Source: Rhynchopus sp. YZ270_cl-10 (lineage: Eukaryota). Taken from it: a stretch of 64,000 bases of DNA. Position 1 is the stretch's first letter, and each line of letters starts with the position of its first letter. Below, in pieces: positions 1 through 64,000 of this stretch. The notes under the pieces were generated by a model. The model ran no database searches. It saw only the letters and a program-made list of their open reading frames with translations, and had not been told where the DNA came from. The stretch is taken from contig OZ037843.1 of NCBI GenBank assembly GCA_964035575.1, forward strand, positions 1,240,001 to 1,304,000. The letters are read 5' to 3'. A program made the position numbers and the translations under genes.

Positions 1-3000
1 AAGAAACCGGCCACGACAACATCGACGATATGGCGCACAGTCTCCACAGAGAGCGCGGCAAGGTCTCGCACCTCTCGCAACAAAACATGGAGATGCAACG
101 TGAAAAGGACGACCTCCTCAAGCGTCACGAAGACCTCATGTATGATATTTTTCACTTTTTTTTAACCCCTCAGACTAAATCACGAGAGGCTTATGATCAA
201 ATAAACTTTTCTTTATTTTACCCTACCTTTTTTTAACCCCCACAGCAAGGCCATGCAGACTGAAGCAGAGACGACAGAACAGGGCCGCAAGGACGCGCTT
301 GAGCACAGTAGAGGTCTCCTCGAGAAGGAAGCGGAGTACAAGCGTGAGATCAGCAGTGTGCACAGCACCCACTCCAAGAAGGTGGAAGAGTATGTTGCGT
401 GGTGGGGGGACAAACCATTTTTCTGTGGTGTGGCTCATCCCAAAAATAAAGTGTACTTTTTTGTTGGTGTGAAGGGGGGGGGTGCTATTTTGTGCTATTT
501 TGGGGTCGTCAGCCACACCATTTGTACTTCTTTTTGATTATGTTGTGGTGTACTTAGGGGGGGTTTGAGCCACACCATTGAAACATTTTTTAAAACCTCT
601 TCGCCACCTCCGCAGCCTTTCGGAGGACCACGAACGCCAGCTTGCCAAGATCAAGGCGACGCACGACCAAGAGCTCAGTGAGATTATCTATGAGAACGAG
701 CGCATGTACGAGGAGTTCCAGACAAAGATCCAGTCGCTTGAGGACAAGGTGTGTACTTCGCTGGTTTTTGTTTTTGTTTAGTTTTGTTTTTGTATTGTCA
801 AACCCCCCTGCAAAAATAGCAAACCCTCATTGAAAACTGGCAACACCTTTTGTTGCCGCCCTCGTTCTCTTACGGTACGGGCCCAGTCATTAGGTTTCCT
901 TTGTACATCTTCTGTTGTTGGCCGCAGGGTACTTTTGCTTTCATCCGGATGGCTGGCATCGTACGTGGGTCAGTCGGAGGTGCCTGCATTAATAACTTCA
1001 CTTTGTTGTCTGTAACCATTAAAAAGTTTTGTGTTGTGAAATCAGTTACTCTTCAATAACCACCATTTTGCCTTTCACGATGCCAGCCACATCACGACAT
1101 CAGATGGGTCAATCAGAGGTGCCTGCATCACCAACTACCATTTTCCTCCCCCCATCCACATTTTTTCCAAGCTCCTCATGAATCATTCTCTTCCACAGCT
1201 CCGTTCTGAGAAGGACGAAAACGCGAAAGCCATGCGCCTCCTGGAGAAAGACCGTGAAGAGCAGCAGAGGTATACATCTTCAAAGAGTCCATTGTTTCTT
1301 TTCCCCCCCTCGATCTTTGCTTTTTTCCTCTCTGACTTTCGCGTCTACAACACTACTCAGCAAAAAACAAACAGATTATAGTGGAGCACACTCTAGGGTG
1401 GCTACACTAATACAAACCAAGTTTTCAAAAAACAAACAGAACACTGGGCACAAAGCACTTTCAAAACAAAATCATTTTCAAACTCTCCCCTTCCCCTCCA
1501 CCTCCCCTCCACAACAGATACCTGCACGCCGATATCCAACGTCGCGAAGAGATGATCGACAAACTCGACTTCGAGCTCTCCGAGAACACCCAGCTCAAGG
1601 AGAAGTACCTCATCGAGCTGCGCACACTCCGCGAATCCTCCGAACGCGAGAAGGCCGAGGCGAAGTACACCAACGACGCACGCATGGCAGACATGGTCAC
1701 AGAAGCCAACAAGAAAAACGAAGCCAAAGCGGCCAAGATGCGCGAATACGTCCTGCGCGCTGAGGAAGACGCGGACCGCGCCTCGAAGGAAAAGGTGGAG
1801 GTGCAGAAGCACTTCGAGGAGGTCGCGAAGCGGGAGGACAAATACTCGCAGACGTTCGACCTGGTGTGCCACTTCCTGCAGCAGCTCCCTGCGGACGGCG
1901 ACATCCCGAAGGATTGGACGCTGGAGGACATCAAGCGCATGCTGCGCTCCTTCCAGCAGTTCAAGAAGGACTACGCCAGCTACCGCCCCAACAAGGAGTC
2001 CCTCAAGGCCATGCTCCGCATCAACCCCGTACGCAGAGGTGCCGAGCGCATGCGCACCCTCCTCGAGCAGCAGGACGACGACGAGGACGGCTCAGACGAG
2101 CTCAAGGGATCCATCAAAGTCCTCATGGGAGGCATGCAGTGTCCCGACCTTGGTGGCGTAGCGGGTACCATCCCACGCCTCGATGGCTCGCCTGAGAAGG
2201 TATTTGGAATAAAAAAAATCAGATTGGTAAAGTACCGACCCTCCCCCGTGAAATTGCCCCCCCCCCAAAAAACCGGTATTTTGCCCCGACGGACAATCCC
2301 CGTGGTGGGGTGGGGTATTTTACGACCCGTTTTTTAGTTTAGTTTAGTTTTTTAAATTTCCCTTTGTTTTGATCTCCTCATTTGCTCTCCTTACACCACC
2401 GCACCCCTCTTACAGGACCGTGACCACCACGGTGAGTCTGCAGCAGCAGGCTCGGCATACCACATGCAGGGTGCTAGCGCAGCCTCCACGACGCATGCCT
2501 CACTCAAGGCAGGCACCATGGGTAAGAGACGCAGCCGCTCCTCTCCACGCATGTCCTCGGGAGACGTATGTAGAAAATGGGGAAACCATACAATATAAGA
2601 TTCCAAAAAAGTGAGATGGTTATCGGAACCCAAATTCTGTCGTACTTTCTAGGCGAAGAAATTATTACGCATCCCCCGCCGTTTGGTATAAAAGTGTCAC
2701 TTTGTCGTTCCCTCACCCCCTTCTTGTAGTTGTTTGATGCGTTGACGCTTCCACACACACTAAAAATCACCTGTTGGGTGGTGGTGTTGCGGAGCACGGT
2801 TGGGTGAGTGAACGACGTGACACTTTCCGCTCACAAGGTAGTGTGCGTAAAAAGAAAAACAGAGATGGGGGTTTTTGGGGGGAAGAGTTCATTCTTGAAC
2901 GCATTCCCCATATATGCACACACTGTTTTGAATAATCTTAAACGCACCACGTACAGACCTTCCCCGAGCACACATCGCCACTGAAGAAGCGTGCGTCCAA

Positions 3001-3133
3001 GGCTAACATGTCCTCCAACAAGGCAGGGAAGGTGCGTGACTTCACAAAGCAGCCTCTCAAGCAGGAGAAGAAGGATGCGCCAGTCGGGCGGCCTTCTACA
3101 GCATCCCCGCCACCAAACCACAACAGAAAGTGA
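1..3133 (+). CDS. Multi-exon coiled-coil protein of unknown function (5' end may be outside the window); exons <1-139, 246-389, 616-748, 1199-1269, 1518-2199, 2416-2565, 2957-3133
   Basis: GC-rich, E/K/R-rich coding segments joined by six GT...AG introns (gtatga/cacag, gtatgt/cgcag, gtgtgt/cacag, gtatac/aacag, gtattt/tacag, gtatgt/tacag). The reading frame is preserved across every junction (e.g. DLI|KAMQT, VED|LSEDH, EDK|LRSEK, QQR|YLHAD) and ends at TGA 3131-3133. Confidence 0.85.
1381..1432 (+). repeat. Short hairpin + poly(A) dispersed repeat, family R1 (other copies ~3514-3565, 3874-3918, 44068-44127, 49857-49919)
   Basis: Consensus GTGGAG(n)CAC/TC..GGGTG(G/T)CTACACTAATACAACCAAGTTTTC-A(n) found five times, all on +. 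Confidence 0.8.
2690..2847 (-). mobile_element. MITE-like repeat within an intron (other copies ~27650-27806 on +, partial 14648-14718 on +)
   Basis: Shared core GTGTGGAAGCGTCAACGCATCAAACAACTACAAGAAGGGGGTGAGGGAACGAC, with imperfect TIRs AAAGTGTCAC..GTCGTTC.CTCACCC. Confidence 0.7.
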
Positions 3134-4294
3134 AAAGGTGCAAAAAACAAAAAAAACAAAAACAAAATGTACCCCTTTTTTTGGGGTTTCTTTGCGATTA
3201 TCGATAATAAAATAGCATTTTGGTAAAAATTCCCGTGATTTTCTCTTTCTTTTTTTTTCTTTTTATATCTTGAATCAGGGCAGGATCTCTGTTCTGTGAC
3301 GAAATCCCGAAAAATGGGTCAAAAAAATAAACGAAAAAGTGGGTCGAAGCGAGCCGTTTTTTTAAATTTTTGCCTGACCCGCTTTTTCGTTTTTTTTTCC
3401 TTTCACAAAGTGAGTCAACTGATCCACTTTTTCAAGGGAGGTCCTCCCTGATTGAGTACACAACGGGCGCCGATTGGTGGAAGCAAAAACAGCGGTTTGC
3501 GTAACGTAGTATAGTGGAGTACATCCTCTCGGGTGTCTACACTAATACAACCAAGTTTTCAAAAACAAAATATGCATGATAAAGCAAAGAGGGAAAGGTG
3601 TATAGAAAGCGCTGCACTGTCCCATGTGTTGTGCTCACAGAGCAGTTTTAGTGGACATTCCCCAATGCATGGGTGAACGTTATATTGATATTTTTCTTTG
3701 GGTATTTTGGGCGATTGTGAGAAAAAGGTTTTCAAAAAGAGGGATGGGTCGAGATTGCAAAGAAAAGACAGCATATTCTGTACAAAAACAAGGAAAAAAA
3801 GGAAGTAAAAAAAAAAAACAATAAAACAATAAAAAAAACAAACGTTTCAAAAAAAAAAAAAATGCAAAAAGTAGTGGAGATCATCCTCGGGTGGTCTACA
3901 CTAATACAAAATTTTCAACAACAACAAAATGGAAAAAAGGGATTTTTTTTTTTTTGGGGGAGAGAATTTCAGATTTTCCCGGAAATGCAACAAAGCATAT
4001 TTTTTTCGGAGGAAAAAATTTAAAAAAAATGCATAATTGCGTCTCAAAATGCAAGTCGCAGTGGACCTTGTGGAGGTCTTCTTTCCCCTCCCTTCCCCCT
4101 CTCGCGCAGAGAGAACCAAACCATTTTTTTTAAAAAAAACCAAAGTTTTCATTAACCCCTCTCCCGCACACTGCGGGGCAGTGAACCAATTGCCTACGTC
4201 CGCCGTCAGCCCGGTGAGGTGTTGGCATCTTGTCACCGTCTCGTCTCTCTTCTGCGTTTTTGTTTTTTTGTTTTTTTTTTTTTTTGCACAGCAA

Positions 4295-4526
4295 CACGAC
4301 GGGACCTAGTGACAAGTGACAAATGAAAATGACAAGTGAATGACAAGTGAAAAAGGTGACAAGTAAATGACAAGTGAAATGACAAGTAGGTCACTTGTCA
4401 TAACAAGTGAATAGCCTATAGCCCAATAGAAAATCACTTGTCATGACAAGTGACTTTTTTGAGTGAAAAGTGACAAGTGAAATGACATGTGATTTCACTT
4501 GTCACTTGTCACTGGGTCCCATCGTG
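4295..4526. mobile_element. MITE with CAC termini and internal TGACAAG repeats (CMC-like termini)
   Basis: TIR CACGAcGGGACCtAGTGACAAGTGACAA / TTGTCACTTGTCACTgGGTCCCaTCGTG, many subterminal TGACAAGTG motifs, and AA on both flanks (possible 2-bp TSD). Confidence 0.7.
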
Positions 4527-4754
4527 AACCAACTAAACTTCGTTCTTCCCCCCCTACCCCATTTCTCTTTCAAATCTTTTTTTTTGAAAAGGGAACTAAA
4601 ACAACAAGAGAGCTGTTCTTCCTCTTCCTCCTTTCTCAAGCACATCTCCACGTAGAGGGTGAAGGGGGGATATTTTTTTTTTTTTTGGCTTCCAAAAATT
4701 AACGTGTCTTTTTTCTTTCTGAAAGAAAGTTGGGAACATTTTTGTTGATCCCTG

Positions 4755-4859
4755 CACGGTGGAGTCCGCTCAAAATGGGCGGACCCTTTTGGGCGAACTT
4801 TTTAGGACCTTAAGAGTCCGCCCAAAAGGGTACGCCCATTTTGAGCGGACTCCACCGTG
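4755..4859. mobile_element. Near-perfect 105-bp palindromic MITE
   Basis: CACGGTGGAGTCCGCTCAAAATGGGCGgACCCTTTTGGGCG ... CGCCCAAAAGGGTaCGCCCATTTTGAGCGGACTCCACCGTG. Confidence 0.8.
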
Positions 4860-5006
4860 TATACCTATGCTTCCAATTTATTGATTGCATAATATTATGT
4901 TGAAATACTTTCTTTCTGACACTATGTTTGGAAACTTTAAACCCCCTTGTGTGTGCCAACGTACTACATTACTCCATCTTTCAGTTTTTTTTTTGTCGAA
5001 CCTGCC

Positions 5007-5040
<34 letters not shown>

Positions 5041-5239
5041 TCACAGTCTTCTTCGCACCGGGTCGTAGCAAAAAAAAAACAATCCCCCCACAAAAAAGCT
5101 GTCCCAAAAATAAAAAAAACAAAACAAAATTGATGATTAGTGCACATTTATGCACTAATACGGAAGTGAAGCAACCAATTTTTTTTTCTCTAGGGGATGG
5201 GGAGGGAGAATCTGTACACGTCTTTCTTGAAGGGGTGAG

Positions 5240-6075
5240 ATATGGGTCAGTCCATAAACCCCCCCCCTTAAAAGGTAACCTTTTGTACTTATGTGTAAAT
5301 GAAATAACTTCCACTCGGACTTTTTGCTCGATTTTTGCTCCTTTGAACTCAGAATGACGTTTCTGAGGTCACAGGAGGAAAAATCGAGCAAAAAGTCCGA
5401 GTAGAAGATAGATGAAATAATGTCGAGAGGTATAAAAGTTCCCTTTGAATTGGGTTTTGGGTGGGTTTCACGGGTAAACCTGTCCTAAAAATTATTTTTT
5501 AATATTTGTGACACTTCCGAGCATCTCCGGGTGGAAACCACCTCCAGAATAGGCCTGGGGCACCCTGTGGGGTGAAATTTCACCGGTTGTCCACCCCAGG
5601 ATACGAAAAAATGCAAAAAAATAGTGAAAAAGTAGCTTTTTCAGGGGTTTGGTCATTTTGGGCAAAAGAGCCATTTTTCTGGGAAAACACAAAAAAAGGT
5701 CAAAAAAACAGCATAATTTACCCTCCTTTGCGGCAAATATGCCCCAAAAATGGTTTTTGGGTCTATTTCCACCTGTTTTTGACATTTTTGGCACTTTTTC
5801 TGGCGATTTTTTGGTAAACTTAGGTCAAAAAACAGGTTTACCCGTGAAACCCACCCAAAACCCAATTCAAAGGGAACTTTTATACCTCTCGACATTATTT
5901 CATCTATCTTCTACTCGGACTTTTTGCTCGATTTTTCCTCCTGTGACCTCAGAAACGTCATTCTGAGTTCAAAGGAGCAAAAATCGAGCAAAAAGTCCGA
6001 GTGGAAGTTATTTCATTTACACATAAGTACAAAAGGTTACCTTTTAAGGGGGGGGGTTTATGGACTGAGCCATAT
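5240..6075. mobile_element. Foldback element with ~244-bp inverted arms (5240-5483 / 5832-6075)
   Basis: Arms are nearly exact reverse complements, with termini ATATGGGTCAGTCCATAAACC...GGTTTATGGACTGAGCCATAT. Confidence 0.85.
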
Positions 6076-6467
6076 ACCTTGTGTGGTCTTTCGCATGGAC
6101 TACACTTCTTCAACAGCTTAGCAAATCTTTTGTTATTTTTTTCCCCATACTTCAATACTTCAGGCATAACGCGGGATGTATGTTTTTTTCTTTTTTCCAT
6201 TTTTTTTTTTCTCTCTTGTTGGGTGGTTATCGTTAAACTGTCGACCACCACATAATGTTTTTTTCTCTGTACAACACGCAGCAGAACTTTCCCCCGCCCC
6301 ACTTCCCACTGTGTTCACATCTTCTTTTTTTTTAGATTATTTTTCTCGATATTTTTTTTTTTTAAATTTTTGATTTTTTGATATTTTGCAAATGGTGATA
6401 ACCCCAAAAAAAAACACACACAGCAACTTTTCGCAACTTTTCACAACGCAGTTACTGTGAAAAGCGA

Positions 6468-7737
6468 ATATGGCACGGTCCATAAACCACCCCCCCCAAA
6501 AGGTAACCTGGGGTCCTTATTTTTATTTCATCTGGGTTCTACTGGGACTTTCTCCCCAATTTTTTTTTAAATGAACTCAGAGTTAAGTTTCTGGGTTCAA
6601 TAAAAAAAACGACGAGCAAAAAGTCCAATTGGAAATTTGATGGATACCCCCCGAGAGCAAAATAAACCAACGGTAAAAATTGGTACCCTTGGTTTCCTAT
6701 AGGTTCCTATAGGAAACCTACATTTTCCCATAATTTCCCACACAACTTACTTGACAACAGGATGAAAACAAATACAAAAATGGCAAAAGTGAGTAAAACC
6801 GTGCAAGGGGCACTGGACTTTGCTAGGGCTCTGGGGGAAACGCAGTTCTCAGGGGAGAAGACTCGCAAGGAGGTTCTTGCCTACGCGAAGGCACGCAGTT
6901 GTTACCGTAGGGGTTTCCGGGAAGACGTGTGGTTCAAAGCTTTATGGAAAGCGAGAGGAATATCCCTCATCCTTCACAGGAAGAACACCACCCGTGGGGG
7001 ACGCGCGGTCCAACTGTATTTCGGACCCACTCCTTCAGCAAATCGACATCACGACATTTCGGCTCCTTTCCTGGCACAATATCAGGCAGACCTTCCTCTT
7101 CCTCCTCCTCCTCCTCATCCTCCTCCTCCTCCGTACCTTCTGATGGCACACCCACACACTCATCCAGGTTACTGCAGAAATACAGTTGGACCGCGCGTCC
7201 CCCACGGGTGGTGTTCTTCCTGTGAAGGATGAGGGATATTCCTCTCGCTTTCCATAAAGCTTTGAACCACACGTCTTCCCGGAAACCCCTACGGTAACAA
7301 CTGCGTGCCTTCGCGTAGGCAAGAACCTCCTTGCGAGTCTTCTCCCCTGAGAACTGCGTTTCCCCCAGAGCCCTAGCAAAGTCCAGTGCCCCTTGCACGG
7401 TTTTACTCACTTTTGCCATTTTTGTATTTGTTTTCATCCTGTTGTCAAGTAAGTTGTGTGGGAAATTATGGGAAAATGTAGGTTTCCTATAGGAACCTAT
7501 AGGAAACCAAGGGTACCAATTTTTACCGTTGGTTTATTTTGCTCTCGGGGGGTATCCATCAAATTTCCAATTGGACTTTTTGCTCGTCGTTTTTTTTATT
7601 GAACCCAGAAACTTAACTCTGAGTTCATTAAAAAAAAAATTGGGGAGAAAGTCCCAGTAGAACCCAGAGGAAATAAAAATAAGGACCCCAGGTTACCTTT
7701 TGGGGGGGGGGGGGGTGGTTTATGGACTGACCCATAT
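6468..7737. mobile_element. Foldback element with ~555-bp inverted arms (6468-7022 / 7177-7737), same terminal family as 5240-6075; the arms contain an ORF start
   Basis: Arms are reverse complements around a 154-bp spacer. Terminal motif ATATGG..GTCCATAAACC..AAAAGGTAACC is shared with the 5240 element. Confidence 0.85.
6967..7437 (-). CDS. Element-borne ORF (156 aa): basic N-terminal region plus acidic tract, probably a truncated transposon gene
   Basis: The first ~87 aa are identical to the mirror ORF 6762-7232(+). This minus-strand version continues into a natural-looking acidic linker (EEEEDEEEEEEEE) before running into the opposite arm. Confidence 0.35.
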   Translation of the reverse strand: MKTNTKMAKVSKTVQGALDFARALGETQFSGEKTRKEVLAYAKARSCYRRGFREDVWFKALWKARGISLILHRKNTTRGGRAVQLYFCSNLDECVGVPSEGTEEEEDEEEEEEEEGLPDIVPGKEPKCRDVDLLKEWVRNTVGPRVPHGWCSSCEG

Positions 7738-8415
7738 GCTTTATTTTTTTTTTTGTATTGTTGCCAGGGCGTTCGCTATCGCCATCGTTTTTTCCTGATC
7801 GTGGCGAAATGCCAAAAAATCCGAAATTTTTGCTTTTTTACTAGTGCTTAAAATAGGTCAAAAAAAAATTTTCCCGCCGGAGAGAAGCTAGTTCGTGGGG
7901 GGTGAATCCCTGGTACTGAGTGGTCAAAAAAAATTGCGATTTGCGCGTGATCCCTTCCCCAGCACAAGTGCTATTACAGCTGAACTTTCCTGATACTAAA
8001 ACCAGCAAAACGATGGAGAATTTCATCAATCCCCCCCTCACTGAGGGTCTCTTTGTGCTGTTTAATCAAACAGATGCACAAGAGAGAGGCATCTGTCATA
8101 TGAGACTTCATCCTTAGTTTGATTATTTTCAATAAACTAAAACGTCTCTCTGCCGTTGAAGATAGAGTTGACACGAGCAGTGACACCTTCTATAACAGGG
8201 GGTACGGGGCACCTTCAGCAGACTGCAGGATTGAGGAGCGGGAGTGCTGGGGAAACTTCCTCTCACGGCAGGCGGGTTTGCGGATGATTTTGAGTACAGT
8301 GGACACCCCTCTGCGACCCCCCCTCCGGGGGGGTCTACAGGGTGGTGGGGAGAAATCTCTCTCTCTTTTTTTTTTTTTTTTTTCCCCTTTTTTTTTTTTT
8401 ATTTATTTATTTATA

Positions 8416-8527
8416 CAGGGTTTCGCCCCGGTGGGGCGAAGCCCTGGGGCGAAATAAAATGTCATTTTTTCAGGAAAAGATTTTTTTAACGAAAAAAAAT
8501 ATTTTTCGCCCCGGGGCGAACGCCCTG
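8416..8527. mobile_element. Small CAGGG-terminated MITE-like element
   Basis: CAGGGtTTCGCCCC ... GGGGCGAAcgCCCTG with internal GGGGCGAA repeats. No TSD found. Confidence 0.55.
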
Positions 8528-8901
8528 ATTGTTGCGAAAAGTTGTGATGGACCCCCCCTGAATAGCAAGAATAAGAGAAAAAATTTTACAGGAAGACAGA
8601 TACCAGGCTTGGTCTGTATGTCATTTCCGGTCTAAAAATTAAACCATTTTTTTTTTTAAAATGCACTCGGGTAGAGTGCCATGCCTCCCCCCTCACCCCT
8701 ATTTTTTATTTTATTTGTTATTTTTTCAAAAAGGAAAAGGGAAGGGAAACGGAACGGGGGAGGGGGAGGGGGAAACAACACACAACAACGTTCGGGCAGG
8801 GGAAGGTATGATAGTGAACACAACGCATTTCTTCGTCGTTTTTTTTTTTTTTTTTGTTTTTTTTTGTTTTGTTTTGTGCTGCAAGGTCCTGAGAAGAACT
8901 A

Positions 8902-9068
8902 CCGTATTCGTACAAATTATCGACCATAAAAAAGGTCGAACATTTTTACGGTCGAACATTACTGTATCTAATGTTCGGCTGTAAAACAGGTCGAACTTCC
9001 AGGAAAATCCTGAAATAGTCCTACATATTTTCGAACATTAGTACGGTCGATAATTTGTACGAATACAG
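8902..9068. mobile_element. Tc1/mariner-type MITE (TA flanks); degenerate relative at ~29320-29421
   Basis: TA-CCGTATTCGTACAAATTATCGACC ... GGTCGATAATTTGTACGAATACaG-TA, with internal GGTCGAAC repeats. Confidence 0.7.
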
Positions 9069-9668
9069 TACGTTATCTCTGTATGATTTTTTCTGTTTTA
9101 GTGCCTGCGTCCGCCCGTGTCCGGTGAGACGTTTGACACTTTCAACACTTTTCTTTTCTGTGATCTCGTGTGTCACTCCCCCTTGCTGCTCCTGTAGGGT
9201 GGATAGGCAACTGAGAGGCTTAAGTTCATCGTTCATCCAAAACTATTTCGGTATAGCCTGATCATTTGTACCAAAGGTACACTGCTCACGAGAGGGCTTT
9301 TGTATTTCAACTCTACTTTTTTTTTTGTATCGATGTTTGAGGTTGCGCTGTCACGAGAGAGAGGGCTTTGGAGTTCATGACTGCATGTGGCTGAATGGGG
9401 TTACCTTCAGAGGGGGGGCGCAAAAAAAAGTGCGCAAGAAGTGCAAATCAGCCCTCGAAATTTTTTTTGATAAAACAACTTGTTGTCAATTCTAAAAAGA
9501 TTGGAGGCAGCGCTGCAGGGCAAACAAAACGGATTGAAAAAAACAGAAGCTTGCTTGTTTTCTTTGAGTACTCAATTAACCACAACAACCGTACTTCAGG
9601 TTAACACATTTTTTCACCTTTTTGTTTTCCCGGCTTTGAGCGCACAAACAAAAGACCCGATCTTTTCT

Positions 9669-9722
9669 AGGTGACTAATCACGAGAGGCTTTGGTTCATC
9701 TCTAAACTTTTCCTTTTTTTTT
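9669..9722 (+). repeat. Short hairpin + T-tract dispersed repeat, family R2 (other copies ~17732-17786, 32741-32795, 63684-63737; degenerate ~175-212)
   Basis: Consensus AAGGTGACTAAGCACGAGAGGCTTAGGATCATCTTATAAACTTTTC-T(n). The 32741 and 63684 copies appear identical over the core. Confidence 0.8.
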
Positions 9723-10509
9723 GATCCATGAGGGGAAAAAGGGTGCAAAAAGTGCGCAGAAGTGCGCAAGAAGTGCGAATTACTCCCCCCTTCAGCCACA
9801 CCAATGACACCTTTTCCCCCATTATTTAACCAGTGTTCTCCTCCGCGGGGAGACGTCGCATTGCCAATAGAATCTGAAATGAAATCCTCCTCATTTCGAA
9901 AATTCTGCTTTTTTCGTGAACTCTTGAGAGCCCTGATTCCAACCTGCTTTTCTTTTCTTTTCTCTTTGTTCAATTTTTTCCCCTAAATTTTAAAAAACCC
10001 TTTTGAGCGCAGCGATACAAAAAAAAAAAAAAGAAAATGGACAGTGATGACTGTTAATATGGCAGCTACACTACTCCAAAAAAATTACCAAAAAAAAGAA
10101 AAAGGGGGGCAGGGCAAATGAACAGCAGGATAGTTACAAAGTTTTTTTTTTAAACCCCTCCCCCTACCTACAACGATAAAACCATAAAAGATCTGCCGAT
10201 TAAAAAAAGCACAAAATGATTATGAAAAAACAAAGCAAAATTATTTTCTCCCACCGTGAAACCACAAAGTAAAAACCGCAAATCATGTAAGTTGCTTCAC
10301 TGTGGTATAGGGGGAGCACTGACTGGCATAGCCCGATAGAACCACCCCCGCAAAGGATAGGATGTAGTGTAGAGAGTTGACGCAGCTTTCTGTCCCTTCA
10401 CGAGCCATGTGCTTTTCTTTCTCCGTTTGTGTTTTTTTTTTTATATACCCCTGTTGTTTTTGTTGCCCCAAACCCAAAACACCTGCAAAAACAGAGGCAC
10501 AAAAAAAAC

Positions 10510-11691
10510 ATGGAAATATGCGTGAAGAGCTTTGATGGAGAGAAGTACACAGTTGAGGTGGGTGTAGATGATACAACTGCGGACATACGGCGGAAGGTGG
10601 CGTCTGCAGCAGCGTTGTGCGAAGACAGCTTTCATATGAGCTTTGGGGGGAAGGTGCTGGACGATGGACACGACACAACGCAGCTGAGTTCTGGGGACAC
10701 AGTTGTCCTGCTGAATTCGCAGAAGCACGAAGCCCGCGCAGCTCTTCGCGAATTGGGTGAGACAAGGCTGGTGCCAGAGAGGTTCGAAGGTCTGACCGAT
10801 CCGAAGCTGATTCATTTGTTTCTGCAGGCGGAGGTTGTTACTAAGCTACCACCTGCCTTCTTGGCAGGCGGAAAATTCGAAGAGCTTGACCTCAGTGGTG
10901 TGTCAGGTGTGACCACAACAGGCGCCAACCTCCTCTGCAAATGCACCGCATTGCACACTGCTGATTTATCTGGGTGGAGCAGCGTGACGCTGGTAGAGTG
11001 CGCATTCCTCAACGACTGCAGCACGTTGCGAACACTTGACCTCTCTGGGTGGAGCAACGTGACGCACATTGAGAACTCCTTCCTCCACAACTGCCCTGCG
11101 TTGGCTGTGCTTGATTTGTCTGGGTGGCGCAATGTGACGCATATCGGGTCCTCTTTCCTCTCCAACTGCAGGTCATTGCGTACACTGGACGTCTCGATGT
11201 GGAAGAATGTGACGTCTGTCGACGTCGCTTTTCTTTACAGCTGCCGTGCGCTGAAGGCAATATGCTTGGGGTGGCGCAATGTGACGCAGGTTGGGAGCTA
11301 CTTCCTCTCCAGCTGCAGTGGGTTGACCACACTGGACCTGTCTGGGTGGAGGAGTGTTGCGAAGATCGACGACTACTTCCTCTCCGACTGCACCGCGTTG
11401 ACCAGCCTTAACTTGTCTGGGTGGCACAACGTATCGAGCGTTGGGGACTACTTCGTTGCCAACTGCAGTGAGTTGAAAACACTTGACTGGTCTGGGTGGG
11501 CGAATGTGACGCGCATTGGATATGGACCGCTCCTCGAGTGTACCTTAGAGTCAAGCAGTATCAACGTCACCGGATCGAGCATTGTTGTGTCAGAATATGT
11601 GCACAGCCGTAGTCTCAAGGACGATGAAGTAAGGGACGTTGTGCACAGCAGCAACCCCAAGAAGGCCAAGCGCAAATGTGTGTGCATGTGA
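10510..11691 (+). CDS. Ubiquitin-like domain + BspA-like leucine-rich repeats + polybasic CaaX tail (393 aa)
   Basis: N-terminus MEICVKSFDGEKYTVEV..DTTADIRRKV..MSFGGKVLDD..GDTVVL fits the UBL pattern. About 9 repeats of ~24-25 aa (LDLSGWxNVTxIxxxFLxxCxxL) follow, and the C-terminus is KKAKRKCVCM*. First ATG at 10510. Confidence 0.88.
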   Translation: MEICVKSFDGEKYTVEVGVDDTTADIRRKVASAAALCEDSFHMSFGGKVLDDGHDTTQLSSGDTVVLLNSQKHEARAALRELGETRLVPERFEGLTDPKLIHLFLQAEVVTKLPPAFLAGGKFEELDLSGVSGVTTTGANLLCKCTALHTADLSGWSSVTLVECAFLNDCSTLRTLDLSGWSNVTHIENSFLHNCPALAVLDLSGWRNVTHIGSSFLSNCRSLRTLDVSMWKNVTSVDVAFLYSCRALKAICLGWRNVTQVGSYFLSSCSGLTTLDLSGWRSVAKIDDYFLSDCTALTSLNLSGWHNVSSVGDYFVANCSELKTLDWSGWANVTRIGYGPLLECTLESSSINVTGSSIVVSEYVHSRSLKDDEVRDVVHSSNPKKAKRKCVCM

Positions 11692-12090
11692 GGTAGCGTG
11701 CTCATCAGTGTTCTCTCTTGGCTTTTGTGTGCACAGCAAAGGAGGTCTGTGAGGAGAGACCAGTTTTTTAGAAAACCGCAAGAACACATATTTTTCGTGT
11801 TCCTCGCTCCTCCCTCAACACACACACATTGGGGCCATATTCTGCGCAAGAATTACCCCTATTAGTTATCAAACACACTGCTATCAGTACTTCAGGTGAG
11901 ATACGTTTCGTCTGGATGGCTTTTCGTTTTATACCCCTCCTTTTGTTATACACCGCACTGCACCTCTCAGTGTCTGCTTGGTCCCCCCCAACCCACTTAA
12001 GACATGCCCTTCTCTATGATTTCCCATCGCCACAAGCTCCGATTCACCTTCCCCCCACCCCACCCCAGGTAACCAACAACTACACACACC

Positions 12091-14417
12091 ATGGCATCCC
12101 CTGCAAAGCTTGCGTCGGACCAGAAATGGGACCAGATGAAAGCTGCCATCGCCAACGGCTCAGACCCCAATGAGGTGAACAAACCGGATATGGGCTACAC
12201 CCCCTTGCTGTACGCCTGCTACCACAACGAGAACGACGTGTTTTCGTGGCTCATACAGCACGGCGCCGACGTCAACATTTGCGACAACAACAAGAAGTGC
12301 GCGATGCACATCGCCGCCAAATACGGCTCCCCCGACTGCATCAGAACACTTCTGCTCAACGGCGCCATCACTAAGCAAAAGGACAAATTCAACCGACTCC
12401 CAGTAGACCTCGTCTCCGACCGCCGTGGGGCTGCCAAGACGGTATCTCAAGAGGCGCTGGACGAAGTAAAACAGGTAATCGACACATGGGAAGAGGGGAA
12501 ACTGCCTGCCGCGTTCAACAACGGCACCCTTCAGGACCTTGCAGCCCAAGAAGGGGTGGTGGGGGACGAAGCGGCAGCGTTGCTGAGGGTGATAGGTGGG
12601 GGTGTGTCGAGGAAGAAGGTTCTGCCGAATCCTGCGGTGCATCCTGTGGCGCACGCAGCCAAGCAGGAGTGGGGACATATGAAGAACGCCATCATGGAAG
12701 GAGGCGACCCTAATGAGAAGGAGCTGAGCGACAGCATGCAGTACACACCGCTCATGTACGCGGCCTATCACGATAGCGCCGACAGCTTTGCCTGGCTGGT
12801 CCAGAGCGGCGCCGCCATCTCCTGCTGTGACACCAACCGCAAAAACGCTCTCCACGTTGCTGCAAAGTACGGCTCCCCAAACGTCGTTCGCCTTCTCCTC
12901 ATAGAAGGTGTAGACCCAGACCAAAAGGACAAATTCGGTCGGGTACCTCGCGAATTACTGAAAGACAGACGGGGCACTACAAAAGAAGTGACTGCAGTAC
13001 AATTAAACAAAGTGGACCAGGTGTTCGAACTGTGGCCCCAGGTGAAACCCTTTTGGGAGGCCGGCACCTTAGAGGCTGGGCTGGACAAAGGAGGCGATCT
13101 TGCTGAGGAAGTTGGAGCGTACATTGCATTGCTGAACCCTAAGAGCTCACAGACAGCACAGCCTCCAGCAGGCCCTTCTGCGGCTGCTCCCGCACCTAGC
13201 GCAGAAGCGCCCAAAGGCAGCACAGCCGCCAATGTAGAGGAGGACCTTGGAGAAGGGAGTGATGTGTTCATGAGCTACTGCTGGGCACAGAAGGATGTGG
13301 TCCGCCCCTTGGCTGCGTTGCTGCAGAAGGCAGGGATCAAGGTGTGGCTGGATGTACAGCAGATGAAGTCGGGGGAGTCGCTCTTTGAGGAGATCGACAA
13401 AGGGCTGCGCAACACTGCCCTGATGCTGTCCTGCATCTCCCAGGAGTACTCCCGGTCGGTGAACTGCAGGCGAGAGGTGGTCTTAGCTACCGAACTCAAG
13501 AAGCCCATCCTCCCTCTTATCGTCGACCAATCCCAATTCAAACACTGGCCACCTACCGGGCCAATGGGGCCCCTCCTCTCAGGCAAATTGTACGTCGACC
13601 TGAAACAGCCCCAATGCTTGACTCAGGTCTCAGAAGGAATGCAAAACCAAGCCACCACCCTGGGCACCCGATTGCAACAAGCCCTGCCAAATTGGCCTAC
13701 TACCCCATGGGTGGACGATACCGGGGCAGTTCCTGAGTGTGAGGTGCTGGCGCGACCGGACGACGCTGCAGATATCTTTATTAGCTATTCATGGGCGAAT
13801 AAAGGCATTGTGCGCCCCTTTGCAGCATGGCTCAAACAGCAGGGCCATAGGATATGGCTCGACATCGAACAGATGATGGGTGGCAACTCTCTTTTCGAGA
13901 AAATCGATCTCGGCGTCCGCCATGCCCACGTCGTCATCGCATTCGTCTCGCCAGAGTACGCCATCTCTCTCAACTGCCGCATCTCAACTGCCGCAGAGAG
14001 TTCCAACTAGCAAACGACGTCCGCAAACCAGTAATCCCCGTCAACGTCGGGGACACATGGCCCCCCAGTGGCCCCTTAGGTCCCCTCCTTGCCGGGCAAT
14101 TGTATGTTCCCTGCAGCGGCGAAGGTGGCTTCCAAGATATTCTCGATGCAGTCCTCCCCGCTCTGCCTGAGGCAGTGAAAGGGGGAGGAGGGAAAGGAGG
14201 GACAGTCTCTGCGGGTAGCCCGTCGGAAGGGGGGCCTGCGCCGATGTCAACAGCGGAGTGGCTTGGGCTTGTGGATGTGGTAAAAGGACTCAAAAAGAAG
14301 CTCGATGAGCAAGAGGAGAAGGATCTGATCATGGTCCCAAAGCAGCAGTGGGACGGGTTGAATGCAAAGGTGGCGGAGCTGACGAGCCAAGTGGAGGCAC
14401 TGAAGGGGGCATCGTGA
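12091..14417 (+). CDS. Ankyrin-repeat / tandem TIR (TIR_2-like) / coiled-coil protein, frameshifted by a 14-bp tandem duplication (770 aa if restored)
   Basis: Two ankyrin blocks (GYTPLLYAC..GADVN; YTPLMYAA..NALHVAAKYG) and two TIR domains (DVFMSYCW..VWLDV..SQEYSRSVNCRRE; DIFISYSW..IWLDI..SPEYAISLNCRRE). TCTCAACTGCCGCA is duplicated at 13968-13981 and 13982-13995. Confidence 0.88.
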
Positions 14418-14966
14418 ACAAAGGGCTGTCATTCTCTCTCAATGCCGAAAACGAAAAACATTTGAACAAAAAAAGGGGGGCAAAAGAAGACAACAAAAGA
14501 CAGTGTCTGCTGACTGGATCGGCTGTAAGAGCACATTTGACTTCCGTCATTTTTAGAAAAAAAAAATATGTTGTGGAGAGTATTCAAATGTTGTCCTCTG
14601 TGTTCACCTCATTTCTGTGCTTCATTATTGAGCAACAGATTTTTCTTTTGTGTGGAAGCGTCAAACGCATCAAACAACTACAAAGAAGGGGTGAGGGAAC
14701 GACAATGTGACACTTTTCGACATTCATTTCTAGAGAGGTTTTGGGGGGTGGGAAAAAAACCCCCCCTCACGTGACGTGGGTAGCGTACCAACTAAACAAC
14801 AGATGCATAGGAGGGTATTCAGATTTCCCGTTTTTCCCTTTGTCTTTGCCACTTTTATCTCCTTTGTGATATAAATTCAAGCCTGATTTTTTGTTTTTGT
14901 CTGTAAAAACTCGTGACATAATCTAGGCTTTACGTCACACAATTTTGGCTTGGGGGAGGTGGGATC

Positions 14967-15128
14967 ACCAACTACCAACTACCAACTACCAACTACCAAC
15001 TACCAACTACCAACTACCAACTACCAACTACCAACTACCAACTACCAACTACCAACTACCAACTACCAACTACCAACTACCAACTACCAACTACCAACTA
15101 CCAACTACCAACTACCAACTACCAACTA
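14967..15128. repeat. (ACCAACT)n heptamer microsatellite, ~23 units
   Basis: Direct reading of a perfect tandem array. Confidence 0.97.
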
Positions 15129-16567
15129 AACGAACGACGAATACAGTGGTCGCGCTAATTATGGGAAAAAATGGGGAAAAAATGGATTTCGGGTACGGAA
15201 AAACGTTCCTTGAAAAGGTTAGCTGGGGAGGCCCGGAAACCCCGTTTTGTGGCATTTCCGGGCCAATCCCGGCTTGTGGTGGGGTATATACGGAAAAATG
15301 GACAAAATTTTAGTGACTTAAATTTTCGCAAAATATGAACCCATACTCGTAAACAAGGGTCATTTTCAGGAAAATTCGGAAAATTCCGAGATTTGGAAGC
15401 AATTTTTCTCCTGAAAATCAGTGGGTTTTCAGCCCCAAAACATACCGCGATTGGAATTTCCGGAATCCGTCCGCACTGTGGTGGGGTCACTTTGCCGAAA
15501 TGGCCAATTTTTTGGTTTTGGTCAAAATCCATGTGGGTAAAGAGGGCCAAGGTAAATCCCACAACCAGATTTTCTCTCCCTGATCCTGACGTCTTGCAAC
15601 ATGAAAATGCGCGAAAACACCGGCATTTGCATTTCCGGAATTCGTCCGTTCTGTGGTGGGGTCAATTTGCCGAAATGGACAAGTCCTTGGTTTTGGTCAA
15701 AACCCGTCAGTGTAAGGTAAAGGGGGCCAAGTGTTTGCCTGTAGAAACTGGTAGGAACAGGCAGCGCCGCAGGCGCACGGTAACCAACTTTTTTTTTTTT
15801 TTCCTTTTCTTTTTTCTCCTCTTTCTTTTGACTTTCCGAGCCAATTGCGTTCCACGGCGGGGTCACATGTATATGCAAGTCCACTATGTGGTGGTCTTAC
15901 TCAACAATATTAGAACTTCTGGTTTCTTAATGAAATCCCCGTACTGCAAAAAAAAAACGTTCCTACCAAAACCCCCAAAAATCCCGGGATGAGGGATGGA
16001 CTTTAGCGCGAGCCCTGGACGAATAGGGGGGTTTTTTTTTTATTATTTTTCTCACAGATTTCGCACCTGCGAATCTGTGAGAAAAATAATAAATCTGTGC
16101 GATTTACGCTTCTTCTTTTTTATGCGATTTCACACCCAAAATCGCACCCTTGGGAAAGGCTTCTTTTTTTTTCCCTCTTCAGTTTTTGATTAATATTGTT
16201 CCTTTTGTATATTTTTATGCAACGTAATGCATTGGGGTGGGGCAAGATGGAAAAGCAAGGACGAAAAAAAGTGACGCAATAACACTACTAAGCGCAAGAC
16301 TTAGGGCGATTGTCCACACAACAACAAAACCCTCCAAAAAACCAACCACAAAAACCTTTTTCAACTCTCTCATTCAAACGATCCCTCCCTCCCTCCCTCC
16401 CTGCCTGCCTCCCTCGCACCTCCCAAAAAAAGCACCTCACACATCGCTTTGGTTAAGGATCTAAAAAGCTAAACAAACACAAAATAGCAAAAACAAAGAG
16501 TACAAAACATAACAAAAAAAACATTTTTCAAACATCCCACAGAACCTTCCGAACACACAACCCCCCG

Positions 16568-17500
16568 ATGCATTCCCTACCCATAACCCTCTCCTTCATC
16601 CCTCTTCTCCTCGTCTCCTCTTCATCTGCTGATCCCTTGGACAATGCCTGCACCACCTGCACAGATCCTTTCTCTTGCGCAAGCCACAGTAGCGCGTGCC
16701 CGAAGGACACACCGTTCTGTATACGACATGGGAACGACTGTATCTGTAAGGACAATGGTATAGGCACCAGTGGCCACGTTGTGTATCAGTTCGATACGGC
16801 CGCGGCCCCGCTCTGGGATGAGATGCAGTACGGTGTGCGTTGGATTGAAATGCCGCTGAAAGGGTTCAACTGTTATGCATCAACGCAGATGTGGTGGGCT
16901 GGGGCTGGTGGATACATGGGGTCACAGTTTCATTCTGACGGAACGCAGATGATTGACTTTGCAATTTGGGACCACAACTCTACCATAAAAAATTGCCACC
17001 CCATGGGAAACTGCACCCGCTTCGGTGGAGAAGGGGAAGGGGCACATTGCGAGACCGTGCTTCCTCTTTCAGTTAACACATCGTACTCATTTAAGGTGCA
17101 CCAAACGGGAGCAAACGCGACGGGTGTGATGTGGGGCATCACCTTCACCGACGATGCGTCGGGACACACCATTGACGGAGGATCACTCTTTTGGGATGAA
17201 TCGGAGGTGGGTGCAGGCAAGCTGGGCAAACTGCGTGCTGCTGCGCTGTCCTTTCAAGAGTACTACACAGGGGGTGATTTTAACGCTAGTGTGGCGTTTA
17301 CTGCGCCAGTTGGCACGGTGCGTGAAGGAGGGGACGTGAAGCACTACCCCGCGACGTCCGTCTCTTGTGGGGAGAACGATGAGCGCCACAACTGCTCCGC
17401 GTGTGTGCCCGGTGTAGGGTGTGGACCACCCAACGTGCTCCTGCAGGCAGGCGACGCAGTGCCTACACCCACCTCCGACTGGGAGGTGTGGAAGGTGTGA
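16568..17500 (+). CDS. Secreted protein (310 aa) with signal peptide, Cys-rich N-terminal module and DUF3472-like domain
   Basis: Hydrophobic leader (LSFIPLLLVSSSSA) and motifs GGYMGSQ..IDFAIWD..RFGGEGEGAHC..SFQEYY, which resemble the DUF3472 family. Intronless. Confidence 0.75.
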   Translation: MHSLPITLSFIPLLLVSSSSADPLDNACTTCTDPFSCASHSSACPKDTPFCIRHGNDCICKDNGIGTSGHVVYQFDTAAAPLWDEMQYGVRWIEMPLKGFNCYASTQMWWAGAGGYMGSQFHSDGTQMIDFAIWDHNSTIKNCHPMGNCTRFGGEGEGAHCETVLPLSVNTSYSFKVHQTGANATGVMWGITFTDDASGHTIDGGSLFWDESEVGAGKLGKLRAAALSFQEYYTGGDFNASVAFTAPVGTVREGGDVKHYPATSVSCGENDERHNCSACVPGVGCGPPNVLLQAGDAVPTPTSDWEVWKV

Positions 17501-18377
17501 TGAGGAGGTCCCATGAATTTTTTTTTCAAAAAAAAGAAGGAAAAAAAAAAAGAAAATGGACGGAGTTCACAGTGACCAGGTGGCCCCGGGAAAATATTGC
17601 TATTTTCCGTAATATGCGAAGAGTGGTAGGCCTTTTTATCGACGCAAAATATTACATTAGTTAGCACGTTTACCCGGGGTATATGGCCATCGTGTTCGAA
17701 AACCACATCCCCTCTCTACCCCGTATTTTCCAAGGTGATCAAGCATGAGAGGCTTAGGGTCATCTTATAAACTTTTCTTTTTTTTTGGTGTTACGGGGGC
17801 AACTGTCACGGACATGTCAATATAGGGGGGGTGTCATTTTATACTTTGTAGGGCGATTTTTGTGTATTTACGTATGTACTCAGAACTTGTCCATTTTGGC
17901 AAAGTGACCCCACTACTGGACGGACGGAATCCGGAACACCATTCTTTTTGTGTGTATTTTTATTTTATTTTATCGAGTGTCTACACGTTATTTGTAATGC
18001 AGTGATTTCTTATGCAAAACGTACGGTGCGTTGTTTCATAAATCAGGTGTGAATAGTTCCCACGGCACATTGCCTATTTGTGTGTATTCACATGTGAGAC
18101 GTCTTCATTTCTTCCAATATTTTCTTTTTCATTTGACCACAAAAGTGGTAGCAGCCGGCTTGCGGCCGTATTGCACGCGGCCCGTTTTTTGGGTTAATTA
18201 TGTCCCCGATTTTTCTAATGTGATCTTTTCTTGGATGAGTGGGCACAGCTGGCTCGCTTTGGTACTATTCAGGTTTCCAGAATATTTTTTTTTTTGTGTG
18301 TGTGTCTGCTGTTCATTTTCCGAGCACGGTCCAGAGAGGTTTGTCTGGCTAGTGAGCGTGTCTCTTCGTTTTTTTTT

Positions 18378-18905
18378 TTTTCAACTTACCTTCCTTCACC
18401 CCCCCCTGTAAGGGCAACCGTAGGTGAAGTAAGGTATAGTATTGAAATCGATGTGGGGGGGGAGTAAAGGGTCAATTTTACAAAACCAGATTTTGAGGAA
18501 AATTTTAGCCGAAAATGGGCCCCACGTATAAGCAACCGGGCTCATATTTCTCAAAATTTAAGTGGTCAAAAAATTGTCCAATTTTCGAGATTGACCCCAC
18601 CACTGCACGGGCGGAGCCCAAAAATGCAAATAAGGACCCTTTTTCAACTTACCTTCCTTCACCCCCCCCTGTAAGGGCAACCGTAGGTGAAGTAAGGTAT
18701 AGTATTGAAATCGATGTGGGGGGGGAGTAAAGGGTCAATTTTACAAAACCAGATTTTGAGGAAAATTTTAGCCGAAAATGGGCCCCACGTATAAGCAACC
18801 GGGCTCATATTTCTCAAAATTTAAGTGGTCAAAAAATTGTCCAATTTTCGAGATTGACCCCACCACTGCACGGGCGGAGCCCAAAAATGCAAATAAGGAC
18901 CCTTT
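18378..18905. repeat. Exact-looking tandem duplication, 263-bp period
   Basis: TTTTCAACTTACCTTCCTTCACCCCCCCTGTAAGGGC...AATAAGGACCCTTTTT at 18378 and again at 18641. A related sequence lies inverted at ~43770-43960. Confidence 0.9.
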
Positions 18906-19011
18906 TTAATTTGTTCTCTTGAAATGTATAATTTCATGTTTTCGCGAAAAAATAACGACTGATCCCACAAGGGTTGAAGGAAGGTGGTTGAAAACAACAA
19001 TAACAACAAGG

Positions 19012-19449
19012 ACAAGTAATTGCTAAGAAAAAAACGGGGTGTGCTGTGGAAAACCCCGCGCGATTTTCGAAACCACCGTAGCATCCTGGCGATTTGCTGG
19101 AGGTGCTGATGTGCCTGGTGTGATCGATGTGTTGTAGTCTGTGCATTCTGTGCTTCTTCCGCACTCCAACGACGACGACAATGTGGGGAGCCTGTGGACA
19201 AAAACGAGCTGGAACACGCCGAGCCTACCGAGCCGACGTCCAACAACGCTATCGAGCAGATGGTGCTGGACGGAGAGGACAGCGCCCCTTCTTGAACGTT
19301 TCAGATGCTGGCGTCCCAGTGGATCTGGCAGCGTACGAAGAGCGTTAACATACCTGCAGAAGAGCAGAATGCTGGACGTGCTGTAGATTATTTCTACAGG
19401 ATGGAGTTCCACATCACACCCCGTTTTTTTTCCGATAGCAATTACTTGT
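19012..19449 (+). mobile_element. TIR-bounded element with a degenerate coding-like interior; inverted paralog at ~43116-43577, fragment at ~37850-38070
   Basis: TIRs ACAAGTAATTGCTA..GAAAAAAACGGGGTGTGCTGTGGAA / TTCCACAtCACACCCCGTTTTTTTTCCGATAGCAATTACTTGT. The interior reads TSNNAIEQMVLD..DAG.P..EER..IPAEEQNAG in both copies. Confidence 0.7.
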
Positions 19450-19719
19450 TTTTTGTATTTTTCAATTTTTTGGCAAGAATTGTACGCCCCGTTACTGCTT
19501 TTGAGAGCTTCTGGACAGCACCCCAGATCGGAATTATTGGTGAAACTCCACGATTCCCCACTGGCAACCAGTCGCTACTTTTTAGTTTAAGAAAGCCACC
19601 CCATTGTCCCATGCCCTGTTCCCCGATATAAAAAAGCAAAATATATGCACAGCCAAACGGCTGTGTCCAACGTTGTTGCATGTTCCCCAAGATCCTCGCA
19701 GATCGCCACACCCTATTCG

Positions 19720-19802
19720 TTGCCTTGTCTTGCATCCTGTCTGTCACACCACACCACACACACATCCAGACACTCTCTTCCCTTTCTGTACACCTCAGAA
19801 CA
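19720..19802 (+). promoter_or_regulatory. Conserved polypyrimidine tract + AG (putative trans-splice/3' acceptor) 4 nt before the ATG of every receptor cyclase gene (also ~23005-23039, 33496-33530, 38096-38130, 59130-59164)
   Basis: Identical CCAGACACTCTCTTCCCTTTCTGTACACCTCAG|AACAATG in all five paralogs. Confidence 0.6.
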
Positions 19803-22800
19803 ATGGTGTCATGCGGGATCCAGTCGCTGACAGTGCTGCTGTGTGTGGTGCTGATTCTGTCGACAGGTGCGATCATCGGTGGCTTCACTCTGTCAACATG
19901 GGACGACCTTCTGGAGAAGGCACGTGACACAGGTGACGAGGGCTTCGGGATGTGTCTCGACAGTGGTACGGCGGACATCGAAACGGTCTCGGCACGCTAC
20001 CTGCGATCTGTCCTTGGCAACGTGGACGCGGCAGTGAAGGAGTACCTGAAGATGCCTGAGCAGCTGATGATGTCTGTTGTCAACCTGGCACAGGCACACC
20101 ACCCAGACGTCAGCACGAGCCCTGCCTTTATCAAGAATATTGTGCGCCGTGCACTAATATCCTCTTTCAAGGCTGGTGCTGACGCTGGGCTTGCCTTCCT
20201 CGAATACGAAGCGTACCCGTGGAGTCCGGCACATCCTGTTCCGTGGAAAATGTCGGACGGGTACGCAGGGTGGGGCGCGCGGTCCAGGATAAGCCCATTG
20301 ACTACATTGGGAGGCATCCTGCCGACGAACGGCACGAAGGTTATCACGTTAATGGAACTGCTAGACCCGGTGACGCTGCAGCCAGGGCAATCGGACATGA
20401 TGGCCTATTCCGAAGTGAATGACGTGGGAGACTGGAAGTACCCCTCAGAGCCGTGCAACTTCCCAGACTACAGCAAAGGCGAGGTAAAGGGAATGTGCTT
20501 CTATCCCGCAGCTACACTCGAGCCCCCGGGTTCCGAAACCTATCTCGCCCATCAACGCGGGCTCCACAACTTGGGTGCTGACGACCCACCCCTAAACCCT
20601 GTACATACGTTTGCCTACGCACCCGCGGTAGCACGTTGGTCAAGCATGTATTGGGATATTAGCTACACCTTCACCCACCCAGATATGTACACGATGTACC
20701 CCAAGCAGGGCAAGCGTGTGGGTACTGTCACGTCCTCCGCGACTACACAGGGGATATCCGACGTGGTGCGTGCACAGCTGCTCCCGGCCGGCACGTCGCT
20801 GTACCTGGTGGAGGACTCCTCAGGATCAGTGGGGACAGTTGTCGCGTACAACAGAGGACGGGAGCTGAGGATGGTACGAGAAATGAGCGCGATTGGCATC
20901 GTGTTAAACCTTGCATACAGCATCAACATAACGAACCACTCGATGGAAGACGCAACATCGCACATCCCCTCAGTGATTGCAGAGCACGGGCAGTTTGCGT
21001 TCAGACTCCCGCGGAACTACAGAGACCTTGTGGAGATGACAAAGGCCTCCTTCCTGAAGTGGTCTGACTCGAACGGCACAGAGTTCTGGACAATCACGTC
21101 GACAATTGAACGTGGAACGATCTTCTGGTATTCAACCCTTCTTGTGCCTCGGACGTCTGTGATGGATACGATTGATGCGTCGACGAATGCAATCCGTGCG
21201 AAGGTGGCATCAGATCTGTCCTCTGCAGACGCACAGAAGGAGGATGCGGTGACTGTGATGGCGATTGTGACGGCTGTTGCGGTGATAGGACTTCTTGCCA
21301 TTGCTGTTGTGTTCACACGCTACATCACGTCACCTCTACTGAAGCTTGGGAGAGAGATGGCAAATGTGGCTGTGATGGACCTGGAGGCTGTGGACACGGG
21401 CCGTGCAGTGTCGCAGCTGAGTGAAGTGGGGATGATGCAGCGCAGCTTTGTTACCATGGTGGCGAACCTGCAGAAGTACAAGAAGTTCCTCCCTGGTGCG
21501 CTCTTTGAGGAGAAGGAGCAGGACATTGTGCGGAACTCACGACCACCACCTGGCATCACGAGCGGGACAGCCACGTTGGTGTTCACAGACATCCGTTCCT
21601 CGACTTCGATCTGGGAGGCTGTGCCTCAGGGTATGTGTGAAGCACTGAAGATCCACAACAGAATCATCCGAGAAGCGATGGATGAGTTTGAAGGCTACGA
21701 AGTGAAGACAATCGGGGACGCGTTTATGGTTGCATTTGCGACGGTGCTTGACGGTGTGAACTTCGGGTTGCGTGTGCACGAGGCTCTCCGCAATGCAACG
21801 TGGCCTGCAGAGTTGCTGCATTTCAAACTCTGTGCCGACACAGGACCACTCTGGGGTGGGCTGACTGTGCGCATTGGTGTGAACGCCGGCCCTGTGACTG
21901 TGGAGAAGAACACACTTACGGGGCGGACAGACTACTTCGGACACACTGTGAACGTGGCCTCTCGCCTTGAGAGCACGTGCCAGCCAGGTGCTGTTGGACT
22001 GCGTCATGAGGTGTGGCAGGAGGAGTGTTCTGGGGTGTGCAGTGCTGCTGTGGGTGAGGTGAACAGGATTGAGCTGAAGGGTGTGTCTGGGAAGACACCC
22101 GTGTGCTGTGTGTGGCCTCCCTCGCTTGCTGGGCGTGTGACGAACCCGCTGACAGAGCGACGCCTGTCTGCCGGCTCCTCCTCGGTCCACACTACTGCAT
22201 CTTCTGTGGTGTCACACACCTCAATCAAGACCATGAGCTCCACGTCCACGATGTCTTTACCGGGAAGTGTGTCGACGTCTGGGCGTCTGGCAACGGTCGG
22301 TATTGTGCAGGTAGCTGTCGGGGACGAAGCCCACGTTTCAGCAATGCGCACAATGTCAACACACTTGATAACGTTGAAGTCGTGTCTCGACCGCAGTGGT
22401 GGGCGTATGGTGTCAGTCATCGGCAGTTTTGTGTGCATCGCGTGGAACCTGTCACACGCGGCCCCAGCACACGTTGAGAACTCACTGCGCTTTGTGCAGT
22501 ATCTGCACGGCACGTCTTCGGTACGTGTTGGTGGCCTTGTGACCGGCACAGTGCACCATGGCGACGTGAGTGCGAAGACGTTGCGCTTCGTGACTGTGTT
22601 GGGAGACGCTGTGCAGAAGTGCTGGTGTCTGTGCATAGAGGCGAAGAAGGAGGAGGTGTTCTTCCTGTACGAGCCACCTGTGGACACAGTACTGCCGCAG
22701 AACCTTGAGCGTGCGCTGTCACCACATAGGACTGGTGTGTATGTGGTGAAGCAGAAGCGGGACACGTCGCAGTTGGATCCAGTTGTGGACAACTATATGC

Positions 22801-22805
22801 TGTGA
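19803..22805 (+). CDS. Receptor-type adenylate cyclase (1000 aa): TM - ectodomain - TM - HAMP-like linker - intact class III cyclase - degenerate second cyclase domain
   Basis: Catalytic motifs TLVFTDIRSST, YEVKTIGDAFMVAF, VRIGVNAG and RTDYFGHTVNVASRLE supply both metal Asp, the ATP-specifying Lys/Asp and the Asn/Arg pair. Two hydrophobic TM spans. Confidence 0.93.
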   Translation: MVSCGIQSLTVLLCVVLILSTGAIIGGFTLSTWDDLLEKARDTGDEGFGMCLDSGTADIETVSARYLRSVLGNVDAAVKEYLKMPEQLMMSVVNLAQAHHPDVSTSPAFIKNIVRRALISSFKAGADAGLAFLEYEAYPWSPAHPVPWKMSDGYAGWGARSRISPLTTLGGILPTNGTKVITLMELLDPVTLQPGQSDMMAYSEVNDVGDWKYPSEPCNFPDYSKGEVKGMCFYPAATLEPPGSETYLAHQRGLHNLGADDPPLNPVHTFAYAPAVARWSSMYWDISYTFTHPDMYTMYPKQGKRVGTVTSSATTQGISDVVRAQLLPAGTSLYLVEDSSGSVGTVVAYNRGRELRMVREMSAIGIVLNLAYSINITNHSMEDATSHIPSVIAEHGQFAFRLPRNYRDLVEMTKASFLKWSDSNGTEFWTITSTIERGTIFWYSTLLVPRTSVMDTIDASTNAIRAKVASDLSSADAQKEDAVTVMAIVTAVAVIGLLAIAVVFTRYITSPLLKLGREMANVAVMDLEAVDTGRAVSQLSEVGMMQRSFVTMVANLQKYKKFLPGALFEEKEQDIVRNSRPPPGITSGTATLVFTDIRSSTSIWEAVPQGMCEALKIHNRIIREAMDEFEGYEVKTIGDAFMVAFATVLDGVNFGLRVHEALRNATWPAELLHFKLCADTGPLWGGLTVRIGVNAGPVTVEKNTLTGRTDYFGHTVNVASRLESTCQPGAVGLRHEVWQEECSGVCSAAVGEVNRIELKGVSGKTPVCCVWPPSLAGRVTNPLTERRLSAGSSSVHTTASSVVSHTSIKTMSSTSTMSLPGSVSTSGRLATVGIVQVAVGDEAHVSAMRTMSTHLITLKSCLDRSGGRMVSVIGSFVCIAWNLSHAAPAHVENSLRFVQYLHGTSSVRVGGLVTGTVHHGDVSAKTLRFVTVLGDAVQKCWCLCIEAKKEEVFFLYEPPVDTVLPQNLERALSPHRTGVYVVKQKRDTSQLDPVVDNYML

Positions 22806-23039
22806 TGTGACCCACTGCAGGATCCTCCTTTTGTCAGGCAGGTGGTTAACTATGACTGTCACGCTTATGTGGATGAGATGCTGTCTTGCATCGTTGTTTT
22901 CCAACAACGGATATGGACTCGTCCGGAAACCCCCACACGGCATCCACCCCACAACGTTGCCTTGTCTTGCATCCTGTCTGTCCCCACACCACACCACACA
23001 TCCCAGACACTCTCTTCCCTTTCTGTACACCTCAGAACA

Positions 23040-25661
23040 ATGGTGTCATGCGGGATCCAGTCGCTGACAATACTGCTGTGTGTGGTGCTGATTCTGTCGA
23101 CAGGTGCGATCATCGGTGGCTTCACTCTGTCAACATGGGACGACCTTCTGGAGAAGGCACGTGACACAGGTGACGAGGGCTTCGGGATGTGTCTCGACAG
23201 TGGTACGGCGGACATCGAAACGGTTTCGGCACGCTACTTGCACTCTGTCCTCGTCAACGTGGACACGGCAGTGAAGGAGTACCTGAGGGTGCCTGAGCAG
23301 CTCGTGATGTCGCTCGCCACCCTGGCGAGGGCACGCCACCCCAACGTGAGCACGAGCCCTGCCTTTGGGGCGACAACAATACGTCCTGCGAGCATGGCTG
23401 CTCATGTGGCTGGGATGGCGTATGGTATGCTCAAGATCGGGCACGAAGCGTACCCGTGGTGTGCGGCACATCCTGTTCCGTGGAAGAGGGGTGACGGGTT
23501 TGCAGGGTGGGGCTCACGCACCTCACACAGGACACTGAACTCTGCGACTGGTGTCCTTCCTACTAATGGCACGAAGGTTCTCCTAGTGTATGAGTCGCGT
23601 GACCACGTGACGCTGGCAGAGGGACTTTCCGACTACGCTGTCATAGGAGAAGCCAACGAGGTGGGCGACATCAAGTATCCCCATCAGCCGTGCAACTACC
23701 GACCTGACTACAACAAAGGCGAGTTGCGTGGACTGTGCGTGTTGCCCATGAAGCACGCCGAGCCCGTAGGGAACCCGATCATAGCCCAACGCGGCAGAGA
23801 GCTCTACTTCCTGGGTGCCGATGATCCACCACTCAACCCTGTGGACACGCTTGTCTACGCACCTATGCAGGTCGCATGGGACTACACGTCCTGGGAGCTG
23901 AGCTATACCTACACCCACCCAGATATGTACACGATGTACCCCAAGCAGGGCAAGCGTGTGGGTTCCGTGAGTGCCACCGTGACTACAGACGGAGTGACCG
24001 ACGTGGTGCGTGCACAACTGCTCCCGACCGGCACGTCGCTGTACCTTGTGGATTACGAACGTGTATCTGGTTCAGTGGGGACAGTTGTTGCGTACAACAG
24101 AGGACGGCAGTTGTCGAAGGTGTTGGTACTTAATACCAATAACGGCGAATGGATGGACCAGGCATCGAGCATCAACATAACGAACCACTCGATGGAAGAC
24201 GCGACGTCGCACATCCCCTCAGTGATTGCAGAGCACGGGCGGTTTGTGTTCACACACCCGCGGAACTACAGAGACCTTGTGGAGAAGACAGAGGACTCCT
24301 TCCTGAAGTGGTCTGACTCGAACGGCACGGAGTTCTGGACAATCACGTCGACAATTGAACACAGAACGATCTTCTGGTATTCAACCCTTCTTGTGCCGAG
24401 GACGTCTGTGATGGACTCGATTGATGCGTCGACGAATGCAATCCGTGCGAAGGTGGCATCAGATCTGTCCTCTGCAGACGCACAGAAGGAGGATGCGGTG
24501 ACTGTGATGGTGGTTGTGACGGCTGTTGCGGTCATTGCGGCTCTTGCCGTTGCTGTTGTGTTCACACGTTACATCACGTCACCTCTGCTGAAGCTTGGGA
24601 GAGAGATGGCAAGTGTGGCTGTGATGGACCTGGAGGCTGTGGACACGGGCCGTGCAGTGTCGCAGCTGAGTGAAGTGGGGATGATGCAGCGCAGCTTTGT
24701 TACCATGGTGGCGAACCTGGTGGAGTACCGGAACTACATGCCGCAGAGTGTGCTTGTCAACGACACTGATGCCGAAGAAGCACTCTCAGACCGTACAGGG
24801 GCAGAGTCGGTGGTGTCCTCTTGCCATTCAGCCTCAGGGCCGCAGGAGCAAAGCTCTTCTCTTGACCAGAAGCAGAACCAAAAGGCACTGCGTGTGGAAG
24901 GGATGAAGAAGAAGAGGGTATCACTGGCACACATGAACGTCGTGTCGTGGCACGCCTTCTGTACAGAACATAATGACGCAGAGGTGCTCTCCGCACACGC
25001 AGGTGTGATTGAGAATATCCTGGCAGCAGTGCAGCACAACAAGGGCATGTGCGACACGTTTGCTGGCGACAAGATACTTGCCACCTTCAACGCCTTTGTT
25101 CCGAAGCCGTCACACAGTGTTTCCTGTGTGAAGGCTGCACACGAAGCAGCAAAAGCACTTGGTGATGTGCACACGATCTCGTATGGGTGCACGACAGGCG
25201 AGGCACGTGTCGGGAACATGGGTTGCAACGGGATGAAGAAGGTGTCGATTCTTTCGCAGTCCATGTCGTGGGTGGTTGTACTTGAGCGTTGGAACAGAAT
25301 GAACGCACTTCCTGGTGTTGTTGACCAGAACTCGGCGCGGGAGATGGAGGGACAGGTGGTCCTCCGTTGTGAAGGAGCTGTACTGTACGAGAAGTTCAGT
25401 GAGAAGGCGCAGACTGTGTTTGCTGTGAAGGGTCTGTGCAGCACGAAAGACGAGGAGTGGATGTACCAGCTGGAGTCCCTCGCACAAAGCAACCCTCATG
25501 CACTGTGGAATGAAGCTTTTGCACACATCATCGCACAGGAGTTTGGTCAAGCTGCTGTTGCGCTTGACAGCATCGGCACCGAGCAACGAGAGCACTACGA
25601 GACGCTAGCGAGATACGCCAATGCGAAGGCTTATGACCCTTTCGTTGTGTGTATGTACTAG
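23040..25661 (+). CDS. Receptor with degenerate (pseudo) class III cyclase domain, paralog 2 (873 aa)
   Basis: Same N-terminal and TM architecture as 19803-22805. The cytoplasmic domain VSLAHMNVVSW..CDTFAGDKILATFNA..GCTTGEARVGNMG..SILSQSMSWVVVLE keeps cyclase fold motifs but lacks the first Asp, the Lys and the Asn/Arg. Confidence 0.9.
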   Translation: MVSCGIQSLTILLCVVLILSTGAIIGGFTLSTWDDLLEKARDTGDEGFGMCLDSGTADIETVSARYLHSVLVNVDTAVKEYLRVPEQLVMSLATLARARHPNVSTSPAFGATTIRPASMAAHVAGMAYGMLKIGHEAYPWCAAHPVPWKRGDGFAGWGSRTSHRTLNSATGVLPTNGTKVLLVYESRDHVTLAEGLSDYAVIGEANEVGDIKYPHQPCNYRPDYNKGELRGLCVLPMKHAEPVGNPIIAQRGRELYFLGADDPPLNPVDTLVYAPMQVAWDYTSWELSYTYTHPDMYTMYPKQGKRVGSVSATVTTDGVTDVVRAQLLPTGTSLYLVDYERVSGSVGTVVAYNRGRQLSKVLVLNTNNGEWMDQASSINITNHSMEDATSHIPSVIAEHGRFVFTHPRNYRDLVEKTEDSFLKWSDSNGTEFWTITSTIEHRTIFWYSTLLVPRTSVMDSIDASTNAIRAKVASDLSSADAQKEDAVTVMVVVTAVAVIAALAVAVVFTRYITSPLLKLGREMASVAVMDLEAVDTGRAVSQLSEVGMMQRSFVTMVANLVEYRNYMPQSVLVNDTDAEEALSDRTGAESVVSSCHSASGPQEQSSSLDQKQNQKALRVEGMKKKRVSLAHMNVVSWHAFCTEHNDAEVLSAHAGVIENILAAVQHNKGMCDTFAGDKILATFNAFVPKPSHSVSCVKAAHEAAKALGDVHTISYGCTTGEARVGNMGCNGMKKVSILSQSMSWVVVLERWNRMNALPGVVDQNSAREMEGQVVLRCEGAVLYEKFSEKAQTVFAVKGLCSTKDEEWMYQLESLAQSNPHALWNEAFAHIIAQEFGQAAVALDSIGTEQREHYETLARYANAKAYDPFVVCMY

Positions 25662-26455
25662 CTAACGCACGATGGAGCTTTGCACACCCACTTTCGTAGC
25701 ACCCTGCCGTCAGGTGCGTGAACTGTGAACCGTGCACTGAGGGATGCGTGCCGTTCACATGCCACGCCATGCTGCAGCATTTCGCCTGCTGCGTGTACCA
25801 CCCCGACTGCATCTGGATGCTGCTTGCGCCAGCCACCCGAGGAGTGTGACGTGCATGAGCACACCCCTGGCACATCGTCCTTCAGCAGGCGCGTCTCTCA
25901 CTCAATGATGGGGCCATATGCCTATCATCACCCACACCTCACGTGGCCCATCACCTCTGTGCACCACCTGCTCAGCCTTGTCTCCACCCTGCCACCCTCA
26001 CCCTCCTGGGGCTGCATGCGGCTGAGGCAATATCGGCTGCACTTTGTAGTGGGAGATGATTCAAATATCTGAGACTTTGTTGGCTGTTTTTTCCTTTTTA
26101 TTTGTAACGCCGAAAACTGGCGAGGGGTGATAGTCATGGTGAGTCTGAGGCAACATGAAAGGTAGACTTTATCGCCTCTATTATCTCACTAAAGGACCCC
26201 CTCCCCTGGCGGAGCATACGGTGTAGGTACTTCTTCACAGAGAAACAGAGCAACAGAGCTGAGGTGGGTCGAGGTTTTGTGCGTTCTGTTGTGCTGTACG
26301 CGTATGGAGGAGGGACTGATTCGTGAAGGCGAGTGGTTCAGCTGGCTTTTTAGAAATGAGGGCTGAACACTTGATGTGGCAGCAAACCGCTTAAAACAAA
26401 AGTAACCTCCGGTGGCCTACGTGCTGGAGCGCAGTCTCGGAATAGAAGTCTATTT

Positions 26456-27234
26456 TTTTATCTAACTCAGTGAAATAAAACTCGTGTAATTTTTCGGATT
26501 ACCCACAAAAGTGAGTGATATAATATGCCCTTTTTGTCACTCAATTTGAACCTAAAATACGTGGGCGAGTGAAAAAAAGTATCACTCAGTGAAAAAAAGC
26601 ACTTTTTCATCACTCCCCTTAAACACGCTCAAACACTGCCAAAAACGAGGAAGGACAGGATACATGACACTTACGGATACCAAGTCTCAGCGGGTATGAG
26701 AAGCAAGGAGGTGTACAAGAAGAAATGGGACGAGTTCTTGCGGCTTTCAAACCTCCGTAAGCCATCCAGCTTGGAGGAAGAACATTTCGCTGTCCACTTT
26801 TATCATCTTCGCACTGTGCGAAACCTGGCAACGAGCACATGCTGGACTACTCACAGCATGTAAACAAGTACCTGGAAATTGAGGCCAGGCGTATCCCAGG
26901 TTGACCCCTCATTGAAGACGATGTCGAAAAATGAGCAACAGAAGCAGGCCTAAGCCTTCACACCGAGTGACCTGGTCCGCTTCGTGTGACGGACCTCGAA
27001 AACGACACGTACTGGCTTGTGAGGAAGTCCTGCATCTCAGTAAGGTTCTTCGGTGGATTGCGTACTGCGATCTTTTTTCTTGCTTTTAATCAGGCACCCA
27101 AATCCTCACGGGTACCTCAAAACACCTCATACCCCTGCCAAACATAGTATTTCGTAACAAAAATGGCATATTATATACTCACTTTTATAGGTAATCCGCA
27201 AAATTAAACTCGTTTATTTCCCCGTTAGATAAAA
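26456..27234. mobile_element. Decayed tyrosine-recombinase (Crypton-like) element with ~85-bp imperfect inverted ends
   Basis: Inverted ends 26456-26540 / 27154-27234 enclose YR-like remnants. Confidence 0.65.
26696..27069 (+). pseudogene. Tyrosine recombinase N-terminal fragment with stops and frameshifts
   Basis: Hand translation across frames: RSKEVYKKKWDEFLRL..EEEHFAVHFYHLRTVRNLATSTCWTTHSM*..LKTMSKNEQQKQA*AFTPSDLVRFV..DTYWLVRKSCISVRFFGGLRTA. This fits a core-binding domain followed by box I with the catalytic Arg. Confidence 0.65.
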
Positions 27235-27239
27235 GATCG

Positions 27240-27428
27240 TATCTGATTCAAAAAGCGCACTTCATTCACCTCGGGTGGTGTGCTTCAGAGTTGCATGCTC
27301 CATGGCAACTCGCTGCGCTCGTTACCATGAACCATTTTAGTACACTCGCTGCGCTCGTGTACTAAAATCGGCAACTCTGAAGCACACCACCCTCGGGTGA
27401 AATAAAGTGCACTTTTTGTCATCAGATA
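27240..27428. mobile_element. Palindromic MITE with internal ACTCGCTGCGCTCGT duplicates
   Basis: TATCTGAttcAAAAAGcGCACTT..CACC.TCGGGTGGTGTGCTTCAGAGTTGC and its reverse complement at 27371-27428. Confidence 0.75.
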
Positions 27429-30400
27429 AATAACTATTTTCTCTGTAGGTCGTTTGCATGTTCAGAAACATTTTTTGAACTAAAATGACAAGTGTTCAGT
27501 GTCAAGATCCTCCACGTAAGGGTTTTCCTCAAAGGGGTGTTTTTTTATTGGCTTTTTGTTTTGCAACAAAAATGTCCTCATTGCGAAAACTGTGCTTTTT
27601 TTTTCGTGGAGGATCTTGAGAGCCCTGCAAGTGTTGCTCTAATTTTTTCCGCACACTACTTTGTGAGCGGAAAGTGTCACGTCGTTCACTCACCCAACCG
27701 TGCTCCGCAACACCACCACCCAACAGGTGATTTTTAGTGTGTGGAAGCGTCAACGCATCAAATAACTACAAGAAGGGGGGTGAGGGAACGACAAGTGACA
27801 CTTTTTCGCAGTGCCGACGGTGTGACGTTTGTACTTTCAACCTCTCTTTTTTTTCATGTTACTTTCACTCCACTCTATTTCCGCGTATGCCATCAATTTA
27901 TTGATTGCATATGTTGAAATACATGTTATTTCACCCCTCAAATGCTTTCTGTTCTCCTGAATTGAAAGTATATGACTTAAATGCTTCTTTTTTCGCTCCC
28001 CTGGGTCTATGCTGCACAGTTACGGAAAGGTGTACTGGCTGAACCCTACTTTTTATTTGCAAAAAATAAACCAAAAATTTTTCCAAAAAAAGAAGAGGAG
28101 AAAACTCCATAATAATATTATTTCGATTGAAATTTTTTGCTCCCTTTGGTGTGCTGGGAATTTGGTCGAGGACCTGTCAGGGACCTCTCAGTATTGGGTA
28201 CCCCAAGGGTGCCAAAGACCTGTCAGGGACCTGTTTGCGGCCGCTTCTGTAGCACACTTCGTTTTTTTTTTTTTTTTTCCTTTTTGCCGGCTCCGTGACG
28301 CCACAGAGCCGGCACACTCGTTGAATGCCTCACAAAACCTCAAATTTATTCCTCTTTGATTTGCTGTTGGGTTGGGAAATAAAACTTAGGCGCGTTATTA
28401 GAAACTGACCTTGATTAGCCAACGGTAAATTTGTCCTCACGCTTTTTCCTTTTTTTGAATCATTTCCCAAATTATCATGTGCGCCACCCAGGGTACGAGC
28501 CTAAATGGCTTCCTAAAATGGCTGCGGTCAACGAAAAAAAAAGACACAGTAGTAGATCAGCGAGGACAAATCAAGTGGCAAACTGTGAGTTTAGAATTTC
28601 CCCCCCCCCCCCCCCCAATTTTACTGGCGACAGCCACTATTTTACAACAATCCGTGAGATTTCATCCGGGACTGGCAACATACGCTGGGTCCTCACTCCC
28701 CCCCCTATGAGCCACTAACCTATACTTTTTGCATACACGAAGTGTTTATTGGAAACTGAACAAAAAAAGCGTTTAAAAATCAACAGATCAACTGTCTTCA
28801 CGCTTTCCTCTGGATTCCTCGTCTCCCCTCACCACATATTACCACGTGCGCCACTCTACTCAAAGCAAAGAGCCTAAATGGCTAGTACGAAGAAAGACGT
28901 GGTAGATTCCCATGGTGGTGTTTAAGTACGCCTTCAGGTACGCCTGAATTGGACTTAGCCCATGATTTGTTATGAGTTGTTCAGTTTTTCTCGTTAAATT
29001 GTACTGCAAATTTTTAGTTTTTCGGATGTCACAACTTACAGGAACAGAAAAAGGGGAAAACCCAAAAATGGTGAACAAAAGCAACAGGACGGTTGTGTGA
29101 ATGACCACTTCGTCTTGGAATTTATTTATTTTTTTGTCCTGTTTTCCAAAAAGTAAGAAGTGTTACAACCGTGGTGCTCTTTCTTTCCTGTTTGTTTACA
29201 CGTTTGTATTTTAGCACATTTGCTCGACCTCGTGAACAGTCGCGCGTCTCGTCTTGTTTTTGCCCTCTCTTTTGTGCTCCACGACACTTTCTGTACTTCA
29301 GAAAAACCACACTACCGTTTACCGTATTCGTAAAAATGTTAGTAAAAAAAAGGTCGAACTTCCAGAAAAATCTTGAGGTCGAACATTATTACGATTGATA
29401 ATTTTTTGTACGAATCTGGTAAACGTAACTTATGGGGAGATCCGGGTGGCCGCAACAACACTATTCACAAAAAATCAAAAATAAATCACAAAAAATCACA
29501 CCCACTTTTACACGGTACCATAAAGATCTTAAGGAAGATATTTGTGTTTTTTCAGGATTCCTGGAAATCCTGACACTTTGTGTTTTTTTTCTTCAGGATT
29601 TTTCAAGATCCTGACAATTTGTGTTTTTTTTTTTTTTTTTACCAGGGGGCTTCTCTATGTTGTAGGCATACAGAGGTACAGATTTTACAGACCGGGGCCG
29701 CAACTGGCTGGGATGTCACGAAACCATACTTATCGCTAAATATGCCGTTTTTCCCGAAAAATTTTAGAATTCCACGCCCAATTTCTTTCTTTTTGGCAAA
29801 AAAAATTTTTCGCGCTTCGCGCGAAAAAGGTCCTCAGAAGCTCAATTCCGGAAACAAATACGGGGGGAGCGACGTTTTCCAACTCCTCCGCCATCAGCAG
29901 GAACACCTCCGTTTTCTCTTGAATCTGTGACGCTTGTTGCTGAGAAACAGGGCGACAGCGCGTTCAAGCATATTCCCCATCTTTTCAGTGTTAAACTCGT
30001 GGCGAAGCCACGGTACGCAACATTTCTAAAAAATGCGCTTACAATTGCACCTTTTTTTACAGCCAAACTATGTCATGGAAAGGATGTAATGCAAGCTTGC
30101 GCCGCAGGCGCATGGTACGCTACTTTTTTCTTTGCCCTTATCCTTCTTTCTCACTCCTCATTGCTTCCCAAAGGTTCTGGCGAAGCCACGGTACGCAACA
30201 TTTCTTTAAAATGTTGACATAAAATGGCACTTTTGCTGGTAACTATCGTCCAGTTCCGTAAATTTTACTTCCATATTTTGCTAAAACGAAAGTTTCTAGC
30301 GAAGCCACGGTACGCAACATTTCTAAAAATTGCGCTTAAAATTGCCTACTATGTCGCGGGAAGGGTGGGTTGAAAGCTCGCGCCGCAGTGCATCTTCCTT

Positions 30401-30726
30401 TTCCGGTAAAATAGAAGAAAATTGTCTTCTAAAAATAGAATTCTGTGGGGGTTAGGTGAGAGGTGGGCGGAGCCCCCACTCCTCACCTAACCCCACCCCA
30501 GCCTCAATCCAAAACCCAAATTACCACGTATGGACACGTACGGATTCCACCTTTTCAAAACAATTCACGTATGGATTTCCATACGTTCCACACGTGGAAC
30601 GTAATCCCTGTCACCAGAGTCACTCAACGAACCCTTTTTTGCGGAGCAAAAAATGAAAAAATGGCGCCGCAGGCAAAAAAATTTAAGATACAGGATGCAA
30701 CCCAGTTCCCCAGGTGCATATCCTGG

Positions 30727-31215
30727 AAGGAAATTTATTGCCTGAGGCAAATTTATTTCCTGAGGGAAATTTATTTCCTGGGGAAATTTATTTCCTGGGG
30801 CAAATTTCTTTCCTGGGGGAAATTTATTTCCTGAGGGAAATTTATTGCCTGAGGGAAATTTATTTCCTGGGGCAAATTTATTTCCCGAGGCAAATTTAGT
30901 GCCTGAGGGAAATTTATTTCCCGAGGCAAATTTATTTCCCGAGGGGAAATTTATTTCCTGGGGCAAATTTATTGCCCGAGGCAAATATATTTCCTGGGGA
31001 AAATTTATTTCCCGAGGGAAATTTATTGCCTGAGGGAAATTTATTTCCTGGGGCAAATTTATTGCCCGAGGCAAATTTATTTACTGAGGGAAATTTATTT
31101 CCTGGGGCAAATTATTTCCCGAGGGGAAATTTATTTCCTGAGGCAAATTTAGTGCCTGAGGGAAATTTATTTCCTGGGGGGAAATTATTTTCCTGGGGGG
31201 AAAATTTTTTCCCTG
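30727..31215. repeat. 18-19-bp minisatellite (GAGGGAAATTTATTTCCT variants), ~26 units
   Basis: Direct reading. Each unit is quasi-palindromic (GGAAAT..ATTTCC). Confidence 0.93.
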
Positions 31216-31349
31216 GGTAAAAAAAATTTCTTTCCGGCCGATTTTTTTCTTTCTTTTGGGAAACAAAATCGCCACGTACCACGGCTAGTTAGCTACAAGT
31301 ATGCACGAAACTGACAAAAAAAGTGGTTTTCGACCTTTTTTTTGGCCTG

Positions 31350-31673
31350 CTGTACTGCACTGTACTGTACTGTACTGTACTGTACTGTACTGTACTGTAC
31401 TGTACTGTACTGTACTGTACTGTACTGTACTGTACTGTACTGTACTGTACTGTACTGTACTGTACTGTACTGTACTGTACTGTACTGTACTGTACTGTAC
31501 TGTACTGTACTGTACTGTACTGTACTGTACTGTACTGTACTGTACTGTACTGTACTGTACTGTACTGTACTGTACTGTACTGTACTGTACTGTACTGTAC
31601 TGTACTGTACTGTACTGTACTGTACTGTACTGTACTGTACTGTACTGTACTGTACTGTACTGTACTGTACTGT
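31350..31673. repeat. (CTGTA)n pentamer microsatellite, ~64 units
   Basis: Direct reading. Confidence 0.98.
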
Positions 31674-33530
31674 GCGGAAATTGACCAAAAAACGAGAACT
31701 TGTCCATTTCGGCAAATTGACCCCACCACTGGCCGGATGGATTCCGGAAATGCAAATGCCGGCGTTTCTAAGCAAATTCTAACAGGGAAATAGCTTGGGT
31801 ACTTTTGCTGGTTTCAAAACCAGAACAAGCTGGTTTACTGGTTTGGGGAAAAATAAAAAAAAAAAGTGGGATTCGGGATTCAGTTATTCGTCGCCCCGCG
31901 CCACTTTCTTACTCACAGAAGAGAAAGCCTCACACGTAAGCGAACCCCTAAAAAGGGTTCATTGAGCGACTCTGTGGTGTAAAAAGCTGCATGTTTTGCA
32001 CTATACCCTAATTTTTTTCGCCTGCGGCGCCACTTTATATTATTTTTTTGCTCCGCAAAAAAATAGAGTTTACAATGTCGTAGGGAACCCCCTTGCATTT
32101 TGCGGCCACAAATGCAACTTGACCAAAGCTGCAAAAAGTTGACCGTTTTTTCAAAATGACCCACCGTTGTAACAGCTTCTGGAAGACGTATTGGCTTTGT
32201 ACGGTTAGTGAAACGTAAGGTGCAAGACCAAGCGCCGTTAACACAGGATTATATTCCATTTTCTTTGTTGTCTCGCAAAATTTACCCTTTGCCTCTCCAC
32301 TCTGCGGTTGGCAGGGAGGCGCGCGCGAAGCGCGCGACGACCGCTTTCAACCGGGGAAAATTTTTTCTAAACCAGCAAACCAGCAACATTTGAAAAGTGC
32401 ACCTTTCAAGCTACTACCCTGAATTCTAAGCAAGAGAGAAAAAAAAACACAAAAAAAAAAAAACACAAATTGTCAGGATCTTGATCAGGAAGAAGAAGAT
32501 TTGAGTCCGTGAAAAAAAAAAAATCTTCTTTAAGAACTTTCTGGTACCGTGCTTTTAAAAAATAAGTTTTTGTGATTTTTTGTGATTTTTTTGTGATTTT
32601 TTGTGAATAGTGTTGTTGCGGACACCCGGATCTCCCCAACTTAGTAATATTTAGCAAACAACCTCACTTTTCCTCTCCCCGCTTTGTACCCTATAGGACA
32701 ACAAGGCAAAGAGTCACGAGCCTCTCTCGAACGTTTTTAAAAGGTGACTAAGCACGAGAGGCTTAGGATCATCTTATAAACTTTTCTTTTTTTCTTTTTT
32801 TCCAACCCGTTCAAAAAGCTATTGTCCCCCCAAATTCCCCCCTCCAAACAAAGAGAATGGGGAGGGGAGGAATTCATCGCGCGACAATCGCAGCAGTAAT
32901 AGACTGTTGTGTTGAAGTGTTGTGTTACTGGATAAAGTGGAGCTTTTCAGCTTCCTTTGTTTCCTTCTTGCTGTCTGTAGAGGGCTTTGTATTTCAAGAA
33001 AAAACTTTCTTTGATTACCCTACGCAAGGGTGAGCCCGTTGTCCTATTCGGAAAATCCAATGTTCACATCAAAATGAAGACAAGAGGGAACTCCACTTTC
33101 TCACGGGATGTCCACAAAAAAAGACGACGGTGTTTTCTGTGTTTTCTTGTTTTCTGTTTTTATCAAATTTTCTTTGAGTACGCTACACAAAAGGTTTCGA
33201 TACCCGCCGAGAAACGCTGCCTGCGCCTGCCGAGGTACGGTGAGGCGTTTGCACTTTCAACTTCTGTTTTTTTCGTATATAAGTTTACACACACACACAC
33301 GGTGGCTTCAAACGGACCACCCCAAGGACAAAGTACTCCAACGTGCGCACCATAGTACCATTTGTTCCATGTGTTTGTGTGCCGGCTGTTTACATGCCCA
33401 GAAAACTTTGAGACGTCGAAAGACACACCCCGCCTCCCCTACTGTCTTGCCTTGTCTTGCATCCTGTCTGTCCCCACACCACACCACACATCCCCAGACA
33501 CTCTCTTCCCTTTCTGTACACCTCAGAACA

Positions 33531-36155
33531 ATGGTGTCATGCGGGATCCAGTCGCTGACAATACTGCTGTGTGTGGTGCTGATTCTGTCGACAGGTGCGA
33601 TCATCGGTGGCTTCACTCTGTCAACATGGGACGACCTTCTGGAGAAGGCACGTGACACAGGTGATGAGGGCTTCGGGATGTGTCTCGACAGTGGTACGGC
33701 GGACATCGAAACGGTCTCGGCACGCTACCTGCGATCTGTCCTTGGCAACGTGGACGCGGCAGTGAAGGAGTACCTGAAGGTGCCTGAGCAGCTCGTCGTC
33801 TCGCTCGCTACTCTAGCAGAGGCGTACCACCCAAACATCAGCACGAACCCCGCCTTTGCGCTTCAAACGATGCGTCCTGCGAGCATGTCTGCTTTTAAGG
33901 CTGGGTTGGCGTCTGGGGTGCTCATGATCGGTCACGAAGCGTACCCGTGGTGTGCGGCACATCCTGTTCCGTGGAAGAGGGGTGACGGGTTTGCTGGGTG
34001 GGGCTCACGCACCTCACACAGGACAGTCAATTCTGCGAGTGGTGTCCTGCCTAAGAATGGCACCAAGGTTCTCATGCTCTATGAGACACGTGACCACGTG
34101 ACGCTGGCAGATGGACTTTCCGACTACACTATCTACACAGAAATCAACCGGATGGGCGGCATCAGAGACCCTTCACAGCCGTGCAACTATCATCCTGACT
34201 ACAACAAGAACGAGGTGCGTGGGCTCTGCATATTCAACGTCGCTAACTCCGAACCCGTAGGCGACCCAATCATTGCCCAACGTGGGAGACAGATGTGGTT
34301 CCTGGGTGCCGATGATCCACCACTCAACCCTGTGGACACTCTTGTCTACTCACGCATGCAGACTACATGGGACTACATGTCCTGGGAGCTGAGCTACACC
34401 TACACCCACCCAGATATGTACACGATGTACCCCAAGCAGGGCAAGCGTGTGGGTGCTGCAGTTGCCACCGTGACTGCAGACGGAGTGACCGACGTGGTGC
34501 GTGCACAGCTGCTCCCGACCGGCACGTCGCTGTACCTGGTGGAGGACGATCGTGCATCTGGATCAGTGGGGATAGTTGTCGCGTACAACAGAGGAAGGCA
34601 GGTGACGAAGGTGGCAACACCCACCTGGACTGGCTCAGTGGTGGACATCGCATCCAGCATCAACATAACGAACCACTCGATGGAAGACGCAACGTCGCAC
34701 ATCCCCTCAGTGATTGCAGAGCACGGGCGGTTTGTGTTCACACACCCGCGGAACTACAGAGACCTTGTGGAGAAGACAGAGGACTCCTTCCTGAAGTGGT
34801 CTGACTCGAACGGCACGGAGTTCTGGACAATCACGTCGACAATTGAACACAGAACGATCTTCTGGTATTCAACCCTTCTTGTGCCTCGGACGTCTGTGAT
34901 GGATACGATTGATGCGTCGACGAATGCAATCCGTGCGAAGGTGGCATCAGATCTGTCCTCTGCAGACGCACAGAAGGAGGATGCGGTGACTGTGATGGCG
35001 ATTGTGACGGCTGTTGCGGTGATAGGACTTCTTGCCATTGCTGTTGTGTTCACACGCTACATCACGTCACCTCTGCTGAAGCTTGGGAGAGAGATGGCAA
35101 GTGTGGCTGTGATGGACCTGGAGGCTGTGGACACGGGCCGTGCAGTGTCGCAGCTGAGTGAAGTGGGGATGATGCAGCGCAGCTTTGTTACCATGGTGGC
35201 GAACCTGGTGGAGTACCGGAACTACATGCCGCAGAGTGTGCTTGTCAACGAGAGTGAGGGACCACAAGAAGAGTCATCACGATCATGTGGCACGATGTCG
35301 CAGTCGGGCATGTCCAGGCATTCACGTGTGACTGCGAAAACTAACGCCACTTCTGCTGCTACGTTGCAGAACCAGAAGGCACTGCTGCGTGTGGACGGGA
35401 TGAAGAAGAAGAAGGTGTCGCTGGCACACATGAACGTCGTGTCGTGGCACGCCTTCTGCAAGAAGCACAAGGACGCAGAGGTGCTCTCCGCACACGCAGG
35501 TGTGATTGAGAGGATCCTGACAGCAGTGCAGCACAACAAGGGTGTGTGCGACACGTTTGCTGGCGACAAGATGCTTGCCACCTTCAACGCCTTTGTTCCG
35601 AAGTCGTCACACAGTGTTTCCTGTGTGAAGGCTGCACACGAAGCTGCAAAAGCACTTGGTGATGTGCACACGATCTCGTATGGGTGCACGACAGGCGAGG
35701 CACGTGTCGGGAACATGGGTTGCAACGGGATGAAGAAGGTGTCGATTCTTTCGCAGTCCATGTCGTGGGTTGTTGTGCTTGAGCGTTGGAACAAGAAGTT
35801 CAACCTGCCTGGTGTCATTGACCGCAACTTGTCACGTGAGGCAGAGGGACAGGTGGTGCTCCAGTGTGCAGGTGCTGTGCTGTACGAGAAGTTCAGTGAG
35901 AAGGTGCAGACTGTGTTTGCTGTGAAGGGTCTGTGCAGCAGCGAAAACGAGGAGTGGATGTACCAGCTGGAGTCTGCCTCAAACAACCCGCACGCACTGT
36001 GGAACGAGGTCTTCGAGCACATCATCAAACAGGACTTTGAGAAGGCGTCTTCTCTGCTGGACTACGTCGCTCAGGACCAACGCACACTTTACGAAGAGCT
36101 TATGGGCTATGTGGAGGCGAAGGCTTATGCCGCCCACGTTGCTGATCTACACTGA
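33531..36155 (+). CDS. Receptor with pseudo-cyclase domain, paralog 3 (874 aa)
   Basis: Intact ORF from the conserved ATG, with the same architecture and motifs as 23040-25661. Confidence 0.9.
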   Translation: MVSCGIQSLTILLCVVLILSTGAIIGGFTLSTWDDLLEKARDTGDEGFGMCLDSGTADIETVSARYLRSVLGNVDAAVKEYLKVPEQLVVSLATLAEAYHPNISTNPAFALQTMRPASMSAFKAGLASGVLMIGHEAYPWCAAHPVPWKRGDGFAGWGSRTSHRTVNSASGVLPKNGTKVLMLYETRDHVTLADGLSDYTIYTEINRMGGIRDPSQPCNYHPDYNKNEVRGLCIFNVANSEPVGDPIIAQRGRQMWFLGADDPPLNPVDTLVYSRMQTTWDYMSWELSYTYTHPDMYTMYPKQGKRVGAAVATVTADGVTDVVRAQLLPTGTSLYLVEDDRASGSVGIVVAYNRGRQVTKVATPTWTGSVVDIASSINITNHSMEDATSHIPSVIAEHGRFVFTHPRNYRDLVEKTEDSFLKWSDSNGTEFWTITSTIEHRTIFWYSTLLVPRTSVMDTIDASTNAIRAKVASDLSSADAQKEDAVTVMAIVTAVAVIGLLAIAVVFTRYITSPLLKLGREMASVAVMDLEAVDTGRAVSQLSEVGMMQRSFVTMVANLVEYRNYMPQSVLVNESEGPQEESSRSCGTMSQSGMSRHSRVTAKTNATSAATLQNQKALLRVDGMKKKKVSLAHMNVVSWHAFCKKHKDAEVLSAHAGVIERILTAVQHNKGVCDTFAGDKMLATFNAFVPKSSHSVSCVKAAHEAAKALGDVHTISYGCTTGEARVGNMGCNGMKKVSILSQSMSWVVVLERWNKKFNLPGVIDRNLSREAEGQVVLQCAGAVLYEKFSEKVQTVFAVKGLCSSENEEWMYQLESASNNPHALWNEVFEHIIKQDFEKASSLLDYVAQDQRTLYEELMGYVEAKAYAAHVADLH

Positions 36156-38130
36156 TGTCTTGTTGTCTTGCTGCCCTGCTGCCCCACAGTAGAAGGCACA
36201 CAGCCTCACCGTCATGTTGTATACTATTATGCTCTGTCCTGCAGAAGCGTCACCTCTTGTCAGCTTGCTAAGCTCAGCTGCATATGTCTTTCCTTCTCTA
36301 GGAAGTGCACCAATTCACGCTGTGTGATGTACAGTTATCCTGTGCCTGTCGCTTGGCATGGCGGGCAAGTTCTTTGCGGTTCCTCGCACACAGGCGATGT
36401 CGAGTTTTTTTTATTTTGCAAGACAATGTGTGCATTTCTGGTGACATTTTTTTAGTAACCACGAGTTGTTTTTTTCCTCCTGATGTTTTTTGTTTACTAA
36501 TAATTTGTGTTTTTGTACTTTAGTTTGCCTTGAGATGTGGGGATGCACGATTACGCCACATGGATCAGTGGTCTGTTTCTGACACGCTCTGCAGGGTCGT
36601 GTGCGTGACGCAGTATCACTCCTGGTGCTTCCGCACGGCTGTGGTACTGTGGCAGCGCTCTGCAGCGTCCTGCTCTCAAGAGTTTTGCTGGTGTGTATTC
36701 ATCAGTGATATTTTTTGTGTTGTTTGTGTGCGAAGTGGCTTTACAGCCACGACTCCCTGGAAGAAGGTGTCTTCCTCTCTCTCTCTCTCGGTCTATTAAG
36801 GCAATGTTGCACAGAACAAGACTCACGGCTGAGGTGGCTTGGCTAATGGCGACATACTTTAAATATATTTCTACTACATTTCGACAAAAACATTTTTTGG
36901 AGACAGTACCTTCGTCCGCCGATGAACGGTGAGGCGTTTGCACTTTCAACTTCTCCCTTTTTTTTTTTTTTTCTCCCACGGTAACGTGCAAAATCATATA
37001 GTTTTTTTTGTCCGTTAAAAAGTCTGGGGTATAAAGAGGTCGCGTGATTCGCCGAGCGGTTGTGAACCGCCTCCGTTCTCTTACGGTACGGACCCACTCA
37101 CGTCCCCACCCTTTGCATGAGCTCGACTGAGATGTGTTGTAGCACGTTTCAGCTACTCTTTTTTTATATGGGTCAAGTCGGGTGCCTGCATTGAGAACTT
37201 CAATTTTTATTTGCAGTTGGACAAGAAAACTTGGTGACCAAATAACTTATCGCCACATTGGCGGATTTTGGGGGTTTTCCTGCAATTGGCGACTTTTTTG
37301 GTCGCCAATATGGGGTTTCCCGGGGGTACCACACTATCACCCACTTCACATACTTTCATCCCATTACACCCCATTACACTCCATTACACATGAATTACAA
37401 CGCCTTGGTTTTGGTCCAAACAGGAGGCGAGGAGGGGTATGCGGGGTCTTTTTCTGCCTTCAGGGTCTTTTCTTCTTCAGCAACCCTGCCTCTTCTGCAC
37501 TGCATAGCCTTTGTCTTTCTTTTTGGGTATGCGGGACTCCCCCTAAGAGTCCCCCCCTTGTCCTCAGTGGACGTTTTTTCGTAACTATTCTCCCCCTTAT
37601 CACACACTTCGCAGAAAAAACTCTTTCGTTAGCGAGTTTGTTTTGCGTCTTCCGGTTAGGTTACAAACTTTTTGGAAACTGCATGGGACCCAGTTTCCAT
37701 GGATAGACACGAAAAGTGGCAGCAGGTGGTTTCGCCATGGTTTTACACAGAACCGACACGTGTTGCCTGTCTCCCAAACAACAAAAAAGAAAATGAATAA
37801 AAAATGTTGAAAGGAAAAAGGAAGAACAAAACAGTGTGGTTGACAACAGCGACTATCCAATTCTTTTTTTTTACAACACTCTCTACCGGTGCGAAAAAAG
37901 GCTACGAGCTGGAACACGCCGAGTGCGCCTCTAAAGCCATCAAGCAATAGTTATCGAGTAGTCCAGCAACGCTGTCGAGCAGAGGGTGCTGGACGAAGCG
38001 GAGTCTGAAGACGACAGCCCCAGGTGCAGTCGTCCAGTGGTGATGGCAGCGTCCGAAGAGCGTTTTTCGCACACTACACCACACCACACATCCCCAGACA
38101 CTCTCTTCCCTTTCTGTACACCTCAGAACA

Positions 38131-40737
38131 ATGGTGTCATGCGGGATCCAGTCGCTGACAATACTGCTGTGTGTGGTGCTGATTCTGTCGACAGGTGCGA
38201 TCATCGGTGGCTTCACTCTGTCAACATGGGACGACCTTCTGGAGAAGGCACGTGACACAGGTGACGAGGGCTTCGGGATGTGTCTCGACAGTGGTACGGC
38301 GGACATCGAAACGGTCTCGGCACGCTACCTGAGATCTGTTCTTGGCAACGTGGACACGGCAGTGAAGGAGTACCTGAGGGTTCCTGAGCAGCTCACGGTC
38401 TCGCTTGCCACCCTTGCACAGGCACACCACCCAAACGTCACCACGAGCCCTGCCTTTGCAGCTTCCCATTTGCGTCCTGCAGTCATGTCTGCTTTTGTGG
38501 CTGGGAAGGCGTCTGGGCTTGTACGGTTCGGGCACGAAGCGTACCCGTGGTGTGCGACACATCCTGTTCCGTGGAAGAGGGGTGACGGGTTTGCAGGGTG
38601 GGGCTCGAGGGTGTCGTACATGAATGATGTGAACGATCACGTACCGACGAATGGCACCAACCCCATCATGCTGTATTCTACACGTGACCCCTTTACGCTG
38701 GCAGAGGGACTTTCCGACTATGCTGTCTTCACAGAAATCAACAACCGGGGTGACATCAGAGACCCCTCACAGCCGTGTAACCTGCAACGTGACCTCGAAA
38801 AAAACGAGTTGGCTGGACTGTGCATATACCCCGTCATGCTTGTCGAACCCGTGGGCGACCCAATCATTGCCCAACGTGGGAGACAGATGTGGTTCCTGGG
38901 TGCCGATGATCCACCACTCAACCCTGTGGACACGCTTGTGTACTCAATCATGCAGGTGCGTCGGGACTACATGGCGTGGGAGCTCACCTACACGTACACC
39001 CACCCAGATATGTACACGATGTACCCCAAGCAGGGCAAGCGTGTGGGCTCAGTGGTTGCCACCGTGACTGCGAAAGGAGTGTCTGACGTGGTGCGTGCAC
39101 AGCTGCTCCCGAAGGACACGTCGTTGTACCTGGTGGAGGACGATCGTGCATCTGGTTCAGTGGGGACAGTTGTTGCGTACAACAGAGGACGGCACCTGAC
39201 GCACGTGAGAACCCTGCAAGACGTGAGCACCTACATCGACCTTGCACACAGCATCAACATAACGAACCACTCGATGGAAGACGCAACGTCGCACATCCCC
39301 TCAGTGATTGCAGAGCACGGGCGGTTTGTGTTCACACACCCGCGGAACTACAGAGACCTTGTGGAGAAGACAGAGGACTCCTTCCTGAAGTGGTCTGACT
39401 CGAACGGCACAGAGTTCTGGACAATCACGTCGACAATTGAACACAGAACGATCCTGTGGTATTCAACCCTTCTTGTGCCTCGGACGTCTGTGATGGATAC
39501 GATTGATGCGTCGACGAATGCAATCCGTGCGAAGGTGGCATCAGATCTGTCCTCTGCAGACGCACAGAAGGAGGATGCGGTGACTGTGATGGCGATTGTG
39601 ACGGCTGTTGCGGTGATAGGACTTCTTGCCATTGCTGTTGTGTTCACACGCTACATCACGTCACCTCTGCTGAAGCTTGGGAGTGAGATGGCAAGTGTGG
39701 CTGTGATGGACCTGGAGGCTGTGGACACGGGCCGTGCAGTGTCGCAGCTGAGTGAAGTGGGGATGATGCAGCGCAGCTTTGTTACCATGGTGGCGAACCT
39801 GGTGGAGTACCGGAACTACATGCCGCAGAGTGTGCTTGTCAACGACAGCGACAAAGAGGACGTGTCCGAGACGGATTCTACACAGGACATGAAGTCGCTG
39901 TCAGGCTTGTCTAATTCACGTGCGTCACCGAGTTCAGTTGTTACGATGCAGAACCAGAAGGCACTGCTGCGTGTGGAAGGGATGAAGAAGAAGAAGGTGT
40001 CGCTGGCACACATGAACGTCGTGTCGTGGCACGCCTTCTGCAAGAAGCACAAGGACGCAGAGGTGCTCTCCGCACACGCAGGTGTGATTGAGAGGATCCT
40101 GACAGCAGTGCAGCACAACAAGGGTGTGTGCGACACGTTTACTGGGGACAAGATGCTTGCCACCTTCAACGCCTTTGTTCCGAAGTCGTCACACAGTGTT
40201 TCCTGTGTGAAGGCTGCACACGAAGCAGCAACAGCACTTGGTGATGTGCACACGATCTCGTATGGGTGCACGACAGGCGAGGCACGTGTCGGGAACATGG
40301 GTTGCAACGGGATGAAGAAGGTGTCGATTCTTTCGCAGTCCATGTCGTGGGTGGTTGTGCTTGAGCGTTGGAACAAGAAGGAGAAGCTGCACGGTGTCAT
40401 TGACCGCAACTTGTCACGTGAGGCAGAGGGACAGGTGGTGCTCCAGTGTGCAGGTGCTGTGCTGTACGAGAAGTTCAGTGAGAACGCACAGACTGTGTTT
40501 GCTGTGAAGGGTCTGTGCAGCAGCGAAAACGAGGAGTGGATGTACCAGCTGGAGTCTGCATCAAACAACCCGCACGCACTGTGGAACGAGGTCTTCGAGC
40601 ACATCATCAAACAGGACTTTGAGAAGGCGTCTTCTCTGCTGGACAGCGTCGCTCAGGACCAACGCACACCTTACGAAGAGCTTGTGGGCTATGTGCGGGA
40701 GAAGGCTTATGCACCGTACGTTGCACGTTTGCACTGA
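38131..40737 (+). CDS. Receptor with pseudo-cyclase domain, paralog 4 (868 aa)
   Basis: Intact ORF with the same architecture and motifs. Confidence 0.9.
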   Translation: MVSCGIQSLTILLCVVLILSTGAIIGGFTLSTWDDLLEKARDTGDEGFGMCLDSGTADIETVSARYLRSVLGNVDTAVKEYLRVPEQLTVSLATLAQAHHPNVTTSPAFAASHLRPAVMSAFVAGKASGLVRFGHEAYPWCATHPVPWKRGDGFAGWGSRVSYMNDVNDHVPTNGTNPIMLYSTRDPFTLAEGLSDYAVFTEINNRGDIRDPSQPCNLQRDLEKNELAGLCIYPVMLVEPVGDPIIAQRGRQMWFLGADDPPLNPVDTLVYSIMQVRRDYMAWELTYTYTHPDMYTMYPKQGKRVGSVVATVTAKGVSDVVRAQLLPKDTSLYLVEDDRASGSVGTVVAYNRGRHLTHVRTLQDVSTYIDLAHSINITNHSMEDATSHIPSVIAEHGRFVFTHPRNYRDLVEKTEDSFLKWSDSNGTEFWTITSTIEHRTILWYSTLLVPRTSVMDTIDASTNAIRAKVASDLSSADAQKEDAVTVMAIVTAVAVIGLLAIAVVFTRYITSPLLKLGSEMASVAVMDLEAVDTGRAVSQLSEVGMMQRSFVTMVANLVEYRNYMPQSVLVNDSDKEDVSETDSTQDMKSLSGLSNSRASPSSVVTMQNQKALLRVEGMKKKKVSLAHMNVVSWHAFCKKHKDAEVLSAHAGVIERILTAVQHNKGVCDTFTGDKMLATFNAFVPKSSHSVSCVKAAHEAATALGDVHTISYGCTTGEARVGNMGCNGMKKVSILSQSMSWVVVLERWNKKEKLHGVIDRNLSREAEGQVVLQCAGAVLYEKFSENAQTVFAVKGLCSSENEEWMYQLESASNNPHALWNEVFEHIIKQDFEKASSLLDSVAQDQRTPYEELVGYVREKAYAPYVARLH

Positions 40738-41507
40738 AGTAGGTTGCCGTTGTACACATCATGAGGGACTTGCTCAGTATCACACCATGTTGTGTCGTGT
40801 AGGTTTCTGTGGCTAGATTTGCCACTGACACCGGACTTCTTTCCTGATGACGTATGGTGTTGTTTCTTGTCTGTTCCACATCCTTCCTTCACCCCACCCT
40901 GTAGTGAGTGATGGGTATACGGTAGGGTACGGTGATTTTTCGGGATAAGGGATACAGATACGGACACGCAAGGATGCGTCTGATTAATCTTTACCAAAAA
41001 CTTACCGTATCCTTACGTATCCCGTAGCCGTACGTATCCTGCTGGTCAAAGAAACTGCCAATTTTCGAGCTGTACGGTCGTAGCCCAAAAATGCAAATAA
41101 GGGCCCTTTTTGATTTGTCCTGTGTATTTTCTCAGGTTTTCAGAAGAACGATAAAGAAGCAACTGATCTTTCAGGGGTTGAAGGAGGATGTGTGGAAAAC
41201 AACAATTTGTACGGGGTGGAGTTCCAGCGTGGTTCCTCGCCCTTTTCCTTATCAGACCCCGTTTTTTTTTGTTTTGAGAAAATTACGTGTTTTGTTTTTG
41301 ATTCTGTTATTGTTATAGTTTTGTTCTTATGGACTGCAATCGTTTTCAAAGAACATTGTGGGATTCGTTTAGTTTCCTCACCATTTTTATTATTTATTTC
41401 TGTTTTTCCCTCTGTCAGATTGAAAGATTAAAATAGTGTGTGTAGTGCAGAAATAAATACTTGGCTCTTTCTATCTGTCTTTTCGTTTCGTTTAAGAAAA
41501 GAAAGTA

Positions 41508-41680
41508 CCGTGGTGTCTCTTATTTTCGAGCAATGAATGTTCGTTCTAATAATGAACTTTCGTCTGAAAGCTTATTTTCGTTTAAGGTTTTGGTTAATAA
41601 AGTAAAATGTCCGTACAGTATTATAACTTTCGTTCTCGAATTTGGGTCGTTTTTTTGTTCGAAAATAAGAGACACCACGG
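41508..41680. mobile_element. Tc1/mariner-type MITE with TA TSD
   Basis: TA-CCGTGGTGTCTCTTATTTTCGAgCAA ... TTGTTCGAAAATAAGAGACACCACGG-TA. Confidence 0.85.
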
Positions 41681-43115
41681 TATATGAAATAATTATCTTG
41701 TTTTGTTATTGTATTGTTTTTCCTTTTCATTGCCCTTTGCTTGTGCTCCGTGACTCCAATTCAATCAACACTTACAGAAGGGTCAAAGATCATTGGCGTT
41801 CTTCCTTAAAAAAGAGGAGAGCACGTCGAATGAAAACCACGTCGATGGAAAAATTTAGAGAATTGTAGGCTTTTATCATTTCTTTACAACACTCTACGAA
41901 GCAACAATACACGCCTGTGTCAGGTACATTTTATCCTTTTTTTTTTTTGTTGTTCGGATGTAAACGACGAAAATGGATGTAGGACTGCATGGTTGGGTGT
42001 CCACCCAGGGCTTTGTATTCCCACTCTCTACTTGTTGGCTTTCAAATTCGTTGCATGTCATGTGTTGAAATATTTTTGTATACAACAGACGAAGCTGTAC
42101 GTGTACGGTTGTAAGGAAATAATACAAACCGAAATGATTGAGTTCTTTCGGATCGAAGGATTGGCCTTAGTGTGTGTAGTTCGGACGTAAATACTTAGCT
42201 CTTTCTATTAGGTTTTGTTATTCACTGTTTTCCTTTTCATTGCCCTTTGCTTGTGCTCCCCGACTCCAATTCAATCAACACTTACAGAAGGGGTCAAAAA
42301 AGATATTGGCGTTCTTCGTTTAGCCTAAATGTAGTAGATGTGATCAACTATAGTTCAAATTGATTTTTTCTGACCAAGATAAAACAATAAGCTCGCGTTT
42401 CTTTTATCGACCATATTTTATTCTCCCCGCACCCAAAACGTAAACACCACTTTCAATTAGGAAAAAAATGTCTTCCTCTCCTTTTTTCTTAAGTAAGAGA
42501 AAACCGAATGGAGTGGGAACGCTAGTGAGAGCGCAGCGGAAACGATAGTGGGAACGCAACGAGCTTTTTTCTTGCACTCGTTTTTTGTATTTATTGTATT
42601 TTTCGCTTTTATCAAAATAATTTACCATAGTTTCGAGTGCGAAACGTTTCTCCATGTATTGCACGGGAAACAATATGACAAACAGGTGCAGCTCAACTCG
42701 ACCTCGACGTTGGCAAGCCGTGGCCAGCAGCGTGGCATGGCCCCTGGCCTGACACCAAATGTGACCAAATATGGTGACCTACTGTCACCACTTTGAGTTC
42801 CCCCCCCCCATTTTCAACAACCTTCCTTCACCATCCCCTTGCATTTTGCAGCCAAAAATGCAACTAGACCAAAGCTGCAAAAAGTTCCGCGCGCGTAGCG
42901 CGCCCGGGTTTGGGACCCCTTTTTGAATTTCGAGGGGTGGTTAAAGTGGGCCCAGAATCACAGTTCTGACACTATTGTGAGCAACTCACTAGTGGTCGTA
43001 ACCAAAATTTGTATCAATCAAGAACTTGTCCATTTTCTCGAAATGACCCCACTACAGCGAGGGTAGAGCTCGGAAAGCCCGAAAAAGGGCAAAAACCCCA
43101 CCCAAAAAAAGGAAA

Positions 43116-43960
43116 ACAAGTAATTGCTATCGGAAAAAAAACCGGGTGTGCTGTGGAACTCCACTCTGAAAAAGATATAATCTACAACACGCCAGCATTC
43201 TGCTCTTCTGCAGGTATGCTAAAACGCTCTTCGTACGGGATGCCTGCATCTGAAACTTTCAAACAGTGGGTGTCCTCTTCGTCCAGCACCATCTGCTCGA
43301 TCGCGTTATTGGACGTAGTCTCGGCAGGCTCGATAACCATTCGCTCGGGCGGCCTCGGCATGTTCCAGCTCGTAAGTCGTCCACAGGCTCCCACGCATCG
43401 TCGTCATCGGAGCAGTGCGGAAGGCACACAAAATGCACAGACGACAACACGTCGTCGATCGCACCAGGCATCGTCACATCAGCACCTCCAGAAAATCGCC
43501 AGGATGCTATGGTGGTTTCGAAAATCGCGCGGAGTTTTCCACAGCACACCCCGTTTTTTTTCTTAGCAATTAGTTGTTCTTGTTCTAGTTGTTTTCCACA
43601 CACCTTCCTTCAACCCTTGTAGGATCAGTTCGTATTTTTTTCGCGAAAACATGAAATTACACATTTCAAGAGAACTAAAAATTAAAAAGGGTTCGCCCCC
43701 TCAATGGGACGCCGTAAACCATAATTCCTCAGTGTCAGCCGCATCATTTCAATGAAACCAAAAAGTGGCTTATTTGCATTTTTGGGCTCCGCCCGTGCAG
43801 CGGTGGGGTCATTTCGGAAAATTGGACAATTTTTTTACCACTTAAATTTTGAGAAATATGAGCCCGGTTCCTTATACGTGGGGCCCATTTTTGGCCAAAA
43901 TTTTCCTCAAAACCGACGAAATTAAAATTAGACCCCTTACCCCCCCCCAGAATCATTTCA
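43116..43960 (-). repeat. Inverted diverged copy of ~18700-19449
   Basis: Reverse-complement similarity over the TIR element, the adjacent TTCAAGAGAAC/CGCGAAAACATG block and the GGGCTCCGCCCGTGCAG block. Confidence 0.8.
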
Positions 43961-44343
43961 ATACACTACCTGTATTGGTTGCTGACGCGTGTATACAGGA
44001 AGGTTGGGAAAACGGGAACATAAATCCAGAATGAATTGCTGTTTTTTCCGAGAACAAGGAGCAACCCTGGAGCACACTCTAGCCAGACTAGGGTGGCTAC
44101 ACTAATACAACCACGTTTTCAAAAAAATAAAAAAAGTACCAGCTACCTGTACCAATTTTCTCTCTCCAGTCCAGAAGATATTTGTCCGTGGTTCGAGATG
44201 TTCTTCTGACCGCTGAAGAGGTTGTTCTGTTCTTGCACGTTCATGAGAGGGTACAGTCGTTTAGGGGAAGGTGCGCAACAGCCACATACACATCACTATA
44301 CACAGTGACTACACAAAAGCGAATCTAGAGAGGGAGACAAACG

Positions 44344-47300
44344 ATGAAGGTTGTGTCACTCAGCGCACTGGCGCTGGTTGTGGGGGTGGTGACTGCTGCA
44401 ACTTCTACACCAGGCAGTGGCAGCATGAGCGGCAGCTACAGTGACAGCAGCATGAGCGGCAGCAGCATGAGCAAGAGCAAGAGCGGCTCGAAGAGCACCA
44501 CGGGAAGCATGAGCGACAGCAGCGATATGAGTGACCTCGGCAACGAACTGTTCGCGTCTGCCGATGACGGGACACTGTGCAAGCACGCCCACGCATGCTT
44601 AGGGCACTGCAAGGACGAGAACTGCAAGAACACCACCCTTGTCTGCGATGCGAGCATCTGCCACAGTACGTGCCTGGACGAGGAGAGCTGTGCACACTCA
44701 CACATGAACTGCCTCCGCCCTCACAATGGGTTGTGCTCCCTGGTGTGCCTGGGGGAGAAGTCGTGCTACGGCTTGACGTCTGCGGAGGACACGAACTACG
44801 CCGGTATTGAACTGGACGACTTCCCTGACGACACGAAGGGCACGCAGTACGGGATGTGGTCACCCGAAGGCACAGCGATGTCGTCGCTCACATGTGGGGG
44901 CACGAAGTCCTGTGCAAACTCGACTGTAGGGTGTGCCGGTTATGAGTGCGGACTCCTCTGCACCGGGAACAATTCCTGTGCCGAACTAGAGTATGCCGTG
45001 TCTGAACGGGCGCAGCGTATCGCAATCGATTGCATGGGCCCTTGGTCGTGCCGGGGTGCGAAGTTCGACCTTGGCGAGTCGATGGAGTGGGCCAACTACA
45101 GCGACAGCAGCATGAGTGGCAGTAACGGCAGCTACAGTGACAGCAGTATGAGTGGCAGTAACGGCAGCTACAGTGACAGCAGCATGAGTGGCAGTAACGG
45201 CAGCTACAGTAACGGCAGCATGAGCGGCAGCAGCATGAGCAAGAGCAAGAGCGGCTCGAAGAGCAACACGGGAAGCATGAGCGACAGCAGCGATATGAGT
45301 GACAGTGGCAGCAGCAGCATACCATACCTCTGGAAGCAAACCACTGTTTCGTGTTTGAACAACGGTTCTTGCTGGGGTGCGAAGGTGGAGTGCCCCGGAT
45401 GGGGTCCTTGCAATGTGGTATGCAGCGGCCAGGACGCCTGTCGCGACATGAGCCTCATGTGCGAGGGCTGCAACTTGTACTGCTTCCTTGGTGACTACTC
45501 GTGCAATGGCATCAATGTCAACGGCAGCTACCTGAGGTACGACCATGCATATGACAGCAACGAGAGCAGCGAACAAAGCGACGGAAGCAGCGATGATGGA
45601 AACGCCGTGTGTGATGACTCGGAGGGCAGAATGGAGGGAGTGGCCAACTGCACTTCTGAAGGGGGGTGTGTGTGCGATGAGGCCGTGTGCAGCGCGATGT
45701 GCACGGCGGAGGGCAGCTGCAATGGGACAAGCATTCTGTGCAACGCGAAGTACTGCAAGCTGGAGTGCTGCGAGGAGAGCTGCCGCGACTCGCACATCAA
45801 CTGCGATGCTGATGTCTGTGACGTGCGCTGCTATGCGAAGGAGTCGTGCGCAAACCTGAAACGTGCTGAAGACACCGAGCACAACATCGACATCCCTGCA
45901 AACCGCGGAGGCACCGGCTACGGCCTCTGGGGATCGCAGAGGGCTGGACTCTCCGACTTCGATTGCACCGGCACAAGCTCCTGCGAGAACTCCACCATTG
46001 GCTGTGCCTCGAGGAGGTGCGAGCTTGAGTGCAGCGCTAACTACGCGTGCAGAGGCACAAAGGTCAATATCTCAGGTGCGTCGGCAGCAGTCGTGTGGTG
46101 CACAGACGATGTTTCCTGTGCTGGTTCGCGTATCAGCTTCGACGCACACTTCCCTGTTATGGAGGAGGAGGCGAAGGCCAGGAACGCGAAGGCCTTGGCG
46201 GATGCTAGCGACAGCAGCAGCATGAGTGGCAGCAACAGCAGCATGAGCGGCAGCTACAGCAGCATGAGCGGCAGCTACAGTGACAGCAGCATGAGCGACA
46301 GCAGCAGCATGAGCGGCAGCTACAGTGACAGCAACATGAGCGGCAGCAGCATGAGCAAGAGCAAGAGCAAGAGCGGCTCAAAGAGCAACACGGGCAGCCA
46401 CAGTGACAGCGGCAGCATGGACATGGACACTCCCACGATCTACTGCACCAGCAACAGTGCGTGCGCGCGCTCTGTCTTCCACTGCTCAGACGACGACGAA
46501 AAATGGTGCAAGCTGTCATGCATCGGTGAGAACTCGTGCCGTGGGGTCAATGTCACTGGCTCATGGGATATTACGTGCTACGGCATTGATGAGGCGTGCA
46601 AGGACCTGGACGACGGTGGCAACGAAGTCTGTGACATGAAGAAGGGCTCGTGCACGAAGTCCAAATCCAAGAGCAAGTCCAAGGACAACAGCGACAGCAG
46701 CGACAGCAGCGACAGCAGCGACAGCGACAGCCTCGACATGCACGAGATGTGTGCTATGTTCGTCGACAAGGCGAGCCCCGGAAACTGCGCTGCGGAAGGC
46801 GGCTGTATGTGCGACCCTGTCGAAAACAAGGACACCTGCACCGAGATGTGCACGAGCCCCCTCGTTTGCGCAAACAGCAGCATCATCTGCAAAACGGAGG
46901 ACCTTTGCAAGCTGGAGTGCTGCGAGGAGAGCTGCCGCGAGTCGCACATTAACTGCGACACGAAGGGGCTGTGCGAGGTGCGCTGCTACGGGAACAGGGC
47001 GTGCTACGGCATGCAGCGTGTCCACGACACAGACTACAGCGGCATCGACCTGCCGGCCGGACTTGCTGGCGAGGGCTACGGTCTGTTCGGAGGCGAGAAC
47101 GCAGAGAAGTCTCTCTTTGAGTGCTCGGGGAACCACTCCTGCGCGTCGTCGAACATTGGCTGCGGGTCTGGCTTCTGCGAGCTGGACTGCAGTGGCCACG
47201 CTGCCTGCGAGAAGGTCGTCTTCAACGTCTCGGACACATCCTCCGCCGCTGTGCACTGCACCAACAAGGGCGCCTGCACGAACACCTCCTTCCACTTCCA

Positions 47301-49266
47301 CGTCAACTTCCCCGGACCTGCCAGCGACGCTGCTGTTGCCAAGGCCGCCACCGCCACCACCGCCACCTCTGAGGTCAACTGCATCGGTGAGGAGGCCTGC
47401 CGTGGCGCCGTTCTGAAGTGCCCTGCCACAAAGTCGTGCAACCTCCACTGCAAGGGAGGCCACGCATGCCACTCCACGAACGTTACTGGTGGGGTCTGGA
47501 AGGTGAAGTGCCATGGTGTGGACCATGCGTGCACGAACATCAGTGCAGACGGGCACGACGTTTGTGACAGCAACGCGACCGCGAACTGCCATGAAGAGAC
47601 CCAGGGTAGTGCCAGCTCTGGTAGTGCGAGCATGGACTCCAGCAGCATGAGCTCGGGTAGCATGGGCAGCAGCATGGGCGGCAGTGCCGGCAGCAGCAGC
47701 GCGTCGCATGCGTGGGGTAGCTACCAGAGCCTCTCCTGCGCGGCGGAGCAGGACTGCCGCTGTGACGACGACGTCTGCCGTGGGCAGTGCAGGGAGGCAG
47801 GCTCATGCAGCAACTCCAGCATCCTCTGCAACGCAAAGGAGGAGTGCAGCCTCAACTGCGTCAAGGAAGGCAGCTGCAAAGACGCGCACGTCAACTGCAA
47901 CACCGCAGGCGTCTGCAACGTGCACTGCATTGGGGACAGGTCCTGCACCGGCCTCAAACGTCCATCGTACTCCCCGTATTGGTACCCCGACATGGCAGGA
48001 AAGCTGTACGGGCTTTGGGGTGCCGCCACCGCGAAGTCGACCCGCTTCACCTGCACCGGAGTCAACTCCTGTGCACAGTCGTCCATCGGATGTGCGTCTG
48101 ACTACTGCGACCTGAGCTGCAAGGGTGCTGCATCGTGCAACCAGACCGTCGCGTACTTCGCGGGCACCAGCGCGAAGGTGCGCTGCAAGAGCACAGACTC
48201 CTGCACAACGTCGGCCTTCAGCTTTATGAACAACGCTGGCCCGGCGAGCATTGGGTGCTATGCGAATTCATCGTGCAAGGGCACGGAGATCACCTGCCCG
48301 GCAGATTCCACATGCACGCTGAAGTGCACAGAGGCCGCCTCTTGCGAGAACCTTGCCATCCAATGCGCCTCAGACACCAACGGACACTGCGAGATCCGCT
48401 GCGAAGGGTCTGCCTGCAGCGGCGTCTACATCACCGGACGTGCCAACGTCGTGTGTGTCGGGGACTGCGGTCTTGAGACGAAGTACTCCGACCTCGTGGC
48501 ACCCATGCCAGGCGACTGTGGGTCCTGGGAGAAGAAGTCGGGCGTCACCGAGACCATCGACTGCGCAACAAATTGCACCAACACCACCGACGTTGCGAAC
48601 GACTGCAGACATTGGTGTCAATGCACCGACACCGCTGCCCCCACCCCTGCCCCGGTCCTTGCCAGCGGGATTGTCGAGGTCCTCAAGAAGGTGTTCGACC
48701 TTGCCCTTGGTGCTCTCTTTGGCTCCTTCAATAGGGTCCTGTTTGTGCAGTACCTGACTGCCATGTTGAGCGCAGTGCTGAACGCATTCCAAATCCATTG
48801 GCTCTGCCCTGCAAGCGCATGCGACGGAGGCTGCCCAAGCAGTGTCTTCGCAAAGATGGCAGGTGGCTGCACCAGCGTTGACTCGACCACTTCCCTGAGA
48901 GAAGCGTTGATTCTGACAGACGCGTCCGGAGGGACCAACGTTATGTTCGAGCCAACTGAGTACTCAGGCACCGCAACCGTTGACGACGTGACCAACACTA
49001 TTAACGACAGAATTGCCAACCCTACCGCAGATGACACCTTCCAACTGCTTGGTGTGACTGAAAGCACGACAGGTGTCCTCGTCACAGCACCCACCCCGGC
49101 ACCTACCTTCGATGACGACGACGAGCTCGCACCTGGCATGATCGGATTGATTGCTGGTCTCAGTGCGCTGGGATGCATTGCGTTGGTTGCCTTTATCGCG
49201 CTCTGTGCCTGTGGCGGAAAGAAGGAGGACGCCAACCTCCCCGTCAAGAATGAGCCTGCTCTGTAG
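44344..49266 (+). CDS. Large cysteine-rich type I surface glycoprotein (1640 aa) with Ser/Met-rich linkers
   Basis: Signal peptide (MKVVSLSALALVVGVVTA) and four Cys-rich modules sharing C..SCRDSHINC..C.VRCYG..SC..L.R...YGLWG...F.CTG..SC..S.IGC. Also SMSGS repeats, many N-x-S/T sequons, a C-terminal TM (MIGLIAGLSALGCIALVAFIALCAC) and a short tail. Confidence 0.92.
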   Translation: MKVVSLSALALVVGVVTAATSTPGSGSMSGSYSDSSMSGSSMSKSKSGSKSTTGSMSDSSDMSDLGNELFASADDGTLCKHAHACLGHCKDENCKNTTLVCDASICHSTCLDEESCAHSHMNCLRPHNGLCSLVCLGEKSCYGLTSAEDTNYAGIELDDFPDDTKGTQYGMWSPEGTAMSSLTCGGTKSCANSTVGCAGYECGLLCTGNNSCAELEYAVSERAQRIAIDCMGPWSCRGAKFDLGESMEWANYSDSSMSGSNGSYSDSSMSGSNGSYSDSSMSGSNGSYSNGSMSGSSMSKSKSGSKSNTGSMSDSSDMSDSGSSSIPYLWKQTTVSCLNNGSCWGAKVECPGWGPCNVVCSGQDACRDMSLMCEGCNLYCFLGDYSCNGINVNGSYLRYDHAYDSNESSEQSDGSSDDGNAVCDDSEGRMEGVANCTSEGGCVCDEAVCSAMCTAEGSCNGTSILCNAKYCKLECCEESCRDSHINCDADVCDVRCYAKESCANLKRAEDTEHNIDIPANRGGTGYGLWGSQRAGLSDFDCTGTSSCENSTIGCASRRCELECSANYACRGTKVNISGASAAVVWCTDDVSCAGSRISFDAHFPVMEEEAKARNAKALADASDSSSMSGSNSSMSGSYSSMSGSYSDSSMSDSSSMSGSYSDSNMSGSSMSKSKSKSGSKSNTGSHSDSGSMDMDTPTIYCTSNSACARSVFHCSDDDEKWCKLSCIGENSCRGVNVTGSWDITCYGIDEACKDLDDGGNEVCDMKKGSCTKSKSKSKSKDNSDSSDSSDSSDSDSLDMHEMCAMFVDKASPGNCAAEGGCMCDPVENKDTCTEMCTSPLVCANSSIICKTEDLCKLECCEESCRESHINCDTKGLCEVRCYGNRACYGMQRVHDTDYSGIDLPAGLAGEGYGLFGGENAEKSLFECSGNHSCASSNIGCGSGFCELDCSGHAACEKVVFNVSDTSSAAVHCTNKGACTNTSFHFHVNFPGPASDAAVAKAATATTATSEVNCIGEEACRGAVLKCPATKSCNLHCKGGHACHSTNVTGGVWKVKCHGVDHACTNISADGHDVCDSNATANCHEETQGSASSGSASMDSSSMSSGSMGSSMGGSAGSSSASHAWGSYQSLSCAAEQDCRCDDDVCRGQCREAGSCSNSSILCNAKEECSLNCVKEGSCKDAHVNCNTAGVCNVHCIGDRSCTGLKRPSYSPYWYPDMAGKLYGLWGAATAKSTRFTCTGVNSCAQSSIGCASDYCDLSCKGAASCNQTVAYFAGTSAKVRCKSTDSCTTSAFSFMNNAGPASIGCYANSSCKGTEITCPADSTCTLKCTEAASCENLAIQCASDTNGHCEIRCEGSACSGVYITGRANVVCVGDCGLETKYSDLVAPMPGDCGSWEKKSGVTETIDCATNCTNTTDVANDCRHWCQCTDTAAPTPAPVLASGIVEVLKKVFDLALGALFGSFNRVLFVQYLTAMLSAVLNAFQIHWLCPASACDGGCPSSVFAKMAGGCTSVDSTTSLREALILTDASGGTNVMFEPTEYSGTATVDDVTNTINDRIANPTADDTFQLLGVTESTTGVLVTAPTPAPTFDDDDELAPGMIGLIAGLSALGCIALVAFIALCACGGKKEDANLPVKNEPAL

Positions 49267-50319
49267 AGAAAAACATCTTTTTTAAAGGAGGGTCGGTGAC
49301 ATAGCTGAGTACTGTATCCAATCGATGATTTTGTTGACAATAACTGAAAACAATCACAGTGATAGACAAAACAGAGAGAGAAAAAGAGAGTTCCGTGTAA
49401 TTAGAGATAGCCTAGTAGAAGATGAGGGTCAAAGCTCGAAAGAGGGCCCCCATGCAAAAGACTAGGGAATGTTGTGTTTTGTGTGTGGGGGAAAAGATAA
49501 AATAATAGGAAAAGTAAATGGGCGATAATAAAAAAAGACCATTTGATAAAAGAAAGAAACATTTTTAAAAAGGATCAGGTTTACGAATTACTTACACCAA
49601 ATTGTTCGAAGCCAGTAAAGGCGGAAAAAAAAGGGGGGAAATGAATGAAAAACATGGCTTCATAAATATATTCAATATTTTTTTTATAAGACATGTATGC
49701 ATTTCTAAGGAAATTTTTCAGTAACTACGAGTCGTCTTTTCCCTCCCGTGCTCCCCATCTCACTCACACACTGCATCTTCATCAGGAAAATTGTCAAAAT
49801 TCTTTCGTTCAACATTGTGAGCAGCGTTTGGTGATACAAAAAAAAAAAAAAAGTTAGTAGAGTTCATCTTCGGGTGTCTACACTAAAACAACCAAGTTTT
49901 CAAAAAAAAAAAAAAAAAATGTACCTGAGTGTGGGGATGCGTTCAAGAATTAAACTCTTCCCCCCAAACCAGTGCTGTCGTGCCTGATCAGGCTGGTATG
50001 GCATTCGCCATACCTATTAAATTTGGTTTTTTTTCCTGGTAGGGCAAGGTCCGCCCTCCTGCCCTACCAGGATTTTTTTTATTTTATTTTATTTTTTTGA
50101 GGAGGGGTTCGGCAGGCATTTTGCTAACCATCGTTACGAGTTTTTGGCGTTTTTTTTCTCATCGTTTCATCGACCGTGGGAGACCAGAACGCGACTCAAT
50201 TGGTCAAACGCCGAAGGAAAAGGAAGCATGCAGCATGGCGGAAGAAAAAAAAGTAGCGCTTGCAATGCACCCTTCCCATGACATAGTTTGGCTGCAAAAA
50301 TGGTCAATTTTAAGCGCAT

Positions 50320-51410
50320 TTTTTTTTTGAAATGTTGCGTACCGTGGCTTCGCCAGAAACTTTCGTTTTTAGAAAAATACGTAAGTAAACTTTACGGACA
50401 CTGACGTTAATTACGAACGACAGCGCTACTTTATGGCAACATTTTTTAGAAATACCGTGGCTTCGCCTGGAACCTTTGGTTGCCGTGGTTCTTTTATAGA
50501 TCTACTGAGGTTACTGATACGACAGCTGACACCCACTACGGCTTGTGGTTCACCCTCCCCACCCGCCTTTCACGATTTTGTGCATCAGAGGGGAGAAAGA
50601 GCCTGACCTTCTTGCACTGGCAGGGAGTCGCGCGCGCGAAGCGCGCGCAGCGACCGCTTTTACGGGGGGAAAGCTCGGGACCTTTTTTTGCGGGTTTTTT
50701 TTTGGCCTGCCCTACCAGTGCCCTACCTATTAATTTTATTTTCAAAACTCAGCGACAGCACTGCCCCAAACCCCCTTTTCGTCTTTGTTTCCTTTATCCA
50801 AACGGCAAAGTGGATGCGTAATAATTTTTGTATTTTCCTCATTTTCTCTATTTTATTTGACTCTACTTTATTTGCTTACACTTACAGAAGGGGCAGGGGT
50901 CCTAAGAGTGGTAACTTTTACCACTTCTGAAGTGACCTTTTTTATTTTTTTGAAATCCGAAGGTCACTTCGAAGTGACCTTCCCCTTTTTTATTTTTGAA
51001 ATCTGGTGTCACGAAGTGACCTCGGGTGCTTAACATACACCGGGAACACGTTGGAGCTTGTTCTTTGCGAATCTTATTTGAGCATGCTTCGGGTCCGGGA
51101 TTTTTTTTTCCTTTTTTTGCCAAGATCAGTGGTCTGCAGGGCTTGCCACAATGTATAATTTTCGCGCAATTTTTTGAAATGTTGCGTACCGTGGCTTCGC
51201 CAGAAACTTTCGTTTTAGCAAAATACGTAAAGGAAAATTCGCGGAAACTGACGATAATGACCAAAGACAGTGCCATTTTATGGCAACATTTTTTAGAAAT
51301 GTTGCGTACCGTGGCTTCGCCAGGAACCTTTGGGTGCTGTGACCGCCGTTTCTTTTATAAATGCACCGAGGTTACTGATACGAAGGCTGACACCCACTAC
51401 GGCTTGTGGA
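50320..51410 (+). repeat. Two diverged copies (~50320-50550, ~51170-51410) of a repeat containing GTTGCGTACCGTGGCTTCGCC motifs; inverted relative at ~29995-30340
   Basis: Shared AAATGTTGCGTACCGTGGCTTCGCCAGAAACTTTCGTTTT..GAGGTTACTGATACGA..GCTGACACCCACTACGGCTTGTGG. Confidence 0.75.
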
Positions 51411-52178
51411 TCACCAGTTACCAAGCTATCAAGGCTGCAGAGGCCTGGGGGAGAGCAGGCTTTCCGCAGGTTGGTCTGATGATACGGCGATAACCAACGT
51501 CTTCCCAGTGTGTATGTCCGAGGATTTGCACCTTTGCAACGACACTTTTTTTGTTGTTACCATACCGCCTCTGAGGGGGGAAAGTTTTTTTTTCCCCCCT
51601 CAAAAAACGAGAAGTGACCTTGAAGTTACCATTTTTATTTTTTTTGAGAACAGCGTTAGGACCCCTGAGAAGGGGTCAAAAAAGATATTTATTCCCCCCA
51701 TTTTCCTCTATTTTATTTGACTTTCACCAAACCATGTGAAGTCAAGGAGTACTACTAGGGGGTGGCTTGCCACTAAGAACCCTTGTCCAAAGTATTACTT
51801 TTTCTTGAAAAGCTCGCTGTACTCAGTAAATTTATGGATGTGCCCCAAAACACATTTTTTTTTTTTTGAACAAGATAAAACCAGGGTATTAGGGTGAAAA
51901 TCCAAAATTCCGGAAAAAACTGGTTTTTCTGGTTTTCTCTCCTGGGTGGCGAAAACTAGTGTTTCCGGCGAAAACCTCCACCGTTGACGGACACAGTCAC
52001 CTTTTCCGGGGTTTTCGGGGGTGGGGTCAGTGTCTTATCCAGGAATCCGATTTCAAAATATTTTTCGGCGCTGCTGACCCAGGGTAGACATTGGGAACAT
52101 AGGGACTGTATTTTTTTTTGCGGAGCAAAAAAATAATATAAAATGGCGCCGCAGGCGAAAATTTTTGAGGGTACGGTT

Positions 52179-52575
52179 AGGGGAGCCTATACCGGTAATT
52201 TTGGCTCCTTTTGATTTTAAATTGAAATTTCTAAGTCTTTTTTGACCTACGACCCCGGCAATGCATTTTTTGGGACTCTGTGGACGCAAATGAGTAAAAA
52301 TTTAAACAAAATGCTGCCCGTTGGCACATTTAAACGCACATTTTGTTGAAAATTGTCATTTTACACTGGATTTGCCTTTGCCATTTTCAGTTTTTTTGCA
52401 GATTTTTTTCAAAAAAAAAATTGAAGAAAAAAGGCTCAAAAGTGCCTGAAACCCGGCGGAAAGTGATTTTTGGTGAGGTATATAGGGTAGTTTCATCTAT
52501 TTTTGGGTTTTTTTGCCGAAAGGCGCCAAATTTTCCGAGCCAAATGAAGGAATAGCCGGTGCATAGGCTCCCCTA
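52179..52575. mobile_element. MITE-like element
   Basis: TAGGGGAGCCTATACCGG ... CCGGTgcATAGGCTCCCCTA inverted ends. Confidence 0.5.
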
Positions 52576-53292
52576 GTACGGTGTAAAAATCTAGCTTTTT
52601 ACACCACAGAGCCACTCAAACGAACCCTTTTTTGCGGAGCAAAAAATGAAAAATGGCGCCGCAGGCAAAAAAAAATCAAGGAACAGCCATTTCCCAAAGG
52701 CACTCCCGTGGTTCAACCACGGTTCTTCCAGGCGGGGGAAAAATGCGGGGAAAACAATCGAGTCCGCCCTAATCTGGGGACGACATTTACAGAAAGGTCT
52801 GGTGAAAAGTGTCGGTATTTTTTTCCCCTCCAGATTTCTCTGTTTTTTTTTTTTTTTTGAAAACCAGTTTTTGGAAAAACTGGTTTTCAAAACCAGTTTT
52901 TTTAACCACCCTAATACCCTGGATAAAACAAAAAAGCTTGCGTTTCCTTTACTTTTGAATCCCGATCCCACTTTTTTTTTAACCAAAAGAAAACCGACGC
53001 AGGAGCTTTTCTTGGAACTGTTTTATTCTCCCTACCCCAACAACATCACATTTCAGAAAAACATTGTTTTTTCGTTTTTGTTCACTTTCTTTTCTTCTCC
53101 CTCACACCTGTTTGCTGTGAATTAAATTTTTTCGTTTTTTGTGTGCGTTTTTTGTGAGATGGCACATAGGATGACGCGGGCGCAACGCGTCGGAACGGAG
53201 TGAGGAGTTGGTTGGAGGAGAAGGTGAGTTTGCGTCTGGCAGCGAATGCGCGCAGGGAGGAAGCCCGGGTGCCACAATTTTTTCGTTTTGTA

Positions 53293-53536
53293 TAAGAGTT
53301 GACTGTGCCTGCGTACTTCGACTCGCAGCGTCAGGCGAAGAAGGACGTAGGGGCGATTCTCGGGGATGGACGTGCTGTGCATCATCAACGAACCGACTGT
53401 GGATGCGATTGCGTACGGAATGGACAACGCGAGCGAGAGCCAGAAGAACATCCTGATCTTCGACCTGGGTGGCGGTACCTTCGATGTGACGCTTCTGGTG
53501 ATTGACGGGGGGATCTTCTAGGTGAAGGCGACTGCG

Positions 53537-53568
<32 letters not shown>

Positions 53569-54570
53569 CAACCGGATGGTGAACCACTTCGTGGAGGAGT
53601 TCAAGAAGAAGCGCCAGAAGCACCTGATGACGTACCAGCGTGCGGCGCCGTGTGCCTGTGAGCGTGCTAAGTGTGCGCTGTCGTCGGCGGCACAGACCAG
53701 CATTGAGATCGACTCGCTATTTGAGGGGACAGACTTCTACTCGTCGATCACACGTGTGACGTTCGAGGAGCTGTGCACGGACCTGTTCAAGTCGTGCCTG
53801 CGCGCTGTGGAGTCTGTCTTGAATGGCTCGAAGCTTGAGGTGCGACATTACGGAGGTTGTGCTGATCGGAGGATCGACCGGCGATGGTGTCGGACTTCTT
53901 CGGCGGAAAGGACCTGAACAAGTCGATCAACCCCGACGAGGCTGTTGCCTTTGGCGCTGCGGTGCAGGCCCTTGTGCTGACGGGGGGAAAGAGCACGCAA
54001 ACGGAGCAGATCCTGCTGATGGACGTGACGCCGCTGACTGTCGGGATTAAGACGGACGGGGGTGTGATGGCACCGCTGATCAAGAGGAACACGACGATCC
54101 CGACGAAGAAAAGCCGGGAGTTCTCGACGTGCGGACAACCAGAATGTTCTGTGTTCGAGGGGGAGAGCGCGATGACGAAGGACTGACACCAGCTCGGAAC
54201 GTTTTGACCCGGCAGGGATCCCGCCGGCCCCACGTGGAGTGTCCCAGATTGAGGTCACCTTTGACGTCGACGCGAATGGCATCATGGACGTGTCTGCCGA
54301 GGACTAGTCGACCGGGAACTTCCGGGGAAGAAGTCGCAGGTCATCATCACCAACGACAAGGGCCGTCTGTCCCAGAAGGAAATTGCCGACATGTGCAACG
54401 ACGCAGAGAAGTTCGCTGAGGCCGACAAGCAGGCGCGTGCGTGTCGGCGCCAGACACTCGAGACCTACGCCCACCAGATGGTCACCACCCTCGAGCTCTG
54501 CGGCACTGAGGCCACCAAGGAGGAGTTCCAGTCCTCCCAGAGGAAGCTGGAGAGGACCTGCAGCACCTGA
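53293..54570 (+). pseudogene. HSP70: HSP70 pseudogene fragment (5'-truncated, multiple stops and frameshifts)
   Basis: [120 protein letters not shown]. Confidence 0.93.
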
Positions 54571-54809
54571 CGAAGCTAACAGATGGCTATTCGTACAGCA
54601 GTGTAGAGGCAGGGAAGGAGTTATCGGCGGAAGCGTTTGGCTGATACGTGGCTCGATGTCGTTCACGAAGAAAGCAAAGCCGGAACATCACCTTCAACAA
54701 GCTGTTCGGGGCGTACTGTGTCGTGGTGTGCCTGAGGGACCTTGGCTCCGTGGATGAAGGCGTTTACAGTGTGGAGCTTGTTAGCGCACCTACGCCAAGA
54801 TTGTACGCG

Positions 54810-55150
54810 GCAAGGTAGACTACGGCGATGGGAGTACCTATCAAGTACTTATGAAGGGCAAATCCGTCATGGAAAATGAGAAGGTAAAGACACCCTGATG
54901 TACAGTGCCTGCGATGAGTATGAAGGCGATTGGGTGGACGACAAAAAGAATGGGGTACGCTGTTTCAGTAGAGGGACGTATGTGGGTGAATGGAAGGATG
55001 ATAAGATGCATGGACCGGGACGGTAACGTTTGAGGATAAGTCGCGGTACGAAGGGCAGTATTGCGAGGATAAGATGGAAGGGCAGGGCAAGCTGCTCTAC
55101 GCGAATGGAAACAGATACGACGGTGGTTCTGTGAACAACTGCAAACACGT
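54810..55150 (+). pseudogene. MORN-repeat protein fragment (disrupted)
   Basis: YEGDWVDDKKNG; YVGEWKDDKMHGPGTVTFEDKSRYEGQYCEDKMEGQGKLLYANGNRYDG. Confidence 0.8.
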
Positions 55151-56719
55151 TAAAGGGCATATCTTCTAAGAAGCCACCAAGGACATCGTCGAGCTGCAGG
55201 GTGTGCGGCAGCAAGGTCGTGCGAGTGAACGTTACGGCAGGGACGGGTATTGTGGCCTCCCGCAGGAGCGTGTAGTCGTTAGCCCACGGAGGCACTCTAA
55301 CGACCTCACGAAGGATGCTGCATGGATATTTTTCTGGAGAACACCGAGAACGCGAACGTCGCCCCACAGCCAGTAGAGGTAGGTGAAGACATGACGCTCG
55401 TCGACCCTGCTACGGTGGTGTGCAACCACAGCACCCTCCCGAGCGAGTGGGTGCGTTTTTCCCTGCACGGGGACGACGACTGTGCTGTGCTGTGGATGTG
55501 CGTCTGAGTGACGTGACTGGCGAGGCGTGTATGTCACTGGTACCACTTTGAGGGTTTTGAGTGCATCAAGGATGTCAACACGACACGAGGTCTACCTGTA
55601 GCTGGTGTGGCAGCTTCTCTGTGCACTATCACGTCGAGCCCTCCGTGAGGTAGACATATCGCTTTTTATCTGCGAGAGTGTCCAGCAATTCCCCTACGTT
55701 GGCGCTACCGTCTCGCTCATGAGGAGTGCAGGTGTTGCGGAACGGGGGCGTGTGGCTTGACGCGCGGACGGAGCAGGCGGCACTGGGCCCCGGCTGGCTC
55801 AGGAAGGTTCTGCTGTTCCCGGCCACAATGGTGTGCTGCTTTGGGAGCATAGGCTGGTGCGGCAACCGAGGGCGGCGTTCCCTCGGATGAACCGGCTGTA
55901 GCAACTGGGTGCACTCTGCCTGAAGGTGCAGGGACAGGCTGATCCATTTGCCGAAGGTGCTCCTTGCGGAAATTCCTGGGTGGTGAGGCTTGGCTGCAGG
56001 CGTGCGTGCCCAGAACTGTGCATAGTCCGTTTACATCAGCTCGGATGAGAGTGTAGCTGGGGGTGCGCTGGCGTTGCTGAACCCTTGGGGGAGGTGGTGT
56101 TACGTGTCTCTTGGAAGTGGACGGCGACTTTGCTGTTCAAGCCCCCACCTCAATCTGGCGGAGAGAGCTGGTGGTAGCGCTGATTGCGACGGCTACGGCG
56201 GATATGCGCTGTTTGACTGGGATTGCTTTCGAGGTGTTCCACGACACTGGTACAGTTGTGTCGAGGCAACGAAAGCTGCGCTCTCCCCACCCAGGCGAAA
56301 GTCTGTTGATCGCGGAGTTTGGTGGGTGATATGTGCGGATGGAGATGTGCGCACGCACCATGTGACAACGGGGTACTTGGTCGCGGATATGGATACCTGG
56401 TGGGGTGTTTGTCAATTATGTGGGTCTGTTACGTTTCCTGGGGCACGTCTTTTGTGATGCTTCTCTGTTGTTCTTAGTCTTTCGTTTCTGTGAGGCGGGG
56501 GGGGAGGGGGGGGGGAGGGGGGGTTTTTTCTGGTCCTGGTCGCATACTGCGAGTTTTCCTGGAAGCGCAGGAAAAATGACTGGGGAGTGTTGGTGGCTCC
56601 GTGACGCCACAGAGCCGGCACACTCGTTGAGTGCCTCACAAAACCTAAAAATTTATTCCGCTTTGATTTTATTTATTGTCTTCACGCTATATTGTTGTTG
56701 TTGGGTTGGGAAATAAAAT

Positions 56720-58029
56720 AACCAAAAGAAAACCGACGCAGGAGCTTTTCTTGGAACTGTTTTATTCTCCCTACCCCAACAACATCACATTTCAGAAAAA
56801 CATTGTTTTTTCGTTTTTGTTCACTTTCTTTTCTTCTCCCTCACACCTGTTTGCTGTGAATTAAATTTTTTCGTTTCCCTCCCTCCCTCCCTAATTTGTG
56901 TCTTTTATTTTCCAGTTTGTTCGAACCGTTGAATTGTAGGCCCTATGGTGGTCAGGTGGGCCCTTTTTGTTTCAGTGTGTTCATGCGTAGGGTCCGAGTT
57001 GGCCTAGTGAACCTGAATTACCCCTTGTTTCAGTGCGGCCATGCAGAATGGACCTGAATCACCCCTTGTTTCAGTGTGTTCATGCGTAGGGTCCTTAGTT
57101 GGCCTAGTGAACCTGAATCACCCCTTTATTTCAGTGAACCACCCCGTGAGCGCGGATCACCCGTTGAATGGCCTTGCCTCTTGAAGGTTCTGGTCAGGTG
57201 GTGCTCAGGGTGTAAAACAGTTCTTGTTTAATGTGTTCTACTCGTTTAACCTATGGTGGTCAAGTGGTGTTGCAGGGTGTAAAAACAGATTTTTGGGGCG
57301 AAGTGGAGTTCAAAGTGTTAAACGGATGTGTGTTCAGTGCGTACCTCGTGTGGTATTTCTTGGTACTGTTTCCCTGTGCTAGTCTCACTCACATGTGTGT
57401 TCCATGCGGAGGGTCCTTAGTTGGACTAGTGGACATGAATCACTCCTTTTGTATCAGTGTGTTCTGTGTGGAGGTCTCTTAGTTGGCCTAGTGTAACTTC
57501 AACCTCTCTTTTTGCTTCAGTGTGTTCCATGCGGAGGGTCCTTAGTTGGCCTAGTGGACATGAATCACCCCTTTTGTATCAGTGTGTTCTGTGTGGAGGT
57601 CTCTTAGTTGGCCTAGTGTACTTCAACCTCCCTTTTTGCTTCAGTGTGTTCCATGCGGAGGGTCCTTAGTTGGCTTAGTGGACAGTTTTCTTGTACAGTG
57701 CAAACCCGTAAACGGGTTTGCGGGTTTAGCTGGCCTTAGTGGACCGAACCAACTTTGTGTTTTCAATGCGCCAGTAGCGTGGCTTGTCTTGGTCTTGATT
57801 TATCTCTACTTTAGCAGCAAAAATCCTGCACTCCCTAGTCCCATCCTGGTCGCATACTGCGAGTTTTCCTGGAAGCGCAGGAAAAATGACTGGGGAGTGT
57901 TGGTGGCTCCGTGACGCCACAGAGCCGGCACACTCGTTGAGTGCCTCACAAAACCTAAAAATTTATTCCGCTTTGATTTTATTTATTGTCTTCACGCTAT
58001 ATTGTTGTTGTTGGGTTGGGAAATAAAAT
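56720..58029. mobile_element. Cargo-carrying element, unit 2 (head-to-tail with unit 1): end A, tandem-repeat interior, end B
   Basis: Same ends as unit 1. The junction reads ...GGGAAATAAAA-T-AACCAAAAG... Confidence 0.75.
56968..57683. repeat. ~61-bp tandem repeats (two clusters, ~56968-57140 and ~57393-57683; second cluster alternates as a ~123-bp dimer)
   Basis: Unit CAGTGTGTTCCATGCGGAGGGTCCTTAGTTGGCCTAGTGGACATGAATCACCCCTTTTGT and variants. Confidence 0.85.
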
Positions 58030-59164
58030 TTATTTTCCCCCAAACCAGTAAACCAGCTCGTTCTGGTTTGAAACCAGTAAAAGTACCGAAACTATTTCCC
58101 TGATTTTTTGTGGGATTTGGTCCCACATAAAGACATCACTACCCGCAGTGTCCCACCACTTTATTTCGTATTTTTGTGGTCCTGTTACGAAATGGTACCG
58201 ATAGCGATCTACAGTTTGACCTGTCGCGACCTGTCGTTTCACGAGTAGTACCACAAACCAAGCCATTTGCTTCACCGTCATGTGCGAAGTGTACCGTAAA
58301 AGTGCCAACGATCTGAACGTAACGAACCGGCCATGGCTACGCGCTATGCTGCTACCCGCAGCGAGCTTACGAAACGCAGCCCACCTGCGGTGGCTGCTCA
58401 GAGTCTGGTGCCAGGCTGATCCTTTCTGAGTAGGTTTTTAGAGTGATTTTTGCTTATGAACGCCTTTGCCGTTTTGTGTAAAAACGTGGGTTACATTGTA
58501 CTGCACGGGTACGTGTACACCACCCTGTGGCCCACACTTGGTTCTGAAACCCCAGAGTCGCGTTTTCCACCATACTCAGATCTCGGCTCACAAAAATCAA
58601 AAAGGTGAAACTCCCGATTTTTTGTGAACCGCCCATTTTTGCCTGGGGAACCCTGTAGAAACACACGTACCAAGGCGTTTTTACACCTAAACTCGCGAGC
58701 AAAAGCTCTCCACACGGGCACTTTTTCCTCTTTTACACATTTTTTTTGCCCATTTTCTCATTTTGCACAGGGATTTACCTTTGTCATTTTTTCACAACAA
58801 CAAACAATTTTTTGTTTTAGTCGTGGCTGAGGCGTACTTAAACGTAAGTAATCCCGAATACGCCTCAGATGCGTTTTTCAGCCAGACCGTTTTTCATCAG
58901 TTTTCGGCCTCGCTGCATTGTATGTTTAAACATCCGTAATTGGAACCAATTCTGAAATCCGTGATCGGCCCCGTAGGTGAATGTTGCACGCGCTGCCGGT
59001 ACTGGAAACTAGGTGTCGGCGAGCAACTTACAACCCTATCCAAAGTATTGATATTTCTTGAAAAAGCCACCCATTATGTAGGGCCGGGTAAAATGGCGGC
59101 ACAAGGCACCCACCACACCACACCTCCCCAGACACTCTCTTCCCTTTCTGTACACCTCAGAACA

Positions 59165-61781
59165 ATGGTGTCATGCGGAATCCAGTCGCTGACAATGCTG
59201 CTGTGTGTGGTGCTGATTCTGTCGACAGGTGCGATCATCGGTGGCTTCACTCTGTCAACATGGGACGACCTTCTGGAGAAGGCACGTGACACAGGTGATG
59301 AGGGCTTCGGGATGTGTCTCGACAGTGGTACGGCGGACTTCGAAACGGTCTCGGCACGCTACCTGCGCTCTGTCCTTGGCAACGTGGACACGGCAGTGAA
59401 GGAGTACCTGAAGGTTCCTGAGCAGCTCGTGGTCTCGCTTGCCACCCTGGCACAGGCACACCACCCAAATGTGAGCACGAGCCCTGCCTTTGCAGCTTCC
59501 CATTTGCGTCCTGCAGTCATGTCTGCCTTTATGGCTGGGAAGGAGTCTGGAATTCTACGGTTCGGGCACGAAGCGTACCCGTGGTGTGCGGCACATCCTG
59601 TTCCGTGGAAGAGGGGTGACGGGTTTGCAGGGTGGGGCTCGCGGATGTCGTACATGAATGATGCGGGTGCTCACATGACGACTAATGTCACCAGCCCTAT
59701 CTTGCTGTATTCTACACGTGACCTCCTGACGCTGTCAGGGACTTTCCGACTATGTTGTCTTCACAGAAATCGACAAGCTCGGCGACATCAGAGACCCCTC
59801 ACAGCCGTGCAAGTACAATCCTGCCTACAACAAAGGCGAGATGCGTGGACTGTGCATATTCCCCATCCTGATTATCGAACCCCCGAACTTCGCAACCGTT
59901 GCCCAACGTGGGAGACAGATGTGGTACCTGGGTGCCGACGATCCACCACTGAACCCTGTGGACACTCTTGTTTATTCCAGCATGCAGGTGCAGTGGGACT
60001 ACACGGCGTGGGAGCTGAGCTACACCTACACCCACCCAGATATGTACACGATGCACCCCAAGCAGGGCAAACGTGTGGGTTCAGTAGTTGCCACCGTGAC
60101 TGCGAAAGGGGTGTCTGACGTGGTGCGTTCACAGCTGCTCCCGACCGGCACGTCGTTGTACCTGGTGGATGACGACCGTGCATCTGGTTCAGTGGGGACA
60201 CTTGTTGCGTACAACAGAGGACGGCACGTGACGCTCGCGAGAACCCAAAAGACCATCTACATCGAATTTGCGTCGAGCATCAACATAACGAACCACTCGA
60301 TGGAAGACGCGACGTCGCACATCCCCTCAGTGATTGCAGAGCACGGGCGGTTTGCGTTCACACACTCGCGGAACTACAGAGACCTTGTGGAGAAGACAGA
60401 GGACTCCTTCCTGAAGTGGTCTGACTCGAACGGCACGGAGTTCTGGACAATCACGTCGACAATTGAACACAGAACGATCTTCTGGTATTCAACCCTTCTT
60501 GTGCCGAGGACGTCTGTGATGGATACGATTGATGCGTCGACGAATGCAATCCGTGCGAAGGTGGCATCAGATCTGTCCTCTGCAGACGCACAGAAGGAGG
60601 ATGCGGTGACTGTGATGGCGATTGTGACGGCTGTTGCGGTGATAGGACTTCTTGCCATTGCTGTTGTGTTCACACGCTACATCACGTCACCTCTGCTGAA
60701 GCTTGGGAGAGAGATGGCAAGTGTGGCTGTGATGGACCTGGAGGCTGTGGACACGGGCCGTGCAGTGTCGCAGCTGAGTGAGGTGGGGATGATGCAGCGC
60801 AGCTTTGTTACCATGGTGGCGAACCTGGTGGAGTACCGGAACTACATGCCGCAGAGTGTGCTTGTCAACGAGAGTGAGGAGGAGGAAGAACCCACAGAAT
60901 CAGCTGAGTCCACGCAGAAGTCCAAAACAAAGGGTAGGTCTGGTGACTCATCCCGTTCGGAGTTGTCGAAGGCGCACAGCTCAGAGGTGGTGCAGAACCA
61001 GAAGGCACTGCTGCGTGTGGACGGGATGAAGAAGAAGAAGGTGTCGCTGGCACACATGAACGTCGTGTCGTGGCACGCCTTCATCAAGAAGCACAAGGAC
61101 GCAGAGGTGCTCTCCGCACACGCAGGTGTGATTGAGAGGATCCTGACAGCAGTGCAGCACAACAAGGGTGTGTGCGACACGTTTGCTGGGGACAAGATGC
61201 TTGCCACCTTCAACGCCTTTGTTCCGAAGTCGTCGCACAGTGTTTCCTGTGTGAAGGCTGCACACGAAGCAGCAACAGCACTTGGTGATGTGCACAAGAT
61301 CTCGTATGGGTGCACGACAGGCGAGGCACGTGTCGGGAACATGGGTTGCAACGGGATGAAGAAGGTGTCGATTCTCTCGCAGTCCATGTCGTGGGTGGTT
61401 GTGCTTGAGCGTTGGAACAAGAAGGAGAAGCTGCACGGTGTCATTGACCGCAACGTGTCACGTGAGGCAGAGGGACAGGTGGTGCTCCGTTGTGCAGGTG
61501 CTGTGCTGTTCGAGAAGTTCAGTGAGAAGGTGCAGACTGTGTTTGCTGTGAAGGGTCTGTGCAGCAGCGAAAACGAGGAGTGGATGTACCAGCTGGAGTC
61601 TGCCTCAAACAACCCGCACGCACTGTGGAACGAGGTCTTCGAGCACATCATCAAACAGGACTTTGAGAAGGCGTCTTCTCTGCTGGACAGCGTCGCTCAG
61701 GACCAACGCACACCTTACGAAGAGCTTGTGGGCTATGTGCGGCAGAAGGCTTATGCACCGTTCGTTGTGAAAATGCACTAA
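59165..61781 (+). pseudogene. Receptor with pseudo-cyclase domain, paralog 5, frameshifted by a 2-bp deletion near 59737
   Basis: ACGCTGTCAGGGACTTTCC here versus ACGCTGGCAGAGGGACTTTCC in paralogs 2 and 4. Otherwise collinear and open. Confidence 0.85.
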
Positions 61782-61985
61782 ATCCGTAGTCGGGACCTTC
61801 TGAAACCCTACTAAGGCGTTGACCGCTCGAACCGATGTCTCCTACCTGAGACATTACCAAAACAGGAGGCGAGGGGTATGCGGGGCGTTTTTCTGTCTTA
61901 AGGGTCTTTTTAAGCAACCCTGCCTCTTCTGCACTGCATAGCCTTTGTCTTTCTTTTTGGGTATGCGGGACTCCCCCCCCCTAGG

Positions 61986-62927
61986 CATAGGTGCCCGCCG
62001 AGTCGTTTTTGGGCGAGTTGTCGGAACTTTACGATTTCACCTAACAACTCGCCCAAAACTCGGACAACTCGGCCACAACTCGCCCTATACTCGGCACAAC
62101 TCGCCCTATACTCGGCACAACTCGGCCACAACTCGGCCACAACTCGCCCATTTTTACAGGCAAAAACATACAGGGATGGGAGGTGACGTTGTAAGGTTAC
62201 ACACATGTAACGTTGGTACAACACATGATCTCAAGAAAAACAACCAGGGCTAAGGCCAAACGCCACTCATTACATGCACCTTGTCATATGACTAGTCATA
62301 GGTGGTAACTAGGTCGTGGTGGTCCATGGGCCACCGTGCACACTCACGGTTTTTGGTAATTGCTGGGGGGAATGGGATATACTCCGTACATGGATACCCA
62401 CACAGAACACACGGTTCCCCAGACATCTGTCAGGCAATCACTGATTCACTTCACACAGGTCGGGCAGGCGCTGCCTGCCCATCCTCTTTTCCTGTCTGCT
62501 ATCGATTCCAGGTTCACAACGTTCACACGTTTAGTCAAAATGCTTTGGGCGACGACTTCCTTTGGGATACACAAAACCACACAAAGCGCACATTCACAGA
62601 CCAGCTGTGAAGCGTGGGATGCACAAGATAAAACGTGATGTGGTGTACCTGTGTACCTGTGTACCTGTGTACCTGTGTACCTGTGTACCTGTGTACCTGT
62701 GTACCTGTGTACCTGTGTACCTGTGTACCTGTGTACCTGTGTACCTGTGTACCTGTGTACCTGTGTACCTGTGTACCTGTGTACCTGTGTACCTGTGTAC
62801 CTGTGTACCTGTGTTTTTGTAGCCATAAAAAATCCCAAAAAAAAACAACTCGCCCAAAAAAAATGGGCGAGTTGTTGGCCGAATTTGGGCGAGTTGCCGA
62901 GTTGTTTTAACTCGCCGGGCACCTATG
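61986..62927. mobile_element. CATAGG-terminated non-autonomous DNA element (hAT-like termini) inserted in another repeat
   Basis: TIR CATAGGTGCCCGcCGAGT / ACTCGCCGGGCACCTATG and subterminal AACTCG(G/C)C repeats. Flanks 61860-61982 + 62934-62956 match the contiguous uninterrupted sequence at ~37418-37567. Confidence 0.75.
62644..62814. repeat. (TGTACCTG)n octamer microsatellite, ~21 units
   Basis: Direct reading. Confidence 0.97.
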
Positions 62928-63335
62928 CGGCGGAGTCCCCCCCCCCTTGTCCTCAGGGTGCTAAACGTCCCTGCCCCTACTAAATGCAAGTTAAGACCTT
63001 ACAGGGTATAAAATTACCGCTGTTGGAGAAGCTGTGGGATGTCCTCATCGGGTATCCCACAGAGAGTGCGCCGGTTACACACGATACACTTCCAAGCGGA
63101 AAAACAGACTTTACCCCCATAAAAAGTTTAAAAACACACCCCAAAACACATGACCCAAGAATGGCGCAAAGAGGCTGGGAGGGGACCTTCTTGGTCTCAC
63201 ACTCCCGGGTGGTGAAAGCGTATTGCCTGCTTTTGAAAGAGACGGGACACTCGTTCCGGAGAACCAAGAAACCCCTGCCCTGTTTACACAGGTGCAATGA
63301 AAATTACGTGAAAAGTTCGAGAAGGTAGGTATATA

Positions 63336-63921
63336 CCGTAAAAATATTTATTCTGGGCCGGAACAAAACTGGAACACCCCAAAAAATCGTCGATTGTTCC
63401 AGTTTTGTTCCGCACCAGTATTGTTTTGGGGGGGTATCCGTGCCTTGTCAAAAAAAACGAGGAGTGCGACGAATTTTTTGGGGACTCCGGTCCATTGGCG
63501 CACCCGGACTTATTGGCTACGACCGTCGCCCAGTTTTTACGTACCCGCGCTACACCATGCACATGCTCGAACACGTCATCGTACGTGCCAAAATTACGAA
63601 CTCCGGCTGGGGAAATGACATCATCCCTGACAACAAACTTGTAGAAGCCAGCGCAGCTGATGCTGTGCGATAACGAATATGATAAGGTGACTAAGCACGA
63701 GAGGCTTAGGATCATCTTATAAACTTTTCTTTTTTTTGCCCAAAGATGCACTATGCACCTGGGTGGGGTGGGAATGTGGATAAAAATTCTACCCCAACAG
63801 AACTGTTCTGGGCCGGAACAAAACTGGGACACCCCGAAAAACCCCAAGTGTTCCAGTTTTGTTCCGGTCCAGTATACTTCTGTCTCAGAATAGTTACAGC
63901 CCAGAATAAATATTTTTACGG
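63336..63921. mobile_element. Tc1/mariner-type MITE with TA TSD, containing an R2 repeat copy
   Basis: TA-CCGTAAAAATATTTATTCTGGGC ... GCCCAGAATAAATATTTTTACGG-TA, with internal hairpins GGAACAAAACTGG..CCAGTTTTGTTCC. Confidence 0.85.
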
Positions 63922-64000
63922 TAGTGTTTTTGTAACTGTTCTGCCCTGTCTCTGCAGAAGTGTCAGCTCTGTCGTTTTGCTAAGCTCCACTGCATGTTTC

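Follow-up and report, generated by a model that had tools for sequence, protein, structure and literature searches.

Genes for two-pass receptors of a diplonemid-like protist are arranged in tandem on the 64,000-nt stretch of DNA analyzed here ("the window"). In the reading that we favor, with middling confidence, the array consists of one recombinant cyclase and four copies with a dead cyclase fold that signal without cAMP. The dead domain, referred to as pCHD, has a predicted class III cyclase fold and has lost five of six canonical catalytic residues. New in this work are the homology of pCHD to the degenerate second domain (CHD2) of receptor cyclases, the chimeric nature of the first paralog, the gene conversion, and an old, conserved family of dead domains.

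Architecture of the receptor array

The five receptor paralogs (P1–P5) all lie on the + strand, between positions 19803 and 61781, and tblastn revealed no further paralog fragments in the window. P1 (19803–22805, 1000 aa) is an ORF with a Pfam Guanylate_cyc match (5.1e-27) and is described below as a chimeric receptor adenylate cyclase. P2 (23040–25661, 873 aa; ORF), P3 (33531–36155, 874 aa), and P4 (38131–40737, 868 aa), the latter two located by translation and tblastn, are dead-cyclase receptors. P5 (59165–61781) was delimited by DNA alignment with P4 and by tblastn, which matched it in two frames. Relative to P4, this copy has a 2-nt deletion at approximately 59737–59738 in the DNA alignment, and it can be read as two overlapping ORFs (58940–60118 and 59841–61781). 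Among the contigs of four sequencing runs, none spans the 59664–59757 bin at 98% likeness. As judged from these reading frames, the present assembly holds three intact dead-cyclase receptors and one frameshifted copy.

The paralogs share an architecture in which TM1 is followed by a ~450-aa ectodomain whose core is variable, and this in turn by TM2, a HAMP-like segment, and the conserved linker EY(R/K)xY(M/L)P. TM1 was identified as a hydrophobic stretch in the translations (P1, 19827–19892; P2, 23064–23129; P3, 33555–33620; P4, 38155–38220), and TM2 plus the HAMP-like segment occupy 21246–21470 in P1, 24495–24719 in P2, 34983–35207 in P3, and 39577–39801 in P4. After the linker, P2–P5 continue with a low-complexity tether of ~50 aa, pCHD, and a helical tail that opens with EWMYQ. 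In P1, the order is TM1, variable ectodomain, TM2, HAMP-like segment, the catalytic domain CHD1, a Ser/Thr-rich linker, and CHD2. The Pfam HAMP model scored below threshold in all five paralogs (E = 0.0035–0.02; 15.7–18.1 bits, with a cut-off of 25), and in the wider family, it matched 8 of 11 members at E ≤ 0.1 (best, 9.7e-5). The ectodomain yielded dCache/PDC-like leads and is possibly dCache-like.

A gene conversion signature in the array

DNA identity among the paralogs, taken in 150-nt windows, alternates along the genes. All five paralogs are 98–100% identical over nt 1–150 (TM1), and identity drops to 53–93% over nt 300–1100 (ectodomain core) and returns to 92–100%, P1 included, over nt 1200–1650 (end of the ectodomain, TM2, and HAMP-like segment). 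Beyond approximately nt 1650, P1 and P2–P5 are unrelated (~48% identity). Synonymous divergence follows the same course, with dS values of 0–0.04 in TM1, 0–0.14 in TM2/HAMP, 0.17–0.70 in the ectodomain core, and 0.53–1.13 in the tether. The 5' leader, ~60–90 nt upstream, is homogenized among the paralogs, and the 3' flanks are not conserved.

Since dS collapses in the near-identical chassis too and the 5' leader is homogenized, the chassis identity bears the mark of gene conversion among tandem copies. Segmental conversion keeps near-identical the 5' leader, TM1, and the region that starts in the membrane-proximal ectodomain and runs through the HAMP-like segment, while the ectodomain core diverges. 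The initial annotation had correctly noted the near-identity of the TM1, TM2, and HAMP-like DNA in the five paralogs, but its view of this near-identity as the sign of a common dimer interface is not supported, given the contrast in dS between these segments and the ectodomain core. Its picture of variable receptors on a constant chassis stands, with the ectodomain core as the variable part according to DNA identity, dS, and column conservation.

P1, a chimeric receptor cyclase

Pfam (Guanylate_cyc match at residues 588–760), the motifs, and the AF2 model all identify CHD1 of P1 (21570–22127) as the catalytic domain of a class III cyclase. The motifs FTD, VKTIGD, TDYFG, and NVASR are present and supply all six canonical residues, in agreement with the initial annotation. 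The structures closest to the AF2 model of CHD1 are those of Trypanosoma brucei adenylate cyclases (29–30% sequence identity), namely 1fx4 (Z = 24.8, RMSD = 2.1 Å, 198 aligned residues, 30% identity), followed by 1fx2 (Z = 24.4). The degenerate second domain that had been proposed for P1 was also recovered: CHD2 (22284–22685), delimited by AF2 and by hhalign to the pCHD profile, is predicted at pLDDT > 90 with the CHD-like element order β-α-β-β-α-β-β-α-β. Its cyclase-like fold is a modeled one, based on transitive homology and on this order of secondary structure elements.

P1 alone among 69 family matches carries PF00211. Over residues 570–1000, P1 shares 81–93% identity with cyclases whose quite different ectodomains are of the SBP_bac or PA+Laminin_G type, and the nearest cyclases carry other TM/HAMP sequences. 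Alignments and unitig forks place a junction at 21470–21475, with dead-cyclase family sequence on its 5' side (...MVANL) and receptor-cyclase family sequence on its 3' side (QKYKKFLPGALFEE...). At 21470/21475, unitigs from four runs branch into loose ends that match the two alternative continuations, and no bridging piece was found over the junction among the unitig pieces listed for these runs. The alignments on either side point to P1 as a one-off recombinant, in which the sensor/TM/HAMP part of the dead-cyclase family is joined to a receptor-cyclase module. It appears to have arisen by recombination in the common linker, which placed a CHD1+CHD2 module onto a dead-cyclase family sensor, TM, and HAMP-like part. 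A role for P1 as the hub of the system was considered and rejected, as it is the sole cyclase-bearing member among the 69 matches. The dead-domain family is also much older and more widespread than P1.

Predicted fold and lost residues of pCHD

In P2–P4, pCHD occupies 24906–25451, 35403–35948, and 39985–40530, respectively. The translations contain the replacement motifs reported in the initial annotation: HMN, DTFAGD (DTFTGD in P4), and SMSWVVVL. No Pfam cyclase model matches P2–P5 at E ≤ 0.1, and Guanylate_cyc was detected in 0 of 30 representatives of the pCHD family at 1e-3 and in 0 of 11 members at 0.1. The AF2 model of the P2 domain (pLDDT 94.3, pTM 0.90) gave 192 Foldseek matches in the PDB at E ≤ 1e-3, with 2w01_A on top (2.6e-12) and only class III cyclases among the matches listed. 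Comparison with 3r5g_B in VIA resulted in Z = 21.3 and an RMSD of 1.8 Å over 180 aligned residues. A profile of the pCHD family recovered 2w01_A from PDB sequences at E = 2.3e-4, and Guanylate_cyc clusters made up 27 of the best 30 language-model feature matches. pCHD is, hence, predicted to adopt a full-size class III cyclase fold; AF2, Foldseek, and VIA agree on the cyclase-fold domain that had been proposed for the end of P2–P5.

Catalytic positions were placed through a HMMER alignment to 2w01 and counted over 120 family sequences; we take the positions to have the roles (metal Asp, Lys, purine-specifying, Asn, and Arg) of the corresponding catalytic residues. At the first metal position, none of the 120 sequences has Asp and 111 have Asn; at the second, all 120 have Asp. 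The Lys position has no Lys in any of the 120, and the purine-specifying position is Lys or Arg throughout (120/120). At the Asn position, Pro, Ser, or Thr accounts for 111 of 120 sequences, and Asn is not among the six commonest residues (sum 116); at the Arg position, Ala or Val accounts for 92 of 120, and Arg is not among the six commonest (sum 110). On these counts, pCHD keeps only one of the six canonical catalytic residues across the family, which bears out the catalytic depletion claimed for P2–P5.

The domain is followed by the C-terminal extension that starts at EWMYQ (P2, 25452–25658; P3, 35949–36152; P4, 40531–40734). In the AF2 model of P2, this tail forms four predicted helices (model residues 197–252), and E196, W197, M198, and Y199 are each kept in ≥90% of the 120 family sequences. 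The tail is absent from CHD2.

Conservation and origin of the pCHD family

Because dN/dS in pCHD is 0.39–0.77 and residues are conserved family-wide, the domain is under purifying selection rather than decaying. The alignment of 120 sequences has one invariant column and 14 columns conserved in ≥90%, EWMY among these, and over 56 paralogs, few parts of the protein are as well conserved as pCHD plus its tail (column conservation 0.83–0.96). In searches, 784 cluster representatives matched at E ≤ 1e-3, and 317 did so at E ≤ 1e-10; the members with names belong to Rhynchopus, Diplonema ambulator, Lacrimia, Artemidia, and Apiculatamorpha, meaning that pCHD is kept between diplonemids and a prokinetoplastid. 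Judging by these alignments, pCHD defines an old, conserved family with invariant motifs of its own.

Profile comparison with hhalign aligned CHD2 and pCHD over 101 columns with a probability of 95.3% and E = 2.4e-8, and CHD1 and pCHD at E = 0.014. In phmmer searches with pCHD, 39 of 121 cyclase-family proteins were matched in their second domain, and none in CHD1. Profile evidence, thus, indicates homology of pCHD to CHD2 of P1 and of receptor cyclases, and not to the catalytic CHD1. The family of receptor cyclases with CHD1 followed by a degenerate CHD2 numbers at least 406 detected proteins; since pCHD is a CHD2 homolog, a receptor of the P2–P5 type looks like a receptor cyclase minus CHD1.

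The sensors that precede pCHD in 30 representatives are varied: PA+Laminin_G_3 in seven, Laminin_G_3 alone in one, Bmp+Kelch in one, a sterol-sensing domain in one, and dCache_1 as the sole sensor match in two, with a further weak dCache_1 match in one of the PA+Laminin_G_3 proteins. With such varied sensors, and with none of the 30 carrying Guanylate_cyc at 1e-3, pCHD as an output module appears independent of any particular partner.

Proposed mechanism and alternative explanations

The loss of five of six catalytic residues makes it likely that P2–P5 signal without making cAMP. In our proposal, the receptors would recognize differing ligands through their variable and possibly dCache-like ectodomains, and dimerization or rearrangement driven by the ligand would then unite two pCHDs on their flexible tethers. 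pCHD, which still has one of the two metal Asp residues, a near-invariant Asn at the other metal position, and conserved basic residues (GD[R/K], GMKK), would act as a noncatalytic switch or scaffold, making no cAMP, and its pocket and/or the EWMYQ helical tail may engage a putative downstream partner. P1 would be the exception, turning the same kind of sensing into cAMP. The initial annotation had pictured a combinatorial system of dead receptors that heterodimerize with an active cyclase or signal without cAMP; the dead cyclase-fold receptors of that proposal stand, the active P1 as its center does not (1 of 69 family matches), and of its two alternatives, we favor signaling without cAMP over heterodimerization with P1. 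Some observations speak against this preference. The pCHD–CHD2 homology would equally fit pCHD as a CHD1-binding regulator, and one metal Asp together with many basic residues may leave some nucleotide chemistry possible. Known HAMP-cyclases use rigid helical coupling, which is disfavored here by the disordered stretch of ~50 aa that tethers pCHD to the HAMP-like segment.

The dead receptors could instead be trans-regulators, a possibility that we rate as clearly weaker. The tethered pCHD would dock on CHD1, be it that of P1 or of another receptor cyclase, and block or stabilize CHD1 homodimerization, so that the ligands of many dead receptors tune cAMP output. Class III cyclases function as dimers whose interface holds the active site, and the homolog of pCHD, CHD2, is the companion of CHD1 in 121 of 121 stored cyclase-family proteins, a count biased by retrieval. 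A domain that has a partner to reach would be well served by a long flexible tether, the TM and HAMP-like segments common to P1 and the dead copies make mixed dimers physically plausible, and the Leishmania rac array offers a precedent in a related lineage. However, CHD1, like homodimeric cyclases, holds all six residues and does not depend on a complementing partner. No confident interdomain packing emerged from the AF2 model of CHD1-linker-CHD2 (pTM 0.54), and the one two-domain match of this model, human soluble adenylate cyclase (4ust), has an RMSD of 15.1 Å. Moreover, the rarity of a cyclase on this chassis and the different TM/HAMP sequences of the nearest cyclases speak against such pairing, as does the conserved EWMYQ tail that pCHD has and CHD2 lacks. 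A surface role outside signaling, as decoys, ligand sinks, or proteins related to adhesion or transport, with pCHD merely a folded anchor, would account for the lost catalytic residues and for many copies with variable ectodomains; the conservation of pCHD and its tail from diplonemids to a prokinetoplastid would be unexpected for a passive anchor, and we consider this explanation unlikely. Least probable is that pCHD is still an enzyme, that is, a divergent nucleotidyl cyclase or related transferase with noncanonical residues. The complete CHD fold, the invariant metal Asp, the near-invariant Asn, and several conserved basic residues would be compatible with this, and one public source labels relatives "adenylate cyclase" through KEGG, but both transition-state and both substrate-specifying residues are replaced family-wide, no family sequence has the first metal Asp, and the Pfam cyclase model fails in every member examined.

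Comparison with known cyclase systems

The trypanosomatid receptor-type adenylate cyclases (T. brucei GRESAG4/ESAG4), which provide the closest structures to CHD1 of P1, are likewise surface receptors with a large ectodomain, large paralog families, tandem arrays, and gene conversion, the last of which PMC7719234 notes for RAC repertoires. Unlike these cyclases, P1 has two TMs, a HAMP-like segment, another type of ectodomain, and a degenerate CHD after CHD1, and P2–P5 have no catalytic domain at all. In Leishmania, rac-B1 is described as a negative regulator of rac-A (PMC4413820, citing Sanchez et al. 1995). Both systems are euglenozoan tandem arrays of receptor-cyclase paralogs. Rac-B keeps a recognizable cyclase domain, whereas the dead domain in the present array belongs to a distinct, ancient, residue-depleted family.

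Mammalian membrane adenylate cyclase (C1/C2), soluble adenylate cyclase, and soluble guanylate cyclase (α/β) resemble P1 in having a residue-depleted CHD beside a catalytic one. In such two-domain cyclases, the halves complement each other into one active site. By contrast, CHD1 has every residue, CHD2 and pCHD supply none, no C1/C2-like packing is predicted, and in P2–P5, the degenerate domain stands alone. For Euglena and Naegleria, PMC6366073 describes a eukaryotic subfamily, "NCIII", that has TM, HAMP, and cache domains. The present receptors share with NCIII and with bacterial-type dCache-HAMP-CHD cyclases the order TM, periplasmic-type sensor, TM, HAMP, and CHD, with dCache here being a lead only; they differ from both in the loss of five of six catalytic residues from pCHD, the disordered tether after the HAMP-like segment, and the extra helical tail.

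Organization of the receptor array

The window appears eukaryotic. All its large ORFs lie on the plus strand, with a GC content of ~55–57% in coding stretches versus 42–47% in the spacers between them. The receptor array comprises P1 (19803–22805, plus strand; ORF of 1000 aa), P2 (23040–25661, plus strand; ORF of 873 aa), P3 (33531–36155, plus strand; ORF of 874 aa), P4 (38131–40737, plus strand; ORF of 868 aa), and P5 (59165–61781, plus strand), a gene that is split into two frames in this assembly. tblastn searches with P2 and with the cytoplasmic part of P1 as queries returned these five paralogs and no others within the window, in agreement with the initial annotation, and the motifs quoted there were all found in the translations of P1–P5. 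That annotation had missed a 2-nt deletion in P5 relative to P4 (at ~59737–59738 in this assembly, as seen by DNA alignment and tblastn), which splits the P5 reading into its two frames. In short unitigs from four sequencing runs, no contig covered the P5 bin 59664–59757 at 98% likeness.

Segmental gene conversion in the shared receptor chassis

DNA identity among the five copies is 98–100% across nt 1–150 of the genes (N terminus and TM1), 53–93% across nt 300–1100 (ectodomain core), and 92–100% across nt 1200–1650 (end of the ectodomain, TM2, and HAMP-like segment), P1 included; beyond ~nt 1650, P1 is unrelated to P2–P5 in the DNA alignment. The near-identity originally claimed for the TM1, TM2, and HAMP-like DNA is borne out by these values. 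Values of dS were 0–0.04 for TM1, 0.17–0.70 for the ectodomain core (dN/dS 0.55–0.79), 0.01–0.10 for the membrane-proximal ectodomain, 0–0.14 for TM2 and the HAMP-like segment, and 0.53–1.13 for the tether, a low-complexity stretch of ~50 aa that, in P2–P5, leads from the HAMP-like segment to the C-terminal domain. This mosaic of identity and dS is the expected product of segmental gene conversion in a tandem array. The near-identity had been taken as a sign of a common dimer interface; given that the dS mosaic reflects gene conversion, it is no evidence for such an interface. At the protein level, the TM2/HAMP sequence is strongly conserved across species, and a prokinetoplastid relative matches it at ~1e-19.

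A 5′ leader of ~60–90 nt upstream of each ATG is also near-identical, with unrelated sequence farther upstream and in the 3′ flanks. The leaders (approximately 19743–19802, 22950–23039, 33441–33530, 38071–38130, and 59105–59164) have the form ...CACCACACCACACAT..CCCCAGACACTCTCTTCCCTTTCTGTACACCTCAGAACA-ATG and may be a common 5′ UTR with a trans-splice acceptor.

The receptors are built from parts of known kinds, namely a class III cyclase fold, a HAMP-like segment, and possibly a dCache-like sensor. The HAMP-like segment sits directly behind TM2, as expected, and matches HAMP (PF00672) in P1–P5 with E-values of 0.0035–0.02 (15.7–18.1 bits, below the cut-off of 25); at E ≤ 0.1, the match extends to 8 of 11 family members, with a best E-value of 9.7e-5. 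Pfam gave no dCache_1 match for the P1–P5 ectodomains and one among 11 relatives (E = 0.0051). Language-model features of the ectodomain pointed to dCache_1/PDC clusters (0.93–0.95), which we treat as a lead only, and hhalign of the ectodomain with that of a dCache-bearing relative gave an E-value of 0.012.

P1 carries a two-domain receptor-cyclase module

The catalytic set of class III cyclases consists of two metal-binding aspartates, a lysine and an aspartate that specify the substrate, and a transition-state asparagine and arginine. P1 matches the Pfam family Guanylate_cyc (PF00211) at residues 588–760 (E = 5.1e-27; 95.1 bits versus a cut-off of 21.9), and its translation contains FTD, VKTIGD, TDYFG, and NVASR, which hold all six canonical residues. 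The proposal that P1 has a complete cyclase is thereby upheld: the family model and the six residues together identify P1 as a class III nucleotidyl cyclase that is predicted to be active.

The cytoplasmic 431 aa of P1 comprise the catalytic domain (CHD1), a Ser/Thr-rich linker, and a degenerate second domain (CHD2). This region is matched by 406 proteins at E ≤ 1e-3, and all 120 of the 120 matches listed carry PF00211, showing, besides P1 itself, 49–93% identity over 91–100% of the query. In the cyclases closest to the P1 module (81–93% identity), the ectodomain is of the SBP_bac, the PA + Laminin_G, or another type. By its full-length match, the P1 module is a member of a family of two-domain (CHD1 + CHD2) receptor cyclases. 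A degenerate but conserved second domain was seen behind the catalytic domain in 121 of 121 cyclases of a retrieval-biased set (P0072–P0190, P1, and P0064).

In the AF2 model of the cytoplasmic part of P1 (pLDDT 82.7, pTM 0.54; disorder at model residues 210–245), CHD2 is predicted well and with the strand/helix order of a cyclase domain, in line with the degenerate second domain that had been noticed from the sequence. Confident packing of CHD1 against CHD2 was not seen in this model. The best structural matches of CHD1 were the Trypanosoma brucei adenylate cyclases 1fx4 and 1fx2 (Z = 24.8 and 24.4; VIA on residues 2–199).

The C-terminal domain of P2–P5 is a predicted cyclase fold depleted of catalytic residues

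Pfam gave no Guanylate_cyc match for P2–P5 at E ≤ 0.1, and likewise none in 11 family members at 0.1 or in 30 cluster representatives at 1e-3. More sensitive comparisons were consistent in placing the C-terminal domain (pCHD) among the cyclases. The C-terminal 263 aa of P2 matched the solved cyclase 2w01_A marginally as a single sequence (E = 0.079), and a profile of eleven family members matched it at 2.3e-4. Among the best 30 language-model feature matches of pCHD, 27 were Guanylate_cyc clusters. The AF2 model built on a 120-sequence alignment (pLDDT 94.3, pTM 0.90) gave 192 Foldseek matches in the PDB at E ≤ 1e-3, those listed all being class III cyclases (top 2.6e-12), and VIA aligned it with Pseudomonas aeruginosa CyaB over 180 residues (Z = 21.3, rmsd 1.8 Å), with cyclases in 50 of 50 rows. 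The AF2, Foldseek, and VIA results agree in predicting the cyclase fold suspected for P2–P5, and taken with the profile and feature matches they indicate that pCHD is a cyclase homology domain of full size. Four helices come after it, beginning with a near-invariant EWMYQ; this tail (model residues 193–263) was covered by none of the structural matches listed.

Residue positions were mapped through a HMMER alignment to 2w01 and counted over 120 family sequences. The first metal-binding position holds Asn in 111 of 120 sequences and never Asp, and the second holds Asp in all 120. At the substrate-specifying Lys position, Thr, Val, Ser, and other residues occur and Lys does not, and the purine-specifying position is Lys or Arg in 120 of 120. 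The transition-state positions have Pro, Ser, or Thr in place of Asn (111/120) and Ala or Val in place of Arg (92/120), neither Asn nor Arg being among the residues listed for its position. Hence, the second metal-binding Asp alone is kept out of the six canonical residues, and the loss of the catalytic set that was read from P2–P5 extends to the family. The family has a signature of its own, N..W/F, F.GD[R/K], FN, G..G.MKK, LER, and EWMYQ.

Values of dN/dS for pCHD in the window range from 0.39 to 0.77, and across 56 close paralogs the domain ranks with the best conserved regions of the protein. Both observations indicate a domain that is maintained rather than decaying, and on this conservation we reject the reading of the dead receptors as decaying pseudogenes.

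pCHD is related to the second domain of receptor cyclases

Using phmmer, pCHD of P2 matched the second domain in 39 of 121 receptor cyclases and CHD1 in none of them. With hhalign, pCHD aligned with CHD2 at a probability of 95.3% (E = 2.4e-8, 101 columns), compared with an E-value of 0.014 for pCHD versus CHD1; CHD1 versus CHD2 was not significant (E = 0.47). Profiles were needed to see this relationship, as BLASTP of the P2 C terminus against the cytoplasmic part of P1 gave nothing significant (best E = 0.87). CHD1 is absent from P2–P5, and tblastn with the cytoplasmic module of P1 matched P1 alone within the window. These profile comparisons identify pCHD as a homolog of CHD2 and limit the homology of P2–P5 to two-domain cyclases to the second domain.

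The order of elements in P2–P5 is HAMP-like segment, shared linker, low-complexity tether, and CHD2-like domain. The linker, NL.EY(R/K)xY(M/L)P, lies behind the HAMP-like helix and is common to the dead-cyclase and cyclase families. With this common linker and the CHD2-like domain, the layout of P2–P5 corresponds to that of a two-domain receptor cyclase minus CHD1. The dead receptors share ancestry with a second domain, so far unremarked, of receptor cyclases in Euglenozoa; the portions consulted of the literature on euglenozoan or trypanosomatid receptor cyclases contain no mention of a CHD2-type domain.

P1 as an apparent chimera of the two families

Up to ...MVANL (21470), P1 is dead-cyclase family sequence, and from QKYKKFLPGALFEE on it is cyclase-family sequence, almost letter for letter. 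A search with full-length P2 returned 69 proteins (~60 at 64–81% identity, with distant relatives at 34–38%), of which P1 is the only one with PF00211. Conversely, a profile search with the ectodomain found none of 119 cyclase-family proteins in the best 70 of 86 domain rows outside the family set. Judged by these sequence relationships, P1 appears to be a recombinant chimera that joins the sensor side of the dead family to the output of the cyclase family. In four public runs, the unitigs fork precisely at 21470/21475, their loose ends reading as the two possible continuations; no piece bridging the P1 junction was among the unitigs listed for the four runs. The array is a clean case of segmental gene conversion and domain swapping.

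Range of the pCHD family and its sensors

When the 263-aa domain was the query of an exhaustive HMMER search, the number of matching cluster representatives was 784 at E ≤ 1e-3, falling to 317 at E ≤ 1e-10 and to 31 at E ≤ 1e-30. The best 150 representatives listed are proteins of 231–2000 aa with pCHD at or near the C terminus. Names were available for 6 of 10 clusters, from Rhynchopus euleeides, Diplonema ambulator, Lacrimia lanifica, Artemidia motanka, and Apiculatamorpha spiralis (two). KEGG labels the Apiculatamorpha members “adenylate cyclase”; some such automatic labels on relatives denote a distinct, conserved receptor family that very likely makes no cAMP.

Pfam matched no sensor in 18 of 30 representatives. 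The remainder had PA + Laminin_G_3 (seven), Laminin_G_3 alone (one), dCache_1 as the sole sensor match (two; a weak match was also seen in one of the PA + Laminin_G_3 proteins), Bmp + Kelch (one), or a sterol-sensing/Patched domain (one). pCHD ends proteins of the sterol-sensing/Patched (A. motanka), Bmp + Kelch (L. lanifica), and PA + Laminin_G_3 (D. ambulator) types, these proteins from other diplonemids being P0329, P0323, and P0220. The PA + Laminin_G_3 sensor type is also present on live cyclases (P0073 and P0075).

Possible roles of the dead receptors

We favor a cAMP-independent role for the dead receptors, and consider the case for it to be about evenly balanced. The variable ectodomains would bind different ligands, dimerization or rearrangement would let the tethered pCHDs meet, and pCHD with its EWMYQ tail would then serve as a non-catalytic switch or as a scaffold for a putative partner; P1 would convert the same kind of sensing to cAMP. 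A dead domain that signals alone would constitute an output module new to eukaryotic chemoreceptors. The main rival, which we regard as rather doubtful, is that receptor cyclases are tuned by pCHD docking onto their CHD1. It draws on the homology of pCHD to CHD2, on the flexible tether, and on a precedent in Leishmania, where rac-B1 is described as a negative regulator of rac-A (PMC4413820). However, CHD1 itself has all six residues, its packing with CHD2 is not confidently predicted, and few members on this chassis bear a cyclase. Regulation of live cyclases by the dead domain would allow many ligands to converge on one cAMP signal, and could offer a clue to the function of the tail behind the catalytic domain of trypanosome receptor cyclases. 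That the dead receptors act as decoys is improbable, and that pCHD, with one canonical residue left, keeps enzyme activity is highly improbable.

Extending the cAMP-independent reading, we tentatively suggest that a second receptor system, parallel to the receptor adenylate cyclases, exists in diplonemids and related lineages, possibly in all Discoba. It would provide dozens of surface receptors per genome, with a dead, CHD2-derived cyclase fold as sole output, acting as a cAMP-independent switch through a conserved pocket and the EWMYQ tail. Recombination at the common linker would plug sensors of the same types into live or dead output, with P1 as a possible example caught in the act.

PMC6366073 notes a TM/HAMP/cache subfamily of nucleotidyl cyclases in Euglena and Naegleria. 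In searches of the literature on diplonemid, kinetoplastid, and euglenozoan cyclases and on pseudo-cyclases, we found no published account of a large, ancient receptor family with a residue-depleted cyclase domain as its sole output, of the origin of such an output in the second domain of receptor cyclases of Euglenozoa, or of a swap between live and dead output at a common linker. The word “cyclase” occurs zero times in the main text of the Diplonema genome paper, supplementary file 5 of which gives cyclase orthogroup counts only (PMC10161547), and zero times in the main text of the Paradiplonema proteomics paper (PMC12697944).

Other features of the window

A 639-aa protein encoded at 12091–14010 (plus strand) has two ankyrin-repeat blocks with TIR_2 behind each (5.9e-41, two stretches); TIR-domain proteins in a free-living protist are possibly of interest themselves. 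In the ORF at 10429–11691 (plus strand), a ubiquitin domain at the N terminus (2.5e-8) precedes BspA-type leucine-rich repeats (LRR_5, 6.2e-20), and 16568–17500 (plus strand) encodes a Cys-rich, secreted-looking protein of 310 aa with a DUF3472 match (4e-13). Between P4 and P5, 44344–49266 (plus strand) encodes a Cys-rich and Ser-rich repetitive protein of 1640 aa without a Pfam match, which has a signal-like N terminus, a C-terminal hydrophobic segment, and a 36-nt tandem repeat at 45096–45230.

In the region ~52600–55400, a short plus-strand ORF (53522–53917) matches Hsp70 (5.4e-27), and an ORF on the opposite strand (53102–53623) matches PF10712 (“NAD-GH”), which we take to be a known antisense-of-Hsp70 artefact. 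Because the Hsp70 frame is broken into short ORFs here, the region represents a pseudogene or an intron-bearing gene. The spacers contain tandem repeats at 18377–18907 (263 nt × 2, 100% identical), 30729–31212 (18 nt × 27), 31350–31673 (CTGTA × 65), and 57395–57684 (125 nt × 2.3).

Follow-up and report, generated by a model that had tools for sequence, protein, structure and literature searches.

A diplonemid receptor family with a predicted dCache-type ectodomain, in which the membrane-distal module stays diverse beside a near-uniform framework

The five neighbouring receptor genes R1 to R5 of the window (the whole 64,000-nt stretch of DNA that was analysed) belong to a family which is, with fair probability, a diplonemid repertoire of small-molecule chemoreceptors, in which gene conversion keeps all but the membrane-distal module of the ectodomain uniform. 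The evolutionary pattern is already known from the protocadherins and from Campylobacter Tlp2/3/4, which limits the surprise, and the family would be a clear case of conversion that stops at a structural module inside one exon. To our knowledge, the mode of chemical sensing of diplonemids is not known, and a sensor predicted to be of the bacterial dCache type makes diplonemid chemosensing testable, given that ligand screens on isolated domains of this kind are routine. Literature searches found no paper on this receptor family; the supplements of diplonemid genome papers, which lay outside these searches, may list it as an expanded orthogroup.

All five genes are on the same strand, with the ATG at the first position given for each of them in Table 1, and each encodes a receptor with two transmembrane (TM) segments. 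The two hydrophobic stretches that flank the ectodomain were placed by eye. A HAMP match is found in all five receptors at 15.7-18.1 bits, which is under the cut-off of 25 (E 0.0035 for R1), and one wider relative reaches 24.8 bits.

Table 1. Coordinates of the receptor genes and of their features in the window.
Feature	Position	Strand	Description
R1	19803..22805	+	1000 aa; TM1, dCache-fold ectodomain (predicted), TM2, HAMP-like region, class III adenylate cyclase (intact by motifs), further C-terminal domain
R2	23040..25661	+	873 aa; R1-like receptor, cyclase-fold tail without catalytic residues
R3	33531..36155	+	874 aa; cyclase-fold tail without catalytic residues
R4	38131..40737	+	868 aa; source of the ectodomain and tail models
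R5	59165..61781	+	Frameshifted, 2-nt deletion after 59734; pseudogene or assembly error
R1 stalk helix alpha1	19893..20093	+	Homogenised framework; model H15-67
R1 TM1	about 19833-19892	+	Placed by eye
R1 membrane-distal dCache module, variable unit	20094..20744	+	Corresponds to R4 residues 98-313; limits inferred from model secondary structure and dCache topology
R1 hypervariable beta-hairpin after YNRGR	20865..20921	+	In the proximal module; model strands E326-333 and E337-344
R1 proximal module, C-terminal helix, TM2 and HAMP-like region to MVANL	20919..21470	+	Homogenised; pS 0.047, pN 0.020 (10 pairs)
R1 adenylate cyclase domain	21564..22082	+	Motifs FTDI, KTIGD, DYFGHTVNVASRLE
Candidate conversion tract in R3	34260..34339	+	Within the variable block; same 80 nt as in R4 38854-38933
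Putative trans-splice acceptor region	19745..19802	+	About 55 nt 5' of the ATG, common to the five genes

For the comparison of the five genes, a codon alignment to MVANL was divided into a framework of 266 codons (M1 to VKEYL plus SINITNHS to MVANL) and the variable block of 291 codons between these two parts. The pairwise DNA identity is 0.952-0.990 in the framework and 0.654-0.868 in the variable block. As the first-pass annotation had noticed, the long framework blocks are near-identical even at synonymous sites, with a pS of 0.049 (0.030-0.071) and a pN of 0.019, compared with a pS of 0.335 (0.297-0.374) and a pN of 0.229 in the block. The corrected dS is 0.44 in the block versus 0.05 in the framework, which is an about 9-fold difference. 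When considering the amino-acid-invariant codons, a synonymous difference is present in 17/228 codons of the framework versus 47/112 codons of the block (Fisher p 1e-13). In the peptide LGADD..DTLVY, which is conserved and lies within the block, pS is 0.64-0.79 between R1 and the other paralogs, and therefore the DNA identity is not given by protein conservation alone. The variable part had been described as discrete segments in an identical frame; instead, the whole block has diverged, and the identical islands within it are short (THPDM..RVG and HEAYPW..GWG). The other motifs that had been quoted are also found, with one letter different in R5, where the sequence is TMHPK and not TMYPK. The five strings given for the segment after YNRGR are read as written, and the pooled dN and dS of the hairpin formed by this segment are 0.83 and 0.77, respectively.

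A search with R4 gives 71 matches, of which 65 are at 49-100% identity. The family set consists of the 57 near-full-length close members (P0001-55, 57 and 65), 7 fragments and 7 distant proteins having been dropped; 26 of the 57 are assigned to the contig of the window and the other 31 are assumed to be of the same genome, whereas the DNA-level analyses concern the five sequences only. The full HMMER scan with the ectodomain found 64 representatives, and further homologue searches gave just 6 and 4 matches. Judged by these matches, there are dozens of close paralogs beyond R1-R5. The named relatives (6/17 proteins looked up) are from Rhynchopus euleeides, R. humris, Flectonema neradi and Lacrimia lanifica, and because of these names the receptor family is likely to be a diplonemid one.

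Gene conversion is the likely cause of the uniformity of the framework, as had been proposed from the first inspection and as is now supported by the sequences of the wider family together with the dS contrast. Within 56 paralogs, the TM1-stalk region is 94% and the helix-TM2-HAMP region 92% identical, but the identity to six distant relatives is 43-49%, and the framework is therefore homogenised, not just constrained. The distal module is 55% identical within the family versus 23-31% to the same six relatives. The framework distance is 0.056 within the contig of the window versus 0.115 to other contigs, whereas the distance in the variable part hardly depends on the contig (0.41 versus 0.44). 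The label 'on the contig of the window' changes 4 times on the framework tree, 11 times on the variable tree and 19 times when shuffled. A switch of relationship is also visible along R1, which agrees with the off-contig protein P0045 at 98 of the 115 informative sites over residues 89-440, and which sides with its neighbour R3 at 9/9 informative sites outside this range. The framework data reject the variable-domain tree (delta lnL 370); in the AU test with these data, the placement of R1 with its variable-domain relatives is not rejected (p 0.72), and neither is a second such clade (p 0.13). GC3 is flat, being 0.674 in the framework and 0.660 in the block, and is not raised, unlike in converted protocadherin regions.

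The ectodomain is predicted to adopt the dCache sensor fold. The model of the R4 ectodomain (residues 31-486, 67-row alignment) has a pLDDT of 85 and a pTM of 0.81 and consists of a long N-terminal helix and, after it, two PAS-like alpha/beta modules in tandem, as is characteristic of dCache domains. In the Foldseek comparison, each of the 38 listed rows (best E 2e-7) is the Cache-type sensor domain of a chemoreceptor or a kinase. The VIA superposition on PctD gives Z 19.6 and rmsd 3.5 with 278 aligned residues (18.7, 3.6 and 275, respectively, in the wide search), TlpQ, TlpA and Tlp3 match the same model at Z 17 (Tlp3, 17.0), and its atlas look-alikes carry dCache_1 and MCP-like_PDC_1. These matches of a predicted structure to bacterial dCache domains agree with the Cache-like, chemoreceptor-like ectodomain that had been anticipated. 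Pfam gives no ectodomain match for R1 or R4, where the dCache_1 (PF02743) cut-off of 45 bits is not reached, and the family is missed by annotation because Pfam does not see this part. The dCache_1 profile is found in 2/6 distant relatives at E 0.18-0.21 (11.5-11.8 bits) and in none of 42 further relatives at E 0.05, and a profile alignment of the family to two bacterial dCache proteins of a Rhizobium plasmid gives no match. Compared with the bacterial domains that it matches, the ectodomain has about 150-200 additional residues.

The location of the variation was deduced from the site entropies of the 53 paralogs that are not in the window, and sites with more than 2 bits were considered variable. 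Such sites account for 70/216 positions of the distal module and 15/19 positions of the hairpin after YNRGR, compared with 1/67 in the stalk, 3/101 in the rest of the proximal module, and 0/34 and 0/73 in two further parts; the total up to HAMP, outside the distal module and the hairpin, is 7/292. The mean entropy of the R1 stalk helix is 0.32. When mapped on the model, the variable part would correspond to the membrane-distal module, which is the usual ligand-binding one, together with one hairpin. The hairpin is the most variable element and by topology is outside the canonical pocket. The earlier suggestion that ligand-contact segments diversify stands as far as the concentration of the variable sites in the membrane-distal module is concerned, and the contact with a ligand is what the predicted fold would imply.

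The pocket was mapped by eye, and the register of the Y144/D146 strand is ambiguous by one residue. The last distal strand alternates between variable and constant positions (S307 2.1, V308 0.8, V309 2.9, A310 1.0 and T311 2.9 bits), and in the by-eye register T311 is opposite Asp173 of PctA, which is described as a ligand residue (PMC8915833). The eight presumed pocket positions occur in 54 combinations among the 57 proteins. With respect to the dCache_1AA motif (Y-x4-R-x-W...Y...D), and in the same register, Arg249 is conserved in 53/57 proteins and may match R126, and residue 311, at the D173 position, is Thr in 23/57 proteins, with Asp not among the six commonest residues.

It is proposed that conversion tracts would spread freely in the interchangeable parts, these being the leader, TM1, the stalk, the proximal module, TM2 and HAMP, and that they would be held off from the distal module, at first because selection would keep the pockets distinct and later because the sequences would have become too different. 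The distal module would in this way retain the differences that the paralogs acquired long ago. Such shielding of diverged specificity regions fits the model reviewed for protocadherins, as far as it is set out in that review (PMC3966226). Selection against conversion in the distal module is inferred, and the about 55% of block codons at omega 1 would also fit relaxed constraint. Ligand binding in the distal pocket would then be transmitted via TM2 and HAMP to the cyclase-fold tail.

The first-pass annotation had favoured an antibody-like diversification, in which positive selection on contact residues and active segment shuffling between paralogs make new specificities; this is possible but doubtful. 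Site models of 217 codons agree with it at first sight (M1a/M2a 12.2, p 0.002; M7/M8 16.6; M8a/M8 11.2), with 8% of the codons at omega 4.7, and the most variable sites have a dN/dS of 1.15-1.22. Codon models of our own give an omega of 0.60-0.62 in the block and 0.33 in the framework, and in the block about 55% of the codons fit omega = 1 and about 42% are purifying (omega 0.14). The statistics decrease to 3.3, 6.2 and 3.0, respectively, without the gap zones and the hairpin, and the M1a/M2a values with block-wise rates are 4.4 and 3.7. Neutral simulations reach 12.2 in 0/25 cases with even rates and in 6/25 and 17/25 cases with patchy rates plus some shuffled trees. Because the signal is lost under these three controls and is reached in neutral simulations, positive selection is neither shown nor excluded, and the claim of positive selection on the variable segments is not upheld by these data.

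With respect to shuffling, the best of the 15 topologies for the block is ((R2,R3),(R4,R5),R1). The examples of mosaic sharing that had been given for paralogs 2/3 and 4/5 fit this single best tree, but EPVG.PIIAQRGR, shared by 2/3/4, is discordant with it. The 80-nt R3/R4 tract, which is also discordant, spans 42 consecutive polymorphic sites (permutation p 0.0005), and its triplet test (p 0.007) is not significant after correction for 30, as is the case for all 30 recombination triplet tests with the DNA of the five genes. The adjacency test gives p 0.03, and 0.12 with one site per codon. The contiguous halves of the distal module have a rho of 0.39, which is below all 200 random halves (0.49-0.72), and in a chimaera scan 8/57 proteins are above the null, but 7/8 of the breakpoints are at residues 103-123, near the framework edge. 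The tree conflict of the half domains (delta lnL 149 and 118) is like that of random halves (148, 101, 102 and 98); random halves being rejected as strongly, the half-domain tree tests are uninformative. The sequences suggest that shuffling within the variable block is modest and that the module is probably passed on largely as a whole, internal tracts being occasional, and the antibody-like segment shuffling is at most weakly indicated.

It is unlikely that the variation is one of exposed protein surfaces directed against enemies, such that the receptors would bind viruses, predator or host proteins, or serve self/non-self recognition, with exposed variable sites and no small-molecule pocket. 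The protruding, most variable hairpin and the extra length of the ectodomain could be understood in this way, as could the many tails predicted to be dead, as in decoy or adhesion receptors. However, the variation follows the strands of the distal sheet and alternates on the last one, the proximal module and the stalk are nearly constant even though exposed faces are expected there, and the nearest structures are small-molecule sensors.

An equally improbable reading is neutral concerted evolution, in which a less constrained distal module has fallen by drift below the sequence identity that conversion requires, with many of the copies being either redundant or in decay. The omega of 0.6 over the block, its many codons at omega 1, the frameshift of R5 and the unproven positive selection are consistent with this. 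It is contradicted by the purifying selection on about 42% of the block codons, by the open frames kept in three of the four R2-R5 genes and in about 56 near-full-length matches, by the diversity of the distal module (identity of at least 80% in just 18/1596 pairs) and by the recurrence of the architecture in four named diplonemid species.

Polishing errors readily arise in near-identical repeats, and the R5 frameshift may be one; at the break, the contigs of four public runs have no indel, and none of them bridges the site. Six R1 pieces from the 5' and variable regions match contigs of public run X1 exactly, at a depth of 86-171. An 83-nt framework contig has a depth of 11,157 in run X4, versus 37-246 for the other listed ectodomain pieces, and an 82-nt framework contig one of 7,692 versus about 110 in run X1, such that some framework contigs are 50-100 times deeper than variable ones; contig depth does not measure copy number, and the assembly may itself derive from a sample among these runs. 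The combination of very high depth in framework contigs with low depth in variable contigs that match exactly, seen in independent public-run assemblies, argues against an assembly or polishing artefact, which is unlikely to be behind the pattern. Taken together, a framework made identical by polishing or a DGR-like mutator that hits the variable block is very improbable, the mutator being rejected by the unbiased base-pair differences of the block (AG 72, CT 67, CG 50, AC 46, GT 41 and AT 38), by its tree-like history and by the absence of a reverse-transcriptase family in the nine window proteins scanned.

In class III cyclases, two Asp residues bind the metal ions, a Lys/Asp pair recognises the substrate, and an Asn and an Arg act on the transition state. 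All these residues are present in R1, which matches PF00211 with E 5e-27 (95 bits) and, by its motifs, would be an intact adenylate cyclase. R1 is the only one of the 71 R4-search matches with a cyclase Pfam match; R2-R5 and 70/71 of these matches have a cyclase-fold tail without catalytic residues. The model of the R4 tail has the class III cyclase fold (E 2e-12). In the R2-R5-type tails, Asn is in place of the first metal-binding Asp in 70/70 and the second Asp is kept in 70/70, and the Asn/Arg pair of the transition state is gone, with Ser/Pro and Val/Ala/Cys instead. Most of the tails are therefore predicted to be dead, which raises the question of how such receptors signal. The sequence of R1 appears to be like that of the other paralogs to the end of HAMP and then to switch to a cyclase of the working type; the junction at 21470 is not bridged in the listed public-run contigs. 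Among 42 wider relatives, two pass the cyclase cut-off and one scores weakly, and the idea of R1 as a one-off chimaera is weakened by these two full cyclases.

Because most tails are predicted to be dead, it is conceivable, as a tentative suggestion, that they would pair with the few chains that are active, R1 among them, and thereby tune the cAMP output. Activation by dimerisation is described for trypanosome cyclases (PMC10734937). It is rather unlikely that chemosensing uses a common chain, with dozens of dead-tail dCache receptors, each with a pocket of its own, pairing with few active-cyclase chains like R1. If this is true, conversion would serve to keep the partners able to combine, and the cAMP signal would report which ligand is bound.

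Paralogous dCache receptors with a uniform signalling part and a divergent sensor are also described for Campylobacter jejuni, where the signalling domains of Tlp2, Tlp3 and Tlp4 are identical and the dCache domains are about 30% identical (PMC9769880, in the passages on these receptors). In that system there are three genes with an MCP output, and the whole dCache domain has diverged, whereas here there are dozens of eukaryotic genes with a cyclase-fold output, and the stalk and the proximal module are uniform too. The predicted fold and the TM-dCache-TM-HAMP-output layout are like those of the bacterial dCache_1 sensors (PctA/PctD, TlpQ and dCache-bearing adenylate/guanylate cyclases), in which the distal module is the specificity site, as presumed here (PMC8915833, as far as described there). 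The present family differs from these sensors by an identity of 7-14%, large insertions, no Pfam call, an amino-acid motif that is not evident in the by-eye register, and an output that is mostly degenerate. Eukaryotic dCache proteins are represented in the same source by alpha2delta and CACHD1, which carry VWA insertions or nested dCache domains, and dCache is reported there also for Euglenozoa (PMC8915833); their matches to the R4 ectodomain model, at Z 8.3 and 7.9, are far below those of the bacterial sensors.

In the clustered protocadherins, regional conversion homogenises some ectodomains at synonymous sites, and the specificity domains stay diverse; they differ in being adhesion proteins with variable exons and a raised GC3 in the converted regions (PMC1852091, PMC3966226, in the parts that concern conversion). 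The trypanosomatid receptor adenylate cyclases resemble the present family in being euglenozoan, tandem and expanded, with conversion between paralogs (PMC7719234, PMC7400496, PMC10734937), as is described for Leishmania (PMC7400496). No ligand is known for them according to the relevant passages of PMC10734937, and the corresponding passages of a survey of trypanosomatid and Bodo cyclases make no mention of diplonemids or Cache (PMC7719234). The present receptors are of a different type, with a dCache-like ectodomain and 4/5 tails without catalytic residues: the trypanosomatid proteins have one TM segment and an active cyclase, whereas the present receptors combine two TM segments and a predicted dCache fold with a HAMP-like region and tails that are mostly predicted to be dead. 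The ectodomains of trypanosomatid receptor adenylate cyclases are of the Venus-flytrap type.

The window is eukaryotic in style. Upstream of all five ATGs there are about 55 shared nucleotides with a pyrimidine tract and an AG 5 nt before the ATG, which are likely to be a trans-splice acceptor, a role that we presume from general euglenozoan biology.

The tail of the R4-type receptors, a cyclase fold that is predicted to be catalytically dead, is, as judged from its conservation, constrained for some function, because it has its own set of invariant residues (residues 629-746, window about 40015-40368) and because an EW[ML]Y motif is found at its C-terminus in most of the wider relatives. The invariant residues, present in all 70 of the 70 proteins, are N629, W633, C667, F670, G672, D673, W740, E745, and R746 (R4 numbering).

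In R1, the receptor with the intact cyclase tail, the contigs that lie over the cyclase domain at 21476-21700 in the public sequencing runs X1 and X2 are about 8 times deeper than those of its unique sensor pieces, a depth that is not a copy number, and one contig covering this same region runs on into a different upstream sequence. It may therefore be that other receptors carry the same cyclase module. Among the ectodomain homologs, P0126 (2000 aa) has Patched/sterol-sensing domains joined to a stretch resembling the ectodomain of the receptor family, which may reflect a fusion or a gene-calling error.

Features of the window around the receptor genes
Feature	Window position	Strand	Details
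Two long inverted repeats	5240-7712		arms 244 nt (100%) and 536 nt (99%)
BspA-type leucine-rich repeats fused to ubiquitin-like domain	10429-11691	+	5' of R1
Ankyrin-repeat protein with two TIR_2 stretches	12091-14010	+	5' of R1; E 6e-41
Tandem arrays	14967-15128, 30708-31750, 62643-62814		units 7, 18, 10 and 8 nt
DUF3472 protein	16568-17500	+	5' of R1; start resembling signal peptide; E 4e-13
Exact tandem duplication	18380-18905		263 nt; upstream of R1
Cys- and Ser-rich protein	44344-49266	+	1640 aa; internal repeats; hydrophobic stretch at C-terminus
HSP70 copy	53350-54500	+	broken by stops and frameshifts; Pfam E 5e-27

A repeat search of the window shows that 43104-43912 holds inverted copies of parts of 18491-19461, and this inverted recurrence is possibly a mobile element. 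The ankyrin/TIR_2 gene, an occurrence of a TIR protein in a protist genome, lies 6 kb upstream of R1. The Cys- and Ser-rich protein has no match in the Pfam scan. Apparent broken MORN-like repeats, recognized by eye, are located near 54870-55150, 3' of the broken HSP70 copy.

Follow-up and report, generated by a model that had tools for sequence, protein, structure and literature searches.

Introduction

Rolling-circle transposons of the Helitron2/Helentron type have non-autonomous relatives, HINE/DINE-1 and non-autonomous HLE2, which are described with an off-centre inverted repeat (one arm at the tip, the other about 40 bp inside), a terminal hairpin, a T-run target with T or C to its right and no target duplication, and with many short copies, deletion forms, internal tandem repeats and gene fragments (structural sections of PMC4067079, PMC5148889 and PMC11417382). 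In the mite HINEs the arms lie 2-4 nt and 38-60 bp from the ends, with a palindrome near one end, T-rich targets, internal tandem repeats and internal-deletion forms (the HINE sections of PMC4067079). Helitron2 inserts between TTTT and T or C and has a 5′ hairpin (target and terminus descriptions in PMC5148889 and PMC13085455).

A second group of elements comprises retrotransposons with a tyrosine recombinase and split direct repeats, ordered A1-[..]-B1A2-B2. VIPER/SIRE and TATE of kinetoplastids, Ngaro and PAT are about 5 kb long, have identical repeat pairs of 130-310 bp, lack target duplications and give rise to abundant short A-B derivatives (element descriptions in PMC6681497, PMC8547959 and PMC4157794). 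The repeats are 173 bp (A) and 219 bp (B) in Trypanosoma cruzi VIPER, 136-144 and 288-308 bp in C. fasciculata, and 236 and 152 bp in Xenopus Ngaro. SIRE corresponds to A2 plus B2 of VIPER, and solo AB repeats are known in Cafeteria.

Only four retrotransposon clades are on record in trypanosomatids, and the mobile DNA of diplonemids is barely described. The Diplonema papillatum genome paper mentions ORFs resembling TATE, MULE and Helitron elements and defers their rigorous analysis (transposon section of PMC10161547).

Here, we describe a 5-kb insertion in a window of 64,000 nucleotides whose host is likely a diplonemid, a marine protist. The insertion belongs to an abundant A/B family with varied interiors, inserted without duplication directly right of a T-run. 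We give a probability of about 0.5 to its being a head-to-tail pair of non-autonomous Helitron2/Helentron-type rolling-circle units, one loaded with pieces of captured genes, the other with tandem repeats. This is a narrow favourite, and a single recombinase-type retrotransposon fits the layout almost as well.

Results

A precise insertion with duplicated ends

The insertion has the layout A1-cargo-B1|A2-spacer-B2 with a base-precise B|A join, in agreement with the A-cargo1-B-A-cargo2-B order that an earlier note on this DNA had set out. The features of the insertion and its target are:

52972..52979, + strand: left part of the target T-run, T8
52980..58028, + strand: whole insertion (5,049 bp), without visible target duplication; flanks rejoin to T11
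52980..53137, + strand: end A, first copy, 158 bp; T start, hairpin at the tip (52983-53015), inverted-repeat arm (53021-53048), pyrimidine-rich tail behind it
53138..56533, + strand: interior 1 (cargo), 3,396 bp, 57% G+C; coding-like on the + strand along most of its length; no transposon domain
56534..56718, + strand: first copy of end B, 185 bp; inner hairpin at 56585-56625, inverted-repeat arm at the terminus, 56693-56718
56719..56876, + strand: end A, second copy; abuts B1 with zero bases between
56877..57843, + strand: interior 2, the non-coding spacer, 967 bp; 57395-57684 is a tandem array of a 62-bp repeat with a higher order of 125 bp
57844..58028, + strand: end B, second copy
58029..58031, + strand: right part of the target T-run, T3, with the remainder of the target repeat next
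31783..31882, − strand: paralogous copy of the target repeat without the insertion (empty site), T11, 92% identity

A1 and A2 are the same letter for letter over 158 bp (52980-53137 = 56719-56876), as are B1 and B2 over 185 bp (56534-56718 = 57844-58028). The identical pairs of 157 and 186 bp reported earlier differ from these by a lone T at the inner junction that is assignable to either end; our lengths let A begin at that T. The interiors are unrelated, again as reported, with 3,396 bp of decayed gene pieces in one and 967 bp with a 62-bp repeat in the other.

The outer flanks, T8 and T3, sum to T11, which is also the run length in the minus-strand repeat at 31783-31882, uninterrupted there and the one empty site. 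The precise insertion into a T-run without target duplication that had been proposed thus stands, with the proviso that a 1-base duplication would go unseen in a homopolymer. The base right of the B tip is T in the insertion and C in a truncated copy at 28286..28384. Among the loose-end rows of public contigs (24 listed of 442, each row a majority over mixed contigs), the majority first letter is C in three of the four listed rows at the B tip and G in the other, and one further row has T and then C. These findings rule out a TPRT retroposon with a minus-strand poly(A) tail, as the empty site has an identical T11 and no duplication is seen, and also host DNA trapped between stray ends, as the outer flanks rejoin.

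The same layout raises a competing explanation, which we regard as a real possibility short of probable: that the insertion is one non-autonomous tyrosine-recombinase retrotransposon whose coding region was replaced by host gene pieces, the short A-B copies being SIRE-like or solo-AB derivatives. It could, with similar reserve, have been transcribed, reverse transcribed with the inner B1A2 junction templating the ends, and inserted through a recombinase supplied from elsewhere. The exact A1-[..]-B1A2-B2 order with identical pairs is found here (compare the layouts given in PMC6681497, PMC8547959, PMC4157794 and PMC9210276), and 158 and 185 bp fit the VIPER and Ngaro repeat pairs, which are all 99-100% identical. 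VIPER and TATE also insert without target duplication, a feature that does not separate the two mechanisms. Against it, the 3-base core common to junction and target in DIRS1-like elements (PMC3266345) is missing: at most 1 base is in common here. DIRS1-like elements also have terminal inverted repeats with an internal complementary region, and the repeats here are direct.

Interiors of decayed genes and tandem repeats

At least three decayed host genes (HSP70, MORN and a third) have contributed pieces to the cargo, all in one orientation. The recognizable parts of this mosaic are:

53299..54561, + strand: decayed piece of HSP70, corresponding to residues 145-602 of P0010, its closest relative
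54979..55115, + strand: best stretches of MORN-repeat fragments, which lie in two reading frames; E 1.2e-06 and 0.0011
55304..55644, + strand: frameshifted piece of a third gene, resembling unnamed proteins P0121/P0122 at 56% identity, no Pfam family

The HSP70 piece is identical to P0010 at 366 of 415 aligned residues and has 7 frameshifts, 3 stops and deletions. A quick HSP70 tree of 28 hand-picked relatives from the 120 listed, with the cargo left out, places the closest relatives and not the element. The last cargo piece matched none of 199 candidate relatives at E 0.01, and matches in the Atlas were all unnamed and under 0.9.

A six-frame Pfam scan of the insertion and two wide searches of cargo parts found host genes only and no transposon enzyme domains, including remnants of gag, recombinase, reverse transcriptase or RNase H. 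This speaks against a recombinase retrotransposon, although a non-autonomous derivative is compatible with it. No Rep or helicase remnant was found in the insertion or in the 100 of 144 non-genic ORFs of the window that were scanned (the rest lie mostly in repeats), which counts against a rolling-circle origin. A group with the annotation 'TATE DNA transposon' contains 281 D. papillatum proteins (one row of a supplement), and A1 is directly followed by a pyrimidine tract, AG and ATG; both are in keeping with a retrotransposon.

In the spacer the 62-bp repeat is present in 4.7 copies at 57395-57684, with more degenerate copies at 56961-57136. Public contigs contain a few near-identical copies of the spacer and several deletion forms. 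In five sequencing runs from two studies, 0.55-0.66 of sampled words were present; because this exceeds the non-cargo share of the stretch (0.39), much of the cargo is present nearly unchanged in these runs, the best of which may be the window's own source. The matches listed for the sampled words include no RNA data set.

Inverted repeat and hairpins at the ends

The asymmetric inverted repeat had been noted before and proves to be beyond chance: it pairs the arm at 53021-53048, about 40 bp inside A, with the tip of B over 26-28 bp, imperfectly, at a score reached in 0 of 2000 shuffles. With one arm 40 bp inside and no duplication seen, an ordinary TIR transposon or MITE is ruled out. The imperfect hairpin previously remarked on at the A tip exists and is weak taken alone, with equal folds in 37 of 500 shuffles and after 67 of the 556 T-runs of the window. 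As a whole, the B1|A2 junction forms a long stem-loop (z −5.1 as RNA, −3.8 and −4.9 as DNA), in which Rfam found no ribozyme and one sub-threshold match (MIR1507, E 0.069). [quoted passage not shown]

There is a slim chance that the family is moved by another enzyme acting on the folded B|A junction, such as a recombinase or an HUH nuclease of a type to which eukaryotic elements have not so far been linked. The strong stem-loop suggests this, as do two families with a geometry mirroring described HINEs and the single-stranded cDNA of DIRS (PMC7192593, in its account of replication). No such enzyme was found in the insertion, however, and for every feature taken singly there is a precedent among HLE2 or split-repeat elements.

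An abundant family and a second one built alike

Public contigs show A and B to be the two termini of a family that is very abundant and varies in its flanks and interiors. Between 404 and 1,076 contigs were matched per run, and the summed depth of the A and B bins was 14,590-71,644, compared with 96.5 for a unique flank contig in run X2. Among the contig joints listed are some that connect A with B and some that remove parts of the spacer. The spacer is in few copies and the ends in hundreds-fold excess, which argues against a single retrotransposon. Related copies in the window are:

28286..28384, + strand: truncated A/B-family member; T-run followed by B, from its inner hairpin (perfect in this copy) up to the exact tip; C on the right; A absent
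27644..27805, + strand: second, unrelated family of about 160 bp sharing this end geometry; also at 2690-2853 on the other strand, and truncated at 14638-14717

The A-less copy sits precisely between T-run and B tip, again unlike the expectation for split repeats. The ~160-bp family is a simple unit in which the inverted repeat score was reached in 0 of 2000 shuffles and the tip hairpin in 5 of 500 and 0 of 500. Both truncated copies in the window, one per family, kept the terminal-arm end and lost the hairpin end.

A1 and A2 have a minor family allele at A position 53 (the depth left over for it in four runs is 5.4, 0, 0.12 and 0.10%), and B1 and B2 one at B position 156 (4.3-7.5%); these shares are lower bounds because contigs drop rare variants. 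As the minor alleles are common to both copies of each end, the units are not two random family members, which favours a single split-repeat element. It is very unlikely that the pair is a local accident or an assembly error, in which a single A-spacer-B or A-cargo-B had its ends duplicated by recombination, repair or consensus calling, so that the family would be real and the pair without meaning of its own. The B1|A2 junction is bridged by none of the 32 contig pieces listed (2,519 further pieces fall outside that list), and the A1/A2 allele leaves about one unique-copy depth in runs X3 and X4 and none in X2, where two would be expected for a pair. Against an accident, every junction is base-precise, the flanks rejoin cleanly, the word content of the five runs exceeds the non-cargo share, and contigs prune variants inside repeats.

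Public contigs break at the repeats. Exact patterns, one for A and one for B, retrieved 0 stretches from metagenome contigs. Two viral contigs with an 18-base match were taken as chance, as the matches extended to 20 and 18 bases only. The openly accessible literature on diplonemid rolling-circle transposons and on capture by recombinase retrotransposons yielded no published description of the A/B family; the D. papillatum repeat supplement, outside that scope, may bear on its novelty.

Discussion

A rolling-circle origin is favoured because of the off-centre inverted repeat, the T-run|T/C target, the lack of a shared core and the second family built alike; an asymmetric inverted repeat and a T|T or TTTT|T/C target without duplication are both present. 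Copying would depend on a Rep-helicase encoded elsewhere in the genome, which would nick at the invariant B tip, copy one strand towards A and stop after the A-tip hairpin. Read-through past the inner A2 hairpin could move both units as one. The identical ends with different interiors might come from a circle dimer whose first interior was later replaced by cargo in gap repair, or from gene conversion between neighbours, the weakest step of the scheme.

Several findings count against this origin. The layout and sizes match single split-direct-repeat retrotransposons, and the cargo, whose HSP70 piece has 7 frameshifts and 3 stops, is old yet lies between identical ends, a combination explained in one step by retrotransposon-type resetting of the repeats. 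On the other hand, the openly accessible literature that was searched offered little on gene capture by non-autonomous recombinase retrotransposons. The inverted repeat of 26-28 bp is imperfect and longer than the 12-17 nt of HLE2 as described in the sections cited above. The A/B geometry mirrors that of described HINEs (in which the palindrome is at the 3′ end when the flanks are read as T), and the A-tip hairpin is weak. Of the earlier proposal of a non-autonomous, rolling-circle-like family that shuffles gene fragments, the non-autonomous character, the cargo and the lack of target duplication hold, and the rolling circle is kept as a narrow favourite only. That there are two elements is not established, because the split-direct-repeat layout, overlooked there, explains identical ends with different interiors more simply.

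Unlike HINE and HLE2 elements, the insertion has a longer, imperfect inverted repeat, a hairpin beside the T-run at its 5′ end, two units that differ in their interiors but not in their ends, a Rep-helicase partner that is only putative, and a likely diplonemid host. In contrast to VIPER, TATE, Ngaro and PAT, it carries host-gene cargo in place of gag, recombinase and reverse transcriptase, a 1-kb tandem-repeat spacer and a long off-centre inverted repeat, with zero bases between B1 and A2 where the T. cruzi copy in the supplement has a few extra.

The hairpin orientation had been thought perhaps undescribed. It is not undescribed as such, because HLE2-reverse (FoHeli3-5) and the proto-Helentron already have a hairpin first, with the left inverted repeat next, then the interior and the right inverted repeat (element sections of PMC11417382 and PMC5148889). 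In Helitron2, too, the hairpin is at the 5′ end, and the target is TTTT|T/C. Their order, unlike that of the insertion, is defined against a Rep-helicase ORF; in those sections FoHeli3-5 is without an established target and the proto-Helentron inserts between A and T, whereas the insertion lies in a T-run. The hairpin is on the 5′, T-run side in both the A/B and the ~160-bp family, and the canonical 3′ order of HINEs is found in neither; this mirror arrangement tied to a T-run, in a euglenozoan, was not found in the openly accessible literature.

It is doubtful that the 5-kb composite moves in diplonemids as one unit: a split-direct-repeat element with Helentron-like signals at its B|A junction, shuffling several host-gene fragments. 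If so, it would be either a gene-capturing tyrosine-recombinase retrotransposon acting through a folded single-stranded junction or a DNA-only rolling-circle element mimicking the split-repeat layout, and some elements classed by layout alone would be misclassified. An abundant carrier of multiple gene fragments would offer a route to new chimeric genes in a host group that transcribes genes in long same-strand runs. Because two unrelated mechanisms can yield the A..BA..B layout, the locus is a clean test case for telling them apart.

TOC1 of Chlamydomonas is a further likeness, a non-autonomous element of DIRS order (classification in PMC9940879) with split repeats (as given in PMC3266345). 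Its host group differs from that of the insertion. We know of no captured gene pieces in TOC1. It has internal tandem repeats, as does the insertion.

Anatomy and target of the insert

The insert occupies positions 52980-58028 (5,049 bp, if a single ambiguous T is assigned to A), and the earlier note's claim of paired identical ends is borne out by two exact repeat pairs within the window, arranged as A1-cargo-B1 followed by A2-spacer-B2.

Components of the insert, in order
A1: 158 bp, first part of the insert, ahead of interior 1
Interior 1 (cargo): 53138-56533, 3,396 bp, between A1 and B1
B1: 185 bp, directly abutting A2 with zero intervening bases
Interior 2 (spacer): 56877-57843, 967 bp, between A2 and B2

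The flanks join up again as T8 and T3, together equal to the T11 of an uninterrupted repeat at 31783-31882 (minus strand), this T-run being a homopolymer, so that a one-base duplication there would go unseen. The target repeat (58030-58104) is itself abundant in four sequencing runs, with a summed depth far above that of unique flank.

Abundance of the family

Five runs from two studies contain 0.55-0.66 of the region's sampled words, and the richest may be the window's source; five further runs contain at most 0.10. Contigs of four runs were aligned for the family, to 56530-58400 only. Since summed contig depth is not copy number, the depths in run X2 (14,590-71,644 in the A and B bins, 79-3,749 in the spacer bins, and 96.5 for a unique flank contig) are taken only as an excess of ends over spacer, which we read as ends in hundreds-fold excess and a spacer present in a few copies. 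Among the 24 of 442 entries listed, loose contig ends cluster just ahead of A (9 and 6 contigs, with T-rich majority letters) and just past the B tip (6, 6, 5 and 2 contigs, with first majority letters C, G, C and C); agreement among them is low, as would be expected of differing flanks. The joints listed (15 of 27) either connect A straight with B or remove portions of the spacer, and the empty target is seen in four contigs of run X4.

None of the listed contigs bridges the B1-A2 junction, and an allele common to A1 and A2 is left with the depth of roughly one copy instead of two in runs X3 and X4, and with none in X2. These observations speak for a dimer that arose by local accident or assembly error, an explanation that we consider improbable.

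Origin of the cargo

When both interiors were scanned against Pfam in six frames, the + strand gave HSP70 and MORN matches, and no domain of a transposon turned up; a NAD-GH match on the minus strand is presumably an antisense shadow of HSP70. The HSP70 piece corresponds to residues 145-602 of its closest relative, P0010, with 366 of 415 residues identical, seven frameshifts and three stops. Its nearest matches are unnamed proteins, reaching 86-87% across the query, followed by kinetoplastid HSP70 (73-74%), and in a quick tree built from 28 relatives of our selection the closest form a clade of 11 outside kinetoplastids that includes a Diplonema japonicum protein. Judged by these relatives of the cargo, the host is probably a diplonemid. 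In related genomes, cytosolic-type HSP70 occurs as several divergent paralogues, roughly 600-660 aa long (P0010, P0013-P0020, P0023) and some of them on contigs of a single length, hinting at an expanded HSP70 family there.

The third cargo piece matches the unnamed proteins P0121 and P0122, and when one frame of 55301-56332 was put through a full HMMER search, two proteins came back, P0121 and one weak match. A search for relatives of the last piece found none, and about 900 bases at the cargo 3' end are without gene assignment after these searches. A codon model prefers + frames across most of the cargo; the window's long ORFs having Pfam matches are also on the + strand. Together, the HSP70 decay, the three gene pieces and the + strand frames mark the cargo as an old mosaic of three or more genes, all on one strand. 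No transposition enzyme was found in the insert or in the window ORFs scanned, and in Diplonema papillatum look-alikes of both enzyme kinds considered below are described (PMC10161547); that the family is mobilised by some other enzyme seems to us very unlikely.

End signals and mode of mobility

An off-centre inverted repeat pairs 53021-53048 with the B tip, its score being matched by 0 of 2000 shuffles, and the fold at the B1-A2 junction is far stronger than that of shuffled sequence. The A-tip hairpin is weak by itself: 37 of 500 shuffles equal it, and folds as good follow 67 of the 556 T-runs in the window. A truncated family member at 28286-28384 consists of a T-run and the B inner hairpin through the exact B tip, followed by C. 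A second family of about 160 bp, unrelated to A and B, shares this geometry, with a T-run followed by a hairpin, a subterminal arm and a terminal arm.

Copies of the second family (96% identical, beside T-runs)
2690-2853: full copy
27644-27805: full copy
14638-14717: truncated copy

We favor, at a probability of about 0.5, non-autonomous rolling-circle elements of the Helitron2/Helentron type; this and our other gradings are judgements, none of them computed. Such elements are described with one arm 2-4 nt and the other 38-60 bp from the ends and with a terminal palindrome; they insert into T-rich targets, contain tandem repeats and occur in deletion forms (PMC4067079), a pattern that the end signals here fit. 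Helitron2 integrates with TTTT on one side and T or C on the other (PMC5148889, PMC13085455), and in a reverse form already on record the stem-loop precedes the left repeat (PMC11417382). This reading is supported by the off-centre inverted-repeat arrangement that two families share, a target of the T-run|T/C form, the series of deletion forms, a cargo from multiple genes, retention of the same end in both truncated copies (2/2), and an insert junction sharing at most one base with the target, as against three in DIRS1-like elements (PMC3266345).

Alternatively, the insert could be one split-direct-repeat retrotransposon of the VIPER/TATE-like kind, a serious possibility that we nonetheless rate below even. 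Its layout is exactly that described for such elements, A1-[ORFs]-B1A2B2 (PMC8547959, PMC4157794, PMC9210276, PMC12278014), and its repeat sizes fit. The identical pairs resemble those of VIPER, which in T. cruzi and in two copies from C. fasciculata are reported to measure 136-173 and 219-308 bp, with 99-100% identity, SIRE being an A2-B2 derivative (PMC6681497). The paired repeats also have common alleles that are minor in the family (minor-allele shares being lower bounds because contigs lose rare variants), and identical ends enclose old cargo. Slightly against it, the two VIPER junctions inspected by eye showed no comparable off-centre inverted repeat (PMC6681497).

Under the rolling-circle reading, and by analogy with the cited families, a nick at the B tip would be followed by copying of one strand, which would halt past the A hairpin; if the inner hairpin were read through, both units would move jointly. 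The route by which they may have gained identical ends is more speculative. The ends, target, family and cargo are established parts of the mechanism. Each single feature of the insert already has precedent, and the family is real, abundant and gene-shuffling, in a little-studied group, with a mechanism that is easy to test.

Other features of the window

At 5240-6075, an 836-bp stretch bounded by 244-bp inverted repeats (99.6% identity) resembles a MITE or foldback element of recent origin and is about 70% related to the arms of 6461-7742, where 568-bp inverted repeats (97.7% identity) enclose a short centre. An exact head-to-tail 263-bp duplicate flanked by T-runs (18377-18907) opens a longer repeat, of which another copy lies at 43113-43971 and a partial one at 41043-41206.

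A gene of about 900-1000 aa is present in five related copies of 82-92% DNA identity (19632-25661, 33078-36155, 38044-40737 and 58940-61781), with HAMP and adenylate/guanylate cyclase domains in the first ORF and the last copy in two frames. An ankyrin and two-TIR gene (12073-14010) adjoins a ubiquitin and BspA-type leucine-rich-repeat gene (10381-11691), and these neighbours may be an immune-like protist pair. An open frame of 1,645 codons at 44329-49266 has internal repeats and is without a Pfam match.
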